64,000 nt of DNA, taken from positions 7,826 through 71,825 of the forward strand of contig CAYUOU010000007.1 of the NCBI GenBank assembly GCA_964446485.1. The letters are read 5' to 3'. The notes under the pieces were generated by a model that saw only the letters and a list, made by a program, of their open reading frames with translations, was not told where the DNA came from and did no database searches. The stretch comes from an uncultured Desulfobacterales bacterium. Its GTDB lineage: Bacteria; Desulfobacterota; Desulfobacteria; Desulfobacterales; JBDRRP01. Below, piece by piece: positions 1 to 64,000 of the stretch (positions within the stretch are counted from its first letter, which is position 1; each line of letters starts with the position of its first letter). The position numbers and the translations under genes are program-made.

Positions 1-1184
1 CAGTCAATCTGCACCGGGAGTTCCTTTACCACCGGCTGATCCAGGGTCACTTCAACGACTTCGGGATCCACATGCTTCAGGACAACCCCTGGCGGCAGGG
101 TGATGTTTTCGAAGGAAATGCCAACGCTGTTCGTGCCTGGAGAGGCGCGTCCCAAGTCGAGCCGAACCTTCATCTGATCGGGGTGAAGGTTGCGCAACAG
201 GGGGCCGCTGCCGCCGAGGCTCAGACTCACCGTGTTGGCGGACGATTTGATGATCTCCACGTCAGGATTTCGCTTAATGTATTCGATGGGCACATCAACA
301 GTGACAATGGACTCCAACCCCCTGGAGAAGGTAAACCATACAACGGCCACGACGATGACCGACAGTGCCGCCGAAAACGCCATGCGGGCCCGCTCCGATT
401 TCTGTCTGTCTTCCTTGGCCGCGGAGCCGATGCCGTGATCCAAGAGCAGTCGGCTCAGCGCCGACCGATTCGCCGCCGCTTCAATCTGCCCTCCCACGGC
501 CACCCCTACCTGCCCCCGCTCTTCGCTGACCACAATAACCAGAGCATCGGTCATCTCCGTCAGGCCGATGGCCGCCCGGTGCCGCGTGCCGTATGATTGG
601 GGCATGTCGGTGTCATGAGAGAGCGGCAGGATGACACCCGCGCGCTCAATGCGGTCACCGTAGATGAGCACCGCACCATCGTGCAGCGGTGCGCCGGTCC
701 AAAAAAGATTGGCCAGCAATTCAGTGGACAAGTGCGCATCCAGCTTCTCGCCGCCCTGAACCACATCGTCTAATGCTTCCTTGGCCTGCAGCACTATCAG
801 GGCGCCCACGCGCCGCCGGGCCAGAAAGAAAACCGCTTCGACAATGGCCTCGGAGGGCACGCTGGTCAGTCGGTAGGGCGTCCCCCACAAAATGGCACGC
901 AGGTTCTGAGCCTGGAGGACACTGCGGATTTCATTACGAAAAACGACGATAATGATAAGGGCGGCAACTGCAATAATGCCTTGCAGCACCCAGCTGGTCA
1001 CGATCAGTCCAAGCCAGAGCGCAACCTGCTGCAAAATCCACAGCAACACGATCCCGGTGATGATCCGAAAGACATTGGTGCCCCGGAAAAGCGCGTACAG
1101 CCGGAAAAGGATGAAGCTGTTGAGGGCGATATCGGCGATATCTTGCCAGCGGAAACCTTTGATGATGGTTGAGAGAATATCCAT
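1..1184 (-). CDS. cdaA: Diadenylate cyclase CdaA fused in frame to a TM segment and a YbbR/CdaR-like domain (3' end runs off the window)
   Basis: My own minus-strand translation from ATG at 1184 gives MDILSTIIKGFRWQDIADIALNSFILFRLY, then three hydrophobic helices. The DisA_N motifs follow: APLHDGAVLIYGDRIERAG and GTRHRAAIGLTEMTDALVIVVSEERGQV. The frame stays open through AFSAALSVIVVAVVWFTF and VTVDVPIEYIKRNPDVEI (YbbR-like) to position 1. It is absent from the ORF track only because no stop lies in the window. Confidence 0.8.
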   Translation of the reverse strand, partial: MDILSTIIKGFRWQDIADIALNSFILFRLYALFRGTNVFRIITGIVLLWILQQVALWLGLIVTSWVLQGIIAVAALIIIVVFRNEIRSVLQAQNLRAILWGTPYRLTSVPSEAIVEAVFFLARRRVGALIVLQAKEALDDVVQGGEKLDAHLSTELLANLFWTGAPLHDGAVLIYGDRIERAGVILPLSHDTDMPQSYGTRHRAAIGLTEMTDALVIVVSEERGQVGVAVGGQIEAAANRSALSRLLLDHGIGSAAKEDRQKSERARMAFSAALSVIVVAVVWFTFSRGLESIVTVDVPIEYIKRNPDVEIIKSSANTVSLSLGGSGPLLRNLHPDQMKVRLDLGRASPGTNSVGISFENITLPPGVVLKHVDPEVVEVTLDQPVVKELPVQID

Positions 1185-1188
1185 AGCG

Positions 1189-1803
1189 CTATTGTACAAT
1201 GCTGAATCGCAGGGTGTGCATCACGGAACCCGCGGCGTCGATAATGTCTACCCGCCAGGGGCCGATATCAGCCTGACGCGGCTGAATGCTGGAAACCGTC
1301 GCCCACTTCGGCGGCCGCAGATGAAGGCGTTTGGTGGTGACAAGCTGGTCCCGAAAATACCACTGGTGCATGATCTCGGTTTTTTTGGGCACCGGATCAA
1401 AGGCGGTAAAACACGATACCTTTCCGATGGAAACTGAAAAAACGACTGCCGGCACTTTCGGTTTGTACGACTCGATCGCTTCGCACATGGTCGCTTGCTC
1501 GAGGGTCAACGCCTTTTTCGCCTCGGCGGCGGGGGCCGGCGCCTCGGCCCTGGCACCGCCAGGCAACGCACCGCCATGCCAGATCAGCACCAGGGCGGCA
1601 GTCACGGCGATCAATCGGTTGAGGCCCCCCCGCAGCAAAAAGCCGCTGGGAGTTATCGGCCTGGCCGCCGTGCATCGAAACCCGATGCCACCTTCTGCCA
1701 AGCGATTGGGGTCGCCATCCCCGCACCAAGACAGCGCGACGCGGTCACGTCGCGCTGCAACCGGAGAAATCGCGACCCATGGCTTTTCTGCCTGTTTTGT
1801 CAT
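1189..1803 (-). CDS. Membrane-anchored/secreted protein with a C-terminal DUF2914-like domain
   Basis: 204-aa ORF with a hydrophobic stretch LNRLIAVTAALVLIW. The C-terminal pattern VSCFTAF...IMHQWYFRDQLV...RPPKWATVSS...GPWRVDIIDAAGSVMHTLRF resembles DUF2914 as I recall it. Its stop at 1189 lies 5 nt before the cdaA start. Confidence 0.55.
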   Translation of the reverse strand: MTKQAEKPWVAISPVAARRDRVALSWCGDGDPNRLAEGGIGFRCTAARPITPSGFLLRGGLNRLIAVTAALVLIWHGGALPGGARAEAPAPAAEAKKALTLEQATMCEAIESYKPKVPAVVFSVSIGKVSCFTAFDPVPKKTEIMHQWYFRDQLVTTKRLHLRPPKWATVSSIQPRQADIGPWRVDIIDAAGSVMHTLRFSIVQ

Positions 1804-2035
1804 GAAAAACGCCTTCCCTGAGGGGTTTACGCCAAGGAAGGTTACGCTTTTTTATAAAAGATTCAAGAGATTTCCCCGCCTCTCTCCCGCAAAAGGCCGC
1901 CACAGCCAAGATCGCGGTTCTCCCTTCGCTGTCGCAAGTAGGCGCTGCCCCATCGTTTGCAGTAGGTCGAGCTTCGGCTTCGCCCTTGGCGTCTTTGCTA
2001 TGTAACCCTCCGTCTTTTGCAACGTTGGGGGTTAC

Positions 2036-2064
2036 TTGACATATCAGCCGGCGTTTTCTATGAT
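2036..2064 (+). promoter_or_regulatory. Sigma70-like promoter TTGACA-17 nt-TATGAT
   Basis: TTGACA at 2036-2041, an exact 17-nt spacer, and TATGAT at 2059-2064. It sits in the intergenic region about 175 nt upstream of the 2238 ORF. Confidence 0.45.
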
Positions 2065-2237
2065 CTAAGGGCATCGAAGTTCTTCCCCGAGTGTATAGAC
2101 ACCCCCAATATCGCCGGCATAACGCGGCGTGTGCCTGCCGATGCCAAGCCGCGTCGCTGGTTTAACGAAAGGTTTGATGTGGGCCGGAAGCATTCCGGTG
2201 CGGGGTCTACCATGCCATAACGAAAAGGCTATAGCCC

Positions 2238-2687
2238 ATGCGACACAAGTACCTCATCACAATCGCCAAAGATCAACAAGAACTGCTCATCAGCGAGCAA
2301 GCTGAAGTAGACCGTGATATTTTTATGCCACTTTGCGAAGAAACGTTTTCCCTGGCGGAACTTCGTGAAGCCGCGGCCGATGGAGAAGCATCCCTTGTGG
2401 CCTCCCTGCGCTCTGACAATTTCTATCCCCCGCTGGAAAATGCCACGCAGATTGCCGTGATCGTCACTGAAATGCTCAAGTCCGAAGACCCAGAACGGCG
2501 GGAGCTGCTCATCGACGATCGTCAAGTGATGGCTGAGGCTGAGGCTGCGGAAGCGGCGGCGGCGGCGGCGGCGGTAAAGGCGCTCCCATCCGATGACGAA
2601 GACCTCGACGATCTGCTGGAGGATGATGCGGCACCGCCGATCCCAGTAAATAGCGATGAGAGCAGCGGTGAAAAAGAAGACAACTAA
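2238..2687 (+). CDS. Hypothetical acidic protein with poly-Ala/Asp-Glu-rich tail
   Basis: 149-aa ORF with AAAAGG 8 nt upstream of the ATG. No family recognised. It contains a (GCG)7 tract. Confidence 0.55.
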   Translation: MRHKYLITIAKDQQELLISEQAEVDRDIFMPLCEETFSLAELREAAADGEASLVASLRSDNFYPPLENATQIAVIVTEMLKSEDPERRELLIDDRQVMAEAEAAEAAAAAAAVKALPSDDEDLDDLLEDDAAPPIPVNSDESSGEKEDN

Positions 2688-2716
2688 GGGCTCGCGCTGC
2701 GCTGCGCACCCCTGAC

Positions 2717-2953
2717 ATGATGAGGAGGTATCCCATTTCAGTCAAGATCCCTGAGAACCTGTTTTATGACATCGTCGATCTTTTGCGTGAGCCCAAATCC
2801 TTGGCCCCGCTGGCTCAAGAATGCACCCTGCCTCTCGACGATCGAAATACCGTATTGGATCAGTTGCTCGTTATTCGCCGGCATTTGGTCCGAAATGCCG
2901 GGCGCCCCATCGTAATGTCCCCTGACGGCACCCTGAAAGTCCATCCGAATTAG
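2717..2953 (+). CDS. Hypothetical small protein
   Basis: 78-aa ORF immediately after the 2238 ORF on the same strand. No family recognised. Confidence 0.45.
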   Translation: MMRRYPISVKIPENLFYDIVDLLREPKSLAPLAQECTLPLDDRNTVLDQLLVIRRHLVRNAGRPIVMSPDGTLKVHPN

Positions 2954-3321
2954 ATCCACCCTTCCCAGAAGGCCCTGACACCAATCACGCTCGCGATCAC
3001 GCTGCGCCGCCAACGAAACGACCCCACCGGCAGGTCGATGGAGAATCGACTTGCCTGCCCCCGGGTTTCTGGTAGACTAAGTCGTCTCCATCCATAAGTG
3101 CTCCTCCCCTGGCGGGGGGGGATAGGGGCGGGCCGGCATAAGATTATCATTACTTATCGACGGGCTGTCACCCCTGCATCAAGGGATAGGGGGCATGAGG
3201 CTTCCCACGGATGAGCGCTAAAGGTTCGGGTGACGCAACCTTGGATTCACCCCTATGCATCGCCGGCGGCACCCGTACAATGAAAGGCAACCACAATCAG
3301 ACTCAGAGCGAAGGAGGGCAA

Positions 3322-4113
3322 ATGGGGGCATCCGGTAACGAATCGATTGACGAACTGGTCGGATTTGCGAGAGAGACACTAACCCAACTGGGGGACGAAT
3401 CGCTGAGCTACTACGGCCGGCACGAAGCCGGTAAGCGATTCGACGAGGATTTGATCACCACTGCCGAGATCCACCTCCGCGAACTGTTCGACCATCTTGT
3501 GGCGGCCCGCTTTCCCCAGCATCGTGTCTTCGACGATGGCCCAGTCAACGATACCTACACCCATGACTCCACCCGATATCTGTGGATTTTCGACCCCATC
3601 GACGGCGTCGACAATTTCCAGGCTGGGATTCCCATCTGGGGCCAGTCACTTGCGCTCTTGGACAATTTCTGGCCGATCCTGGGTATGTTTTACATGCCGG
3701 CAACGAGTGACCGCTTCCATGCGCTGGCAGGAGGTTCCGCCTACCACGGGAACACTGTTATTTCCATCTCCGATGAAACCAACGATATCGATGACGAGAG
3801 CATTCTGCTGACATTCAGTCGCTTCCATCAACATTACACGCCGCGATTCCCGGGCAAAATCAGAAATCTCGGCTGCACCGCTGCACACGTTTGCTATGTG
3901 GCCCACGGCCGTGCGGACGCCGCCCTGATTGCAAATGAGTCCTACCGTGATCTGGCCGCCACCCGGGTCATCCTGGAGGCCGCCGGCGGCAAAATGTTTA
4001 AGATGGACGGCGGCGAGTTCTTCCTCAACGAATATCTTGACGGAGACCGTATTGGAGAGCATCTTCTGGTGGTCCCGCCGAGTCGCTATGCCAGTGTACG
4101 TGAATGCCTCTGA
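3322..4113 (+). CDS. Inositol monophosphatase family protein
   Basis: IMPase motifs WIFDPIDGVDNF and ILEAAGGK are present. I chose the start at ATG 3322 because of a strong SD (AAGGAGG 5 nt upstream), giving about 263 aa. The ORF track starts earlier, at 3211. Confidence 0.8.
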   Translation: MGASGNESIDELVGFARETLTQLGDESLSYYGRHEAGKRFDEDLITTAEIHLRELFDHLVAARFPQHRVFDDGPVNDTYTHDSTRYLWIFDPIDGVDNFQAGIPIWGQSLALLDNFWPILGMFYMPATSDRFHALAGGSAYHGNTVISISDETNDIDDESILLTFSRFHQHYTPRFPGKIRNLGCTAAHVCYVAHGRADAALIANESYRDLAATRVILEAAGGKMFKMDGGEFFLNEYLDGDRIGEHLLVVPPSRYASVRECL

Positions 4114-4136
4114 CCGATTGCTGAAAGGAGACGGTA

Positions 4137-5889
4137 TTGAGAACCGGTGATAACAGCCAATCACGGTCCTTTGCCCAACGGCGGTCCTGGAAAGAGTGTT
4201 GTCGGCGGTGGGCCGCCATTGCCGCATGTGCGTGGTTCATGGGCACTTCGCCCGCCGGTGCCATCACCGTCCTGACGGAGGAACGCCCCCCATTGAGTAC
4301 CACGGCATCCGGTCGTGCCGACGGTTTTTCAGTGGAAGTTGTGCAAGCAATCCTCAACCGCCTCTCAGAAAAACACCTATTCAATTTCAACCGTGGGCCA
4401 GGGCTTACAAGACGGCTCTGGACACACCGAACGTGGTCTTGTTCACCGTCACCCGGCTACCGGAACGTGAAGACCGATTCCACTGGATCGGCCCACTTCT
4501 TGTGGCCCACAACGGCTTTTACGCCCTGCGTGATAACACCATTCAGATCAACTCCCTGGACGATGCCCGTAAGGCCCAGGCCATCGCCACATACCGGGAC
4601 GACGCCCGTGATCAGATGCTCACCGGCCTTGGGTTTACCAACCTGGATCGAGCCGATTCCCCGGATGCCTGCCTGAAAAAACTCGCTGGCGGTCGCGTGC
4701 AGCTGTGGCTGAGCGACAGCCTCACCCTGCCTGCAGTTGCCCGACGAAACGGTCTGTCCGGTGACAGGTTTAAGCTGGCGTTCGCGTTCCGCAGCCTCGA
4801 TCTTTACATCGCGCTGTCAAATGACACGCCCGTCTCCACGGCGACGCAATGGCAGCAGACGCTGGACGACATCAAGACCGAAGAGATCCAGCATGTCGAG
4901 CTCTCGGGCATTGCCAATCGGTTCGCCACCATGGCCGCTGAGATCAGACTACGCGAGTTTTCGCTCCAGCAGTTGAATCTGAACCTGCAGGATGAAATCG
5001 AAGAGCGAAAACGCGCCGAGGCCACTATCTGCGACAGTGAAGCAAAAAGCCTGGCTTTGCTCGACGCCCTGCCGGATACGGTATTTCAGGTTGACCGAGA
5101 TGGCCGCTTCATCGACTTCAAAGGAACGCCGGGAGACGGTTTTCCTAACCATGCAGCCGTAATGGGAAGAACCTTGTCGGCCGTCATGCCGGCGCCGGTG
5201 GCTGCGCCGCTGATGGAGAAGCTTCAGGCGGCATTCTCGTCGCCATCACCCCAGATTCATGAGTATTCCGTGGAGATGAAAGCGGGGATGGCTTTCTACG
5301 AGGCGCGCCTGGTGGCGGTGGACCAACAGCTGGCAGTGGGCGTCGTGCGGAACATTACCGAAAAAATCCGGATGGATCAGGAGAAAATCGCCCTTGAGGC
5401 AGACCTCCGCCAGGCGCACAAAATGGAGGCCGTCGGCACCCTGGACAAGGTGCTATCGGCCACAGAAAGAGCCAAAACCATGGTCAACCAGATCTTGGCA
5501 TTCAGCAGATCCTCACGAACCTGTGCACCAACGCGGCCCACGCCATGGAAGACAATGGCGGGGTGTTATCCATATCCATGACACCCATCACCCTTCCCCC
5601 GGCGGAGAACGGCGCTCAATATCCCGACTTGAAGCCCGGCCCGCATGTTCAGGTATCGGTCACCGATACCGGCCAAGGAATCGCCCCCGAAATCCAGGAA
5701 CGAATCTTCGCCCCCTATTTTACCAACAAAGCCCCTGGCAAAGGCACCGGCGGCATTCAAGGCGGCCCCCAACGACGTCGATGCGGCATGTCACGACACA
5801 GGAGCGGCGTGGCGATGCGCCCGCGTCGCCACGCCGGCACCGGCGCCAAGAATTGCTGCACCACCATTGCCCATGTTGATATTTCATGA
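4137..5889 (+). pseudogene. Decayed sensor histidine kinase (periplasmic SBP_bac_3-like domain + PAS + remnants of HisKA/HATPase_c)
   Basis: The coding signal passes through all three forward frames. Frame 0 (TTG 4137, SD AAGGAG) encodes a signal peptide and ITVLTEERPPL...FSVEVVQAILNRL. Frame 2 encodes IQFQPWARAYKTALDTPNVVLFTVTRLPEREDRFHWIGPL, a PAS domain and QAHKMEAVGTL. Frame 1 encodes the N-box IQQILTNLCTNAAHAMEDNGG, then DTGQGI and GKGTG. The H-box (AGGIAHDFNN-type) is missing between GTL and DKVLSATERAK. Confidence 0.6.
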
Positions 5890-5986
5890 AGTATTGGTTA
5901 TGACTCCAAAGCCCTGAGCCGAAAGTCGGGGCACCTGCCACGCGTCATACAATGCGCCACCCACGACAACGGATAAGGGAAATATT

Positions 5987-7693
5987 GTGAGCCTCTTTGG
6001 CACCACCACACGCATCCGCAGCCTACGACGCTTTGGTAAAATCTCCAGAGTTCTCTTGCGGCACGGTCTCGGCGATATCCGCGACCGACTTCGCCGCGGT
6101 TCCGGCGACACGGGCGAGCCGCTGCCGCCCGCACTCTGGTCCCAGTATCTTTCACCGGTACGCCTGCGGCAGATGCTGGAGGAACTCGGCCCCAGCTTCA
6201 TCAAGCTGGGGCAGCTCATGAGCACTCGGGCGGACGTGCTCCCCCTGGCCTACATCGAAGAACTCAAGAAACTCCAGGACCAGGTTCCGCCAGTGCCATA
6301 CGAAGCCATTCAGCAGGTGGTGGAATCTGAGCTGGGCCGACCCCTGGACAAAATCTTCTATTCCTTTTCAACAGCACCGCTGGCGGCGGCATCCGTGGCT
6401 CAGGTGCATCGAGCGGAATGCTACACCGGAGAGCAGGTGGCCGTAAAGGTGCTTCGCCCGGGCATTGCCGCCACCATTCGAGACGATATCCGTCTCATGT
6501 ATTATTTTGCCAGGCACCTGGAGAAGTCATCCGAATTCGGACGGCTCATCGGCGCCGTGGCCATCGTCAAAGAATTCGAGCGTACCATCTTTCGCGAGCT
6601 GGACCTGCTCATTGAAGCCGGAACCATGGAGAAGTTCGCATCCAACTTCAAGCGATCGGAAGAGATCCACATTCCGGAGGTTTTCTGGGAACTCTCCACC
6701 AAACACGTGCTGGTCATGGGTTTCGTCGATGGCGTAAAAATGGACGATCTCGGAGGCATTCGCGAAATGGGAATCGCTCCCAAAGACGTGGCCCTCATCG
6801 GCCTCCGTGCATTCAGCCGCCAGTTGATGGAGTTCGGCCTCTTTCACGCCGACCCGCATCCGGCCAACACCATCGTCATGGCCGATGGCCGCGTGGCCCT
6901 GGTTGATTTCGGCATTACGGGTTACCTTGACGACGAGATGATGTTGCAAACGGCGTTTTTGCTGCTTGGCTATGCCGAACACGATTACAACATGATCCTC
7001 TCGGCACTTGAGGAGTCGGGTATCGTCGACCCTACCCGGATAGACATGCGCCGGTTCCGCGCTGACCTCAAAGACATGAGCGAGCCCTTCTATGGGCGCA
7101 ACCTGCAGACCGTTTCGGTGAAAGACGTCGCCGAGCAGATCATGCACCTCATCTACAAATACCGCATCCAACTGCCCCGCAACCTGCTCCTGCTGTTAAA
7201 GACCTTCATCCAAACGGAGGCCCTGGGAAAAATTCTCGGCAGTGACGCCAGCCTCCTGGAAGTCACCCGCCCCTATGCCCGGCGCCTGATCAGGAAGGGC
7301 TACGATGCCCAGCGCGTGCTGCACCATTTGGGGACCGGTGCGCACGGCCTTTTTGCCCAGATGCGACGATTGCCGCGGGATCTGCACCAAATTCTAAGAC
7401 GCATCGCGGAGGGCCGGCACCGGATTCAGATGGACCATGCCGGCTTTGACGACATCTCCGTCAAGCTGGAAAAGGGGCTCAATCGGTTCATCGTCGGCAT
7501 CATCATCGCCGCGTCCACCATCGCCGGGTCGCTGGTGCTCAACGCGCCGCCCGATGTGTTCAACGTCCAGCTCTCGTTCTTCGGTAACGGTGACGTCTCC
7601 CTCACCGGCCTGCTGGGCGTAACCGGTTATTCGATCGCTACCATTCTCGGGATCTGGCTCATTGGGTCCATTTTTCGTTCCGGTAAGCTGTGA
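5987..7693 (+). CDS. ABC1/AarF/UbiB-family atypical kinase with two C-terminal TM helices
   Basis: Family motifs LGPSFIKLGQLMSTRADVLPLAYIEELKKLQDQVPP, AAASVAQVHRA, VAVKVLRPGI and HADPHPANT. GTG start. Confidence 0.85.
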   Translation: MSLFGTTTRIRSLRRFGKISRVLLRHGLGDIRDRLRRGSGDTGEPLPPALWSQYLSPVRLRQMLEELGPSFIKLGQLMSTRADVLPLAYIEELKKLQDQVPPVPYEAIQQVVESELGRPLDKIFYSFSTAPLAAASVAQVHRAECYTGEQVAVKVLRPGIAATIRDDIRLMYYFARHLEKSSEFGRLIGAVAIVKEFERTIFRELDLLIEAGTMEKFASNFKRSEEIHIPEVFWELSTKHVLVMGFVDGVKMDDLGGIREMGIAPKDVALIGLRAFSRQLMEFGLFHADPHPANTIVMADGRVALVDFGITGYLDDEMMLQTAFLLLGYAEHDYNMILSALEESGIVDPTRIDMRRFRADLKDMSEPFYGRNLQTVSVKDVAEQIMHLIYKYRIQLPRNLLLLLKTFIQTEALGKILGSDASLLEVTRPYARRLIRKGYDAQRVLHHLGTGAHGLFAQMRRLPRDLHQILRRIAEGRHRIQMDHAGFDDISVKLEKGLNRFIVGIIIAASTIAGSLVLNAPPDVFNVQLSFFGNGDVSLTGLLGVTGYSIATILGIWLIGSIFRSGKL

Positions 7694-7795
7694 GCCGGGA
7701 CGCATGCGTTGCAAAATCTCCGTTTCGCCGCGACAATACTTGCCGGCGAACGCAAGTCGAGCGGTGGCGGGGAATGCGCCCGCTGCACGGGTTGA

Positions 7796-9157
7796 ATGAC
7801 AACAAAGAGAGAAGTCCGCATGTCCAGAAAAACCGTTTGGGGATGGGCACTCTACGACTGGGCCAACTCCGCGTTCGCAACGACGGTCATGGCGGGCTTC
7901 TTTCCGGTCTTTTTCAAGGAGTATTGGAGCTACGGGTCGGACGTCAATCTCAGTACGGCCCAATTGGGCATCGGCAACAGTATTGCCAGTCTGCTGGTGG
8001 CGCTCATGGCGCCCGCGCTGGGGGCAATTGCCGACCACGGTGGCCGGAAAAAAGCCTTCATGCTGACATTTGCCTACTTCGGCGTCCTTATGACGGCCGG
8101 GTTGTTTCTCGTGGGCAAAGGCCAATGGATGTTGGCCATTTTTGTCTATTCCGGGGGGGTCATCGGGTTCTCGGGTGCCAATGTCTTCTACGACGCCCTG
8201 CTGCCGTCCGTGGCCGCTGCCGACCGAATCGACCGCATCTCCAGTTTCGGATTCTCCATGGGCTATCTGGGCGGCGGACTGCTGTTCCTGGTCAACGTGG
8301 CCATGACCCTGAAACCAGCGCTGTTCGGCCTGCCCGATGCGGCCACCGCCGTCAGGCTGTCATTTCTGAGCGTTGCGGTGTGGTGGGGCGGCTTTACCTT
8401 TTTCACTGCGGTCTGGGTGCCGGAAACGACGGTGAAGGGCCGCCCATCGGGTCTGGCGCTGGTCAGACAAGGCTTTGCGCGGCTGGCGACCACGGTAACC
8501 CACCTGCGTCACCTCAAATCCGTGGGGCTCTTTCTTCTGGCATATTGGTGCTACATCGACGGGGTCGACACCATCATCCGGATGGCCGTGGACTATGGCA
8601 TGTCGCTCGGCTTTGCCTCAAGCGATCTCATCCTCGCCTTGCTCATCGTTCAGTTTGTGGGCTTTCCGGCCGCCCTGGCCTTCGGGTGGCTCAGCCAGAA
8701 ATGGGGGATTCGCCAGGCCATTTACCTGGCCATCGTCATCTACATGGGCATCACCGTCTGGGGCACCATGATGCGCCACAAGAGCGAGTTCTATCTGTTG
8801 GCTGTGGTCATTGGATTGGTACAGGGGGGCATTCAGGCGCTGAGCCGATCCTACTACGCCAGGCTGATACCCGAAGAAAAGGCCGCCGAATTTTACGGGT
8901 TCTATAACATGCTGGGCAAATTCGCCGCCATCGTCGGTCCCGCCCTCATGGGCATCGTGGGGCTGAGCGTGCGGCGGCTGATCATGCCCGTAGACCCGTC
9001 GGCGGCTGACATGACGGCCGTTGGGCAACTCGCCACGCGCTGGAGCATGGGCTCGCTGCTGGTGCTGTTTATCGCCGGCCTGGTGCTCTTCTCCAGGGTA
9101 GACGAAACAAAAGCCAAGGCGGAAGTCGCCGCGATGCGGGCATCAACAGAGCGCTGA
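7796..9157 (+). CDS. MFS transporter, UMF1/Atg22-like family
   Basis: N-terminal WALYDWANSAFATTVMAGFFPVFFKEYW and multiple TM segments. An alternative start at ATG 7820 (MSRKTVWGW) is equally plausible. Confidence 0.8.
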   Translation: MTTKREVRMSRKTVWGWALYDWANSAFATTVMAGFFPVFFKEYWSYGSDVNLSTAQLGIGNSIASLLVALMAPALGAIADHGGRKKAFMLTFAYFGVLMTAGLFLVGKGQWMLAIFVYSGGVIGFSGANVFYDALLPSVAAADRIDRISSFGFSMGYLGGGLLFLVNVAMTLKPALFGLPDAATAVRLSFLSVAVWWGGFTFFTAVWVPETTVKGRPSGLALVRQGFARLATTVTHLRHLKSVGLFLLAYWCYIDGVDTIIRMAVDYGMSLGFASSDLILALLIVQFVGFPAALAFGWLSQKWGIRQAIYLAIVIYMGITVWGTMMRHKSEFYLLAVVIGLVQGGIQALSRSYYARLIPEEKAAEFYGFYNMLGKFAAIVGPALMGIVGLSVRRLIMPVDPSAADMTAVGQLATRWSMGSLLVLFIAGLVLFSRVDETKAKAEVAAMRASTER

Positions 9158-9979
9158 CCCCCTGCAGACGGCCGACATGGCCTGTATCTGATCGGTAAAA
9201 ATCCAGTCGACACCGCGGTTAATTTCACGATACAGCGCACTGGCAGAATTGCTGAATCCGGTGCCCACGCCCTGCCCGCTCCGGTGATGACGACGAACTA
9301 CCCGAGAGGTCATGAGGAGATAGTGGCCGCAAAGGCCGGCAAAGCGTCCTCCGGCAGCCAGGCGGCTGAATGCCGTGACGCGCTCCCGGGCAATGGGAAG
9401 GCAAGCCGCGTCCTGGGCGTGGCCGATGCGGTCCAGCACCCACGGCGACAGGGACAACAGGTGGTAGTCCCGTCCCGGGGCCAATCCGTCAAAACTCGCC
9501 GCCAGCCGCCGGCGCAGCATCTCCGGCACTTCAAACGCCTCGGCTTTGAGCTCCACCATCAGGTGGACCCGTTTCCCATAGCGTTCCGCCAGTTCCCGCA
9601 GCAAGGGGATGTGCGGCCAGCGTGCGCGGATTTCAGCGGCGGTGAGCGCCTCCACACGGACCGGCACTCCAGCCAGCCGTCGAAAATCAGCATCGTGAAA
9701 CACCACCGCCTCACGGTCAAGTGACCAGCGCACATCGCATTCGATCCCCCACGCGCCGGCTGCCACCGCGGCATCGAAGGCCGCAATGGTATTCTCCCAT
9801 ATTCGGCGGTTGTCATAAACCCCTCGATGGGAAATCAGCCGGCAGCGCCGAAGCCGTCGGGGCGCCGGCCGGCGCCGGGGCCAACAGCTTATCAGCGCTT
9901 CACCCAGCCGATTAAAGACGGGTTCCAGACGATCGATGAGTGCCGTTCGCAGTCGGGTATCAGAAGTACACCTTCTCAT
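9143..9979 (-). CDS. Glycerophosphodiester phosphodiesterase (GDPD) family protein
   Basis: ISHRGVYDNRRIWENTIAAFDAAVAAGAWGIECDVRWSLDREAVVFHD matches the GDPD HRG...ENT...E.DV...HD pattern. The start is set at ATG 9979 (MRRCTSDT), which overlaps the upstream ACAD stop by 20 nt. The longer track ORF (to 10321) runs through the ACAD gene. Confidence 0.75.
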   Translation of the reverse strand: MRRCTSDTRLRTALIDRLEPVFNRLGEALISCWPRRRPAPRRLRRCRLISHRGVYDNRRIWENTIAAFDAAVAAGAWGIECDVRWSLDREAVVFHDADFRRLAGVPVRVEALTAAEIRARWPHIPLLRELAERYGKRVHLMVELKAEAFEVPEMLRRRLAASFDGLAPGRDYHLLSLSPWVLDRIGHAQDAACLPIARERVTAFSRLAAGGRFAGLCGHYLLMTSRVVRRHHRSGQGVGTGFSNSASALYREINRGVDWIFTDQIQAMSAVCRGSALC

Positions 9980-11273
9980 CTTCGGCTCCTGCTTCAGCCG
10001 CATCCGCTTCAGGGTCTCGGACGCCTTTCGAGGTTTGGCGGTCAGCCTGCTCTTTGTACCACTCGCCGGCAATGATGGTGGACATGATCTCGTTGGTTCC
10101 GGTCCAGATGGATGCCAGGCGCAGATCCCGGTATATGCGTTCCACCGGGTAAACGTTCGTGTAGCCAATGCCGCCCATGACCTGCATGGCGTTGTGAACC
10201 ACCCGCTGGCAGGATTCGGTGACGAATTTCTTTGTCTCCGAAACCAGGCGCCGGACGCGCCGGGGGGGCGCATCCGAATCCACCGCGCGGCAGGTGGTGT
10301 ACACCATGGCGCGGGAAGCATCCATCAACGTGGCGGCCTCGGCCACTTGGAAACTGACGCCTTGGAATGCGGCGATGGGCTGTCCGAACGCCTTCCGCCG
10401 GGTGGTATAGGCCGTGGCAACATCCAGCGCGGGCCGGGCGGCACCGATGGTCATGGCCGCCGTCCCCAGTCGCTCGGGGATCATCATGGTTTTGAACACC
10501 GCGAATCCGCCGTTGAGGGATCCCAGCAGATTCTCCCGCGGCACCCTCACATCGTCGAACACCAGCCGGCTAGTGCCGCCCCCCCGGCATCCCATCAGAC
10601 CGTACCGATAAGGGGTCTCCACACCGGGGCCGCGTTCCACGATGAAGCAGGAAATCCCTTCGTGGGGCCTGGCATCCGGGTCGGTGCGGGCATAGACAAG
10701 AAAGAAATCGGCCCCCTCCCCCCCCACGATGAACCGCTTCTGACCGCGGATCCGGAAATCATCACCGTCGGCCACCGCAATGCTCGAGGTGCCGAAGAAG
10801 TCGGAGCCGCCCCGCGGTTCGGTGAGGCATTCGGCGGCAAAGCGTTCACCTCGGAGCAGCGGGGCCACAAATGCTTCCCGCTGGGCATCGGTGCCGTGCT
10901 TGATGATGGCGTCGCAGACCAGTTCGGCCCCGACACCGAAGGTGCAGGCGAAAATATATCCCAGGACCCCGACCTCCTCCATGGCCACGCAACTGCTCAC
11001 CCAGTCCATGTCACGACCGCCCCATCGCTCGGAATATCGGCAACCCAGCAGCCCCCGCCGGCCCGCCGATTGAAGAAATGCTTTGGGAAACCGGATTTTC
11101 TCGGCATCCATGTCGAGGATCATCTGAGTGGGGATGGATTTGACGAAATCGCGGAGTGCTTCCCTCCATGCCAGTTGTCGGTCGTTCAGCAAAAAATCAT
11201 ACACGATCCGTCTCCTATCTTTGATTGTAAAACACGCGTTGCCCGAAAATCGCCTATCGCGGCATAGCCGCAA
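9960..11273 (-). CDS. Acyl-CoA dehydrogenase family protein
   Basis: Typical ACAD layout with LTEPRGGSDF and a C-terminal IWTGTNEIMSTIIAGEW. An alternative GTG start at 11204 has GGAGA 6 nt upstream and gives VYDFLLNDRQ, 414 aa. Confidence 0.85.
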   Translation of the reverse strand: MRLCRDRRFSGNACFTIKDRRRIVYDFLLNDRQLAWREALRDFVKSIPTQMILDMDAEKIRFPKAFLQSAGRRGLLGCRYSERWGGRDMDWVSSCVAMEEVGVLGYIFACTFGVGAELVCDAIIKHGTDAQREAFVAPLLRGERFAAECLTEPRGGSDFFGTSSIAVADGDDFRIRGQKRFIVGGEGADFFLVYARTDPDARPHEGISCFIVERGPGVETPYRYGLMGCRGGGTSRLVFDDVRVPRENLLGSLNGGFAVFKTMMIPERLGTAAMTIGAARPALDVATAYTTRRKAFGQPIAAFQGVSFQVAEAATLMDASRAMVYTTCRAVDSDAPPRRVRRLVSETKKFVTESCQRVVHNAMQVMGGIGYTNVYPVERIYRDLRLASIWTGTNEIMSTIIAGEWYKEQADRQTSKGVRDPEADAAEAGAEDEKVYF

Positions 11274-11285
11274 TCAAAGCGGGGT

Positions 11286-14252
11286 CTATGGGGCCATGAC
11301 GACACCGCGTCCGTGGCGCCCGTCGGCCTTGATCAACAGCGGCGCCGCCAGCCGGACAAGGTTCACGTACGGGGTTTCGGCGACGACCGACTGCCCCTCA
11401 AGCCATTGCCAATCCATGATGTCGTCAGTACCCTCTGTGATGGTGAAGTAGAAAACCCCCCGGTGGGTCAGCTCCTGAAAAAAATGAGAGCCGTTGCTGG
11501 CGTCGGCTTTGATCTGTTCATTGCGGATTTCGATCATGGCGCGCACGCCATCGATGTCCTGCCATCGCACCGGGATACCGAGCCAGCGATCGGCCGATCC
11601 CCATCGGCCGGGACCGGCGACCAGATAGGGGCGTCCCGCGGCCTTCAATTGGGTGTTGAATTGACCGATGGCAGCGGCCATGGCCGTCGTTTCAGATGGG
11701 TCAAAGCGATCCCGCCGGACGTACACAATATCAGCGACGTCATCGACGACACCATTGCCCAGGCACCGGTTGGCGTACCAGCGGGCGGTCTTCCGGTCTT
11801 CGTCGCCCACATGGATATCGGCATGGGACGCCGTAGCCGCCAGCGGCCGTATCTGGAGCAGGTAAAAGGCATCCGGTCGATCCGGCTCAGGGGTGAGGTC
11901 CAGGCTGAACTCGAATTCCACATCACACCCCATACCTTTTCTACCCAAATCCATGAGATCGTATAGCAGATCGCACAACGGGGGGCGGCCATACTTTAAC
12001 ATCGATGAAAAGGTCAGAACAGGGTACCCGCCCGGGAGCGCCGCGTCACGCAGCCGTTGCTCATCCGGAAGGTAGGTGCTTGAAAATGTCTTCACGGGGA
12101 ACTCGTCCGCCGCCGTATCCACTTCCCGCGTTACCAGGGCGTTTTCCGGTGACACCGGCGCGCCCTCCGCGGTGAGGCGCAACGCCAGAAAGCGACGCTG
12201 GGCATTGGCCAGAATATCTTCAACCGCCGAAAACTGCGGCATCACGGAGGGGTGTTGCGGACAAAACCGCATCGCCTGATGTGCCCCTTCCAAGGCGATG
12301 CCCATACCCAGTGTCAGGCGAACGATCCCGTCCTCCGGGCGCATTGGCCCCACAGGGTAGTAATTCCACGATCTGGCGACGCCGGATAGCGCCGGGTAGT
12401 AGTAATCGCCGATGGTCTGGCCCGCCAGGGACTGGATGATAACGGCCATGCTGTCGCGGCGGGCCCGCAGAGCCGTGCTGTCGGTAAAGGTGCGAGGGCT
12501 GATAAAGTAAGCCGAGGCGAAGACGCCCTTGATGGCAGTGGTAAGGGCCAGCAGGCGAGCGTTGTGCGAAGGGTGATTGTTGGGAAGTAAAAAGGTTTTG
12601 AAGAGCCCGGTATAAGGGTGGTGATAAGCATCCTCAAGAAGACTCGAGGATCGCACGGCCAGCGGGCAGGTGGTTTTCTCAACGAAAACGGCCAAATGCT
12701 TCGTGAGGTCGTCGGAGAGTCCCCCTGCGAGAAACTGCCGGGTAATGGCCGCGTCGTCCAGTCCTTCGGTTCGATCGGCGCCGATCCCATTCATTTCGGT
12801 GAACGTTTCAAAGACGTCTGTGGCCAGCACCATGGTGTGGGGCACACGGATATCGATGCTTGGAAATCGCGCGTCGATCGAGGCATCCTTTTGCAGAAGA
12901 TTGGCAAAAAAAGCCAACCCCCTGGCCTTTCCACCCAGGGAGCCGCCGCCGATTTTGACGAAATCAACCACGTTGGCGTCGTAGGTGCGGGGGTTGAACT
13001 GGGCCACCACGCCTTTTTGCCGGTTCCGCCGGAGGGTGCGGATACTGCGGATCAAAAACGTCCTCAACCCTGCGGCACCCTCAAAATCATCCACGGTGAG
13101 CCGGCTCATGAAAGAAGCCAGGGAGATCTCCGAGCGGGCCATGAACCAGTTGGAAAAGCGGTTTCTGCGGGCTTGGTAGAGAATAGGCTCATCGGGTATG
13201 CGCGGCAGCAGGGCTTCCAGGTCGGCAAAGGTGGCCGCCCGGCCGATTTCCACCCCCTCGGCACTGCGGAAGACAAAGTCCCCGAATCCCAGAAATTCCA
13301 GAAAAAAGCGGCGAATCTCCTCTGCCAGCCGGGGACTGTTCTTGTCCACGAACTGCACGCCGAGGGCCTCCGCAGCAGCCCGATTCTCCGTTTCCGAGCT
13401 CATGAGCAGCAGTGGCATGTGGGGGATTTCGGCCTTGACAGCCCGCAGCAGCTGTATGCCTGCATCGGCGGATATTCGACCGCATTTGGGAAACCGGGTG
13501 TCGGACATGATACCGAAAACATAGGGCTTGAACTTCTGGAAAATGGCCAACGCCTGCTCGTGACTGTCGGCAACGAGAATCTTCGGGCGAGCACGCATCT
13601 TCAGCAAGCGGTGCTCATCGTTGAGGGAGTCGCTGATGACCGCCTGCGTCTGGCGGACTACTGCTTTGTAAATCAGCGGCAAAAAGAAAGATCGGTACTC
13701 GGGGGAGTCTTCCACCAGAATCAGCACCCTGACGCCGGCGCAACGGGTATCCGCGGTGACGTTCAGCCGGTCTTCAGCGTTTTTCACCAGAGCCAGCAGC
13801 AGATCGCTGTCGCCGGACCAGATCATCGTCTGATCGATGCTGTGATCATCGGCTGTTCCGGTGGGCAAGCTGTGCCCCCCGTGGGAAAGCAGTACGACAG
13901 GGGTTTGTTGATCGTAGGCCTTCACCGCCGCCCCCAGCGCATGCGGGGACATGCCGGTGAGGTTGGGCATGACGATCACCAGATCGAAGCGTTTCCTTTT
14001 TAGGACTTCCAGGGCGGCCTGCCCCCCCGCCGCGTGGGTCAGCCGGGGCGGGCGGCTCAAATTGAGCCCGCTGTATTCGTGGATGATTTTAGCAGCCAAG
14101 CTGCCGTCCTCCTCCAGGATATAGGCATCGTAGGGATTAGCCACCAGAAGGATGTCCAGAATCTTTAAAGCCATCAATTCGTGGTAGGTGCTAAACCGCG
14201 TATCCAGGTTTCGAAGACTGTCTGCTTCAAGCGGGGTCATTCGATCGGTCAT
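11286..14252 (-). CDS. Two receiver-like domains fused to a PEP/pyruvate-binding (PPDK_N, ATP-grasp) domain
   Basis: IGGGSLGGKARGLAFFANLL (PPDK_N signature) is encoded around 12901-12960. The N-terminus holds two CheY-like blocks. No obvious GG.TSHAAI swivel-His motif was seen. Confidence 0.75.
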   Translation of the reverse strand: MTDRMTPLEADSLRNLDTRFSTYHELMALKILDILLVANPYDAYILEEDGSLAAKIIHEYSGLNLSRPPRLTHAAGGQAALEVLKRKRFDLVIVMPNLTGMSPHALGAAVKAYDQQTPVVLLSHGGHSLPTGTADDHSIDQTMIWSGDSDLLLALVKNAEDRLNVTADTRCAGVRVLILVEDSPEYRSFFLPLIYKAVVRQTQAVISDSLNDEHRLLKMRARPKILVADSHEQALAIFQKFKPYVFGIMSDTRFPKCGRISADAGIQLLRAVKAEIPHMPLLLMSSETENRAAAEALGVQFVDKNSPRLAEEIRRFFLEFLGFGDFVFRSAEGVEIGRAATFADLEALLPRIPDEPILYQARRNRFSNWFMARSEISLASFMSRLTVDDFEGAAGLRTFLIRSIRTLRRNRQKGVVAQFNPRTYDANVVDFVKIGGGSLGGKARGLAFFANLLQKDASIDARFPSIDIRVPHTMVLATDVFETFTEMNGIGADRTEGLDDAAITRQFLAGGLSDDLTKHLAVFVEKTTCPLAVRSSSLLEDAYHHPYTGLFKTFLLPNNHPSHNARLLALTTAIKGVFASAYFISPRTFTDSTALRARRDSMAVIIQSLAGQTIGDYYYPALSGVARSWNYYPVGPMRPEDGIVRLTLGMGIALEGAHQAMRFCPQHPSVMPQFSAVEDILANAQRRFLALRLTAEGAPVSPENALVTREVDTAADEFPVKTFSSTYLPDEQRLRDAALPGGYPVLTFSSMLKYGRPPLCDLLYDLMDLGRKGMGCDVEFEFSLDLTPEPDRPDAFYLLQIRPLAATASHADIHVGDEDRKTARWYANRCLGNGVVDDVADIVYVRRDRFDPSETTAMAAAIGQFNTQLKAAGRPYLVAGPGRWGSADRWLGIPVRWQDIDGVRAMIEIRNEQIKADASNGSHFFQELTHRGVFYFTITEGTDDIMDWQWLEGQSVVAETPYVNLVRLAAPLLIKADGRHGRGVVMAP

Positions 14253-14352
14253 GACGCCTAGCCTCCCATCGGGGCAGGTGCGGGCTCAAAATCGACAAGC
14301 CCAGGATGACGTAAACGCTGATTTCAGGGTTTTTACAGGCCTGTCAAAATTG

Positions 14353-14499
14353 ATGAAACGGTAAAAAGTAGCAAAAAGGACGATTTCGTAACATGTTCGA
14401 GATACGGCGTGCGAATCCTGAGGAATGCGGCGTACTTACAGTACGCCGCCATGACGAAGGATGACGCGTAACGCAGATATCGGACTTTTTACGGAACCG
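14353..14499 (+). mobile_element. MITE-like element, copy A (147 bp), flanked by a perfect 9-bp direct duplication TCAAAATTG
   Basis: TCAAAATTG occurs at 14344-14352 and again at 14500-14508. Sub-terminal inverted repeats are ACGGTAAAAAGT and ACTTTTTACGG. There is an internal 9-10 bp stem palindrome GCGGCGTAC-ttaca-GTACGCCGC at 14427-14449. Copy A differs from copy B at 4 of 147 positions. Confidence 0.75.
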
Positions 14500-14541
14500 T
14501 CAAAATTGGGGCGCAGGCTGACCGCCGTCACCCATCGGCGG

Positions 14542-16140
14542 CTATGGGGCGGCCTGCCCGGAACGGGGCTTTCGCTGCCGCCATCGGGCGCGCACCCGTG
14601 CCACCCCCTGGGAGATCTCCGAGACGCCTGCCAGTCTTGCCCCGATGACGAGCAGCAACAGATAGGCCGATGAAACGACACCGGCCACCATCATGCTGTG
14701 TAGCTTACCCTGAACCGGGCTGTCGGTCCACAGGGCCTGTTTCCCACACCAGACGAGCCCCCCGATAACGATGCCCACGACGGTCAGCCTGGCAAATGAC
14801 CGAACGACGTCACCGGCGCCGTCGTTGCTGCTTCGGCGATTCCACAACAGGTAGAGCAACCCCACCTGAAGCCATGCCGACAAGGCAATGGCTGTCGCCA
14901 CACCGGCCACCCCGAACCACCGCAAGCCGATGATATAAATCGGCAGGCTGGCCGCAACGGCAAGGCTGCCGAAAAGTGATGGAAACAGGGTGTCTTGCAT
15001 CGCGTAATATCCACGCACCACCACCGTCTGTGAAGCGAACGCCACGGCGCCGATAAGCAGCCACGGCAGGGTGTCGGCGGTGATACTGACGGCCGCGGCA
15101 TCGAAGCGCCCCTGCTGGAACAGCATCACCACCACCTCATGGCGAAGCACCATGAGCAGGATGGACACAGGAACCAACAGCGCCAAATACCTGAGGGATT
15201 GGTTCAGCAGATCGTTCATTTCAGAGATCCGATTCTCAGCCGCCAGCCGGGACATGAAGGGGAAGGCGGCGACACCGATGGCCTGGCCGAAGATACCCAC
15301 CAGCATGAAGACCACGCGAAGCCCGTAATTGAGGGCGGCAATACTGCCCGGGGGTAGAAATGAGCCGAAAAATTTGAGGAATACTTCAGTTGAGAACGTC
15401 ATGGTCAACCCGACGATTAGGGGCAGGCTCACCAGGATGTACCGCCGAAAATCAGGATGGCACAGGGAAAACCGCGGGCGCAACCGCATCCCCATGCGAC
15501 GGGCCCCCACCCACTGAATTGCCAAATTGCCGACAAGCGCCCCGCCAAGCACCCCCCATGCAAACCCCACCATCCCCCATCGGGGCCCCAATAGAAGACC
15601 GCCGGCAATGATCCCGGCATTGTAGACCAGTGGAGCGAGCGCTGGAATGAAAAAGGACGCATTGGCATATTGCACCGCCATGAGTAGACCGCCGGCAAAG
15701 AAAAAGACCTGAGCGGGTAGAATAATCCGGGTCATCGTCACGGCCAGATCGCGCACCGCCGCATCCTTCATACCAGGGGCAAGGAGCGCCACCAGTTGCG
15801 GTGCGGCGAGCCATGCAGCGAAGGTCAGTATGCATAGCACGCCGCCGAAAACGACCATGATGTCGGAAAACACCTGCCAGCCTTGGTCCATGTCGTCACT
15901 GGCGAGATACTTGGCAAAAATGGGAATGAAGGTGATGCTGAGAAAGCCGCTGGCTGCGACATGATTGAGGATCTCAGGGAGGATAAACGCCACCTGGTAG
16001 GCGTCCACGGCAGCCGTGGCGCCGCCGATATAGGCGATGGCCATTTCTCTGAACAGACCGATGACGCGGCTGAGAAAAACCGACGCCATCATGATCATGG
16101 CCGCCACGCCGACCCTTGTCCCCACGGATGGTTGCGTCAT
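14542..16140 (-). CDS. murJ: Lipid II flippase MurJ (MviN)
   Basis: MASVFLSRVIGLFREMAIAYIGGATAAVDAYQVAFILPEILNHV plus about 14 TM segments. The start is set at ATG 16140 (MTQPSVG). The track ORF extends to 16227. Confidence 0.85.
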   Translation of the reverse strand: MTQPSVGTRVGVAAMIMMASVFLSRVIGLFREMAIAYIGGATAAVDAYQVAFILPEILNHVAASGFLSITFIPIFAKYLASDDMDQGWQVFSDIMVVFGGVLCILTFAAWLAAPQLVALLAPGMKDAAVRDLAVTMTRIILPAQVFFFAGGLLMAVQYANASFFIPALAPLVYNAGIIAGGLLLGPRWGMVGFAWGVLGGALVGNLAIQWVGARRMGMRLRPRFSLCHPDFRRYILVSLPLIVGLTMTFSTEVFLKFFGSFLPPGSIAALNYGLRVVFMLVGIFGQAIGVAAFPFMSRLAAENRISEMNDLLNQSLRYLALLVPVSILLMVLRHEVVVMLFQQGRFDAAAVSITADTLPWLLIGAVAFASQTVVVRGYYAMQDTLFPSLFGSLAVAASLPIYIIGLRWFGVAGVATAIALSAWLQVGLLYLLWNRRSSNDGAGDVVRSFARLTVVGIVIGGLVWCGKQALWTDSPVQGKLHSMMVAGVVSSAYLLLLVIGARLAGVSEISQGVARVRARWRQRKPRSGQAAP

Positions 16141-16269
16141 TGACCGACTGTTAACAGAAAAAATGCGCAGAAGCAAAACAGGAAGGGTGAGTGGCAGCGG
16201 GATAGCGGTGGGAATGAATCCTTGCAAGGCCGATTGCGGCCAACAGGAAGAAATGTGAATGGGGGGGGA

Positions 16270-16428
16270 CTATCTTGCCGGCGATTTGTCCCTATACGCG
16301 CGCTCCAACAGCAGGCGGTCGGCGATGGGCCGGCGGTGATGGGTGCCACCGAACAGCGATCGGATCACGCGTGCGTCAACAACCCACCCGAATCCCAAGT
16401 GTTCGAAGAAAACGATGTCTTCTCTCAT
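16270..16428 (-). CDS. Candidate 52-aa small ORF upstream of murJ (below the ORF-track size cutoff)
   Basis: My translation is MREDIVFFEHLGFGWVVDARVIRSLFGGTHHRRPIADRLLLERAYRDKSPAR. A strong SD (AAGGAG) sits 7 nt upstream of the ATG. No family recognised. Confidence 0.35.
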   Translation of the reverse strand: MREDIVFFEHLGFGWVVDARVIRSLFGGTHHRRPIADRLLLERAYRDKSPAR

Positions 16429-16447
16429 GGTGTGACTCCTTTTGTGA

Positions 16448-16594
16448 CGGTTCCGTAAAAAGTCCGATATCTGCGTTACGCGTCATCCTTCGTCATGGCG
16501 GCGTACTGTAAGTACTCCGCATTTTTCAGGATTCGCAAGCCGTATCTCGAACATGTTACGAAATCGTCCTTTTTGCTACTTTTTACCGTTTCAT
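16448..16594 (-). mobile_element. MITE-like element, copy B (147 bp, inverted relative to A), flanked by a perfect 9-bp duplication CTTTTGTGA
   Basis: CTTTTGTGA occurs at 16439-16447 and at 16595-16603. The reverse complement aligns end to end with copy A with 4 mismatches. Confidence 0.75.
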
Positions 16595-16762
16595 CTTTTG
16601 TGATGGCCCCGGCGTTCAACACTGCCGACGCCCACGGCCTTGTTAATTATTGTATCGCCATGTGGTTTCGGATCTTTAGCCAAAAGTTCGTCTTGAGGCA
16701 GCCGCGGGAGCATCCGCCGCGACAGTGCCGGGGTGATTGGCGCCGCCTGGATCGGTTGCTGA

Positions 16763-17197
16763 TTAGACATCGCGCTGCGCGAAAATGATGGTGACTTGAT
16801 TGGCGTCGCCACAACGCGCGTAGCTGACATCTTCGGAGAGATGCTTCACGATAAACACCCCGAGCCCACCCACAGTGCGCGCATCGATGTCATCACCGAT
16901 ATTGGGCGGCGGCAGCGCCAGGGGATCAAACGGCGGACCCCGGTCGATAAATGTCATCACCACGCGACCGGCGTTATCGGCATGGCACCCCACCGTCACC
17001 TCACCACCGCCCCCAGGGTAGGCATAATGGATGATATTGACCAGAAGCTCTTCTGCTACCAGTTCAACAGCCCCCACCCGATCAACGGAAAGCCCACACG
17101 CCGCGGCACGGGCCGAGAGGAAACCAACGGCTTCGGGCAGGTGTTGTAACCTTGCTGGGAATGTGTGTGTGGTCACTGTTGTCACCGTCGTGATCAA
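16763..17197 (-). CDS. RsbW/SpoIIAB-like anti-sigma-factor serine kinase (small GHKL ATPase)
   Basis: ELVAEELLVNIIHYAY (N-box-like), FIDRGPPFDP and TVGGLGVFIVKHL (G-boxes) in a protein of about 140 aa. Its TTG start overlaps the upstream stop (TTGA). Confidence 0.7.
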   Translation of the reverse strand: MITTVTTVTTHTFPARLQHLPEAVGFLSARAAACGLSVDRVGAVELVAEELLVNIIHYAYPGGGGEVTVGCHADNAGRVVMTFIDRGPPFDPLALPPPNIGDDIDARTVGGLGVFIVKHLSEDVSYARCGDANQVTIIFAQRDV

Positions 17198-18195
17198 TAA
17201 TCGGAACGGAAGCTGGCGAATCGCATCGGGGCCTTCACCAAGGGCACGTCCATTTCTCTATGAAACGCCCCCTCCAACCGTTTCACAGCCTCCCGCCGGG
17301 AAGGCCCCAGGTACCCGCGGTATACCGGGTCGTCTTCCGAAACGTGGCGCTCCAAAAGGTAAGTCTCCATGAGCCGAAGTGCCTCGATGGATTTATCGCA
17401 GACCGGGTACCCCTTGTCGTCGAGATAGATGTCATCCCCCCGCTGCACCGGGGAGACATTGTTGATATCCACCAACCTCAGGCAGCCGCTGCGGGTCATG
17501 AGCATGTTTCTGCTGCCGGCCAAATCCGGAATGAACCCCGCTTCCAGAACCATGCGCCGGACGCCGTCCACAAAACGGGCCACTTCGGCACGCAACCGTT
17601 GAAAAAACGCGGTGGGATCCCCCGAGGCGCCATCGCCGATGATGCGCCTGTATAGATCGCCCATCACGTCCACATGCGGCAGTCGCCAGGGAGCCAATTC
17701 GTAGCCCTCTGCATACTCCTGCAGTCCGCAGAGCATCAGGTCGCAGCCGCCGCCGCGGTCGTAGTGAACGATGAATTCTTCTGAGTGCGCCAACTGGGCC
17801 CGGGGAAGAAAGGCTTCGATGATCCGCAGCCGCCGGATTTCCTCCGCCACTTCCAATAGCGAACAAAACCGGCGCCTGAAGACCCTCAGCATTTTAATGG
17901 GAATCGGCCTGGGGTACCAGCGCACCCCTTCCGACACGATCCCTTCAGATTCCAGGCGCACGGCGTCCGGGTCGAGCACCTCCATGATGTGGGACCGCAA
18001 GCCGCATCGGAAGTGGCGCCGAAACACGTACGGGCATCGGCCTCTGATGAAATTGAGGGATAGGATGTCGTCATGGTACAGGCATGCCTGATCACGGACA
18101 TCCATGGCACCCATGGGAAAATCACTTTCTCCGGCGCCGGTCGTCACCTGCGGTGGCAGGCTTACCCAAGCGTCCTCGGCTGTCACGGGACACAT
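17194..18195 (-). CDS. Hypothetical protein with protein-kinase-like motif order (putative atypical kinase)
   Basis: Ordered motifs are PIPIKMLRV (beta3 Lys-like), EVAEEIRRL (alphaC Glu-like), LQEYAEGYEL (hinge-like), IPDLAGSRNML (catalytic-loop D..N-like) and LRLVDINNV (DFG-like). The start is uncertain: 18234, 18195 or 18114. ATG 18195 overlaps the sulP stop by 13 nt. Confidence 0.5.
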   Translation of the reverse strand: MCPVTAEDAWVSLPPQVTTGAGESDFPMGAMDVRDQACLYHDDILSLNFIRGRCPYVFRRHFRCGLRSHIMEVLDPDAVRLESEGIVSEGVRWYPRPIPIKMLRVFRRRFCSLLEVAEEIRRLRIIEAFLPRAQLAHSEEFIVHYDRGGGCDLMLCGLQEYAEGYELAPWRLPHVDVMGDLYRRIIGDGASGDPTAFFQRLRAEVARFVDGVRRMVLEAGFIPDLAGSRNMLMTRSGCLRLVDINNVSPVQRGDDIYLDDKGYPVCDKSIEALRLMETYLLERHVSEDDPVYRGYLGPSRREAVKRLEGAFHREMDVPLVKAPMRFASFRSDY

Positions 18196-19976
18196 TCCGT
18201 CTGGTTGGGCGGACACGTCTTCACGGTGCGACACTCATTGAAGAGCGCGTACGGGCAGGTGTCCCGGCAGTAGTCGTGATCGATTTCGCCGAAAAGAACG
18301 GTGTAGGCATCGCCGCGTTTTTTTAGCAGGTACCGCGGGTGCATCTCTTCGATAAACCCTGAGCTGGCGAGAACTTCTTTCACAGGGCCGCGGATCTCCA
18401 TCATTGCCAGCTCGGCACCGCGGGCTTCGACTTCTTCTTTGAGAACACGCAGCTCCTCGACGCCGGTGATGTCGATGAATGCCATGGACTGGAGATCCAG
18501 AAGAAGATATTTTACCGGCGTCTGCTGCGCCTTGAACCGCTCCAGGATGTGCTCGATGGTATACTCGGCATTGGCGAAATAGATGGCGTTGTCCGATCGC
18601 AGCTGGAGGATTTGAGGGCAGCTCGGCGCGTTCGCCAGGTCGGCGTTCAGGAAAACCCCCAGTTCCGGGACCTTTGAAATGCGGACGATCCTCGGGTGCA
18701 TGGTTTTCCAAAGGAAAAACATGAGCGACATCAGTACGCCGAGAAGCAAGGCCTCGTCGGGTTTGGCGAGAAGGGAGAGGATAAACACCGTAACGGCGAC
18801 GATGCCGTCGTCCCGGTTCATTTTCCACAACCGAAATACTTCTCTCGGATGAAATAGCATCATCACTGCGCTGATGACCATTGCGGCCAGGGCCGCTTTG
18901 GGAATGTAGGTGAGGTAGGGCGTCAAAAACAACAGCGCCACGATGACGCTCAAGGACGTCACTGCGGATGAGATACCCGTGCGTGCGCCGGTGGCGAAGC
19001 TGATGGCGGTGCGAGAGAAGGAGCCGCTCACCGGGTAGCACTGGAAGAATGACCCCACCAGATTGGCCATACCTTGCCCGACAAACTCCTGATCCACATC
19101 GAGCTTTTGTTTGGTTTCCGCCGAGATGCTCTTGCCCACCGAGTAGGTCTCGGCAAAGCTGACCAGCGCCAGCACCACGGCCGGCCCCAGCAGGCGGCTA
19201 ATGGTGTCGAATTGAAACGGCGGCATCTCGAACCCCGGCAGGCCGCTGGGGCTCTGGCCAATAATGGCAATGCCCTTGGTATGGAGTTCGAAAGCCACGA
19301 CGGCGCCGGTGACCGTCAGCAGGGCCACCAATGCACCGGGGAAAGTGGCCCGCCATTTTTTCAGGCCGAAGATGATCCCCATGGCGACCATACCCACCGC
19401 CAGTGTTGGCCAGTGCGTTTGCGGCAACGCCATGACGATGTTGAGCACTTTGTGAAACATGTACTCGGTGCGTTCGATACGCACGCCCAGCAGATGGGGC
19501 AGCTGCGTGGAAATGATGATGAGGGCTGCAGCTGAAGTAAACCCTTTGACAGCCGAATGGGAGATAAACGACATGATGATGCCCATTCGAAAAACGCCGG
19601 TGAGCAGGTAAATAACCCCCACCATGAACGATAGCAGGAACGCCAGCCGGATAAACTGGTCTGAACCCGGTTCAGCCAGTGGTGACAGGGTGGTAAGGAC
19701 CAGAAGGCTCATGATGGCAATGGGGCCGGTGGCCAACTGGCGAAGGCTCCCCCACAGTGCGGCGATCATGGGCGTCACAGCGGCGGCGTAGAGGCCGTAC
19801 ACCGGCGGCAGTCCTGCCAGCAGGGCATAGGCCATGCTTTGCGGAATGAGGACGACGGCAACGGTCAAGCCGGCGGTGAAATCCGCCTTCAAATCGCCCC
19901 CCCGATATCCGGAAAACCAGGACAAGAAGGGAAACATGCGTGCGATAAGGGCGGTTGTATTATTGGGGGGAGTCAT
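18183..19976 (-). CDS. SulP-family anion transporter with C-terminal STAS domain and Cys-rich tail
   Basis: GYRGGDLKADFTAGLTVAVVLIPQSMAYALLAGLPPVYGLY (SulP signature), many TM segments and a STAS-like LLDLQSMAFIDITGVEELRVL. The last ~30 aa contain 5 Cys (YCRDTCPYALFNECRTVKTCPPNQTECVP). Confidence 0.9.
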   Translation of the reverse strand: MTPPNNTTALIARMFPFLSWFSGYRGGDLKADFTAGLTVAVVLIPQSMAYALLAGLPPVYGLYAAAVTPMIAALWGSLRQLATGPIAIMSLLVLTTLSPLAEPGSDQFIRLAFLLSFMVGVIYLLTGVFRMGIIMSFISHSAVKGFTSAAALIIISTQLPHLLGVRIERTEYMFHKVLNIVMALPQTHWPTLAVGMVAMGIIFGLKKWRATFPGALVALLTVTGAVVAFELHTKGIAIIGQSPSGLPGFEMPPFQFDTISRLLGPAVVLALVSFAETYSVGKSISAETKQKLDVDQEFVGQGMANLVGSFFQCYPVSGSFSRTAISFATGARTGISSAVTSLSVIVALLFLTPYLTYIPKAALAAMVISAVMMLFHPREVFRLWKMNRDDGIVAVTVFILSLLAKPDEALLLGVLMSLMFFLWKTMHPRIVRISKVPELGVFLNADLANAPSCPQILQLRSDNAIYFANAEYTIEHILERFKAQQTPVKYLLLDLQSMAFIDITGVEELRVLKEEVEARGAELAMMEIRGPVKEVLASSGFIEEMHPRYLLKKRGDAYTVLFGEIDHDYCRDTCPYALFNECRTVKTCPPNQTECVP

Positions 19977-20050
19977 GAATGCCTTCCGGGGTGCGAGGAA
20001 ATAGACCCCAACGCTGCAACGTTGGGGTAGAGAGAACCACGCCGGCGGAA

Positions 20051-20079
20051 AGGCTAAAAGGATATCCCCATTCTGTCAA
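20051..20079 (-). promoter_or_regulatory. Possible sigma70-like promoter for sulP (TTGACA-17 nt-TAGCCT)
   Basis: On the minus strand, TTGACA is at 20079-20074 and TAGCCT at 20056-20051 with a 17-nt spacer. A hairpin CCCCAACG-ctgcaa-CGTTGGGG (20006-20027) lies in the predicted leader. Confidence 0.35.
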
Positions 20080-20255
20080 GCCAGGCGTGGGCGGTTCGGC
20101 AATTTTCCCTAAATGAGACACCCCCTTTTCGATGGCCGGTGACAGCATGCAGGGCCGAGATGCGATCCCGTTCATGGCCGGCGCAGCGCTTTCCGCAGGG
20201 GAATTCATGAACGCTGATGCATCCGGAGACAGCGATCCATCAACGGATTTATTTG

Positions 20256-20403
20256 ATGAAACGGTAAAAAGTAGCAAAAAGAACGATTTCGTAAAATGTT
20301 CGAGATCAAGGCTTGCGAATCCTGAGGAATGCGGCGTACTTACAGTACGCCGCAATGACGAAGGATGACGCGTAACGCAGATATCGGACTTTTTACGGAA
20401 CCG
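20256..20403 (+). mobile_element. MITE-like element, copy C (148 bp), with degenerate flanking duplication
   Basis: It has the same termini and internal palindrome as copies A and B, with roughly 93-95% identity to A by eye. The flanking 9-mers ATTTATTTG and TCTTATTTA share 6 of 9 positions (TTATTT core). Confidence 0.7.
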
Positions 20404-20427
20404 TCTTATTTACGGGTTCCACCGCCG

Positions 20428-20456
20428 TTGACAGGGTATGGTGAAGCCTTTACTAT
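20428..20456 (+). promoter_or_regulatory. Possible sigma70-like promoter for dapL (TTGACA-17 nt-TACTAT)
   Basis: TTGACA at 20428-20433 and TACTAT at 20451-20456, 25 nt downstream of the MITE copy C end and about 105 nt upstream of dapL. Confidence 0.4.
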
Positions 20457-20562
20457 GGTTCTTCGGTTAGCATCGCCGCGCACTGCGGGGCATCCAGGAC
20501 ACGATCACAGGACACAATCACTCGCCGCGGCCCCTTTGCCGCAATGACAGGGACTCTCGTTC

Positions 20563-21789
20563 ATGATCACTATCAACACCCACTACCTGAAACTCAGAGC
20601 ATCCTACCTTTTCTCGGACATCGCCAAGCGGGTCGCCGCCTTTCAGGAAGCCCATCCGGATACGACCGTCATCAAATTGGGCATTGGCGATGTGACACAC
20701 GCCCTGCCACCCTCGGTGGTGAGCGCCTTTCATGCGGCTGTTGACGAAATGGCCGACGACGCCACCTTCAAAGGGTACGGCCCCGAGCAGGGATATCCGT
20801 TTCTTCGAGAAGCCATCGCCGCCATTGACTTTCGATCCCGAGGGGCCGATGTCTCCGCCGAGGAAATCTTTGTCAGTGACGGCGCCAAGTGCGACACGGG
20901 AAACATCCAGGAAATCTTCGCCCTCCAAACGCGCATCGCCATCCCGGACCCGGTCTACCCGGTCTACCTCGACACCAACGTCATGGCCGGGCGTACCGGC
21001 GGCTTCACCAATGGCCGCTATGAAGATATCCACTACCTCGAGAGCACGCCGGCCAACGGTTTCATCCCGGATTTACCGGATGCCCCCGTAGACTTGATCT
21101 ATTTGTGTTTCCCCAACAATCCCACAGGTGCCACCATCGACCGCGGCCAGCTCGCCCGATGGGTGGACTATGCCCGGGACCAGAAGGCCATCATTCTTTT
21201 CGATGCCGCATACGAGGCGTTCATTCGCGATGGCAGCCTGCCCCACAGTATCTACGAAATCCCCGGCGCGCGCGAAGTGGCCATCGAATTCCGGAGCCTG
21301 TCAAAAACGGCCGGGTTCACCGGCACCCGGTGTGCCTACACCGTGGTACCGAAATCCCTCATGGCCTACGATGCCGAGGGGCGTGCACACCCGGTGTGGA
21401 ACCTCTGGTCGCGCCGTCAGTCCACCAAATTCAACGGCGTGTCCTACCCGGTACAACGGGCGGCGGCGGCGGCTTTCACCCCGGAGGGTCAGAGAGAAGT
21501 CCGCAGGCTGGCTGACGGTTATCTCGCCAACGCGGCCATCATTCGCCGCGAAATGTCCGATTTCGGATATACCTGTGCGGGGGGTGTGAATTCTCCCTAT
21601 ATCTGGATCGACGGGAAAAAGGACTCATGGGCGTTCTTTGATGAACTCCTCAACAAGGCGGGTGTGGTCTGCACCCCGGGAGCCGGTTTCGGGGCCTGCG
21701 GTGAGGGCTTCATCCGTATCAGTGCCTTCAATTCGCATGAAAACGTCACCGCCGCCATGCAGCGCATCCGGGAGGCCCTCACCGCTTGA
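20563..21789 (+). CDS. dapL: LL-diaminopimelate aminotransferase
   Basis: N-terminus [46 protein letters not shown] and the PLP-lysine region [15 protein letters not shown]. The length of 408 aa is typical for DapL. Confidence 0.9.
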
Positions 21790-21822
21790 TGCACTCGACA
21801 GCTCCGGAAAGGCGATACCATC

Positions 21823-23340
21823 ATGGGCATCACCCCATCGCGTGACCATTTTGACGTTTGCATCTTCGGGTGCGGGATCGGCGGATTTGCCGGCGCCATG
21901 CGGGCACTGGATCTCGGAAAACATGTCTGCGTCATCGAGGGGGCCGAAATCGGCGGCGCCGGCGTCATGTGGGGTGCGCTGGCGTCCAAGACCATGTGGG
22001 AGTTGGCCAAGGACTACAACATCGCCGCCCAAATCGGCCGGGGATATCGCAGCACCGATCTCACCGTGAATTACGGGGCGCTGCGGGCATCGGTCATCCA
22101 AGCCGTCGAAGAAAAGCAGCAGCAGATGCTATCCCAACTGGAAACCTATTCCCCCCGACGCTATGAGGGGCCGGGCTCAATCACCTACAAGCGTGGATGG
22201 GGGGCTTTCGAAGGCCCCGGAAAGGCGCGCGTTACCGACCATGAAGGTGCGACGACAGTCATCACCGCCGATCACTTTCTCATCGCCACCGGATCATCGC
22301 CCAGGCAGTTTCCAGGCATCCCAGTGGATCAGCGGCGTATTTTCGACTCCAACGGCATTCTCAACCTGGCGGCATTTCCCAAGCGCCTCATGATCATCGG
22401 CGCCGGCATCATCGGCTGCGAATACGCCACCATCTTCTCCAATCTCAACCAAACCCAGGTTTATCTGGTAGACTATGCCGAACGGATCATCCCCTTTGAA
22501 GATGACGACGTGAGCGACTTTGTCAGCACCAATCTGGCAGCAAACGGGGTCAAAATCTACCATTCCGCCGTGCTCAAAGACATCATCCATCACGATGCGC
22601 ATATGGATGTGCTGCTCGACTTCAATGATGGCCGGTCGAAGGTGGTGAAAGTGGACGCGGTGTTGATCTCCATCGGTCGCGTGCCGAATCTCGCGGGGCT
22701 GAATCTGGAGGCCGTGGGCATCATGCCAAATGACCGCGGATTCATCGAGATAGATGACAACTGCAGGGTGACAAAGGCCATTTACGCCTCGGGGGATATT
22801 ACGCAACACCCCGCGCTGGTCAATCTGGCTGAGACGGAAAGCCGATTTGCCGTAAAAGCCATGTTCGATGCCGTCAAATGGCCCCTGCGCTACGACAATA
22901 TGTCTACGGTGATGTTCTTCAAGCCGGCGGTGGCCGCCGTCGGATTCAATGAGCGCATGTGCCAGAATAAAAAGATCCCCTATCGCGTGGCCCATTATTC
23001 AAACGCCTTGCTCAGCCGGGCCATCGCCATGCGCGCCACCAATGGTTTCGTGAAAATCATCGTCAGCGACAACGAAGAGCAAAAAATTCTGGGCATGCGC
23101 GCCGCCGGTCCCCAGGCATCCACCACCATCATGTCCATCGCCCTGCTGATGGACCAGGAGAAAGGCATCCGCGACGTTCTCAAGTCGGTTCATCCCCACC
23201 CCACCATGAGCGAAGGCATTCAGGAATGTCTGCGGGTACTGCTGAAAAAATCCGTCTACAAGCACCGGGCCTTCCCCGAACTGATCAAGGTGCGCCGGTG
23301 GCACCCGGATACCGGCTTCACCGCCGACAACGCCGTGTGA
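21823..23340 (+). CDS. FAD/NAD(P)-dependent pyridine nucleotide-disulfide oxidoreductase family protein (Lpd/SthA-like) lacking the redox-active Cys pair
   Basis: GxGxxG (FGCGIGGFAGA), a second Rossmann fold (IIGAGIIGCEYA) and a C-terminal dimerisation region with HPHPTMSEG. The position of GGTCLNVGCIPSK reads GGAGVMWGALASK. Confidence 0.8.
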   Translation: MGITPSRDHFDVCIFGCGIGGFAGAMRALDLGKHVCVIEGAEIGGAGVMWGALASKTMWELAKDYNIAAQIGRGYRSTDLTVNYGALRASVIQAVEEKQQQMLSQLETYSPRRYEGPGSITYKRGWGAFEGPGKARVTDHEGATTVITADHFLIATGSSPRQFPGIPVDQRRIFDSNGILNLAAFPKRLMIIGAGIIGCEYATIFSNLNQTQVYLVDYAERIIPFEDDDVSDFVSTNLAANGVKIYHSAVLKDIIHHDAHMDVLLDFNDGRSKVVKVDAVLISIGRVPNLAGLNLEAVGIMPNDRGFIEIDDNCRVTKAIYASGDITQHPALVNLAETESRFAVKAMFDAVKWPLRYDNMSTVMFFKPAVAAVGFNERMCQNKKIPYRVAHYSNALLSRAIAMRATNGFVKIIVSDNEEQKILGMRAAGPQASTTIMSIALLMDQEKGIRDVLKSVHPHPTMSEGIQECLRVLLKKSVYKHRAFPELIKVRRWHPDTGFTADNAV

Positions 23341-23410
23341 ACGATCCGCCGCGCCGGGCGGCACTGCTTTCGATGGAATAACATCATGCCCTCGGTTTGA
23401 GGCGTTCGAG

Positions 23411-23824
23411 ATGGCGCTTTCCCGCAACCAGATGATCGTGTCTTCAGTATTTCTCGTCGTTGCCATGGGGACGGTGGTAGCCATGTACTATCGGGCGACA
23501 ACCGGTGGGTTTGAAGAACGCCTCAAGGAGCACCGGCAACGGGCCGAGGCGACCCAGTCGGCAGAAAAAACGACGGTGCCGGGCGATCGGGTGGTATTGA
23601 TCAAAGACGAACCGCTCGTCATGGGACGTGTGAAGCTGGTATACCGGGGAGTGTCCGATGACCGCATTCACCTCGACATCTACCTGCTGGACCTGGATCC
23701 AGCTTATCCGTACCCCCGGCATCTGACGAAGGACGAGGCCGGAAAAAGCATCCATATAGGGTCACGGTTCTACCGCCTTCACGCGGTCACCCGGAAATCT
23801 CTGACCCTGGTATTCGCCAACTGA
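23411..23824 (+). CDS. Hypothetical N-terminally membrane-anchored protein
   Basis: 137-aa ORF with one N-terminal hydrophobic helix (IVSSVFLVVAMGTVVAMYY). No family recognised. Confidence 0.55.
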   Translation: MALSRNQMIVSSVFLVVAMGTVVAMYYRATTGGFEERLKEHRQRAEATQSAEKTTVPGDRVVLIKDEPLVMGRVKLVYRGVSDDRIHLDIYLLDLDPAYPYPRHLTKDEAGKSIHIGSRFYRLHAVTRKSLTLVFAN

Positions 23825-23858
23825 CAGGCCTTGAACAACGAATCGAGAGAGGTGCCCC

Positions 23859-25502
23859 ATGCCCATCCACGAACTGGCCGGAAAAATCGCGCCGATATCG
23901 CTGCTGGCCAATATCCCGAGACTCGTCTCCGCCTACTACACCAACAAACCGGATTTCGCCGATGTCGCGCAACAGATCGCTTTCGGCACCTCCGGGCACC
24001 GGGGCTCCTCATTGAAAAACAGTTTCAATGAAGACCACATTTTGGCGGTGAGTCAGGCCATCGTTGAATACCGCGCCGAGCAGGGCATTGACGGGCCGCT
24101 GTTCCTGGGTATGGATACCCACGCCCTGTCCGAGCCGGCTACGGTCAGTGCACTCGAAGTGTTTGCGGCCAACGAGGTTACCGTCAGGATTGACCGGCTT
24201 CGGCGTTTTACGCCGACCCCGGTCATCTCCCATGCCATTCTCAATGCCAATCGCGACCGTGTCAGCGGCCTCGCCGATGGCGTTGTCATCACCCCCTCTC
24301 ACAATCCTCCGGAGGACGGCGGTTTTAAATACAATCCTCCCGAAGGCGGCCCTGCCGGGACCGACACCACCCGGCGCATCGCTCGGAGGGCCAACACCAT
24401 CCTTGAGGAGCGCCTGCGCCCGGTGAAACGAATCCCCATCGAAAGGGCGCTGCGCGCTGACACGACCATCGCCCATGATTACATCACCCCGTATGTAGAC
24501 GATCTCGCCGAGGTGCTGGACATGGCAGCCATCGCCGCATCCGGGCTCAAGCTCGGGGTGGACCCGCTCGGCGGGGCGGCCATCGATTTCTGGGAGCCCA
24601 TCGCCGCCCGCTACGGGATTGACATCGACATCGTCAATGCCGACACGGACCCGAGGTTTGCTTTCATGACCGTGGATAAGGACGGAAAGATCCGCATGGA
24701 CTGTTCCTCCCCGTATGCCATGCAGGGGCTCATCGACCTGAAAGACCGCTTCGATATCGCCTTCGGAAACGACACCGATGTCGACCGGCATGGCATCGTG
24801 ACCCAGAGCGCGGGGCTTCTCAATCCCAACCACTACCTCACCGTGGCCATCTGGTATCTCTTCCAAAATCGCCCCGGCTGGCATCCGTCGGCTGCAGTGG
24901 GCAAGACACTAGTTTCCACATCCATGATCGACCGGGTGGCGGCGTCTTTAGGCAAGGCGGTCAGCGAAGTTCCCGTGGGATTCAAGTGGTTCGTGGACGG
25001 TCTGTTGAGCGGAGGATACGGATTCGGCGGCGAAGAAAGTGCCGGCGCCGCGTTTTTGCGCCGAAACGGAAAGGTCTGGACCACCGACAAGGACGGCATC
25101 ATCATGGCCCTCCTGGCCGCCGAAATCATGGCCAAGACCGGGCGGGACCCAGGAGCAATTTACACCACGCTGGAGGCCCAATTCGGGGCGCCGGCCTACG
25201 CGCGCATCGATGCACCGGCCAACCCCGAGCAGAAAAAAATTCTCGCCAACCTGTCGGCCGATATGATCACCGCCAAGACGTTGGCAGGAGAACCCATTGC
25301 CGCCGTCCTCACCCACGCACCGGGCAATGGGCAGCCCATCGGCGGACTCAAGGTTGCCACCGAGAACGGCTGGTTCGCCGCGCGACCCTCGGGCACCGAA
25401 GACATTTACAAGATTTATGCGGAGAGCTTCAACGGAAAAGACCACCTTGCGGCCATTCAGCAGGAGGCTCAGGCAATCGTCACCAATGCGTTGAAGGCAT
25501 AA
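23859..25502 (+). CDS. pgm: Phosphoglucomutase, alpha-D-glucose phosphate-specific
   Basis: FGTSGHRG, the active-site loop [15 protein letters not shown], and [10 protein letters not shown]. The length of 547 aa matches Pgm. Confidence 0.92.
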
Positions 25503-25643
25503 AACATCATCAGGACTGCATGCCAATAGCCGCAGGCATTACAGTGCGTTGAGATGCCCCGGTCGAAAGCCCGTAAATTCCCTCGGATGTCGTCCCAAGC
25601 GTAGCGGGGGGTCTGTGTGTTAATCAGAAAACGCATTAGAAAA

Positions 25644-25670
25644 GGCGATGCGTGTCGCATCGCCTTTTTT
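25644..25670. terminator. Rho-independent terminator, potentially bidirectional
   Basis: GGCGATGCG-tgt-CGCATCGCC (9-bp GC-rich stem) is followed by TTTTTT on the plus strand. On the minus strand the same stem is followed by TTTTCT. It lies between the convergent pgm gene and the 70-aa ORF. Confidence 0.6.
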
Positions 25671-25712
25671 ACTACGCGCACCCGCCCCCATCAGGCGGAA
25701 AAATATCAAGGG

Positions 25713-25925
25713 CTAAACAGTGGAACGGTCTGTCTTCAGGTCCGCACAATCCATGGAAAGCGCGGCCATGAGTTCGATGATTCGCTCGTCTTTGGTTTTG
25801 ATGTGCGTAAACGGTTCGTGAACGAATCCTTCCCTGATGGTGGTAAGCTTCTTTTGGAACAGCTGATATTCATCTGTCCCGCCAAAGCATTTATAAATAT
25901 AATACCAATCTTGAGGATTTTGCAT
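25713..25925 (-). CDS. Hypothetical 70-aa protein in a locally low-GC segment
   Basis: SD AAGAGG 7 nt upstream of the ATG. The composition is protein-like (MQNPQDWYYIYKCFGGTDEYQLF...). It is co-oriented with and downstream of the 740-aa repeat protein and the giant gene. Confidence 0.5.
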   Translation of the reverse strand: MQNPQDWYYIYKCFGGTDEYQLFQKKLTTIREGFVHEPFTHIKTKDERIIELMAALSMDCADLKTDRSTV

Positions 25926-26076
25926 ACCGGTACCTCTTTTCAGCGTGAGGAATCGAGCGTGAGGATAAGTTTGAATTTGTACCAGGTTCAGCCGACAACA
26001 TCAAGATGTGCGACACGCCAATGATGCCCTATCGCAACACTAAGAGGTATACTATGCATGAATTGTGAGAACATCA

Positions 26077-28299
26077 TTAGCGGAAGGTAACGAAATCATT
26101 GTTACTCGCCGTGCCGATGAAACATCCGCCCCCACCACCGCCACCGCCGCCGCCCACCGTGGGAGGAATGGTTCTGGCGACCCTCAGGTCGCCGTTGGCG
26201 GCATCGTAGTAGCTGATATGCGTCCTGCCATAGACGTCCCGGGCGATGCTGGTGTATTCCCCCACCATGCCCTCGGCGCCGTCCACGGTGGTCGAGCCCC
26301 ATTGACCGCTGGCGTCGAGCACAGCAATTTTCAACGCCCCGTTGGTGGCGTCATAATAGCTGATCGCCGGGGCGCCGTTGATGAGCAGGATCGCCGTGTG
26401 CAGGCCCACCACATCCGTGCCGCCATCATTGGTATCTGCCACCGTGGTGAGATTCCATCCGCCAGCCCCGTCGCCCGCCGCGTATTTCAGATCGCCGTTG
26501 GCGAAGTCGAAATAGCTGATATGGGGCTTGTTGCCGCTGCCCACCGTGATACCCGAGTATTGCCCAACATCGGTGTCGGTATCCACCGCGGCAATGGTCC
26601 AGCTGCCTGCAGTGCCGCTGGCATATTTCAGGTTCCCATTGGTGATGTCATAGTAGCTGATGTGAACGGTGTCGGTGGCGTCCACGGTGATGGCGGTGTA
26701 CCAGCCAATATTCTCACCGGGCAATGAGCCGATGGGTGGATCCACAAACTCGTCGATCCATGCCCCAGTAGCGTTAGTTGCATATTTGAGCGCGCCGTTG
26801 GTGGCGTCATAGTAGCTGATGTGCGCACGGCCTGCGCTGTCCATGGCGATGGACGTGTAAGATCCAACGAAACCGGTGCTGTCCACGGTGGTCAACACCC
26901 ATGCACCCGAAGCATTGGTCGCGTATTTGAGGTCGTCATTGTCCAGGTCAAAGTAGCTGATGTGGAGATTATTGCCGCTGTCAATGGCAATGTCCGCGTA
27001 GCGCCCCACGTCGCCGACGGTGTCCACCGTCACGGCGACCCAGGGTCCGGTGACGTTGGTGGCATATTTCAGGTCTTTGTTGAGGACATCGTAATAGGCC
27101 ACATGGGCAAAACCCCCGGAGTCGGTCTCGATGCCAGTGTAGCGCCCCACATCCCCGGCGGTCTCCACGACAACCGGTGCCGTGAACGGATTGGTGATGT
27201 ATTTGAGACGGAAGGCAGTGTTGTCCAGGTAGCTGATATGAACCACGGGGTTGCCCAGGGTATCTGTGGACAGCGCAAGGGCTGCGTTATTCCCCACATT
27301 GCCACTGCTGTCCAATTGGGCGTTCACCCAGATGTTGGGATTCGGAAAGTTCGTGGGTGTGTTCGTGGCATATTTCAGGGCGCCGCCGGTGGCGTCGTAG
27401 TAAGCGATGTGCGCTTTTAAAGAGTCGTCGATGGCGATGGAACTATATCTGCCAACATCGTTGGCACCGCCGTTGTCCACAGTTTCAGGTGCCGACCACG
27501 CACCGAATGTCCCGGCCGTATATTTCAGGTCTCCATTGGTTCCATCGTAGTAGCTGATATAGGCCTTATCGGCGCCGTCCAACGCGATGGCGGCGTATTG
27601 GCCCACATTGCCCGGTGAATCGACCGTTTCGGCGGCCCACCCACCCGAGGCATTGGTGGCGTATTTGAGATCGAAATTATCCGCATCGTAGTATGCGATG
27701 TGCGCCCGATCCGCAGTGTCCAGGGCAATGGTGCTGAACTGCCCCACATCGCCTGCTGTGTCCACTGTCTCAAGGGTCCAGGCTCCGGTGGGACTGGGCG
27801 CCGTCGCATGTTTCAAATCCCCGTTAGAAACATCGTAGTAGCTGATATGAATGGCACCGGTGCTGTCCAATGAAATGGACGTGTAGGTACCGACGTTTCC
27901 GGAAGCATCCACGACGGTCTGCCGCCACGTTCCGGATTGATTCGTTGCGTATTTTAGATTCTGGTTGGCGGCATCGTAGTAGCTGATATGAAGCTTGTCG
28001 CTGCCGTCTGCGGCGAGGCTCGCATGGGTGCCCACGCGAGAGGCCGCATCCGCGGTTTCCTGCCGCCACACGGCACCGGTGAAGTAGGCATGGTAGAGTT
28101 GGTCCTGACCGTAGACGATGTGGGGGTTGCCGACGCTGTCAACGGCAATGGATCTCGGCGTCAGTTCGCTGAACTGCCGGGGCGCATCCGCCAATTGGAT
28201 ATCCCAGTTTTCCGCCATGACCATTGCCGAGCCCAGCCCCAATAGGCCCATTATTATGGCCAGGCACATCGTCAGTCGATACCGGCTAAATACACCCAC
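26077..28299 (-). CDS. Secreted 14-repeat (propeller-like) protein with poly-Gly linker and C-terminal CFIGTA motif
   Basis: GTG start with AGGAGA 6 nt upstream and a signal peptide MCLAIIMGLLGLGSAMVMA/EN. Fourteen units of ~46 aa follow the pattern VD..G.VG.Y.SIA.DS.G..HISYYD..NG.LKYATN. It ends in G10-CFIGTASNNDFVTFR. Confidence 0.8.
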   Translation of the reverse strand: MGVFSRYRLTMCLAIIMGLLGLGSAMVMAENWDIQLADAPRQFSELTPRSIAVDSVGNPHIVYGQDQLYHAYFTGAVWRQETADAASRVGTHASLAADGSDKLHISYYDAANQNLKYATNQSGTWRQTVVDASGNVGTYTSISLDSTGAIHISYYDVSNGDLKHATAPSPTGAWTLETVDTAGDVGQFSTIALDTADRAHIAYYDADNFDLKYATNASGGWAAETVDSPGNVGQYAAIALDGADKAYISYYDGTNGDLKYTAGTFGAWSAPETVDNGGANDVGRYSSIAIDDSLKAHIAYYDATGGALKYATNTPTNFPNPNIWVNAQLDSSGNVGNNAALALSTDTLGNPVVHISYLDNTAFRLKYITNPFTAPVVVETAGDVGRYTGIETDSGGFAHVAYYDVLNKDLKYATNVTGPWVAVTVDTVGDVGRYADIAIDSGNNLHISYFDLDNDDLKYATNASGAWVLTTVDSTGFVGSYTSIAMDSAGRAHISYYDATNGALKYATNATGAWIDEFVDPPIGSLPGENIGWYTAITVDATDTVHISYYDITNGNLKYASGTAGSWTIAAVDTDTDVGQYSGITVGSGNKPHISYFDFANGDLKYAAGDGAGGWNLTTVADTNDGGTDVVGLHTAILLINGAPAISYYDATNGALKIAVLDASGQWGSTTVDGAEGMVGEYTSIARDVYGRTHISYYDAANGDLRVARTIPPTVGGGGGGGGGGCFIGTASNNDFVTFR

Positions 28300-28372
28300 T
28301 CATATTCTCCTAATATGACCGGCGGCCGCTCTCAGCTTCTGTAGGAAACCGCCTTTCAGAATTAATAATACA

Positions 28373-31300
28373 TCAACGAACATTACCGCCGGATTCGTCG
28401 GGGATCTTGGCCTTTTTATCTAAACTCGCGCGCTGCTTCAACTGGGGATCGCTCAAGGGACCGACCGCAAAGTCCAAGGGGATGATGGTGCCCCGAACGG
28501 TGGCCATGGCATCACCGCTGTCTGTTTGAACCGATTGGGATTCGGTTTCATTACCGTATGCCGCTGCCTGTACCGTGACGCCGGCGTTTCCTGACCGCGC
28601 CGCGGATGATGTTGTTGCCATGGGGGCGATGATGTTTGTATCACCCGACGCGGGTTCCCCGTCGGAGCTCGCCTGGGCCTCGTCGGCGGCAGTGACGCCG
28701 GTTTCGACAAGGGCGGCTGTCGCGATACGCGGGAACGCGATTGGCGCCACGTCAAAGACTGCCGGCATAATTGTCGCCGCTGCTTCTGACGATGCCGTGG
28801 GCCCATCAAGCGAAGCGACATCCACAATGGTGCCGGTATCCGCCGCTACCATCGGGGCCGGGGCAGAAAAGACGGACAGCGAGGTCCTTGCCGGTTGAGG
28901 TGTTGCCTCCGCCGGAACTGCGGCATCCCCATCCGAAAAGCCTGCCGGCGTCGTGACGCCATAGCTGAACACCATGACATTGGACAAGGGATTGAATCCC
29001 GCGGGGTTCCAAGACTGTACCGTCCAACTGTAACTGCCATCTTCAAAGGTCATGGCCGGTGACCAGGTGCCCACTGAATCGAACCATTGCTCCTTGAAGA
29101 AATCGCCGTCCTTCAAGATGATCACCCGGTACCATTGGACATTGGGAAGCAGGGTCCAGGTGAAAGTGACGCCGGAAGGGCTTCCCAGGCTGCCGCTGGG
29201 GCTGATGGCCGTGGGCGTACCGGCGGCACCCGCAGCCGGAATGATGAATTGCGCAGGCGCGGATGTCAGCCCTGCCGGGGTGTTCCCATCCAGCGGCTGC
29301 ACGGTCCAGCGATAGGCGCCCGCCGCAAAGGCCGAGCCCGGAGCCCACTGCGTCGCGCCGTCAACCACCTGGGTCAAGAATGAGGCGCCGTCCTTCTCTA
29401 CGACAACCTGGTAGCGGGTGATTCCGCTGACGGGCGTCCAGATGAAGACAAGGCCGTCACCGGTTGTCGTACCGCTGGGTGCCAGAGCCTCCGGCCGGGC
29501 CTTGATGGTGAATGTTGCCGGATCCGATTTGGTGCCGAAACCCGCGGGGCTCCAGGGCTGCACCGTCCAAGCGTAGTCGCCTTGCGGGAAAGGATAGCTC
29601 GGGATCCACTCCGTACCGTCGACCCATAGCGCGTCAAAGACGGAACCGTTCCGGAGGATTTGCAGGTAGTACCGGGTTGCCCCATCGACGGACGGCCACC
29701 GGAAGGTGCCCCCGTCGCTGGTGAGCACGGTGATATCGTTGGTGGGTGTCGTCATCGGCGCATTCACCGACACATCGTCCGCGGTGATCCCGATAGACCC
29801 GGTTCCGGTGGTGGTGATTGGCGCATTGACCGAGATGGTGCCGTCCTGAGATGTCAATATCACCGAACCATCGTCGGTGGTGGTCAACCCGCTGACCGGA
29901 TCGTCCGCAACAGGAACCGGGGTACCGTCGTTCAAGACCCTGTCGATATTCAACGGACCCACCGTCCCGACTTCGAAGCTGTCGACATCGCTGATATAGA
30001 TGCCGCCGCTGCCGGAGGTGGCGGCCACGGTGTTCACTGCTGTATCCAGCGGGTCGCCTTCCGTGCCGATGCCAAGGCCCGCATCCATTTTCAACCCGTC
30101 GGCGATCACATCTGTAGTGGTGTCGCCGCCGTCGATAATCGATCCTGCTGTGGCCGTTAGGCTCACATCGCCGGCGGCGGCATCGATACCGCCGACTAAA
30201 ATGTCCTGGTCCGCCGTGTAGCGGATATTGCCGTCGGCGCTCTGGGTGGTGACCCCGTCGGTCATGGTAATGGAACCGGCACCGGCCGCCACATCGATGG
30301 TGCCGCCGTTGGAGATAATGTCGGCACCCTGGGCCACATCGGTGCCGGCCAGCAGAAGAACGCCGCCGGTGCCCGAAGTGGTCACGGTATTGGTGACTGC
30401 AGCCCCACCGGCCGCGGCGATGATGCCGACGTTTCCGCCGCCGGCATCGACGTTGCCAAGGGTAACGTCCAGGGCGGCTGTGTAGGCGATATCTCCGCCG
30501 GCGCTCTGGCTTGCCGCACTATCGGCCATAGCGATGGTACCGGCACCGGCAGACACGCCGATGGCGCCACCGCCGGTCGTGATATCGGCATTCTGCGTGA
30601 CGTGGGCGCCTGCTTGCAGGTCGACACTGCCGGTCTCGGTGGTGATGCCGGCATTCTGGGTGACGTCCCCATCCGATGCCAGGGTGACGTCACCACCGCC
30701 GGTGGCAGCCACCGGGCCGTCTATGGTGAGCGCACCGTTGACGACTTGCTGACTTACTGAGCCGCCGTCCGTCGTCGAGAATCCGCTCAGCGCCGGATCG
30801 GTGAGCACTGTTCCATCCTCGAGTACGAGGGTCTGCTCCGCCACGGTGCCGATGGACAGCGCGCCGTCATTGGCCACGTGGATGCCCCCGCTGCCGGCTG
30901 TGGCGGCAATGGTGTTCACCATGGTGTCGATGGGGTCCTCGGCGGTCCCGATGCCGATACCGGCCGTAAGTTTCAAAGTGTCTGCGACCACGTCCGTATC
31001 GCTGTCACCACCGTCGAGAATGGATCCACCGGCGGCAAGGGTCACATCCCCTGCCCCCGAATCGATGCCGGAGAGGGTCACATCCTGCGCCGCGGCGTAG
31101 CGGATGATGCCATCGGTAACCTGTGTAAGGGTTCCATCAGTCATAATGACGGATCCGGCGAGGGATTCCACATTGATGCCGCCGGCCACAGCGGAGACAT
31201 CCGCCTGTTGGGTTACATCGCCGGATGCCAGAAGCAGTATCACCCCGGCCCCGGCGACACGCACATCGGCATTCACTGTGAGCGCGCTGTTGGGAAGGAC

Positions 31301-34300
31301 AACGGAAATCGCCGGTGCCGTGCCGGCGGCGGTGATCCCCGTGCCGGTGATGGTCAGGTCGTCGGCTTCCTCGATGAACACCCCACCCTGGCCGGCGGCT
31401 GCCGACACCGAAGTCAAATTCGTGTCGATATCGCCGGCACCCACAAAGCCCATGGTGGTGCCCGCCGTCAGGACAGCGCTGTTGCCGGAAATATTTGCAT
31501 CCTCGCTGGTGGAGTTATCGATGATGGCGCCGGTGGTGGCCGTCACCACGACACTGGCTGCGGAAAGGGCGCTCAGGGCCACATCGCCTTGTGCCACGAG
31601 TGTGGCGGATGCAGCGGCCTGCGCTGCCGTGCCGTCGGCCATCGTGATATTGCCGCCGGTCACATCCAACGTGCCAAGCTCGCCGCCGGTGGTCGCGCCC
31701 ATGTCGGCGTTGAAAATGACATCACCGTCACCGCCGACCAAGGTCAGATCCTTCTGCCCACCGACGTGGCTGTTCGCCGGGCTGTCGGCGGTGAAGATGA
31801 TGTCTCCGATACCGATACCGGTGGCAACGCTCACATCGCTTCCAAGTGTGACGGCGCCGTTGAAGCGAACATCGTCGCCGGTGGTGGTCACCGTCATGCC
31901 TGCTGCGCCGCCGTTCAGGACAATCCCGCTGCCGTTGATGACATCGGCACCCGTGCCGATGTCGATGGCGCCGTCGGTGGCGACCACAGTCACCGGGCCG
32001 GTGAGCCCTGTCTCCGTGTCGCTGCCGCCAAGGACCACCCCGCCATCGGCCCGTTCCACCGTCAATGCGCCGATGGGTGTGCTGACGCCGATGTCTTCAT
32101 TGAACGCCACGCTGCCGGTGCCGGCGGCCAGGGTCAGGTCGTTGACCTCGCCAGGAGTGCCGTCCACCGGCGCGTTGTTGGTGAAGGTAATGTCTCCGGC
32201 GCCGGTACCGGTGTCGATGCGCACGGCGCTGGCCAAGGTGACCGCCGTGTCAAAGACGATATCCTGCCCGGCCGTAGTGATGGTAAACGTGTCGTCGCCG
32301 CCGTCCAGGGTGATGTTGGTGGCGGAAACGGTCAGCGCGCCAAGGATGTCATCGGCGCCCAGATCGCCGCCGAAGGTCACGGTGCCGGTTCCGGCGGTGA
32401 GGACCAGCGGGTTGTTCTCACCGGTCTGGCTGTCAATGGGGCTGTCCGGCGTAAAGGTGATGTCCCCGGCGCCAGCGCCGGTGTCGACAGTCACCGCGCT
32501 CTGGAGTGTGACGGCGCCGTTGAAGCGCACGTCGTCGCCGGTGGTGGTAACGGCCAGTGCGCCGGCCCCGCCGTTGAGGATGATACCGGTGCCGGTAATG
32601 GCAGCAATGCTGCCAATGTCGACGGCCCCATCGGTGTTGACCGCGTTCACCGGACCGGTGAGCGCCGTCTCGGTGTCGCTGGTCCCGAAGGTGACGCCGC
32701 CGGCCGCCGTCTCCACGGTAAAGGTGCCGATGCTCTGGATGGCGCCGATATCCTCATTGAAGAAAACGCTTCCCGCACCGGCGGCCAGGGTCAGATCGTT
32801 ATGCTCGCCGGCGATGCTGTCGATGGGACTGGCCGAAGAGAAAGCGATGCTGCCGGCGCCGCTGCCCGTGTCGATGGTCACTGCGCTGCCCAGGGTGACC
32901 GGCCCATGGAATCCCACATCAGCGCCTGCGGTGACGATGGTGACATCGCCCGCGCCGCCGTCCAAGGTAATGTCGGCTGCCGTGACAGCCAATGGACCAA
33001 GGCTGCCGCCAGTGCCCATGTCGCCGCCGGCAAGCACAGCACCGGTACCGGCCGTCAGGGTCAGGGGGTAGCTATTGGCCGGATCGATGACATCGCTGGT
33101 GACGCCGGCGATGGTGGTGGCGAAGAAGGACCCCGTGCCGTCGTTGTTCTCATCCAGTTCCGTATCGAGCGATGCCCGGAAGGTCTCCTCGGCGTTGACC
33201 GCCGCGATGACCTCGTTGGCCGTGGAGCCCCACACCAGAGCCTTTAGATCGCTCGTCACATCGGGGAATGCTATCTCCGTAAAGGTCCCGAAACCGGTGT
33301 TCCCCGGATCCAGGTCCGTATTCAGCGTCGCCGTGAAAGTGTCGTTCGCCTCGTTGTTGATGGCGGCGACGACATCGTTGGCAGTAGAGTCAGCAGCGAT
33401 GTGGACGGTGAGCACGTTGGTGCCGGCATCATAGGTTGCCGTCTCGGAGAATTTGGCCCCATCCATCACGAAAACGATGTCTGTGCTCTGCGGGGTGCCC
33501 TGGTTCTTGGCCTCGAGGGTCAGGGCGTTGTTGTCGCCGTCCGGATCGATGCTGCCCACGGCCACGGCCACGCTCTTGATGTGGATGGTCAGCATGTTGG
33601 CGACCGGGTCGTACTCAACCCATTCCTCGCCCTTTTCCACATCGTCCACGAAAACGATGTCGGTGTTTCGGTAGGCCTCGCCCGGGATAGCGGCGACAAA
33701 GGTGATGGCGTTATCGCTGCCATCCGGATCGATGGATCCAGTGGCGATCCCAAAAGCACTGTCGACGGTACCGCTGCCGGTGAAGACGATGTCGCCGGGC
33801 AGCGCCGCACCGGTGTCCATGACCACTTCGGATGCCATGACCACGTCGCCGTTCAATCGAATGTCGCCGCCGAGGGTGCTGAGGGTCAGGGGCGTGTCTG
33901 CACCGCCGCGGTTGATGGCCGCGATGACATGGCTGGCCGTGGAAACGCCTGCCTGGACGTGGAGGGTCAGCGTATTGGTGAAGGCGTCGAAATCGGCGGT
34001 TTCGGTGCCTGCCGCCGCCAGACCGTCCACCACCACGACGGTCAGCGCCGTCAGGTCGTAAGCGGGGTCACCGGCCGTGAATACCAGGGCGTTGTCATTT
34101 CCGGGCAGATCCAGCAAACCGGCCGCAGTCACCGTGTTGTAGATGCCGGGCGGAAGGGTCCCGGTGCCGTCGTTATCCGGGTCGTTGTCGCTGCCGTTCA
34201 GGACGGCGGCAAAGGTGCCGTCATCGTTGATGGCAGCGACGACCTGCGTAGCCGTTGATTCGCCGGCCGCCATGTGAATGGTCAGGGTATTGGTGCCGGC

Positions 34301-37300
34301 ATCGTAATCCACGGTTTCCGCGCCCGCCGTGTCCACGTCGTCGATAAATTCAACCGTCAAGGCCTCAACATCCACGCCGGGAACACCGGTCGACAGGACG
34401 AACGCGTTGTTGTCACCGGAATAATCCACCAGGCCCGCTGCGGTTAATTGATTGAAGTCCCCTGGCAGGAAGGTGCCGGTGCCGTCGCTGGCCGGGTTGG
34501 TATCGCTGTCTGTGAGGTCAGCGGTGAAGTGCCCGCCGTTGAACACGATACCGGTGACGCCGATTTCAGAGGCACTGCCCACATCGATGCCGTTGACCGC
34601 CGTCACCTGGGCCACCGGGCCGCTGTCGACGCCATCGGTGCCTGCGGTGCCGAAGACCACGCCGGTGGCGCCGGTGACGATGAGGCTGCCCAGTTCATTG
34701 GCCGCAGCGCCGGCACCGATGTCGGCGTTGAAGAATACCGTGCCGGTGCCGGCGGACACGATCAGATCGTTCATCTCACCGGTCTGGCTGTCCACCGGGC
34801 TGTCGTTGGTAAAGGTGACGTCGCCGGGTCCGGTATCGGTGTCGATGGTCACATCGCCGGCCAGCATTACCGCACCGTTGAGTCGGATGTCTTCACCGTC
34901 GGTGGACAGCGTCAGCGCACTGCCGCCGCCGTTGAACACGATGCCAAGGCCGCCGATGGCCTGCGTGCCGACGCCGAGATCGATGGGGCCGGCGGTGTCG
35001 ACCACGGTCACAGGGCCGGTGATGCCGCTGCCGGGCGTCTCGCTGTCGCTGCCGCCGAACACCACCCCGCCGTCGGCGCGGACCACAGTAAGGGCGCCAA
35101 TGGGGGTCCCAGCGCCCAGATCTTCGTTAAATGTCACGCTGCCCGTGCCGGCGGTAAGCGTCAGGTCGTTGGCTTCGCCCGTTTCGCTGTCCACGGGGCT
35201 GTCGTTGGTGAAGGTGATGTCGCCGGCGCCCGAACCGGTGTCCATGGATACCGCACTGGACAGGGTCACGGCACCGTTGAACCGTACCGGCGAATCGGTG
35301 GTGGTGACGGCCAGGGTGTCGTTTCCGCCGTTGAGGACAATGCCGCCGGCGATGGTGTTGGTGGCGGTGCCCACGTCGATGAGACCGGCAGTGGCGATGA
35401 CGGTCACCGGACCAGTGGCACCGGCCCCGGCCGTTTCCGTGTCGGCCTCGCCGAAGAAGACGCCCGCATCGGCGCGGGTAATGATCAGATCGCCCAGGGC
35501 CTGGGAGGCGCCAATGTCTTCATTGAACCGCACGGCGCCGGTGCCGGCGGTGATGGTGAGGTCATTGTTTTCACCGATCGGGGCGATGTCGCTGGTGACG
35601 TCGGCGTAGGCGCCGGCCAGGAAGAACCCGGTGCCGTCGTTGTTCACATCGGCCAGGGAGTTCAGGGCCGCCGTGAAGGTGCCTTCGGCGCCAACAGCGG
35701 CGATGATATCACCGGCCGTGGATCCGCCGACGGCTTTTTCTTCATCGGTCACGTCGGTGAAGGTGGTTGCCGTGAAGGTACCGGTGCCGTCGTTGGGCAT
35801 GAGGTCGCTCAGGGAGGCGGTGAAAGCCCCCGTGGCCTCGGCGTTGATGGCGGCAATCACCTCGTCGGCCGTGGAGCCGCCGTCACCGGCCTGCATATGG
35901 ACCGTCAAGGTGTTGGTGCCGATGTCGTACTCGGCCGTTTCGCTGCCCTTGACGGCGTCATCCACGAACACCACATCCACATTGGCGAAGGCCGCGCCGG
36001 AGGCGTTGGCAACCAAAGCGATGTCGTTGTTGTCGCCTGCCGGGTTGAAATACCCAGTGGCCACGGTGTCGCTCACGATATGAACGGTCAGGGTGTTGGT
36101 GGTTCTGTCGTAGGTGGCCGTTTCGCCGCCCACCGCCGGTGCGTCGTCCACGAAGATTACGGTCAGATCCTGGTAGATCTCTCCCGGGCTCGCGGCAGTG
36201 AAGGTCAAGGCATTGTTGCCGCCGGCCGAATCCAGGGTCCCCACGGCCAGGCCGAAATCGCTGTCCACCGGACTGTCATTGGTGAAGGCGACGTCGCCGG
36301 CCATCGCCACGCCGGTGGTGATGGCAAGATCGGTTTCCAGGCTCACGGCGCCGTTGAGGCGGATGGTGTCGCCAGAGGTGGAGAGCGTGATGAGGTTCGC
36401 CGTCGTGCCGCCGTTGAGAACGATGCCGCCGCTGCCGATGGCAGACGTGGCGCCCACATCGATGTCCGTGGTGGCGGTGTTGCCGTCCCCCGCAATGTTC
36501 ACCAGGGACACCGGGCCGAGGTCGCCGAACGCCGTGTCGGATCCGCCGAAGATCACGCCGTCGGCATCGGTGACCACCAGCCGCCTTAAGGCGCTGGCGT
36601 CGCCGATATTGGCGTTGAAGGAAACCGTTCCGGTGCCGCCGGTGAGGGTGAGATCGTTGGTCTCGCCGCTGGCGCTGTCCACCGCTGCCTGGCGGGTGAA
36701 AAGAATGTCGCCGGCACCGGCGCCCGTATCCACCGCCACATGGGTGTCGAGGGTGACGGTTCCGTTGAATCGAACGCTGTCGTCGCTGGTAGTGAGGGTG
36801 ATCAGATTGGCAGCCGTGCCGCCGTTGAGGACAATGCCCCCGGCACCGATGGCGGTGACGCTGCCGATATCGAGATCGATGGTGGCATCGTCGTCATCGC
36901 CGGCAATGGTCACTGCCGTCACCGGACCCAGGTCGCCGATCGCCGCATCGGCACCGCCGAAAGTCACGCCGTCGGCATCGGTGACGATGAGACGACCCAG
37001 GCCGGTGCCTGCCGCCGCCGCACCCACAGTGGCGTTGAAGGCCACCGCGCCGGTGCCCGCCGTGATCCTGAGATCGTTGGCCTCGTTGGCATCGCTGTCC
37101 ACAGTCGCGTGCTGCGTAAACATGACATCCCCGCCGCCCAAACCCGTATCCAGGGACACGTGAGCGCCCAGGGCCACCGGCCCGTTGAAGCGCATGTCGC
37201 CGCCGTCGGTGGTCACGGCCATCTGCAGGGTCTGGGGAGTGACACCGCCGATTTCGGTTACATCAATGAAATCTCCCGTCAGGTATTGACCCGTACCGTT

Positions 37301-40300
37301 GTTATTTAAATCGGTGTCGGTGTTCTGGAGATTGGCAGAGAAGGTCCCTTCATCGACAATGGCCGCAATGACCTGATTGGCCGTGGAACCGCCAGCCAGG
37401 ATGTGAATGGTCAAGGTGTTGGTGCCTGCATCATATTCAGCCGCTTCATTACCCGCCACTGCAAGATCATCAACAAACACCACTGTCATGTTTTCAAAGT
37501 CAAAGTCGGGTTCACTGGTGCCAAGGATCAGGGCGTTGTTGTCACCATCGAGGTCAACGACACCCGTCTGGGTCACCCGATTGAAAATCCCGGACAAATA
37601 GGTGCCAGTGCCGTCGTTGGCAGGATCGTTGTCGGTGTTCTGCAGATACGCTGTAAACACGCCGCCGTCGTTGATGGCGTCGATGACCTGGTTGGCCGTG
37701 GAATCGGCGGCCGCATGGACGGTGAGGACGTTGGTGCCGGCGTCATAATCCGCCGTCTCCAGACCATTGGTCCCGTCCAGCACAAAGGTCACATCGGTGT
37801 TTTCGAAGGCGGCCCCGGGGCTGTTGGCCACCAGGACCAGGGCGTTGTTGTCGCCGTCGGGATCCACGGTGCCGGATGCATTGGCAGAATCGGCGGTGGC
37901 GCCGCCGTTGAGGACGATGCCGCCGGTGATGGCTGAAGCAGCGCCGATGTCCATGGCGCCCTGGATGCTGATGATGTTCACCGGGCCGGTGGTGCCGTCG
38001 CCGAGCGTCTCGGTGTCGCTCTCTCCGAAGATGACGCCGCCGTCGGCCCGCGTGATGGTGAGGGCCGCCAGAGCCTGGGTCTCGCCGATGTTCTCGTTGA
38101 AGCGTACCGTGCCGATGCCGGCGGTGAGGGTAAGACCGTTGAACTCACCGTTCCGGCCGTCAACCGGGCTGTCGTTGGTGAAAACGATGTCGCCGGCGGC
38201 AGTGCCCGTGGTGATTACGGTATTCGAGTCTAAGACCACGGGGCCGTTGAAGCGCACATCGTCGCCGCTGGTGGTGATATTAAAGGTGCCGGCGCCGGCG
38301 TTCAAAACAATGCCGCCGTCAATGGCATTGGTGCCGGTGCCGATGTCGATGCCACCCTCGGTGTTGATCACTGCCACCGGGCCGGTGGTGCCGCTGCCGG
38401 CCGTCTCGCTGTCGGCCTCACCGAAGATGACGCCGCCGTCGGCCCGGGTGACGGCAAGCATGTTCAGGGCCCGGGTTTCGCCGATATTCTCATTGAACCG
38501 AACCGTACCCTCGCCGGCTGTCAATGTCAGGCTGTTGTTCTCAGTCGCCTGACTGTCCACCGGGCTGTCGTTGGTGAACGTGATGTCGCCCGCCGCCGTG
38601 TCGCCGGTGCTCACGGTAACATCCGAGGCGAGGGTCACGACGCCGTTGAAGCGGATGTCTGCGCCGGTGGCCGTGACGGCGATGGTGTCCGGGCCGCCGT
38701 TCAAAATGATGCCCGCGCCGCCGATGACGTTCGTTCCGGTGCCGAGATCAACGACACCCTGGGTGTTGACGATGTTCAACGGGCCAATGCCGGCCCCTTC
38801 AATGTCGGCCCCGCCGAAGATGACGCCGGTGGCGGCAACGACGACGGTCAGTTCATTGAGGTCCTGAATCGCGCCGATATCTTCGTTGAACTGAATCGCG
38901 CCGGTGGCGGCCGTCAGGGTCAGGCTGTTGAACTCGCCGTCCTGGCTGTCCACCGGGCTGTCATTGGTGAATGTGATGTCGCCGGCGACCGCAGTCATCA
39001 CGGTGTCGGAATAGAGCATCACAGGGCCGTTGAAGCGCAGCCCGCCGGTGGTGGTGGTGATGACGATGGGCGGCTCGGTGGTGGCTTCAACCCCGTCGTC
39101 GCCGCCGTTGAAGACGATGCCGCCGGCGCCGATGGCAGAAACGCTGCCAAGATCGATGCCGCTGGTGACGGTGACCCCATTCACCGGCGCCAGGTCGCCG
39201 TCAACGTCCGGCGTGTCGGCGCCGCCGAAGGTCACACCGGCGGCGTCGGTGATGGTCAGGCGGCCAAGCGCGCCGTCAGTCCCACTGCCGATGGCGGCGT
39301 TAAAGGAGACGCTGCCGGTGCCGGTTGTCAGGGTCAGATCGCTGGCCTCACCGGTCTCACTGTCCACCGGCGCAAATTGAGTGAACAGGATACTGCCTGC
39401 GCCGGTGCCGGTGTCGATGGATACGTCGGAGGCCAGTGTCACCGGTCCGTTGAAGCGGATGTCATCGTCGGTGGTGGTGATGGTCAGCGTGCCCGCGCCG
39501 CCGTTCAGTACGATTCCGGTGCCGCCGATGGCGTCGCCACCCGTGCCCATGTCGATGGCGCCGTCGGCGTTGATCAGCGTGACCGGGGTGGTCTCACCGA
39601 CGGTTACCCCGCCGGTGGCCTGGGTGACGGTCAAGGCGCCGATGGATTCCGAAGCGCCGATTTGGTCATTGACGAACACGCTGCCAGTACCGGCGGTGAG
39701 GGTCAGGTCGTAATGGGTGGTGACCGCATCGCTGTCGATGGGTGTGCTGTCGGCGAAACGAATGTCGCCGGCCGTGTCGGCGCCCGTGGTGAGGGTCGTG
39801 GCCTGCATCAGCACAATGCCCCGGCCGGTGCCGTTGGTGTCGAGCGTCATGTTACCGGCATTGGTGCTGATGGGCGCCGCCGCATCCAGGAAGAGGCTGC
39901 CGTTCGTGGTGCGGATCGCAATGCTGCCGACCGCCGCACCGTTGGCCAGGGCAACGACGGTGAGGTCATTCGTTTCCAGGATATCGATGCCGCCGCCGGT
40001 GGCGTTGGCGATATCAGCGGAGCCCACCGTGGTCTCCAGGGCGCCGAAGGCCCCGGCAACGCCGATGCCCGTGCCGGCGGAGATGACCAGCCGCCCGTCT
40101 GCCGCCTCTACGTCTACCAGTGCGTCGCCGCCGTCGATGACGCCGGCGTCGGTGGTGAGGGTCACCGCCGTGTCGGTGGCGTTCGTGGTCAGGAGGCCGC
40201 CCAGGGTGATATTTCCGCCCAAACCGTTGACAGCGCCCTCGGTGGAAAGTGCGATGACGCCGGCACCGGCATTGATGAGCATACCGTCGGCCATGGTAAT

Positions 40301-43300
40301 CACGTTCCCGGTGTCGCCGGCCGTGTCGTCGGCATTGGCCGTTACGGTAACGCCACCGGTGCCGGTGGCCGTGACGTCGCCATTATCAGTGAAGGTGACG
40401 CTGTCGTCGGCGGTAATGGCCACGCCGCCCGTGGTGCCGGTGACGATGGTCTGCTCGACAACCACGTCGGCATTGATCCCGCCGGCAATAATGGTGATGT
40501 CACCGTCAGCCGTGGTCACGCCGGTGCCGGCCGCAGCCACGGTGATGGTACCACCCAGGCTCTCAAGGCGAATGGTGCCTGTGGCCGCATCGCTGTCGTC
40601 AACGGTGTCGTTGGTGAGCCCGAGGACCGAAATGTTATCGGCTTCGGTGATGTCGATGTTGCCGGACCCGGTCAAATGGACGGTCAGGGTGTCCACGTTG
40701 ACATTGAGCGTAATGTCAGTAATGGCCGTAAAGTTCAGATCCTCGACGGTGATGGTGCCGCCGGTCTGGGTAATAGAACCGGTGGTGGCGTTGAAGGTAA
40801 TGGTCTCGGAGCCGGTGAGGTTGTCGGTAACGGTAATCACATTGCCGTTCACCACCAACGGGTCGAGGAAGGTGCTGGAGCCGAACACGATGGCCGCGCT
40901 GTCGGTCCAACCCAAGTGAATGGCCTGGAAACCGTCGGAAAGGGCGGCAATGTCGTTGTCGTCGATGTCGAGATCGCCGGCAACAACCAACGGTGAGCCG
41001 ATATCCATGGTTCCGGTGCTATACCTCGGCAGCATCGTCAGCAGTCCGCCGCCCTGAACCGTGTCCGCGCCGCCCTCGAATTCGATGGCATCGGATACCA
41101 GCAGAATGTCGCCATTGCCGTTGATGATGGTGAGGCTACTGCGGAAGCGAATCCTCGTGTCGACTTCAAGATCGACCGTGGCAGCGAGAACTGACCCGTC
41201 GAATCGCGTGGTGCCCAGACCGGCATGCTGCACGAGGTCGCCCTCCACCCGGATCTGGCCCGCAGTGGCAAAGGTAACATCGTTCGCATCCACAATCACC
41301 AAATCGCCGGCTGCCGTCACCTCTTCGTCAGCAAGGATGAGACCGCTGGCGGCCGCCCGGCTCACCTGCAGGGCAATGGCAGCCATGGCAGTAGCGTTGT
41401 TGAAGGTAGCCGCACTGACGGTTCCGGTACCGTCGTTGTAGTCGTAGGAGTAACTACCGCCGCCGCCATCCACGAAAACGGTATCCCCGGCGGTGTCCAG
41501 CGTTGCCGTGAACGTCCCTTCCGCATTGATGGCGGTGATTACCTGGTCGGCTGTCGTAACGCCGTTAGCGATCTGCACGGTCAGTGTATTGGTGGAGCCA
41601 TCGTAAGCGGCCGTTTCACTCCCGGCGGCGACGCCGCCCACAAAGTCGACGGTCGCATCTGCATAGCCATCGCCTGCAATGTTGGCCACCAGCCGGAAGG
41701 CATTGTCGCCACCTGCCGGATCAATGGTTCCTGTAGCCGCATCTGTGGTGCCCTCCAGGGTACCGTTAAACTGGATCACGTTCTCGGTGTTGATGGACAT
41801 CTCACCGACGGTGACATCGTCCAGGAACGTGGTGTTTCCGGTGCCGGACTCCTGAATCAAAACGTCCACGTTAACCAGGCCCTTGAAAGTAACGTTGTTG
41901 GCAGACCGGATGATGAGTTTTTTCAGCGGCGCAGCAATACCGATATCGCCGTTTACGATGATGTTGCCGGTGCCGGCATCCAGGATCAGGACTTCGTCCC
42001 CACCGCCGGCCGTACCGTAAATATCACCGAACTCACTCTTGGCCGGATCCCCTTCGATGATGATATCCGCCCCGTCACCACTGCCGACGGTGCTCAGGGT
42101 TACGGTCCGGCCGTCGTTGATGTGGACGTTGTCCGTGTATTTAATAAGGACACTGTCGGTAATATTGTCGCTGCTGAGATGGACGGTGTTGCCGGCGCCG
42201 ATAAAATGGACTTCCACATCGTCCTTCTCATCGCTGTCGGTAAATGTCGTGATGATACCTTCGACAAAGATGCCGCCGCCAAGCAACGGCGATCGGAAGG
42301 TCACCGAGTCTGTGAAGGTGTACGTCTGGATGGTGATCACGTGCCAGCCGTTGGCACGGCCGATGGTAATGCCGTCGAGGTTGGCGCTTTCCACGGCCTC
42401 CTGGTTGTCGAAGCCGTTGATGAGGCGATCCAGTTCAGCAGAGCTTAAATTGAAATCTCCGGGCGCACCGTCGGCAATGCCGATGCTGCGGTCGACGGAG
42501 AGGGGCTGCAGCAGCAGGGTTCCCCTGGGATCGGCCGGATCGGATCCGCTCCAGGCAGTGATGTCGGCGGCCACGTCGATGCTGTCGGTGGTGATGACGA
42601 TGTCGCCGCCCAGCGTGCTGACGGTCTTGCTGATGGAGAATTCGCCGCTGAGGTTGGTGATCTCGATGTCGCCGCCTTCTGCGCTGATGCCGGTCAATGT
42701 CTCGTCGCCGGTGGTGACCGGCACCACCACCGTGGCGATATTGGCACCGTCGATCTCGGTGAGGTAAATGCCCGCGGCATTGGATGTCTTCACTGCCAGA
42801 TCGTCAGTCTGGATGAGTACGGGTCGCGCCGGGCCGCCAATGCCGTCGACGATCTCCAGCCTCAGGGCGCCCGCCTTCAGGATAATCTGCCGGCCCGCGC
42901 CGTCGGTGATCTCGCGGCTGAGTTGGTCGACGCTGAGCAGGCCGTCCGCCTCCAGCGAGATGAGTCCGGCGGTCACCGAAGCATCGATGGCAATCTGACC
43001 AGCATCGATCACCAGATTCTCGTCCAGGGTCACCGCTTCGCTGATGGTCACGACGCCCAGGGGCAGATCGACCTCGATGGACTCGATGCCGCTATGTGTG
43101 CCAGCAACATCATCCCAGGTGTAGCCCGACCCGTTCAGATCCAATTGACTGGTGACGTCGGAGGCCACGCGGAGGATATCCGAGCCATCGCCGCCCATAA
43201 AGCGCTCGATGACGTTGCCCGTGTGGGTGACAGTGCTGGCGCCGTCGGTGGTGGCATTGCCCAGGTGAGTCACGAGATCGGTCGACACATTGCTGAAATC

Positions 43301-46300
43301 CAGAGTGTCGCTGCCGCCGCCCGGCAGTTCGTTCACCGTGTCGTCGCCCCAGGCGTTACCGAAAACATACAGGTCGTTGCCGGCACCGCCGTTGAGGGCG
43401 TCACTGCCGGCACCGCCGGTGAGCGTATCGCTGCCGGCACCGCCGTGGAGTTCGTCATCGCCGGATCCACCGGTGATGGCGTCATTACCGGCGCCGCCCA
43501 ATGCAATGACCGGCAACATGACCGTCGGATCCACCAGCAGCACATCATTTCCGATACCGCCGTCAAAATAGATGGCGGTGATGCCGGCAAAGGTTTCGGT
43601 AATGCCGAATGCGGTAACCTCGACATCCCCGCCGCTCATGTTCACGGAGAAGGCTTCAGCCACGTCCACCCCGCCGCCGACATCCCGCCGGTGGGAAGCG
43701 AAATTGCCGGCGCTCAGGATCAGAGTGCCGGCCTTGAGGTCATAGGGTGTGCCGTCCTTGGCGGTAATGATCGCATCGGCCTGGAGCACCGTGCCAAGGG
43801 CCTTGGTCAACGCCGAATCAGGCCGCACCCCGTCCAGACTGAGGAAAGTGAGATTCTTCAGCGCGTCAATGGCTGCAGGGTTGGTCAGTGGATCGACCGG
43901 TGCCAGGTCCTTGATATGGTTGTAGTCAAGGCTCAGCCGCTCGAGGGCCGCCAGCAGCGTCGGCGTCACCAGCGCGTCGAGATTCGTCTCGCCCACGGTG
44001 GCCGCACTGTCGCCCGGGTGTCTAAGGACTCGGGTCGGAGCATCGGCCATCACGCCTGCCCCCAGGATGCCGTCCCGCTTGAAGACCGACGAATCGAAAG
44101 CGGTGGTCGGCGATGACGCGTCAAACTGCCAGTAGCTGATGAGATCCGCATCGTCTCCAATCAGCCACTTGTTGTTGCTGCTGTTTTTGTAAAAAGTGAT
44201 CTGCTCGGCGGTTCGCACAGACCGCCAGATGCGCAGCTCGTCAAGCTGCCCGCTGAGGGCCTGACTGGCCTGGTACCTGCCCAGGACCTCATCCTGATCC
44301 TGGCCGATCACCAATCCATCGATGCCGAGAGCTGACGGACCCAATTCGAGGGCGGCTCCAAGATAATCCGTTGTCTTTGCAGCACCGCCCACCAAAGTGC
44401 CGTCGATGTAAAGGCTGACAGCGTCGGTGCCGCTGCCGTTCCAGTCCTGAACGACGGCGTAATGATGCCAGACATTGTCGTTGATGGGAGCAAGTCCGGC
44501 CCACTGGACGATTCTTCCCAGGCTGTAGAGCCGTAGTGTAGTTGCGTTCAGGAAAAAGATCAGAAATTCGTTGTTGTCGCCTGCGCTGGCACCGCTCAAC
44601 ACCGCTTGCTGGCCAGCCTTTGTCGTCTTGAACCAGAATTCCACGGTCACGTCGGTTTGGTCGTTGAGGACCAGGGGATCCAGCACCACCAGCTGCTTGT
44701 CGTTGTTGCCGTCGAAGCTCAAGGCCCCCGCGCCGTTGAAATCGATACTGAGGTTTTTCAAATGCTTCATGCCGATGGGCGCCCCGGTGGCGGCATCGGT
44801 ACCCGGCTGCAATTGGATCAGGGTGTCCAGGCGGTTCCCGTTGAGGTTCAGCGTTTCGAGGTTGATGGCGAACTGGAGGCCGCTGAGGTCGGAAATCCCA
44901 AGATAGGCCAGATTGAGCGTGGATAGGGTGGCCAGAGCGCTGCCGTAGATGGGCGCCTGGGCCAGGGGTCGGCCGTCCACACCCACTGTCACCGGAATGT
45001 TCAGGGCCCTGGCAATGCCCGCCTGGAGATCACGATCCGGAATGGCAATCTCTGGATCGATGGGATCCGGCTGGTTGCGGGCGAACTCTTCGGCCGGTGG
45101 CGGCGTGAAGGTCTCATCGGCTTCGATGTCGCGAAGCTCGCTGGACTCGCTGATGAAGAAGTCCTCACCGCTCTCGCCGAACAGTTCGTCATGGTCCCCG
45201 TTACCGATAATGACATCGTCGCCGTCGCCGCCGTGGATTTCGTCACGGTCTGACTCCGGCGTGTTCATGCCGGCCAGCGGTGCCTTTGCCGTAATGGCGA
45301 ATGGCAGGACGTCGATGCTTCCCGTGGTGGCCCAGAGGATCGCCGTGCCGCCACCGTCGTCACCCGAGTAGAAGAGCCTGTTGTTCGATGCGGTCAACGC
45401 CGTAGGAGTGTTGGACGCCAGGACTGCTGTATTGTCTGCGGTGCCGTCGCTGTACCACAGGGCACCGTTCAAGGAAAAGAAGAGCATGCGGCCCACCGCA
45501 GTCATGTCGTTGGGCATGGCATCCAGGGTCATGACCAGTTGCGTGATCTGCTGGAGCCCGTCGGCAAAACTTTTCCTAAGCTGCGGACCCGATTTTTCCG
45601 GGTTGTCATCGATGAAGAACAGCACGTCGCCCACGGCGGTCAACATCTTCGGCGTGCCGGCAATGGCTTTCACGGCCCGGGTGCCGACAGCGTCATGGAG
45701 CCACAGTTCGTCGCCGTTGACCGGGTGAACCACAGTGAAAAAGAGGCGGTCGCCCACGGCGGTGAGATTGGCCGCCGTGCCGGGCAGGTCTGTCACCAAC
45801 TGGATGCCGGTATCCGTTGTCCGCCACAGGACGTCGCGGCCACCGCTGGCGGTGGTGAAGTAGAGCGTCGTGCCGACCGGCGTCAGACCGTTGGGCGAGT
45901 TGCCCATATTCGCATCGAGAACGATGGTGTTGGCCGGATCGGCATCGCTTTGCCACAAGCTGTAACTGCCGGAGCCGTCGTTGACGGTGAAGGTGATGAT
46001 GCCGCGAGAAACGATAAAATCGTTGTTGCCGCCTTCAGGACGAACATCCGCCACGCTGTCCGTAGTCGCGGTCGGGGTGTGAATCACGCCGGTGCCGTTG
46101 TTGCCTCCGGCCTCGCCGCTGTGGAGAATGGCGGCGAATTGGAAGCTCGGATCGTCGGCAAGGGCCTTCTGGAAAGCATCGATGACCCGCAGCGCGGTGG
46201 TGGCGCCGTTCTGGATATTGATGGTGAGAATCCCCGCCGACCAGTTCGCGGTTGCGCTGCCGTCTGTGATGCTGCCGTCGTCGGTAAAGACAATGGTGGT

Positions 46301-49300
46301 TCCATTGAAGGCAGCGCCGGTCACCACGGCCTGGACCACCAGATTGTTGTTGGCGCCGGGGATGGACAAAATGGCCGCGGCCGGTGCCGAAGCGGTGCCG
46401 CCAGCGGTGGTCACAGGTGCCGTGTGGATCGTGCCGGAGCCATCGTTGCCGCCGAATTCGCCGAAATCCAGTTCCGCGGAAAAGCCGGGAGCGGCCAGGG
46501 CGTTGATTTCGGCAACCACGGCGGCGGCACTGGTCACGCCGTTGTCGATATTGATGGTCAGCACCTGAGTGGCAGGATCGTAGCTGACCACCGCCGCATC
46601 GCCGCTGACCGTACCGTCATCCACGAACCGGACGCTCATGCCGCTGTCGACGGAAAGGAGATTGGCATCCGTCTCGACAATGGCATTGCCCAGATCGGCC
46701 ACCAACACCGTCCCTGCGGCGGTGCTGTCACTGTGCCAGAGCTGCAGACGGTTCGTGGCGCTGTCCACCACCGTGAAGAAGATATTGGCATTCACCACGC
46801 CCAGCAGATCCGGCAGGATCTTGCCTGCCAAAACCTTGACGCGGGTTCCCTCGTCTCCGGCGCTCTTCCACAGTTCAAGCCCGCCGCCGCCGTCGTCGGT
46901 CACGTAATAGAGGTATCCACCAGTGGCCATGACGGTATCAGATTGAATGCCGGCCGCATCGATGTCGGTCACTGCGGCCCGCGTCGAGCCATCGCTCTTC
47001 CAGAGGTCATCGTCCACAGTGAAGTAAAGGGTCTCGCCCACGGCGGTCAGGGCCAGGGGATTGTTCGGCAGCGCTGCGCCGATGATGCCGGTGCCCATGG
47101 CATCGTTTTTCCACAGTTCGCTGCCGTTCACGATAAAGTAGAGACGGCTGCCGGCAGCGAACAGGTTCTGGGCATCGATGGCACCGCCCATTCCGTCGGT
47201 GACCTCGGAAGCCTGGATGCCGGTGGTGACCCACAGACTGCCGCCGGCGTTGAAGAACAATTGGTCGCCCACAGCGGTGAGAGACTGTGGATCTGCGAGG
47301 GACCGGTTGTCGGCATCCTTTACTTCCACGGTGGTGACGCCGTTGCTGCGCCACAGGACTCCCCCCGCCACGAAGAACAAGGTGCCGTTCACGTCGGTCA
47401 TCTCCGACGGTCCGGCGACATCTGCGCCGCCGTTGTCGCTGACGGGCGCGGTGCCGATCTCGAAATTGGGGTTGTAGACCCGCAGGAAGTAAGTCCCCGA
47501 GGCCAGCAGGCGCATGTCGATGATGGCCTGGCCTTCGGCCACAAGGGCGCCGTCCGCTGTGTAGACATCGGCCAGGACGCCGCTTCTTGCCGCCGTGGTC
47601 ACCAAGAGGCCGCTGCCCTGATTGTCGGGTCCGGCGCTTTGGAGCGTCACTGCTTCGGCGATGGTGAGAGATGGGACAGACAGTGCGGCCGCACCCGTGT
47701 GGATGACGGTAAGCACATTGCTGCTCCAGACCGCGACAAGGCCGGCGGCGGTAAAGGCCGGCGTCGTGTTCAGGATGGCAACCAGACTGCTGCTGTTGGT
47801 GGCGGCGCTCACGTCGATGGGCCCGACAACCGTGCCGTCCACGGCCAGGGAGAAGTTCCACAGAGCCCCGGCCTGGGCGTCGGTGACGCTGAAAGAAGCG
47901 GTGGCAAACGGCCCTGCGGTGATCACCGGCGTGTCGTCCACCTGCCTGCCGGCCGGGGTGACACGAAGGGTCATCCGCGTCCAGCCCTGGCTCAGGAGTG
48001 ATTGAACCACCGCCGTGAGATCCAGCGCCGTTTGGTTGGGGTCGGTAATGAACGTGTACAGAGCACTGGCGGTACCGTCCTCTACGGTGACCACACCGTC
48101 GCCTTCGGCAGCCAGGATCTCCACCCGCAGGGACGGAATGCTCTCGGCGCTGAATTTGGAAAGATCCCCGGTGACGCCGCTCTCGGATTTCCAAAGCCTT
48201 CCGCCGGCGGTAAAGAAGAGCCTGTCCGTAGCATCAGTGACCAAGTCGTCGCCGGGTGCCGCAACGAAATCACCGTTGAGATCCACCACCCGGACCGTGC
48301 CCGCCTCGGTGCCGTCGCTTTCCCAGAGGAAATCCCCTCGCGAGCTGCCCAGGACAAAGACCAGTGCACCGTCGACCTCTGTGAGAGATGATGGGGTCCC
48401 GGTGAGTTGTTTGATCTTTACCGTTGAAACTTCTGTTCCACTGCTCTTCCATAGATCCCCGTCACCGTCGGTAAAGTAGACATCCCCGCCCACAGCCGTC
48501 AGATTTGCTACAGGACCGGTGATGCCGGACGTCTTTACCGGTACTGTGCCGCCGCTGGTGCCATCGGTCTTCCACAGTTCGGTACCGTCGGCGAAGAAGT
48601 AAAGCGTGCCGTCCGCGCCGTTCACCGTCAGTTGGCTGGTTTCGCCGTTGAAGGATCTCAGCAGGGAAGATTCCCGCGTTGCCTCGACGATCCGCCACAA
48701 TTTCTCCAGCGTACCGTCGGAGCTGGAAAGGTAGAGGGCCTGGCTGCCTTCGGGGGTCAAGTTCTCCGGGTTGAAGATCATGATGACGGAGGTCACCGCG
48801 TTTCGGGTGGTGCCGTCGTATGACCACAGCACCACGCCGTTGCCGGCGTCGGCGGCAAAATAAAGGTCCCCGGCAGCGGATGGATACACCGTCAATCCGG
48901 TTGGTTCACTGTCGCCGCCGGTGTTGATGTCTTCCACCAGCGTGACACTGCTGCCGTCCCACTTCCAGAGCTCAACGCCCACATCGACGTGCTTCCCGGA
49001 GAAATAGAGGTCGCCGCCAAATTCAGCGAATCCAGTGGGGTTCATGACCTGGGAAACGGCATCCGCCAACGTGGTTTGATCATCGGTGCCGGTCTTGTAG
49101 AGTTTGAATTCCGTTCCCGCACTCGTGTCGGTGGCGCCGTAGAAGAGCTCACCGCCGAACACCGTGAAGTGCTGCGGGTTGAAGGCGTCAAGAGTGCTTG
49201 TGGCGTTGACCTGGACGGTGCCACCATCGGTCCCGTCGGTCTTCCAGAGCTCGACACCGTCGGTGCCGTTGTCAGCCGTGAAGTACAGTGCTCCGTTGAA

Positions 49301-52300
49301 GAGCGTTAGATTGGCCGGGTCGGCATTGCCGCTCGTGTTGATGTCCTTCACCCGGGTGACCAGGCCGAGAGTCGCTTGCGGTGCGGTGTCCACCGTGCCC
49401 GAGCCGTCGTTGCCAACCTCATGGGCTGCCTGGAAAAGTTGGTTGAAGTCTTCAGCGCGAGTGAGTTCCCATGGAGACCCATTTGGATCGTCATCACCGA
49501 CTTCGGTCACGACATAGATGCCGTTCTCAGACCCGGCGGTCTGGTTTTTCACCAGGACACGGTCGTCCACTTCAAGATCGACGCCACCAATTGAAACAGC
49601 CCCGTTGGCCGTCGCGGTGAGGCGTTTGTAAGTGGCGTTGTAGGTAGCGGCCAGGTTAGTATCCGAAGCGGCCTGCACGTCGTTCACTCTGAGGAGACCG
49701 CTTCCAGAGCCCGAGGCAAAGGCCAGGGCCGTGGTATCGACGGTGATGGGACCGGCGGTCGTGAGAATCCAATCACCGCTCTGAGTGCCACCCGCCACCG
49801 TCACCCAACTACCACTCTTCACCGGGAAGTTAACAGCGTCCAGGATGTCTTGTGCCGTTGATACGCCGGCCTCGATGCGGACGGTGAAGGTTCTGCTTGT
49901 CGAATTGTAATCGACGGTTTCGCTGCCTGCCGTGCCGCCGTCCACGTATTGGATGGTCACCCCGTTGTAAGTGGATCCCGGAATGACCGTGGTGAAGTTC
50001 AGGTCGTTGTCGTCGCCCGGTGACGTCAGCACGGTGGAGAATTGGACGTCAGTCCCATTCGCGGTCTGGACGGCCGTCGACATGGCGATCACACCGCCGG
50101 TGCCGACGTCGCCCAGCCCGGTTTCCTCGGTGCCGGTGAAGTAAACCCTGTCGAAGTCCAGATCGCGGGCGAGCACCCAATTCGTGCTGCCATCGCCGGT
50201 GTCGGTGACCACGTAAATGCCGTTATGGGTGGCGTCCGCTTGATCTTTCACCAATACACGGTCGCCGGCATTCATGGTGACCGTGTCGAGGATCAGCACA
50301 GCCTGGGGGCCGCTGTTGGTCAGGGTGCGGTTCGTGGCGTCATAGGTCGCCGTCAGCGCAGCCGTCGTGGCCGCCCTCACCGGATCCAGTTGGGTGGTGC
50401 CGGTGGCTTCGCTGAAGGCGATGGCATCCACACCAATATCGATGGTGTCCACCGTGTCGACACGGAAAGTTTTTCCGTCGTTGGCGCCAACGGGATCGAT
50501 CTGATCGCCGGTGACGGTCGTGTAGCTGTCACTCAGGATGCGATAATTCAGGGCGTCGATAACGGTCTGGGCAGTGGTAACGCCGTCTTCGATCTTGATG
50601 GTGAGGATGTTTGTCAGATCATCGTAGTAAACTTCGGCAGACCCGTTGGCCTGACTGCCGTCGTCGACGATGCGGATCTCATCTGTCTCGTTGATACTGG
50701 CACGGGCAGTTACTAAAATGTCATTGTTTGTTCCGGAGATACTGATGGCAGCATCTGCCTGGGTCGGATCGCTTCCGCCGCCGGTGGTGACGGTGGTGGC
50801 ACTGATGGTTCCAGCGTTACCCAACGTTATGGTGAACGCACTATCAAAAGCTGTATCGTCGATGATGGCCTGGCGTACTGTCGCAGCAGTGGTCGCGCCG
50901 CTTTCGAGGGTGACCGCCAGGATGGTGCCATCATAGGTTGCCGCCGCTGTCTGGTTTGTGATGGATCCGTCGTCGATGAAGATGATGGATCGGCCATTGT
51001 TGCCGGCGCCGGCGCTAATCGCTGTGAAGATCAATTGGGCGCTGCTGTTGTCAGTGTAGGTAGCTCCGGCGTTCGATGCATCCAGGCCGCCGTCCGCTGT
51101 ATCGCTTCCGGTGGTGACCGCTGTGCCCGGTGAACCGCCGGCATCAACAGAGAAGTCAGCCTTAAATGAGGCAATCCCCGTCGCACCTGGATCATATTCC
51201 GTAAACGTTTTGTCATCAGCAAGGCCTGGATCTCCTGTCGTCGACAGCGCCCAGGCCGTTTGCCCGTTGCTAGTGCCTGCAGTGATATAGGTAAATGCGC
51301 CGGTGGTGATCTCGGCGTCCTGGTTGAAATCAGATGTGCGTGTTAATTTCCAGTATGTGCCGCCGTCTCCAACGACTGTCACTTCGTAGATACCGTTGTG
51401 ACGGGAGATGGTCTGGTCTTTGACCAGCACGCGATCGGCGACGCTCAACGGCAAACCGTCGATGGAAATGGCGCCGAAAGATGAAGCTGTAAGCACGCCT
51501 GATGCATATGAAGCCGACAGGTTGTCCGTGGTGGACGCCCTGACCGGTGCGTGCAGGCTAAAGGGTTCATTGGCGGTGGTGAACTCAATGAACGTTTTTC
51601 CTTCGGCAAGGCCGACCGGGTTGTTGCTGGTGAGCGCCCAATGTTCATCACTGTTTGCCGTGCCCTGAGTCACATAAATCAAAGCACCTGAACTGATTTC
51701 AGCATCTTCATCAAATCCCGAATCCCTCGTGAGGACCCAGTTCGTGCTCCCATCGCCGACTGTCGTCACTGTATAGATACCGTTTTGGGCAGCGTCGGTC
51801 TGGTTCTTGACCAACACACGGTCACTCACGGAGAGTACAATATTATCTATCTGGATGGGGGCTTGGGTGTCGCTGTTGGTGAGCGTCGTGCCGCCACCGC
51901 CGTAAGTAGCAGTCAGAGAACCGGTAGTGGCAACGCGCACCGGGGCCAGAGGATTCAGACCGGTGGCCGATCCAATTGCCGAGGCGACAGAGGACCTTGT
52001 GGTATTGCCTGAATCGATGAGGACAGTGAGCACCCTGGAATAAGGATCGTAGGCCGCAAAGGCGCTGTTTGCATCGATGCTGGCATCGTCAATAAACCGA
52101 ATGTCAACGCCGTTCGCCGATGAGCCCGTGGCATTGGCTTCGAAATCAACACCGGAAACCGTGGCCGTTGATTCAACAGCTGTCACGCCACCGGTTGTGG
52201 TCACGGTTTGAGCATTGATGATTCCTGCGGTTGTAGCGCTCACCGTGTATGCATCATCAAAGGTGGTCTGGTTGTTTATGGCCGAGACCACGTTGGCCGC

Positions 52301-55300
52301 TGTACTGGCGCCGCTCTTGATCTTTACCAAGACGAGGTCGCCGTTGTAGCTCGCGGTTTCAGATCCTGCCGCCGCCACGGAGCCGTCATCGATAAAGGCG
52401 ATTGTTTTGCCGGTGCCACTTGGACCGGTGCTATTGGCTGTGATGGTAATTTGTGCCCCGCTTGCATCTGCGTAAACAGCGGAAGCCGGGTCTCCTGCAC
52501 TGCCGCCGCTGGTGGTCGCCGTAATGAAAGCGATGGTGCCATCGCCGGCGCCGTCGCCGCTGTTGACGCTGGCGTCAAAGAGCAGGGTGGTTTCGCTGGC
52601 ATCTTGCACAGCGTCGATAGCGCTGATGACGTCGCTGCGTGTCGTGGCGGACAGGTGTTTCAGGGTAATGACAAGCACCTTCGAGGATTCGTTGTAGTCG
52701 GCCTCAGCGTCGCTGGAAATGGATGGATCATATTGGAACCTGAACGAAACGCCGTTGTACTCGGTGCCGCTGATCCGTGCGGTGATGTCGATGTCGTTGT
52801 TATTGCCCATGGGCGACAGCGTGTAGGCGGCTGCCCCGCCGCCGCTGCCGCCGCTCACCTGGGGAGCGGTGTTGATCGTGCCGGTGCCGTTGTTGGTGCC
52901 GTTGATTTCCCCAGACGTTACCAGCTCGGCCGTGAAGCCGGCGAGGTCCGTGTTGATTTCGCTGACGACGGCATTGGCGGTGGTGAGCCCGTTGTGAATT
53001 GAGATCGTCAGTGTCTTGCTGGTGGCGTCAAAACTGGCGTTGGCCGTAACGGCATCCAGGCTGCCATCGTGCTCGAAGGTGATTGTCACGGAAGCGAAGT
53101 CATCCGCGGATGACGTCGCCTCGATGCGTATGTCGTTGTTATCGCCGGACGGTCGCAGAATGGCGAAGGGGTTCGACCCGATGAGCTTCCACAGTTCGGT
53201 GCCGCCGCTGGCCGTTGTTGCCGAGAAGTAAAGCTCGTTGTGACCGCCGCTGGTCCAGGCTTTGAAATTGGAGGGCGAGGCGCTGGCCGAACCGGGGTTG
53301 AGGTCTCTGACCTCGAAGGTGTTGGCCGCCAGCCCCCGTGACTGCCACAATTCAACACCGTTGGCGCCTTCGGCTGTGAAATAGAGTTTGTTGTTGAAGA
53401 CGGTGAGGTTGGCCGGATAGGCGTCCCGGTTATCCCCCGTGATGTCGGTAACCTGTACGGTTTCGGCAAGCGGATTATTGACCGAGAGTCCGTTGGTCTT
53501 CCACAACTCGATGCCGTTGGTGCCATCAGTGGCGGTCACGTACATGGTACCGACGTCGAAAACGACAATCTCGGGTGCGTAGAGGGCATTGGGTATGGGG
53601 AACGCGTCCCCTGCCCCGGCGTTGATGTCGGTGACACGGCTTACCAGGGTGCCGTCGCTGCGCCACAGCTCTCTGCCGCTGACGCCGTCGTCGGCGATGA
53701 AGTAGATCACGTCGTCGCCGGCACCGTTCTTATCGTTCCAGACGGTGAGGGCAAACGGATCCCGCAGCCGGTTGCCGCCAACTGTCGAGCGCACCACCGT
53801 CGTGTCGGTGCCGTCGCTCATCCACAGCACCTGACCGGTGCCGTCGCTGGCGCTAAAGAAAAGGTAGTCGTCTCCACCGTTGGTGATCACGGTGAGCTGG
53901 GACGGTTCCGGTATGGCCACGTTGGCCCCGATGGGACGGGTGCTGCTGGGGAGGCCGTCGGTGGTGGTCCAGAGCGATGGCAGCCCATTGAAGTCCGCGA
54001 CGAAGAACAAGGTGTCGTCCACCGCAGTGAGGTCGCCCACATCCACCAGGGCGTGGGGGCTGCCATCCAGATCCAGGCCGGATGCCACCTGCAGGGTCGT
54101 CAAGTCTGTCCCGAAGCTGACCCACAGTTGGCTGCCGCCGGTGTCGTCGACGACGAAGAAAAGGCGATCCACAAGGGCCGTCAGTTCCACACCGAGGGCC
54201 GGCAGTTCTGTGACGAATTCGGTGCCGGCCGCCGACCCGTCGCTCTTCCAGAGCTGGTAACCGGTATTGGTTAGGGTGGAACCGTCGGGAATGCCCGCCG
54301 GCACGTCCTTTAGGGTCAGGTAAAGTACGCCTGACACCGGGGTCATTTCCACCGGAGTCCCCACCACCCCCGCGACATTCGTGGTGCCCGCGCCGGTGCC
54401 GTTGCTTCTCCACAAATCGTAACTGCCGTCGTCGTTGCTGACGACGAAGTACACGTCGCGCCCCAGCACAGTGAGCAGTGAAATGTTTTCCGGCAGGGTG
54501 ATGTCCGTCTCCACCAGACTGGACAGGGCAAGCAGCACGCTGGCAAGATGCTGGGGGTCATCGAGGTGATCCAGGTACCTGGCCAGATCGAACTCCATGA
54601 TGGCCTGGTGGGTGGTGTCGACGGTCAGGTCGTCACCCACCTGCTCCACCCGGCCGTCCGATGTGATGACACCGTCCACCGCACCGATCAAAATGGTGGT
54701 TGCCGGCTGGGATACCGGAGACAGGCGGATGTAATTGCCGGCCACGCCGTCCCCGAGGGTCGTGAACCGGTACCATCGCTCTGATGCGCCCAGCGGCAGG
54801 GTGTATCGATCGTCGTCGAGGACGCCGTCCTGCTCGAAGTCGGGGTCGGCAAAAGTGTCGGGCTGCCCGGTGCCGGTGTCCACGAGGAAGTCACCGCTGC
54901 CCGTGATGGTACGGTTGGCGATGACGTCGTAGCCGGAGGTGGGCATGGTCGCGCGGCGGCTGGTCCCGTAGACGATGTAAACCCGGCCGGCATCTTCTTT
55001 GATACCGCCCACGAATCCGTCGGCGGCTGCCGCACCTACCATCAGATCATCGATGCGGTCGCTGTTTACGTCGAGGCCCGGAGCAGCGGAAAGCGTGCCC
55101 AGGGCGTCGAATTCGTTTTCACCCTCGAAAGTCACATCCGCATCGGCCAGGGCGATGACACGACCGTGATTTTCCGTGAGGGAGTAGAACAGGAACGCGC
55201 CGCCGCGATCGTTTCGCTCCAGGATGGCGTCGTCTTCCGGTGCGGCCGATTGGCTCAGGGTCTGGATGACACCGGTTCGACCCACAACGAGATCCTGCTC

Positions 55301-58300
55301 CCCGTCGCCGTTGAAGTCGCCGCCCGTGGCAGTGAGTGACGACACCAGTGAAATGGCGCCCAGTTCGTCGATGCCGGCCTGCTGGATGACGATGTCGGCG
55401 GCGCTGATGGCGGTCCTTGTCGCGACCTGGATGCCGGTAGGCGTATAGTCGGCCCCGCCAAAGAAGATCAGCAGCGCGCCGGAAGCGTCTCCACCGTCTT
55501 CCCGAGTGCGGCTCACGGCAAAATCGTCGTAGCCGTCACCATTCAAATCCCCTGCGGCACTCACGGCACCACCCAAAGAAGTGTCCGAGAACCGACCCGT
55601 GGCGTCTCGTTCGAGCTGCAGGCCGGCTTCGTAGCCGAGGGTCACGGCAAACAGTTCAAGAAAAGCGATAATGCCGGCATCCGGGGACAGTTTGATCAGG
55701 TCCTTGACCGTCTTCGCCGTTGTTACGCCCTGGGCGACCTTTATGGTCAATGTCGTGCCGGATATCCCGAACGTGGCGTCATTCGTTGTCACGGTGCCGT
55801 CATCGACGAACCGGATGGTGTAGCTGAGGGCGCCGTTGTTCTTCGCATCGAATCGGAGGTTGTTGTCTTCACCGGCGAAATCGAAGACAGCGTTGGCTTT
55901 GGTCGTTGCCGTGCCGCCCTGGGTGGTGTCGATGGCTTCGGCCACGGTACCCAGGCCGTCGTTGAAATCGATGGGCCGCCCCGGAAGGAGGTAAGCCCGG
56001 CCGGTCTGAGGTGTTGTGGCGGTTTCTACAATGTCACTGCTCTGGAAGGCGGTGACGCTGAAGAGGAGGTCGTCCAGGCCGTCGCCGTTGACGTCGCCGG
56101 CCACCGTCGATTTCAGCGAATCGGCGGTTTCGGGCTTGAAGGAGAAGGTCAGCGCCCAGCTGTTGAGCTGTCCATTGTTACCGTCGTTGTCGTCGTCATG
56201 GATGACGAGCCGCCAGGTGCCGTTGGGGTCTTCCCAGTCAAAGTCGGCCAGCGACCCTTCGGGACGGAAAGTGCTGCTGAAGGGGGCGGCAGCCCCGGCA
56301 ATGGCCGTCAGGGCCTCGTCGTCCAGGATCGTGTTGATGGTTGCCGTGCCGAAATTGGCCCCGGCGCCGCCTACATCGCTGAACAACTCCACGCGGGTAC
56401 CGCTGGGGCTGTAAAGGTAGACGTCGAGGTCGGCATCCAACGGGTGGGTGATATTGAGGGTGACGTTGACGTCGGCCAGGCTGTCGGGCAGACCGGCCAC
56501 CACCATCTCGGAGACTGCCGGGTTGGTGTCGATGTCCAGCGACCAGCTGTTCAAGGTGCCGGCGTAATTGCCGGTGGTGTCCACGATCTTCAGCCGCCAG
56601 GTGCCGTTCATCTCGTAACCGCCGGTGGTCAAGGCGGAGGCCGTGGTAACCGTACCGGTCCCGTTGTTTCCGGCGGCGAGGTAGACGTCGAAGGGTTGGT
56701 CGGCAATGTCGCTCACGGCCTTCATCACCTGGGCAGCGGTGCTGCCGGTGGAGAAGGTCACGGTGAGCGTGCGGGTGATGCTGTTGTAGGCGGCGCTGGC
56801 ACCGCCGGTACCGCCGTTGACAAAATTGATGGCAATGCCGTTGTAGGCGTTGCCTGCATCACGGGCCACGAAAACGAGATCGTTGTCGCCACCGCTAGCA
56901 CCAAAATAAAAGTTGGCCGTGGCCGCCATTCCGTCGAAGAAGTTCAGGCTGTTGAACGGTGCATAGGTGCCGGTGCCTGTGTAGCCGGCAATGCCAGGGG
57001 CGCTCGCGTCGTCGTCCAGGGTGATGTTGACGAGGTCGGATTGCCCGCCGCCGATGCCGTCCACGATGCGCCGTTCACGCCCTGAGGGATCCACCAGGTA
57101 GATCTCGAGGTCGGCAACACGCGGGTGGTCGAGGTCGAGGGTGAGATCCACGTCCTTGATCTGACCAGCGAGTCCCGTAACGTCGATATCGGAGTAGTAC
57201 GGGGCGTCTGTCCGGAAATCGAGGGTCCAGTCGGTAACCTGGGCCACCTGTCCCGGATTGATCTTGTTGTCGGTGACAAGCAGCTTCCAGTCACCTATCG
57301 GGTTCTGCCCGTCGAAGGCGTTGAGGTTGCCAGCTGCGGCAAAAGTCCCGTTGAACGGGGCGCTGTAGTTGGCGATGTCCGCTGTCGCCGCGGCGTCGAA
57401 TTGGGTGTTGGTGAAATTGGACCCGTTCCGGTTGATCTGGTCGAACAGGGTGATCGTCGTGCCCGACGGGCTCTGAAGCTGAACCGTAAGATCGGAAATC
57501 CTCGGGTGCGTTATGTTCAGCGCCACGTCGACGTCGGTAATGTTGCCGCTGACGTCCCCGGGGCTGACGGTCTTGGTGTAGGTGGTCGTCCGGGCACTGG
57601 CAGTGTACTGGGTCGAAATGTCAAGCCGCCAGTTCTCCAGATATCCCTCGAAGCCGCGCAGCCTGTCGTAAATCTCCAGACGCCAGGTGCCGTTGGCCGG
57701 CTTGCCGTCAAAGGTGGACAGTGCCTGAATGGGTCTGAAACTTCCTGTAAAAGGCGCTGCCCCCCAGGTTACGGGTGTCGCCGCTTCGTCGTTGAAGAAG
57801 GTGTTGGTGAAATCGTCTCCAGACCCGCCAACCTGGCCGGCCAGCTTGATGCGCGTTCCATCGGGATGGACCAGATAGATGTCGATATCCCAATCCCAGG
57901 TGTGTTCGATGTTGAGATTGACATTGACATCGGTGATGACTTCGTCGGCGTGCCAGAAACTGGTGATGTTCTGGGTGGAAACCGCTGTCTGGTAGTCGCT
58001 GATGAACACCGCCGGGGTGCTGGTCCTGAACAGATTCTCCTGGGGCACGACACTGTAGCTGGCGTCGCCGGGTTTGATCCACTGGAGGACGGCCGTCGCA
58101 CCACCGCCGCGCTCATAGTACTCCATCTTGAGGGAGTACACCTGTCCCACGTTCAGCGTGAGATAGGGGCTGTAATCGTATGTGGGGGGGTGGTCCGTCC
58201 AGTTGTCGATCCGCAGAACGCCGTCTATCCAGACGCGTACCCCGTCGTCCGACAGCGTCCTGAATCGGTAAGTCCCGGACTCCCTCACCTGGATGTAGCC

Positions 58301-61300
58301 GGTCCATCTGGCCGACACATTGTCCGCCTGCCCTGAATTGCCCACATTTCCCCCGCCCCAGTAGAAATTGATGGTCGATGCAGTCTGGGTGGGGCCGGTT
58401 ATTATGAAATTCCCCCAATAGTATGCGTACAGGCCGTTTCCTGTGCCGGCGTGGGATCTGTAAAAATTGTCGCTCGCTGTGGCGATGTTGGCGTCGTTCA
58501 GGGTGCCCACGCCAACACCGTCGTCGACAACAACGGTGATCTTGTCCGGGAACGAAAGATCGGCGTTCGGTTCGATGAAATCGTCGTTGTTGGGGATCCG
58601 CAGCGACGGATCGTCTACCGAAACGGTGGTGGTGAACAGGGGCAGTTCCGCGGTGGCAGCGCCGATCTCGTAAACGTTGCTGCCGTTGACGGGATCTTTC
58701 AACACGCTGCCTGAGAAGATGAACCCGTAGTTGTTGAAGTCGTCGGGCAGCGAGGACACCGCCACCACGTCGTGGTGGGTCAGGCCCGAGACGGCATTGA
58801 TGGTGCCGATATACGGCATCACGAAAACCGAGGTTTCCATGGGCACGAACCGGGCGTCGTCCAAAACGATGAACCGGGTGTAGATGGGATCGAGGACGGC
58901 GGCGCTGACATCTCGCGGCAGGTCCCGACCGCCCAGAATGATGGTGATGACAGTCTTGCCCATGGTGTCGTCGTGGCGGACGAAGACCAGATCCGCAATC
59001 CCGTCGGCGTCTATGTCGCCCATGCTGTCGGCAGGCCGCCCCAGGCTCACGTCGTCGAAGATGAATTCGGCCGCGTTGGTCACTTCCCTGAGGCTACCGA
59101 TGTCCACTGGACCGAGGAAGACGTAGCTCTTGCCGGTGCCGCTCACCAGGATGTCGTCGGCGCCGTCGCCGTCGAAATCGCCGATGTTCAGGGCCGTGGT
59201 CAGCTGCTCGTCGGTGGCGCCGCCTTCCAGGGCAAAGGCGTCACGGACGTTCTGGGTGCCGGCAATGGTATCGGCAAGGTCGATGCCGGTGTACCCGCTG
59301 GACGTACCCGGAGAGAAGTACGGGGTGGCCATCGCGAAGGAATGCAGCCGGGGCGTGGCGCCGGTGGCAGTGCCGCCGGTTTCCGCCGGCTGGTAATCCT
59401 CGCGGTCGCTGCCGTAGTAAATGTGAATCTTCCGCCCCAAACGCTCGGCCAGGGCCAGATCGGCAAGCCCGTCGCCGTTGAGGTCGCCCACGGCGGTAAA
59501 GAAATTCAAGGAGGTGGTGTTCTCTGAAGCATCCAGATAAGTGGCGAAATCCGGCTCGAAGGCAAGTTGTGTGAACAGGTGGTCGGTGGCCGTCAACGTG
59601 TTTTCGCCAAAAATGACCTGACCCACCGAGTGAACGACCTGATTTCCGTTTTCGGCCAGTTTGGGGCTGGTTTCCAGCGCGATGGCGCCGATGTCGTCAA
59701 CACCCGCCGGTGCGCCGCTGCCGCTCGCACCGATGTCGCCGAGACCGATGATGAGCCGGCGGCTGGTGTCCACTAACGCGTCATCGAACACCATGGTACC
59801 CGGGGTCGCCGTACCGAAGAAGAGATAGGATCCGGCCGGCCCCGACAGAACGAAGTCGTCAAAGGTGTCGTTGTTGATGTCACCCACCGGCCGGAGCGCG
59901 GTGTCCGTCGCCTGCACGGATTCGCCAGCCAGAAAGCCCAGCAGTTTCAGGGTAAGGGCGTTGCCAGGGCTGCTGTCGATGCCCAGTTCGGCCACCGGGC
60001 TTGCCGTGTTGGAGGCCAGATACAATCGGTCGTTCTCGGTGCCGGCCTCGTCGATGATGCCCGCCTTCAGCCGCCCGGATAGCCCGGCAGCGGCAAGGGC
60101 GGTGTTCAGATCGGCTGCCAGGTGGGATAGCATCGTGTTGTCGTCGGTGCCGGTGACGGTCACCGTGACCCCGGTGGTACTGCCGTCCAGGTACAGAACG
60201 AATGATGGCGCAGCGCCGGCCTGGTTCGGCAGGATGTAGTCAGATACCGGCGGCGCGCGACCCATCAGCAGCGGCAGGCCCTCACCTGTCGGCGGGGTGA
60301 GGACTAGGTCGACACTGTTGTTGACGGCGGCGCCACCCAGGAAGATGTCGGTCCGACCGCTGAGCGGCACAAAAATCCCGACATCGTCGAACCCGTTACC
60401 GTCAATATCGCCAATGCCGACCATGGAGTCGGCGCCGGCAACGGTGAAGGCCACGTCGTTGTCGCTGACGTTGGGCTGGATGGTGACGGTGACGTCGTCC
60501 ACGTACCACCCTTCGTACTGGTTCTCCAGGTCGTCCACGCTGTCGAAGGTGAAACGGACCTTTATCAGTTTATTGAGATAGTCTCCGGGGATGCTGGCCT
60601 TGAAGCTCGCCCAGGCGTCCCCGGTGGGATCCAACAGGGCCTGTACGCCGGCCGCAGTGTAGTTGGCCGCCAGAAGCGACGCATCGTTGTTCACGTTGAA
60701 GGCATCGGCCGCGCCGTTTACGGTGGAAATCCACACCTGGGCCTTGTCGTAGTCGGGGGCCTGACCTTCGGTGTGGAGGAAGTAGTCGAAGGAAAGGAGC
60801 GCCGCCGTCACGCCGGTGAGATCGAAGACCGGTGAAGTAATATGCCCACCGGCATGTCCGACATCATAGCCGTCGCCGGCAGTCCTGCCGAAGTAAAAGC
60901 TGAAAAGATTCGCCGGGTCGTCGTTACGACTGGAAATGCCGCCGCTGGTGACGTCCGCATAGGTGGACACGGAAACGAAGCCAGTGTCCCCGCCGGAAGC
61001 GGAGAACTGTTCGGTGGCTTCGATGGCGGCCCTGACCACGCTGGAAGGCGTAACGCCGTTGATGATCCACACGGTGAGCACGCCGTCGGCGTAACTGGCC
61101 GTACCCAGCAACGGATCGCCGATAGTGGTTGCCTTCAATTCCACGTCCACGGCGTTGAACAGGTGCCCCGGCAGGGTGGCCGTAATCACGATGTCATCAG
61201 CCCCGCCCAGGGGAATGGTACCGGACGCGGCCACTGCCGCCCCGTGGACGTGCCAGAGGTTCACCGCTCCGGCGATGGGATCCACGGCAAAGCCGTCCGT

Positions 61301-64000: not shown

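Follow-up and report, generated by a model that had tools for sequence, protein, structure and literature searches.

A minus-strand gene of more than 35.6 kb in a Desulfobacterales contig encodes a probable giant Ca2+-binding surface fibre

The 64,000-nucleotide stretch of DNA analysed here, referred to as the window, carries on its minus strand one real bacterial gene that is read in a single coding frame and is still open where the window ends. We propose that its product is probably exported and that this Ca2+-binding, cysteine-free and very acidic mosaic would act as a long fibre, located on the cell surface or outside the cell and equipped with many binding modules, the visible DNA being the 3′ 35.6 kb of a gene that probably measures at least 45.6 kb. 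Giant surface fibres are a rare yet already known kind of protein: giant bacterial genes mostly encode surface proteins and NRPS/PKS (PMC11573180), proteins of at least 10,000 residues are known in several phyla (bioRxiv 10.1101/2023.11.21.568195), and RTX adhesins reach about 15,000 residues (bioRxiv 10.1101/2025.09.30.679566).

As an earlier note on this DNA had described, the frame is uninterrupted from the window edge at position 64000 down to 28373, with 11,875 sense codons followed by the stop codon at 28373-28375. The first start-type codon of the ORF track, a TTG at 63895, is only internal, since the 35 codons above it belong to a module of about 200 residues (residues 2-208) that recurs, in agreement with the same note, at residues 371-573 and partly at residues 6779-6895. 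With a per-codon stop probability on the minus strand of about 0.031 (random codon, window base composition), arithmetic from base composition gives a likelihood of about e^-369, or about 1e-160, for 11,875 codons without a stop, which rules out a chance ORF; the other long frames of the window either belong to real genes, none longer than 999 codons, or are antisense shadow ORFs, which reach 820-920 codons at most. GC content at codon positions 1, 2 and 3 is 0.61, 0.49 and 0.77 over the whole ORF and resembles that of the adjacent housekeeping genes, strong Pfam and NCBIfam domain matches are distributed throughout residues 140-6880, and homologues of the C-terminal third of the protein share 41-52% identity with it.

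That the frame is an artefact, whether of a chimeric or collapsed assembly or of neighbouring genes that merely look fused, is very improbable. The source does seem to be a metagenome-type assembly, and the high GC3 also yields the long antisense shadow frames mentioned above; against this stand the vanishing chance probability, a codon-position GC that is even along the gene, and two orthologues from other samples that keep the frame open and collinear across 17-21 kb. Furthermore, a 7.8 kb contig from the Logan assembly of run SRR7048221 agrees at 100% identity with window positions 22392-30148, thus providing an independent assembly of the 3′ end that extends over the final 591 codons plus the stop. 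DNA repeats within the gene do not exceed 82% identity or 280 nt in length, none being near-identical, which makes repeat collapse unlikely, and we reject assembly collapse as an explanation. The genes around the giant ORF are ordinary housekeeping genes, and the window yielded no tRNA, Rfam or plasmid matches.

The true start lies beyond the window, as had been suspected, and the evidence comes from two orthologous loci, one in a MAG labelled Zixiibacteriota (L001) and the other on an 80.1 kb metagenome contig (L081), whose frames are open over all 17.3 kb and all 21.2 kb analysed, respectively. Both align collinearly with the window protein from residue 2 to about residue 3700 at 34-58% identity, and upstream of the point matching the window edge they remain mutually collinear for 3,333 residues. 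Because both orthologues run at least 3,333 codons past that point, which is itself a minimum extension as the two loci are also cut upstream, the full gene probably spans at least 45.6 kb and at least 15,200 codons. The additional upstream part holds 15-17 RTX stretches, the equivalent of residues 2-208 closing a long row of RTX modules that starts further upstream, and the L081 product contains no cysteine in 7,064 residues. The fact that three or more relatives keep the frame open over tens of kilobases shows that such giant genes are maintained under selection in a lineage related to Zixiibacteriota-labelled MAGs.

The orthologues that are truly collinear belong to MAGs labelled Zixiibacteriota or Deltaproteobacteria. 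Homology searches returned only proteins of up to about 8,000 residues, mostly fragments, with no exact match to the window protein and no full-length relative; the closest protein match (P0084) is a 202-residue fragment at 92% identity. Public gene calls in the relatives are fragmentary, start falsely where scaffolds have gaps, or are antisense shadow ORFs, and the locus is a good template for re-annotating them. The literature search found nothing relevant on Zixibacteria giant genes, the CFI-box, ELWxxDGT or SRR7048221.

The visible product has a mass of 1.207 MDa and a pI of 4.05, with 1,525 acidic (D+E) versus 410 basic (K+R) residues among its 11,875, no cysteine and no TM-like segment. 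Its features are collected in Table 1. A regular-expression search identifies 12 RTX nonapeptides (GGxGxDxUx) in two blocks, with Pfam HemolysinCabind matches at residues 148-183 and around residues 6843-6880, and the RTX regions match those of CyaA and serralysin in the PDB. The second block, which ends at residue 6880, is also the final one, the last nonapeptide found by the regular expression being at residue 6936, and thus lies some 5,000 residues before the C-terminus, consistent with the earlier observation that the RTX blocks are thousands of residues away from it. The ELWxxDGT family (TIGR04534) scores 356 bits against an NCBIfam cutoff of 65 over 12 stretches, and an internal HMM resolves 29 repeats in four arrays. 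Most of the modules that the earlier note had read from the translation are thereby recovered, namely RTX, FG-GAP, PA14, the four P-domains, to which a partial fifth is added, the four ELWxxDGT arrays, and LRR plus LamG/pentraxin. The proposed PPC-like module found no match, and of the MAM-like one there remains an InhA-like MAM match that falls short of the Pfam cutoff. No catalytic family was matched, as had been claimed, in the sense that no Pfam or NCBIfam model of that kind hit a protein about 40% of which carries no family assignment.

Table 1. Features of the giant gene and its downstream neighbour (window coordinates; aa, residues of the visible protein)
Feature	Position	Strand	Details
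Giant ORF	28373..64000	-	5′ end cut by window edge; stop 28373-28375
RTX-containing module	63377..63997	-	aa 2-208; 5 nonapeptides at aa 140-185 (63446-63583)
Span of 26 scattered 65-residue mini-domain copies	33152..62338	-	consensus in text
Weak InhA-like MAM match	60449..60832	-	aa 1057-1184; 22 bits vs Pfam cutoff 26.9
Additional FG-GAP_3 match	58985-59179	-	aa 1608-1672
PA14 domain	58046..58438	-	aa 1855-1985
Four proprotein-convertase-type P-domains and partial fifth	56147..57931	-	aa 2024-2618
FG-GAP repeats	54971..55570	-	aa 2811-3010
ELWxxDGT array 1	53171..54481	-	9 repeats, aa 3174-3610
Four ~76-residue cores shared with phage tail-fibre and virion proteins	49439..51943	-	aa 4020-4098, 4152-4227, 4540-4618, 4774-4854; mini-domain copies between them
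ELWxxDGT array 2	48170..49318	-	8 repeats, aa 4895-5277
ELWxxDGT array 3	46706..47410	-	6 repeats, aa 5531-5765
ELWxxDGT array 4	45311..46024	-	6 repeats, aa 5993-6230
LRR, then LamG/pentraxin-type lectin fold	44183..44926	-	LRR aa 6359-6394; LamG aa 6434-6606
Second RTX block	43361..43561	-	aa 6814-6880, ~7 nonapeptides
Repetitive G/T/D/A-rich all-beta tract	29801..43003	-	aa ~7000-11400, about 4,400 residues
Tract core of ~20 tandem ~130-residue super-repeats	31400..39769	-	aa 8078-10867, broken by mini-domain copies
Three tandem ~70-90-residue repeats	28931..29713	-	aa 11430-11499, 11516-11587, 11610-11680
Variable low-complexity A/S/T/P-rich linker	28496..28930	-	aa 11691-11835
C-terminal 40 residues (RGTIIPLDFAVGPLSDPQLKQ...)	28376..28495	-	kept in 3/3 orthologue fragments after the variable linker
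Partner gene, co-directional	26077..28299	-	73 nt past the giant gene's stop; preceded by AGGAGA

Phage tail fibres recognise cell surfaces, and four modules of this type, already perceived as tail-fibre-like in the translation, lie between the first two ELWxxDGT arrays. They match the tail fibre of phage LME-1 (PDB 9EFK; E 5e-10), PHROG families (E 9e-40) and annotated marine phage tail fibres (36-52% identity). The four cores, along with the mini-domains next to them, can be aligned to the distal portion of the Legionella phage protein (LME-1 orf22) and likewise to that of the fibres from Pelagibacter, Roseobacter, Methylophilales and Synechococcus phages (E down to 2e-21 and 9e-40). Unlike in phage tail fibres, however, the modules sit inside a cellular megaprotein with housekeeping genes around it, and the window contains no phage genes.

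The all-beta tract that follows the last RTX block corresponds to the beta-helix-like stretch of about 13 kb in the earlier note and yields no Pfam, NCBIfam or PDB sequence matches. AlphaFold2 modelled residues 9458-9827 (370 residues, three super-repeats) with pLDDT above 90, only short beta strands and a period of about 132 residues, the other half of the model being of low confidence; the shaft is thus predicted to adopt a beta-solenoid-like fold. A Foldseek search of an 832-residue shaft model against the PDB and BFVD returned nothing significant, its top matches, below significance, being the beta-helical MpAFP and VacA, and no PDB sequence was matched by profiles of either the shaft repeat or the C-terminal region. 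The autotransporter-associated beta-strand repeat PF12951 occurs in one distant homologue of the shaft repeat, and the loci of two shaft-repeat homologues (L161, L162) show no secretion genes in their context. The 65-residue mini-domain (G..F.....I.FVDDG...G.ETA.YD...NTLTV.I..G.TTA..VI.AIN....FTA.L) has a predicted beta-beta-beta-alpha fold, no Pfam match and nothing significant in the PDB or BFVD; a marginal resemblance to the OspA beta-hairpin (E 2e-4 over 33 residues) was treated as compositional. At the level of sequence comparison, both the super-repeat of about 130 residues and the mini-domain appear as families without known relatives in current databases.

The last 3,175 residues contain neither family matches nor RTX motifs (Pfam, NCBIfam), and the three tandem repeats near the end are the most conserved stretch among the orthologues. 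The repeats that the earlier note had called an FN3-like trio are indeed present, but their assignment found no Pfam fn3 match and only a weak Big_13 match in two orthologues, so that an Ig/FN3-like fold is plausible though unproven. Conservation of the terminal 40 residues behind a linker that varies makes them a candidate secretion or docking signal.

The co-directional gene immediately downstream encodes a product of 740 residues, probably a beta-propeller, in which a Sec-type signal peptide is combined with some 15 repeats of about 47 residues (HISYYD..NGDLKYA), a poly-Gly run and the motif 'CFIGTA'. The gene is kept downstream of the giant gene in three relatives, one of them (L165) with the partner starting downstream of the giant gene's C-terminus, and another (L163) with a partner 56% identical to that of the window, which carries a full C-terminal CFI-box-CTERM domain (NF041770, positions 1-69/69, E 1.5e-28) and a hydrophobic tail after it. 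The window partner ends nine residues after 'CFIGTA', with no NCBIfam match and no continuation in any frame, and thus lacks the full 69-residue domain. We consider that fibre and partner probably work together, the partner serving as an anchor, a dock or an assembly factor; because the remainder of the CFI-box and the hydrophobic tail are missing here, however, an anchoring role would not apply unchanged in this genome. A more specific proposal is that the two genes form an undescribed system, in which a cysteine-free megaprotein of more than 15,000 residues that lacks any known sorting domain would be held or assembled at the cell envelope via its C-terminal 40 residues by a Sec-exported, CFI-box-CTERM-anchored, propeller-like partner, and this we regard as unlikely on present evidence.

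How such a protein would leave the cell bears on what kind of protein it is. The RTX adhesins LapA, MpIBP, FrhA and SiiE (T1SS; 1,500-15,000 residues) are likewise giant, acidic, cysteine-poor and built as repetitive fibres with Ca2+-binding RTX nonapeptides, PA14 or lectin-like binding domains and no catalytic domain, and the window protein shares these features, including nonapeptides in the window with many more upstream in the orthologues, a conserved extreme C-terminus, and ligand-binding domains, PA14 among them, of the kinds usual in these adhesins. A canonical member of that group, of the LapA/MpIBP/FrhA type with T1SS genes upstream of the window, is nevertheless a decidedly unlikely identity. 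In place of a C-terminal beta-roll (120-450 residues) directly before a T1SS signal, the protein ends in Ig-like repeats, a linker and the 40-residue peptide, with no RTX or beta-roll anywhere in the family-free C-terminal stretch; it has no tandem Ig-like (BIg) extender array and no Big/Ig family matches, its repeats being of the solenoid type; the RTX modules of the orthologues cluster N-terminally, opposite to the canonical arrangement; and the 28 kb downstream of the giant gene contain no ABC, MFP or OMF genes. In line with the earlier note, this region holds no T1SS or T5SS genes at all.

The predicted shaft, a long solenoid of short beta strands, resembles beta-helical exoproteins such as FHA/TpsA, autotransporter passengers and the Ca2+-bound beta-helix of MpAFP, from which the window protein differs in lacking any sequence or profile similarity, a C-terminal beta-barrel and TPS or Fil_haemagg matches. 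Export by a Sec-dependent route, either as a two-partner secretion/filamentous haemagglutinin-type exoprotein or by another signal-peptide-dependent path with the N-terminal targeting domain outside the window, would accommodate the shaft, the PF12951 repeat of the distant homologue and the export-like N-terminal leaders (LE.R.LLSA) of some distant Planctomycete-type homologues; we consider it rather unlikely, given that no Fil_haemagg or TPS Pfam family matches in the visible 11,875 residues, no TpsB/Omp85/ShlB-type gene lies in the 28 kb downstream, and RTX blocks together with the absence of cysteine better fit one-step export of an unfolded chain. A classical autotransporter (T5aSS) is discounted by the missing beta-barrel, the last 185 or so residues being a low-complexity linker and a short peptide, and T9SS cargo, PEP-CTERM, LPXTG and GlyGly-CTERM proteins by the absence of C-terminal NCBIfam or Pfam matches and of a TM-like segment. 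A polymorphic toxin or contact-dependent-inhibition protein, with a C-terminal toxin and an immunity gene downstream, would share the great filamentous length, the repetitive shaft and the distinct C-terminal end; the C-terminus is nonetheless conserved among orthologues and consists of Ig-like repeats, disordered linker and peptide rather than a variable toxin domain, no toxin family is matched, and the downstream gene product is a large secreted repeat protein where a small immunity protein would be expected, so that we reject this exceedingly improbable alternative.

The same mosaic style, with RTX, FG-GAP, LamG and unannotated repeats, characterizes the giant proteins (at least 10,000 residues) of Planctomycetota, Verrucomicrobiota and other PVC phyla (West-Roberts et al., bioRxiv 2023; PMC11573180), and several modules have their nearest database relatives in MAGs labelled Planctomycetota, Pirellulales and Limisphaerales. 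Unlike the collinear orthologues, these Planctomycetota/PVC homologues match no more than single modules, at 40-50% identity, and several of them begin with the Planctomycete-type leader mentioned above. The Omnitrophota giants (up to about 85,000 residues) share the extreme size class, big unannotated stretches, predicted novel repetitive beta architectures and a proposed attachment role, and prey adhesion has been linked to giant proteins (bioRxiv 10.1101/2023.11.21.568195). A device for attachment in a cell-to-cell lifestyle (epibiosis, predation or a consortium), as proposed for the Omnitrophota giants, rather than a general adhesin, would be consistent with the four modules common to phage tail fibres and the many lectin-type folds. 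We hold it to be quite improbable, however, as the visible protein and the 28 kb downstream show none of the Omnitrophota hallmarks, having no T2SS/T4P-like locus, no pilZ, no C-terminal TM anchor combined with a SecA-like domain and no peptidase or glycan-degrading domain, and the neighbouring genes have ordinary housekeeping functions.

Composition and domain content agree with the surface fibre or adhesin function that the earlier note had put forward and that we likewise infer. The giant surface fibre would begin with a long series of RTX Ca2+-binding modules, mostly upstream of the window and seen in the orthologues only, followed by a head of about 6,500 residues with PA14, P-domains, FG-GAP, four ELWxxDGT propeller-type arrays, four tail-fibre-type modules and LRR plus LamG, then by a shaft of some 4,400 residues that is beta-solenoid-like and has mini-domains interspersed among the super-repeats, and finally by three Ig-like repeats, a flexible linker and the conserved C-terminal peptide. 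The chain would leave the cell unfolded, which fits because cysteine is absent, the pI is low and RTX blocks are present, and as a first guess export could follow a type-1-like route using the C-terminal peptide. It would then fold outside the cell upon Ca2+ binding and may serve as a multivalent adhesin or fibril whose ligands are glycans and proteins carried by particles or by other cells.

The protein, probably at least 15,200 residues long, would lie near the top of the sizes known for RTX adhesins, in a lineage related to Zixiibacteriota-labelled MAGs that is absent from the main giant-gene surveys consulted. The tail-fibre modules suggest that receptor-binding parts have been exchanged between phages and cellular adhesins. 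The locus also reveals undescribed sequence families, namely the solenoid super-repeat, the 26-copy mini-domain and the C-terminal peptide, as well as a conserved partner protein tied to the uncharacterised CFI-box-CTERM domain. If the two-gene system proposed above were true, it would represent a new way of docking giant surface fibres in this poorly known lineage, with the fibre itself made of two repeat families without known relatives.

The minus-strand frame of the giant gene, which the earlier note had described as one uninterrupted ORF still open at the window edge, runs for 11,875 sense codons without a stop from base 64000 down to the stop codon at 28373-28375, and several lines of evidence identify it as coding sequence. 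From the window's base composition, stops are expected at p ~0.031 per random codon on this strand, which puts the probability of so long an open run at ~e^-369; among the other open frames in the window, the longest are real genes (up to 999 codons) and antisense shadow frames (up to 920 codons). GC content at codon positions 1, 2 and 3 (0.61/0.49/0.77) is even across 2,000-codon blocks and resembles that of the neighbouring housekeeping genes; the Pfam and NCBIfam scans that had been called for yield matches to curated models from residue 140 to residue 6880 (counted from the window edge), and the last third of the protein has homologues at 41-52% identity. The ORF lister gives the TTG at 63895 as the start only because the window ends before the frame does. 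As for the possibility of collapsed repeats, DNA repeats within the gene do not exceed 82% identity or 280 nt in length, which makes short-read collapse unlikely, and a Logan assembly (L166, run SRR7048221) reproduces window positions 22392-30148 at 100%, a span that takes in the stop codon together with the last 591 codons and the genes downstream.

The plus strand opposite the gene carries many long shadow ORFs, owing to the gene's high GC3. One antisense ORF occupies the corresponding position in three orthologues, and others are listed in public gene calls; these antisense 'genes' are probably annotation artefacts.

Scans with the first 400 residues of the window protein recovered collinear orthologues in L001 (a MAG labelled Candidatus Zixiibacteriota), L002 and L003 (Guaymas MAGs labelled Zixiibacteriota and Deltaproteobacteria) and L081 (JGI contig Ga0209678_1000021, 80.1 kb). 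Both L001 and L081 are single open frames across all of the sequence fetched (17.3 and 21.2 kb, respectively), collinear with residues 2 to ~3700 at 34-58% identity, and upstream of the position equivalent to the window edge they share 57% identity over 3,333 residues, a chain of 15-17 RTX stretches. This supports the earlier placement of the true start outside the window and, because the orthologues extend that far, the full gene probably has at least 15,200 codons (45.6 kb or more). Its source contig sets a ceiling of ~16,850 codons, since the NCBI contig recorded for the window proteins is 78,944 nt long and leaves at most 14.9 kb beyond the window.

With residues 1-1200 as query, an exhaustive HMMER search returned 114 cluster representatives at E ≤1e-30, and in several proteins of 4,000-8,000 residues the same module lies 3,100-5,500 residues from the N-terminus. 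Five homologues of 5,000-7,600 residues that share this N-terminal module (P0059, P0104, P0107, P0156 and P0099) open with an Arg-rich start followed by LE.R.LLSA, which looks like a lineage-specific N-terminal leader, of a kind typical of Planctomycetota, and could be a clue to the export of distant relatives. Most database relatives of the gene are fragments: P0051 (821 aa), from the C-terminal end of an orthologue, begins at a false internal Met because of a scaffold gap in its locus L163, and a beta-solenoid-like frame is open upstream of that gap.

Most of the mosaic described earlier is borne out by domain models or internal repeats at defined positions (RTX, FG-GAP, PA14, four P-domains, four ELWxxDGT arrays, LRR and LamG), as is the lack of a catalytic domain, with no catalytic family detected by Pfam or NCBIfam. 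The proposed PPC-like module was not recovered by the same searches, and the MAM-like assignment falls below the Pfam cutoff. The tail-fibre-like modules are upheld by matches of the region that holds them to three kinds of phage protein, namely the distal part of the Legionella phage LME-1 tail fibre (PDB 9EFK chain AE, whose 18 copies correspond to a published hexamer of trimers; PMC12407071), PHROG virion families (E down to 9e-40) and annotated tail fibres of Pelagibacter, Roseobacter, Methylophilales and Synechococcus phages (36-52% identity).

Features of the giant protein (aa, from the window edge), of the window (nt) and of related loci
Feature	Position	Details
RTX blocks	aa 140-185; 6814-6880	
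~200-residue module holding the first RTX block	aa 371-573	second copy
InhA-MAM	aa 1057-1184	weak
FG-GAP repeats	aa 1608-1672; 2811-3010	
PA14	aa 1855-1985	one domain
Proprotein-convertase-type P-domains	aa 2024-2618	four and a partial fifth
ELWxxDGT	aa 3174-3610; 4895-5277; 5531-5765; 5993-6230	29 repeats, four arrays
Tail-fibre-type cores	aa 4020-4854	four copies, ~76 residues each
LRR and LamG/pentraxin	aa 6359-6606	
65-residue mini-domain	aa 555 to 10283	26 copies
All-beta tract	aa ~7000-11400	last third; rich in G/T/D/A
Core of the tract	aa 8078-10867	~20 tandem super-repeats of ~130 residues, interrupted by mini-domain copies
C-terminal repeats	aa 11430-11680	three
Partner gene	nt 26077-28299 (-)	
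Partner gene, L163	3801-6227	follows giant-gene C-terminus; 56% identity
Partner gene, L165	2007-2117	begins after giant-gene stop
Scaffold gap, L163	~1130-1236	run of N within orthologous giant ORF
Antisense shadow ORFs	nt 28400-64000 (+)	≤820 aa with start codon
375-aa antisense ORF	L001 9215-10342 (-); L002 155-1282 (-); L003 563-1690 (-)	
228-aa antisense call	L163 3-686 (-)	
988-aa protein	nt 11286-14252 (-)	two response-regulator receiver stretches, PPDK_N
ORF pair	nt 16763-18234 (-)	4 nt overlap
346-aa ORF	nt 17194-18234 (-)	no family match
144-aa ORF	nt 16763-17197 (-)	HATPase_c_2, anti-sigma-factor kinase type
Candidate ORFs in nt 1-2700	nt 72-596; 952-1437; 1331-2005; 2238-2687	no Pfam match

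Two repeat families were submitted to the piecewise structure prediction that had been proposed. The mini-domain was modelled with AlphaFold2 from 21 aligned internal copies; the model (mean pLDDT 86) shows a beta-beta-beta-alpha topology and has no significant Foldseek match in PDB or BFVD, and the mini-domain profile matches PDB sequences only marginally, at an OspA hairpin. The all-beta tract has no match in Pfam, NCBIfam or PDB, and the homologues of its super-repeat in public data lack Pfam domains, except for one with an autotransporter-associated beta-strand repeat. In the model of residues 9458-10289, pLDDT exceeds 90 over the first 370 residues, which contain short strands only with a period of ~132 residues, and the remainder is of low confidence; the best Foldseek hits are the beta-helical proteins MpAFP and VacA, neither significant. 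The ~13 kb beta-helix-like tract of the earlier note therefore stands as a long repetitive all-beta tract, confidently modelled in part, while the beta-helix itself is supported as a prediction and not proven.

The three C-terminal repeats are the best-conserved stretch among the orthologue fragments P0051-P0053, and are followed by a variable A/S/T/P-rich linker and a conserved last 40 residues (G.I.P....VGP....Q). Their former reading as an FN3-like trio is retained for the number of repeats and not for the family: no fn3 domain is detected by Pfam, and Big_13 is matched only weakly, in two orthologues. NCBIfam, Pfam and sequence scans reveal no known sorting domain and no TM helix. The visible 1.207-MDa protein has a pI of 4.05, with 1,525 D+E against 410 K+R, and contains no Cys in 11,875 residues, as does L081 in 7,064; this avoidance is conserved and far stronger than in typical proteins. 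The L001 orthologue has 9 Cys in 5,759 residues.

The sequence is that of a Ca2+-binding protein in which a long, repetitive all-beta tract bears many binding modules of lectin-like and propeller type, and its composition is that of proteins exported unfolded and folding outside the cell. What is established about RTX proteins and giant bacterial genes (PMC11573180; bioRxiv 10.1101/2025.09.30.679566; bioRxiv 10.1101/2023.11.21.568195) leads us to infer an adhesive fibre, either extracellular or at the surface, for which we favour export by a type-1-like mechanism via the conserved C-terminal peptide. We do not file it with the RTX adhesins, because the beta-roll at the C-terminus and the Ig-like extender array that define that family were both sought and are both absent here. 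Autotransporter, T9SS-cargo and Omnitrophota-type architectures each fail their tests on the visible protein and the 28 kb downstream. Membership of the TpsA exoproteins would hinge on the N-terminus, which lies beyond the window edge.

Directly downstream, 73 nt past the stop and behind AGGAGA, a partner gene begins in the same direction. Its product has a Sec-type signal peptide, ~15 repeats of ~47 residues (G.VG.Y.SIA.D..G..HISYYD..NGDLKYA), a poly-Gly run and 'CFIGTA', and has no dedicated family in either Pfam or NCBIfam. The L163 counterpart ends in a complete CFI-box-CTERM (NF041770, E 1.5e-28) and a hydrophobic tail; in the window the frame stops nine residues after 'CFIGTA' and the rest of the box is absent in every frame, which makes this copy a truncated or tail-less variant. 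Conservation of the pair thus extends to three relatives. The partner probably acts with the fibre; to cast it as an anchor, a dock or an assembly factor is speculative.

As the earlier note had it, the 28 kb downstream contains neither T1SS nor T5SS genes; other secretion genes are absent from it as well, and apart from the partner gene it holds housekeeping genes, which encode phosphoglucomutase, a pyridine-nucleotide-disulphide oxidoreductase, an aminotransferase, a SulP transporter, MurJ, a PPDK_N protein with a response-regulator receiver domain, an acyl-CoA dehydrogenase, an MFS transporter and UbiB. The 988-aa protein, which joins receiver stretches to a pyruvate-phosphate-dikinase-type ATP-binding domain, is an unusual signalling fusion. 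The 346-aa ORF overlaps both the start of the 144-aa ORF and the 3' end of the preceding SulP/STAS transporter gene, and together they may form a partner-switching regulatory unit.

Bacterial proteins of at least 10,000 residues are rare and documented in several phyla (bioRxiv 10.1101/2023.11.21.568195), and RTX adhesins reach ~15,000 residues (bioRxiv 10.1101/2025.09.30.679566), so that giant fibres are a known kind; on size alone such a protein no longer stands out, and its function is still a matter of inference. What is new is the lineage, the reversed layout with N-terminal RTX modules, a C-terminal solenoid shaft and no terminal beta-roll, the two repeat families without database description, the phage tail-fibre modules within a giant protein, and the conserved partner protein, which in a relative bears a CFI-box-CTERM domain.

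Follow-up and report, generated by a model that had tools for sequence, protein, structure and literature searches.

[quoted passage not shown] IN-type motifs ('AAIN..TGVTA') also mark the DE region, a repeated insert that makes the flagellins of Oceanospirillales giant (Thomson et al., 2018, PMC6248924). In the flagellin of Geovibrio thiophilus, domain D5 duplicates domain D4 and sits in a D4 loop, D4 being itself related to FliD D2, and both domains have been described as beta-sandwiches like Pfam DUF992 (Nat Commun 2024, PMC11532411). Giant RTX-type and beta-solenoid surface adhesins with inserted or extender domains are very large, acidic, cysteine-free proteins. They contain RTX nonapeptides and numerous extracellular domains in repeated copies, which protrude from a repetitive rod. 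Those secreted by the type I pathway are recognized by their RTX nonapeptides, a C-terminal secretion signal and adjacent genes for an ABC transporter, a membrane fusion protein and TolC.

The window analysed here, a stretch of 64,000 nucleotides from an uncultured Desulfobacterales bacterium, carries a giant ORF on the minus strand (28373..63895), a strand that the sequence-only reading had left unstated. Its product is at least 11,840 aa long, and its reading frame is open up to base 64000, so that the N-terminus lies beyond the window. The protein has no cysteine, 1519 acidic against 406 basic residues, and a composition in which G, A, T and D make up 46% of all residues. Besides the module discussed below, it contains four P_proprotein domains, PA14, FG-GAP, Pentaxin and LRR_4 domains, ELWxxDGT repeats and RTX nonapeptide repeats (HemolysinCabind, 46.6 bits). 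It thus shares size, acidity, lack of cysteine, RTX nonapeptides and abundant repeats with the giant adhesins, but its repeated domain is not of the Big, cadherin or FN3 type. No secretion genes adjoining the ORF were seen in the window, and a scan of ten neighbouring ORFs revealed no transporter of the type I secretion kind, the upstream side of the ORF falling beyond the window.

A module present in at least 20 copies had been proposed for this protein from its letters and ORF translations. A regular-expression scan followed by an HMM built from seven copies and iterated on the protein converged at 26 segments, which correspond to 20 contiguous copies and three copies in two pieces, that is, 23 homologous modules of about 105 aa. 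Full copies have i-Evalues of 1e-16 to 1e-32 per segment and are 27-58% identical to each other. In a protein of such biased composition, the copies might have shared only a Gly/Ala/Thr/Asp-rich, low-complexity character without being homologous. This reading is refuted, and its residual probability is close to nil: twenty composition-preserving shuffles (within 100-aa blocks) gave no match, the alignment is position-specific with conserved hydrophobic positions, and a search of other proteins, described below, found 479 cluster representatives from other phyla at E ≤ 1e-10. The copies are old duplicates, and neither low-complexity sequence nor an assembly artefact.

The nine cores that the sequence-only reading had listed between 33.1 and 41.7 kb (33399-33450, 33577-33630, 33956-34006, 34271-34321, 35893-35943, 36078-36128, 37400-37447, 37713-37760 and 41574-41620) all fall within HMM-defined copies, of which this span holds nine, and the further copies that it had placed approximately are equally real. 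They comprise a nested pair at 61784..62398 (aa 500-704), in which an outer copy (N-terminal part 62225-62398, C-terminal part 61784-61885) is split around a complete inner copy (61934-62215); single modules at 56654..56917 (aa 2327-2414, E 6.7e-22) and at 55691..55897 (aa 2667-2735, E 1.5e-19, C-terminal strand undetected); a tandem array of four modules at 51962..53164 (aa 3578-3672, 3689-3784, 3806-3884 and 3910-3978) and three modules at 49829..51070 (aa 4276-4362, 4380-4474 and 4621-4689), making seven between 49829 and 53164; and a tandem pair at 46088..46720 (aa 5726-5821 and 5839-5936). One additional copy, absent from that list, lies at 60980..61225 (aa 891-972, E 3.9e-19). All were detected by HMM and are encoded on the minus strand.

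The remaining modules stand within a different context, a scaffold of 18 units of a beta-strand-rich repeat of 129 aa (aa 7280-10803; 31487..42058, minus strand) with the consensus VRFNGAVTLASDVSIDTGAGAGDILFTNDSPVDSDAGEANDLTLTAGTGAVTFNADIG...GGIVLNGGAEALTVTTT. The repeat has no Pfam or NCBIfam match, and its periodic beta-strand pattern suggests a solenoid or beta-helix. The scaffold is interrupted five times, at two repeat positions only: site A, between 'GGIVLNGG' and 'aLTvTTT', is occupied at aa 7388, 8672 and 9796, and site B, between 'FTNDSPVDS' and 'GEaNDL', at aa 9216 and 10050. Past each insert, the host repeat resumes in register. Site A receives a single module (aa 7387-7479; 41459..41737) directly past the '..FNG' segment of the first detectable unit, then two complete tandem modules (aa 8673-8764 and 8777-8869; 37289..37879) between 'GGIVLNGG' and '..LQMAVTTDGGDMRFNG'. 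Site B receives two nested pairs, one (aa 9217-9423; 35627..36247) between 'FTNDSPVDS' and 'GENNDLTITAGTG', with its outer copy at 36059-36247 and 35627-35731 and its inner copy at 35780-36061, and the other (aa 10051-10255; 33131..33745) with its outer copy at 33572-33745 and 33131-33229 and its inner copy at 33287-33562. The third insert at site A (33848..34558, past 'GIVFNGG') is in a permuted register and consists, in order, of a lone C-terminal module piece (34451-34558), a complete module (34160-34441) and a module ended at its helix (33848-34126), which passes straight into the repeat's 'PLTLSTLGGDIRLNG'. The lone piece (E 5e-6) has 19 of 32 residues in common with the C-terminal piece of the copy at aa 8673-8764. 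An 'I.(L/A)N.GG' junction is common to module and repeat, and the permuted insert looks like a product of recombination. All five inserts lie on the minus strand.

The view that the copies are inserted cassettes gains from relatives of the scaffold in which both sites are empty. Four Planctomycetaceae loci contain 89 uninterrupted repeat units, with only 3-17 aa between consecutive units of one array, and no module was seen in any of their six reading frames. Relatives of the scaffold are 36-52% identical to it, and judged by them alone the giant protein would probably be of planctomycete origin. The alternative that the module is a part of the 129-aa repeat that has diverged, a set of variant rungs rather than a foreign cassette, draws on local likeness: the module start 'G.NNaL.l.A..G' resembles the segment after site B ('GEaNDLTLTAGTG'), its tail 'NDGTG.F....dVTSD' resembles the segment before that site, and local HMMER alignments of the repeat continue into the N-terminal half of the module. 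Profile-profile comparison of the two is, however, non-significant (probability 6-13%, P 0.002-0.007), the fold predicted for the module is compact, of the alpha/beta kind and includes a helix, tandem arrays of the module lie far from the scaffold, scaffold relatives lack it entirely, and the 129-aa repeat occurs in none of the 150 best representatives of module-bearing proteins, flagellar ones included. The variant-rung alternative is already largely refuted and retains very little probability.

Insertion into loops extends to the module itself, as three copies are split, in the loop preceding the helix, by a second copy that is itself complete. Nesting in this loop was also found in 14 of the best 150 of 1,050 representatives of the family, mostly FlgL. 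AlphaFold2 was run on shallow alignments (14-17 rows, every row from this one protein) and gave confident models for a single module, the first copy of the tandem at aa 8673-8869 (pLDDT 83.6, pTM 0.76), and for the nested pair at aa 9217-9423 (pLDDT 89.8, pTM 0.77). The single module is predicted to be a compact, self-folding domain with the element order E-E-E-E-E-H-E, after which comes a short tail of the type 'NDGTGxFxxxxFxxVT'; in the model of the pair, the helix and last strand of the outer copy are predicted past the inner copy. The order of the nested and permuted segments suggests that the entry and exit ends of the module, and likewise the two flanks of the loop that is split, are close in space. 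The fold search proposed along with structure prediction by the sequence-only reading returned no solved fold: with the two confident models, a Foldseek search of the PDB (copy of April 2026) retrieved nothing below E 0.2, no flagellin among the 50 best matches, and no FliD or flagellin structure, although such structures bear true IN motifs.

The module is no orphan. With a cut-off of E ≤ 1e-3, a profile of the 17 full copies matched 1,050 cluster representatives, the 479 already mentioned forming the stricter set. The best 150 include 59 proteins whose N and C ends are of the flagellin type (large FlgL or flagellin) and six FliD. Flagellar-type relatives of about 880-1250 aa exceed the NCBIfam FlgL cut-off, whereas for those of 1432-1916 aa the best matches are to flagellin models, yet under the curated cut-offs of those models. 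The top non-flagellar matches are 'beta strand repeat-containing proteins' from MAGs of Thermodesulfobacteriota. Going by these profile matches, oversized FlgL, FliD and flagellin proteins bear this very domain, in repeated form, as their outer, surface domain, and it is also present in giant non-flagellar proteins of the 'beta strand repeat-containing' kind; the flagellar occurrence applies to homologues of the module and not to the product of the giant ORF. The module had been called unassigned, and in curated databases it is so: neither the copies of the window nor 70 diverse homologous copies reached the threshold of any Pfam family, NCBIfam gave nothing on the module, and a PDB sequence search gave only weak matches to OspA (E 0.0013-0.007, a hairpin of 37-40 residues) and FliD (E 0.06).

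The closest named family is Flagellin_IN, and the module could be a divergent member of it, known already and missed by thresholds only. Flagellin_IN gives the best Pfam result among the 70 diverse copies (E 0.0034) and ties with HMA as the commonest sub-threshold match (7 of 70 copies at E ≤ 10). Like the IN motif, the module is repeated, occurs in FlgL, FliD and flagellins, where its homologues lie beside true IN motifs, and has a strand, a short Thr turn, a helix with an Ile-Asn pair past it ('VIAAIN') and a strand; its consensus '..TTAxxVxxAIN..', within the giant protein and across the family, agrees with the motif description of PF07196. Jackhmmer searches from true IN motifs recover copies of the module, the match falling each time at about positions 51-87 of the model, and hhalign comparisons of the module with IN profiles gave probabilities of 46% (E 2e-4) and, with a profile confirmed as Flagellin_IN (10 of 22 members match in Pfam, best E 4e-7), 68% (E 4.8e-5), both over 34-36 columns only. 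The strand-helix-strand part of the module thus resembles the Flagellin_IN motif, weakly but in a consistent register. On the other hand, the likeness spans about 36 of about 105 positions, the module being twice as long, with four extra N-terminal strands and a conserved tail, and no copy attains the gathering score of 22.7 bits (a copy from the window scores 9.2 bits, E 1.9). Moreover, in FlgL and FliD proteins the Pfam matches to true IN motifs lie outside those of the module. Solved FliD structures come up with the IN profile at E ~1e-4 but not with the module profile (E 0.06), and Foldseek with the module models misses them too. Since Foldseek returned no FliD or flagellin structure, the link to the IN motif covers at most a substructure of 36 columns and could be convergent. 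Simple membership in Flagellin_IN is judged unlikely.

As in the D4 and D5 domains of Geovibrio, an outer domain is duplicated in a loop of its parent and linked to a FliD domain, but the module has a predicted helix and no DUF992 match, which sets it apart from D4/D5 as published (PMC11532411). The module HMMs did not detect six DE sequences from the S4 file of PMC6248924 (best E 0.06-6 when only these six were searched), and the layout of the DE unit, 'GDLxINGVxI...DDTAS...AIN', differs from that of the module. In the literature searched, no description was found of a flagellar-type domain inserted into repeat units.

Another question is whether the module serves mainly as structural decoration or rather binds a specific ligand, as an adhesin, lectin or Ca2+-binding domain. 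The PA14, pentaxin, FG-GAP and RTX elements of the same protein are typical of adhesins, and Asp/Asn-rich loops such as 'GDNN' and 'NDGTG', conserved in the module, are of the kind that binds Ca2+ in secreted repeat proteins. In Sphingomonas A1, alginate is bound by a flagellin beta-domain that has an IN motif (PMC9751261), which also speaks for binding. However, conservation across the family falls on turn glycines and alternating hydrophobics without an obvious pocket signature, and no lectin family matches beyond noise. Specific binding as the main role appears doubtful.

The module belongs to a real, uncurated domain family whose type is that of flagellar outer domains, and this protein probably employs it as a surface domain that can be inserted into loops. 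It is predicted to be an extracellular domain about 105 aa long that folds on its own, with five beta-strands, a helix, a strand and a short tail, and it occurs in two ways. On the one hand, in the arrays at aa 3578-3978, 4276-4689 and 5726-5936, the modules follow one another as beads on a string. On the other hand, the domain is plugged into two specific loops of the 129-aa repeat scaffold, from which the modules would consequently protrude sideways from the rod, much as domains do in giant adhesins. The loop that joins its fifth strand to its helix even accommodates a second entire module, the same out-and-back construction of domains within domains by which flagellins are built, and the inserts may have arrived through recombination. 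The domains are probably exposed at the surface and may act as structural or adhesive decoration; that flagellar and giant secreted proteins have this domain in common would be explained by its ability to fold unaided outside the cell after unfolded export.

The recurrent module proposed by the sequence-only reading is real: a domain of about 105 aa, referred to as the module, is present in 23 copies in a minus-strand ORF of 11,840 aa (28373..63895) that dominates the window. Its motif was recovered by a pattern scan, and an HMM built from seven copies and iterated on the giant protein to convergence returned 26 significant segments with per-copy E-values of 1e-16 to 1e-32, which correspond to 20 contiguous modules and three that are split in two. 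Pairwise identity among the copies is 27-58%, and their alignment is clearly position-specific. The idea that they share nothing beyond composition is hardly credible any longer: it is ruled out by twenty shuffles preserving local composition, in which the HMM found no match, and by matches to the module in cluster representatives. All nine core coordinates that had been listed for 33.1-41.7 kb fall inside HMM-defined copies, the further regions named at that time contain copies as well, and an additional copy lies beyond them at 60980-61225. The observation is confirmed, and the sole correction concerns the gene, which is on the minus strand.

The frame of the giant ORF is open to base 64000; its N-terminus is therefore located outside the window, and the true protein is longer than 11,840 aa. 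Cysteine is absent (0/11,840 residues), and 1519 acidic residues stand against 406 basic ones. Searches of Pfam and NCBIfam identified RTX nonapeptide repeats and, in the N-terminal third (aa 1456-2810, window 49196-63895, minus strand), four proprotein-convertase P domains, a PA14 domain and FG-GAP repeats; a pentaxin-type domain and LRR are located at aa ~6320-6570 (minus strand). Tandem module arrays are flanked by twelve ELWxxDGT repeats (NCBIfam TIGR04534; window 48557-54256, minus strand, aa ~3214-5113). Five modules and ELWxxDGT repeats are arranged likewise in P0011, a module-bearing 631-aa fragment from a Deltaproteobacteria MAG, and this combination is therefore common to more than one phylum. 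The scanned neighbours of the giant ORF in the window are ordinary metabolic and envelope genes, with no secretion genes among them. Neither a 740-aa ORF that directly follows the giant gene (26077-28299, likewise minus strand) nor a 346-aa ORF further on (17194-18234, minus strand) has a Pfam match at E<=1e-3. The many plus-strand ORFs of 150-800 aa across 28373-64000 arise as by-products of a coding strand that is rich in GC.

No Pfam family reached threshold on any copy of the module, nor on 70 diverse homologous copies, and NCBIfam had nothing on it. Matches to Pfam HMA (7/70 copies, best E 0.004) were all sub-threshold and were taken as generic strand-helix-strand similarity. A sequence search of the PDB gave weak matches only, the best being an OspA hairpin (E 0.0013), with FliD at E 0.06; the OspA matches (E ~1e-3 to 1e-2) involve one β-hairpin segment of 37-40 residues ('..TAxYDxxTxTLTV..') and were set aside as similarity of hairpin pattern. 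The AlphaFold2 model of a single copy, computed like the other module models from shallow alignments (pLDDT 83.6, pTM 0.76), consists of five strands, a helix and a strand. With this model and with that of a nested pair, Foldseek found no solved structure in the PDB below E 0.2, and the top match of both, LpxC (E >= 0.2, TM about 0.2), was taken as noise. Against the predicted viral structures of BFVD, only weak matches to uncharacterised phage proteins were obtained (lowest E 9e-4; highest TMq 0.62, at E 2e-3). Those of the model of aa 8668-8770 include A0A6J5P918 (E 9e-4) and A0A6J5SY06 (TMq 0.62, rmsd 3.5 Å over 98 columns), both of them large and uncharacterised and encoded by uncultured tailed phages, and the model comparison suggests that a similar small domain may occur in phage structural proteins.

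One part of the module, 'TLTVxI-GxTTAxxVxxAIN-xFxAxL', resembles the 'flagellin hook IN motif' of Flagellin_IN (PF07196), which is found in FliD, FlgL and flagellins. Flagellin_IN was tied with HMA as the commonest sub-threshold Pfam match (7/70 copies, best E 0.0034), and jackhmmer searches started from the true IN motifs of module-bearing FlgL and FliD proteins retrieved module copies, always at model positions ~51-87. The IN-segment profile was itself checked, as Pfam Flagellin_IN matches 10 of its 22 members (best E 4e-7) and it finds solved FliD structures at E ~1e-4. Aligned with the module profile by hhalign, the IN profile scored a probability of 68% (E 4.8e-5, 36 columns), and 46% in another comparison. 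In spite of this resemblance, it is unlikely that the module is a plain member of Flagellin_IN: no copy reaches the Pfam threshold, the similarity spans only one third of the module, Pfam IN matches in the FlgL and FliD proteins fall outside the module matches, and FliD structures are retrieved neither by the module profile nor by the module models. The module probably owes an IN-like strand-helix-strand element to distant common descent, and it is concluded to be a distinct, longer family than Flagellin_IN. Identity with the 'DE region' of the giant flagellins of Oceanospirillales (PMC6248924) was rejected by sequence comparison.

When 1.84 billion cluster representatives were scanned in full by HMMER with a 17-copy profile, 1,050 homologous proteins were retrieved at E<=1e-3, including 479 at E<=1e-10, and protein types were assigned for the best 150 of the 1,050. 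Flagellin-type N- and C-terminal helices are present in 59 of these best 150, and six are FliD. Module proteins of ~880-1250 aa score high enough to pass as FlgL, the protein of the hook-filament junction, under its NCBIfam cut-off, and those of 1432-1916 aa have flagellin models as their best match, yet remain under the curated cut-offs; these carry up to about ten modules each. Among the other 75 of the best 150 are giants that reach 7,278 aa, and the top non-flagellar homologues are named 'beta strand repeat-containing protein' and come from Thermodesulfobacteriota MAGs.

Besides its tandem arrays, the giant ORF holds modules within a scaffold in which a 129-aa repeat with abundant β-strand patterns occurs in 18 units (consensus VRFNGAVTLASDVSIDTGAGAGDILFTNDSPVDSDAGEANDLTLTAGTGAVTFNADIG...GGIVLNGGAEALTVTTT; aa 7280-10803, window 31487-42058, minus strand). 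Neither Pfam nor NCBIfam has a match to this repeat, which seems to constitute a separate, uncurated family and whose strand patterns are suggestive of a β-helix. Modules break it five times, at two positions only. Site A, between 'GGIVLNGG' and 'aLTvTTT..VRFNG', holds one module at aa 7388 and two modules each at aa 8672 and aa 9796, and site B, between 'FTNDSPVDS' and 'GEaNDLTLTAGTG', is occupied at aa 9216 and 10050 by a nested pair each time. After every insert, the scaffold repeat picks up again in register. A search with aa 8500-9500 in one genome per species detected relatives of the scaffold in Planctomycetaceae only (36-52% identity), at four loci, L001-L004, which together contain 89 repeat units; neighbouring units in an array are 3-17 aa apart, and the longest arrays, in giant proteins, run to 47 consecutive units. 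All six reading frames of these four loci are free of modules, and none of the best 150 of the 1,050 module-bearing representatives contains the scaffold repeat. The proposal that modules are inserted cassettes is therefore supported, since empty sites exist in L001-L004 and donor proteins exist without the host repeat. Derivation of the module from a diverged scaffold rung is very improbable, as hhalign gives this relationship a probability of just 6-13% and the module is also found where there is no scaffold.

Modules are likewise inserted into one another, at aa 500-704, 9217-9423 and 10051-10255. In each case, the N-part of one module (strands 1-5) is followed by a complete module and its tail, after which the interrupted module resumes with its C-part (helix, last strand and 'NDGTG'). 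Every one of these breakpoints falls within the loop that separates 'TLTVHI' from 'GxSTAxxVIAAIN'. In the AlphaFold2 model of the nested pair at aa 9210-9440 (231 aa; mean pLDDT 89.8, pTM 0.77), the order of secondary-structure elements fits a domain within a domain. Nesting in the same loop was observed in 14 of the best 150 representatives, mostly of FlgL type, which marks it as a family trait and not a local accident. A further insert, at aa 9787-10003 (insert region aa 9787-10016, window 33848-34558, minus strand), has a permuted register: scaffold '..GIVFNGG' leads into a lone C-piece (the C-terminal piece of a module), then a complete module, then a module that ends after the helix ('..VIAAINRGG'), and finally scaffold 'ADTPLTLSTLGGDIRLNG'. 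The lone C-piece 'HFTADLTDSDTNPASDGTGTFLPGDFNQLT' is identical at 19/32 positions to the C-piece of the copy at aa 8673-8764. An 'I.(L/A)N.GG' junction is common to module and scaffold at the permuted joint, which suggests that the insert arose by recombination at a short similar stretch. Possibly, the lone C-piece completes the truncated module, and entry and exit points would then be brought together.

The module is a self-contained unit, present in tandem arrays, in loops of the scaffold repeat and inside itself. It would fold on its own, with its two termini, or else the flanks of the loop between strand 5 and the helix, in close proximity; such proximity would permit splicing into surface loops with the host fold left intact, a presumed arrangement that corresponds to the out-and-back principle of flagellin domains. 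The modules would jut from a presumed rod of the 129-aa repeat and make up the exposed surface of the giant protein. Flagellar axial proteins leave the cell in an unfolded state and acquire their fold outside it, with the help of neither disulfides nor chaperones. For a giant secreted protein, a domain that lacks cysteine and needs no assistance in folding would be just as suitable, and this could explain why the module is used in both. Its nesting has a parallel in the Geovibrio flagellin, whose D5 is a copy of D4 sitting in a D4 loop (PMC11532411). It is quite possible, if less than probable, that the module represents a fold without a solved representative and a plug-in that moves between FlgL, FliD or flagellin and non-flagellar giants, able to insert recursively within its own copies as well as in loops of unrelated scaffolds made of repeats. 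That it is a specific binding domain (for Ca2+, polysaccharide or mineral, for instance) and not structural decoration is compatible with the architecture of the giant protein and is considered doubtful; family-wide conservation falls mainly on glycines in turns and on hydrophobic residues of the core.

The module is uncurated and without a solved fold found by Foldseek, yet it is of a recognisable kind, that of outer domains of flagellar axial proteins with an IN-like element. Repeated extracellular domains are already common in giant bacterial proteins, and no major concept is changed by the finding. One new family model would provide annotation for about a thousand cluster representatives, among them large FlgL, FliD and flagellin proteins with central regions that are blank at present, and many 'beta strand repeat-containing' giants. 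The module also offers an unusually clean natural case of domain insertion, with tandem beads, a two-site loop insert, self-nesting and one circularly permuted register, for which the empty sites of related proteins allow comparison; this series of insertion, nesting and permutation is its most instructive part. PMC11532411 leaves the origin of flagellar outer domains unsettled for most clusters, and the module bears on it by tying the outer domains found in oversized proteins of the junction, cap and filament to domains of non-flagellar surface giants. If true, a mobile plug-in would be a concrete, traceable source (or sink) of the outer domains to which giant flagellar proteins owe their size.
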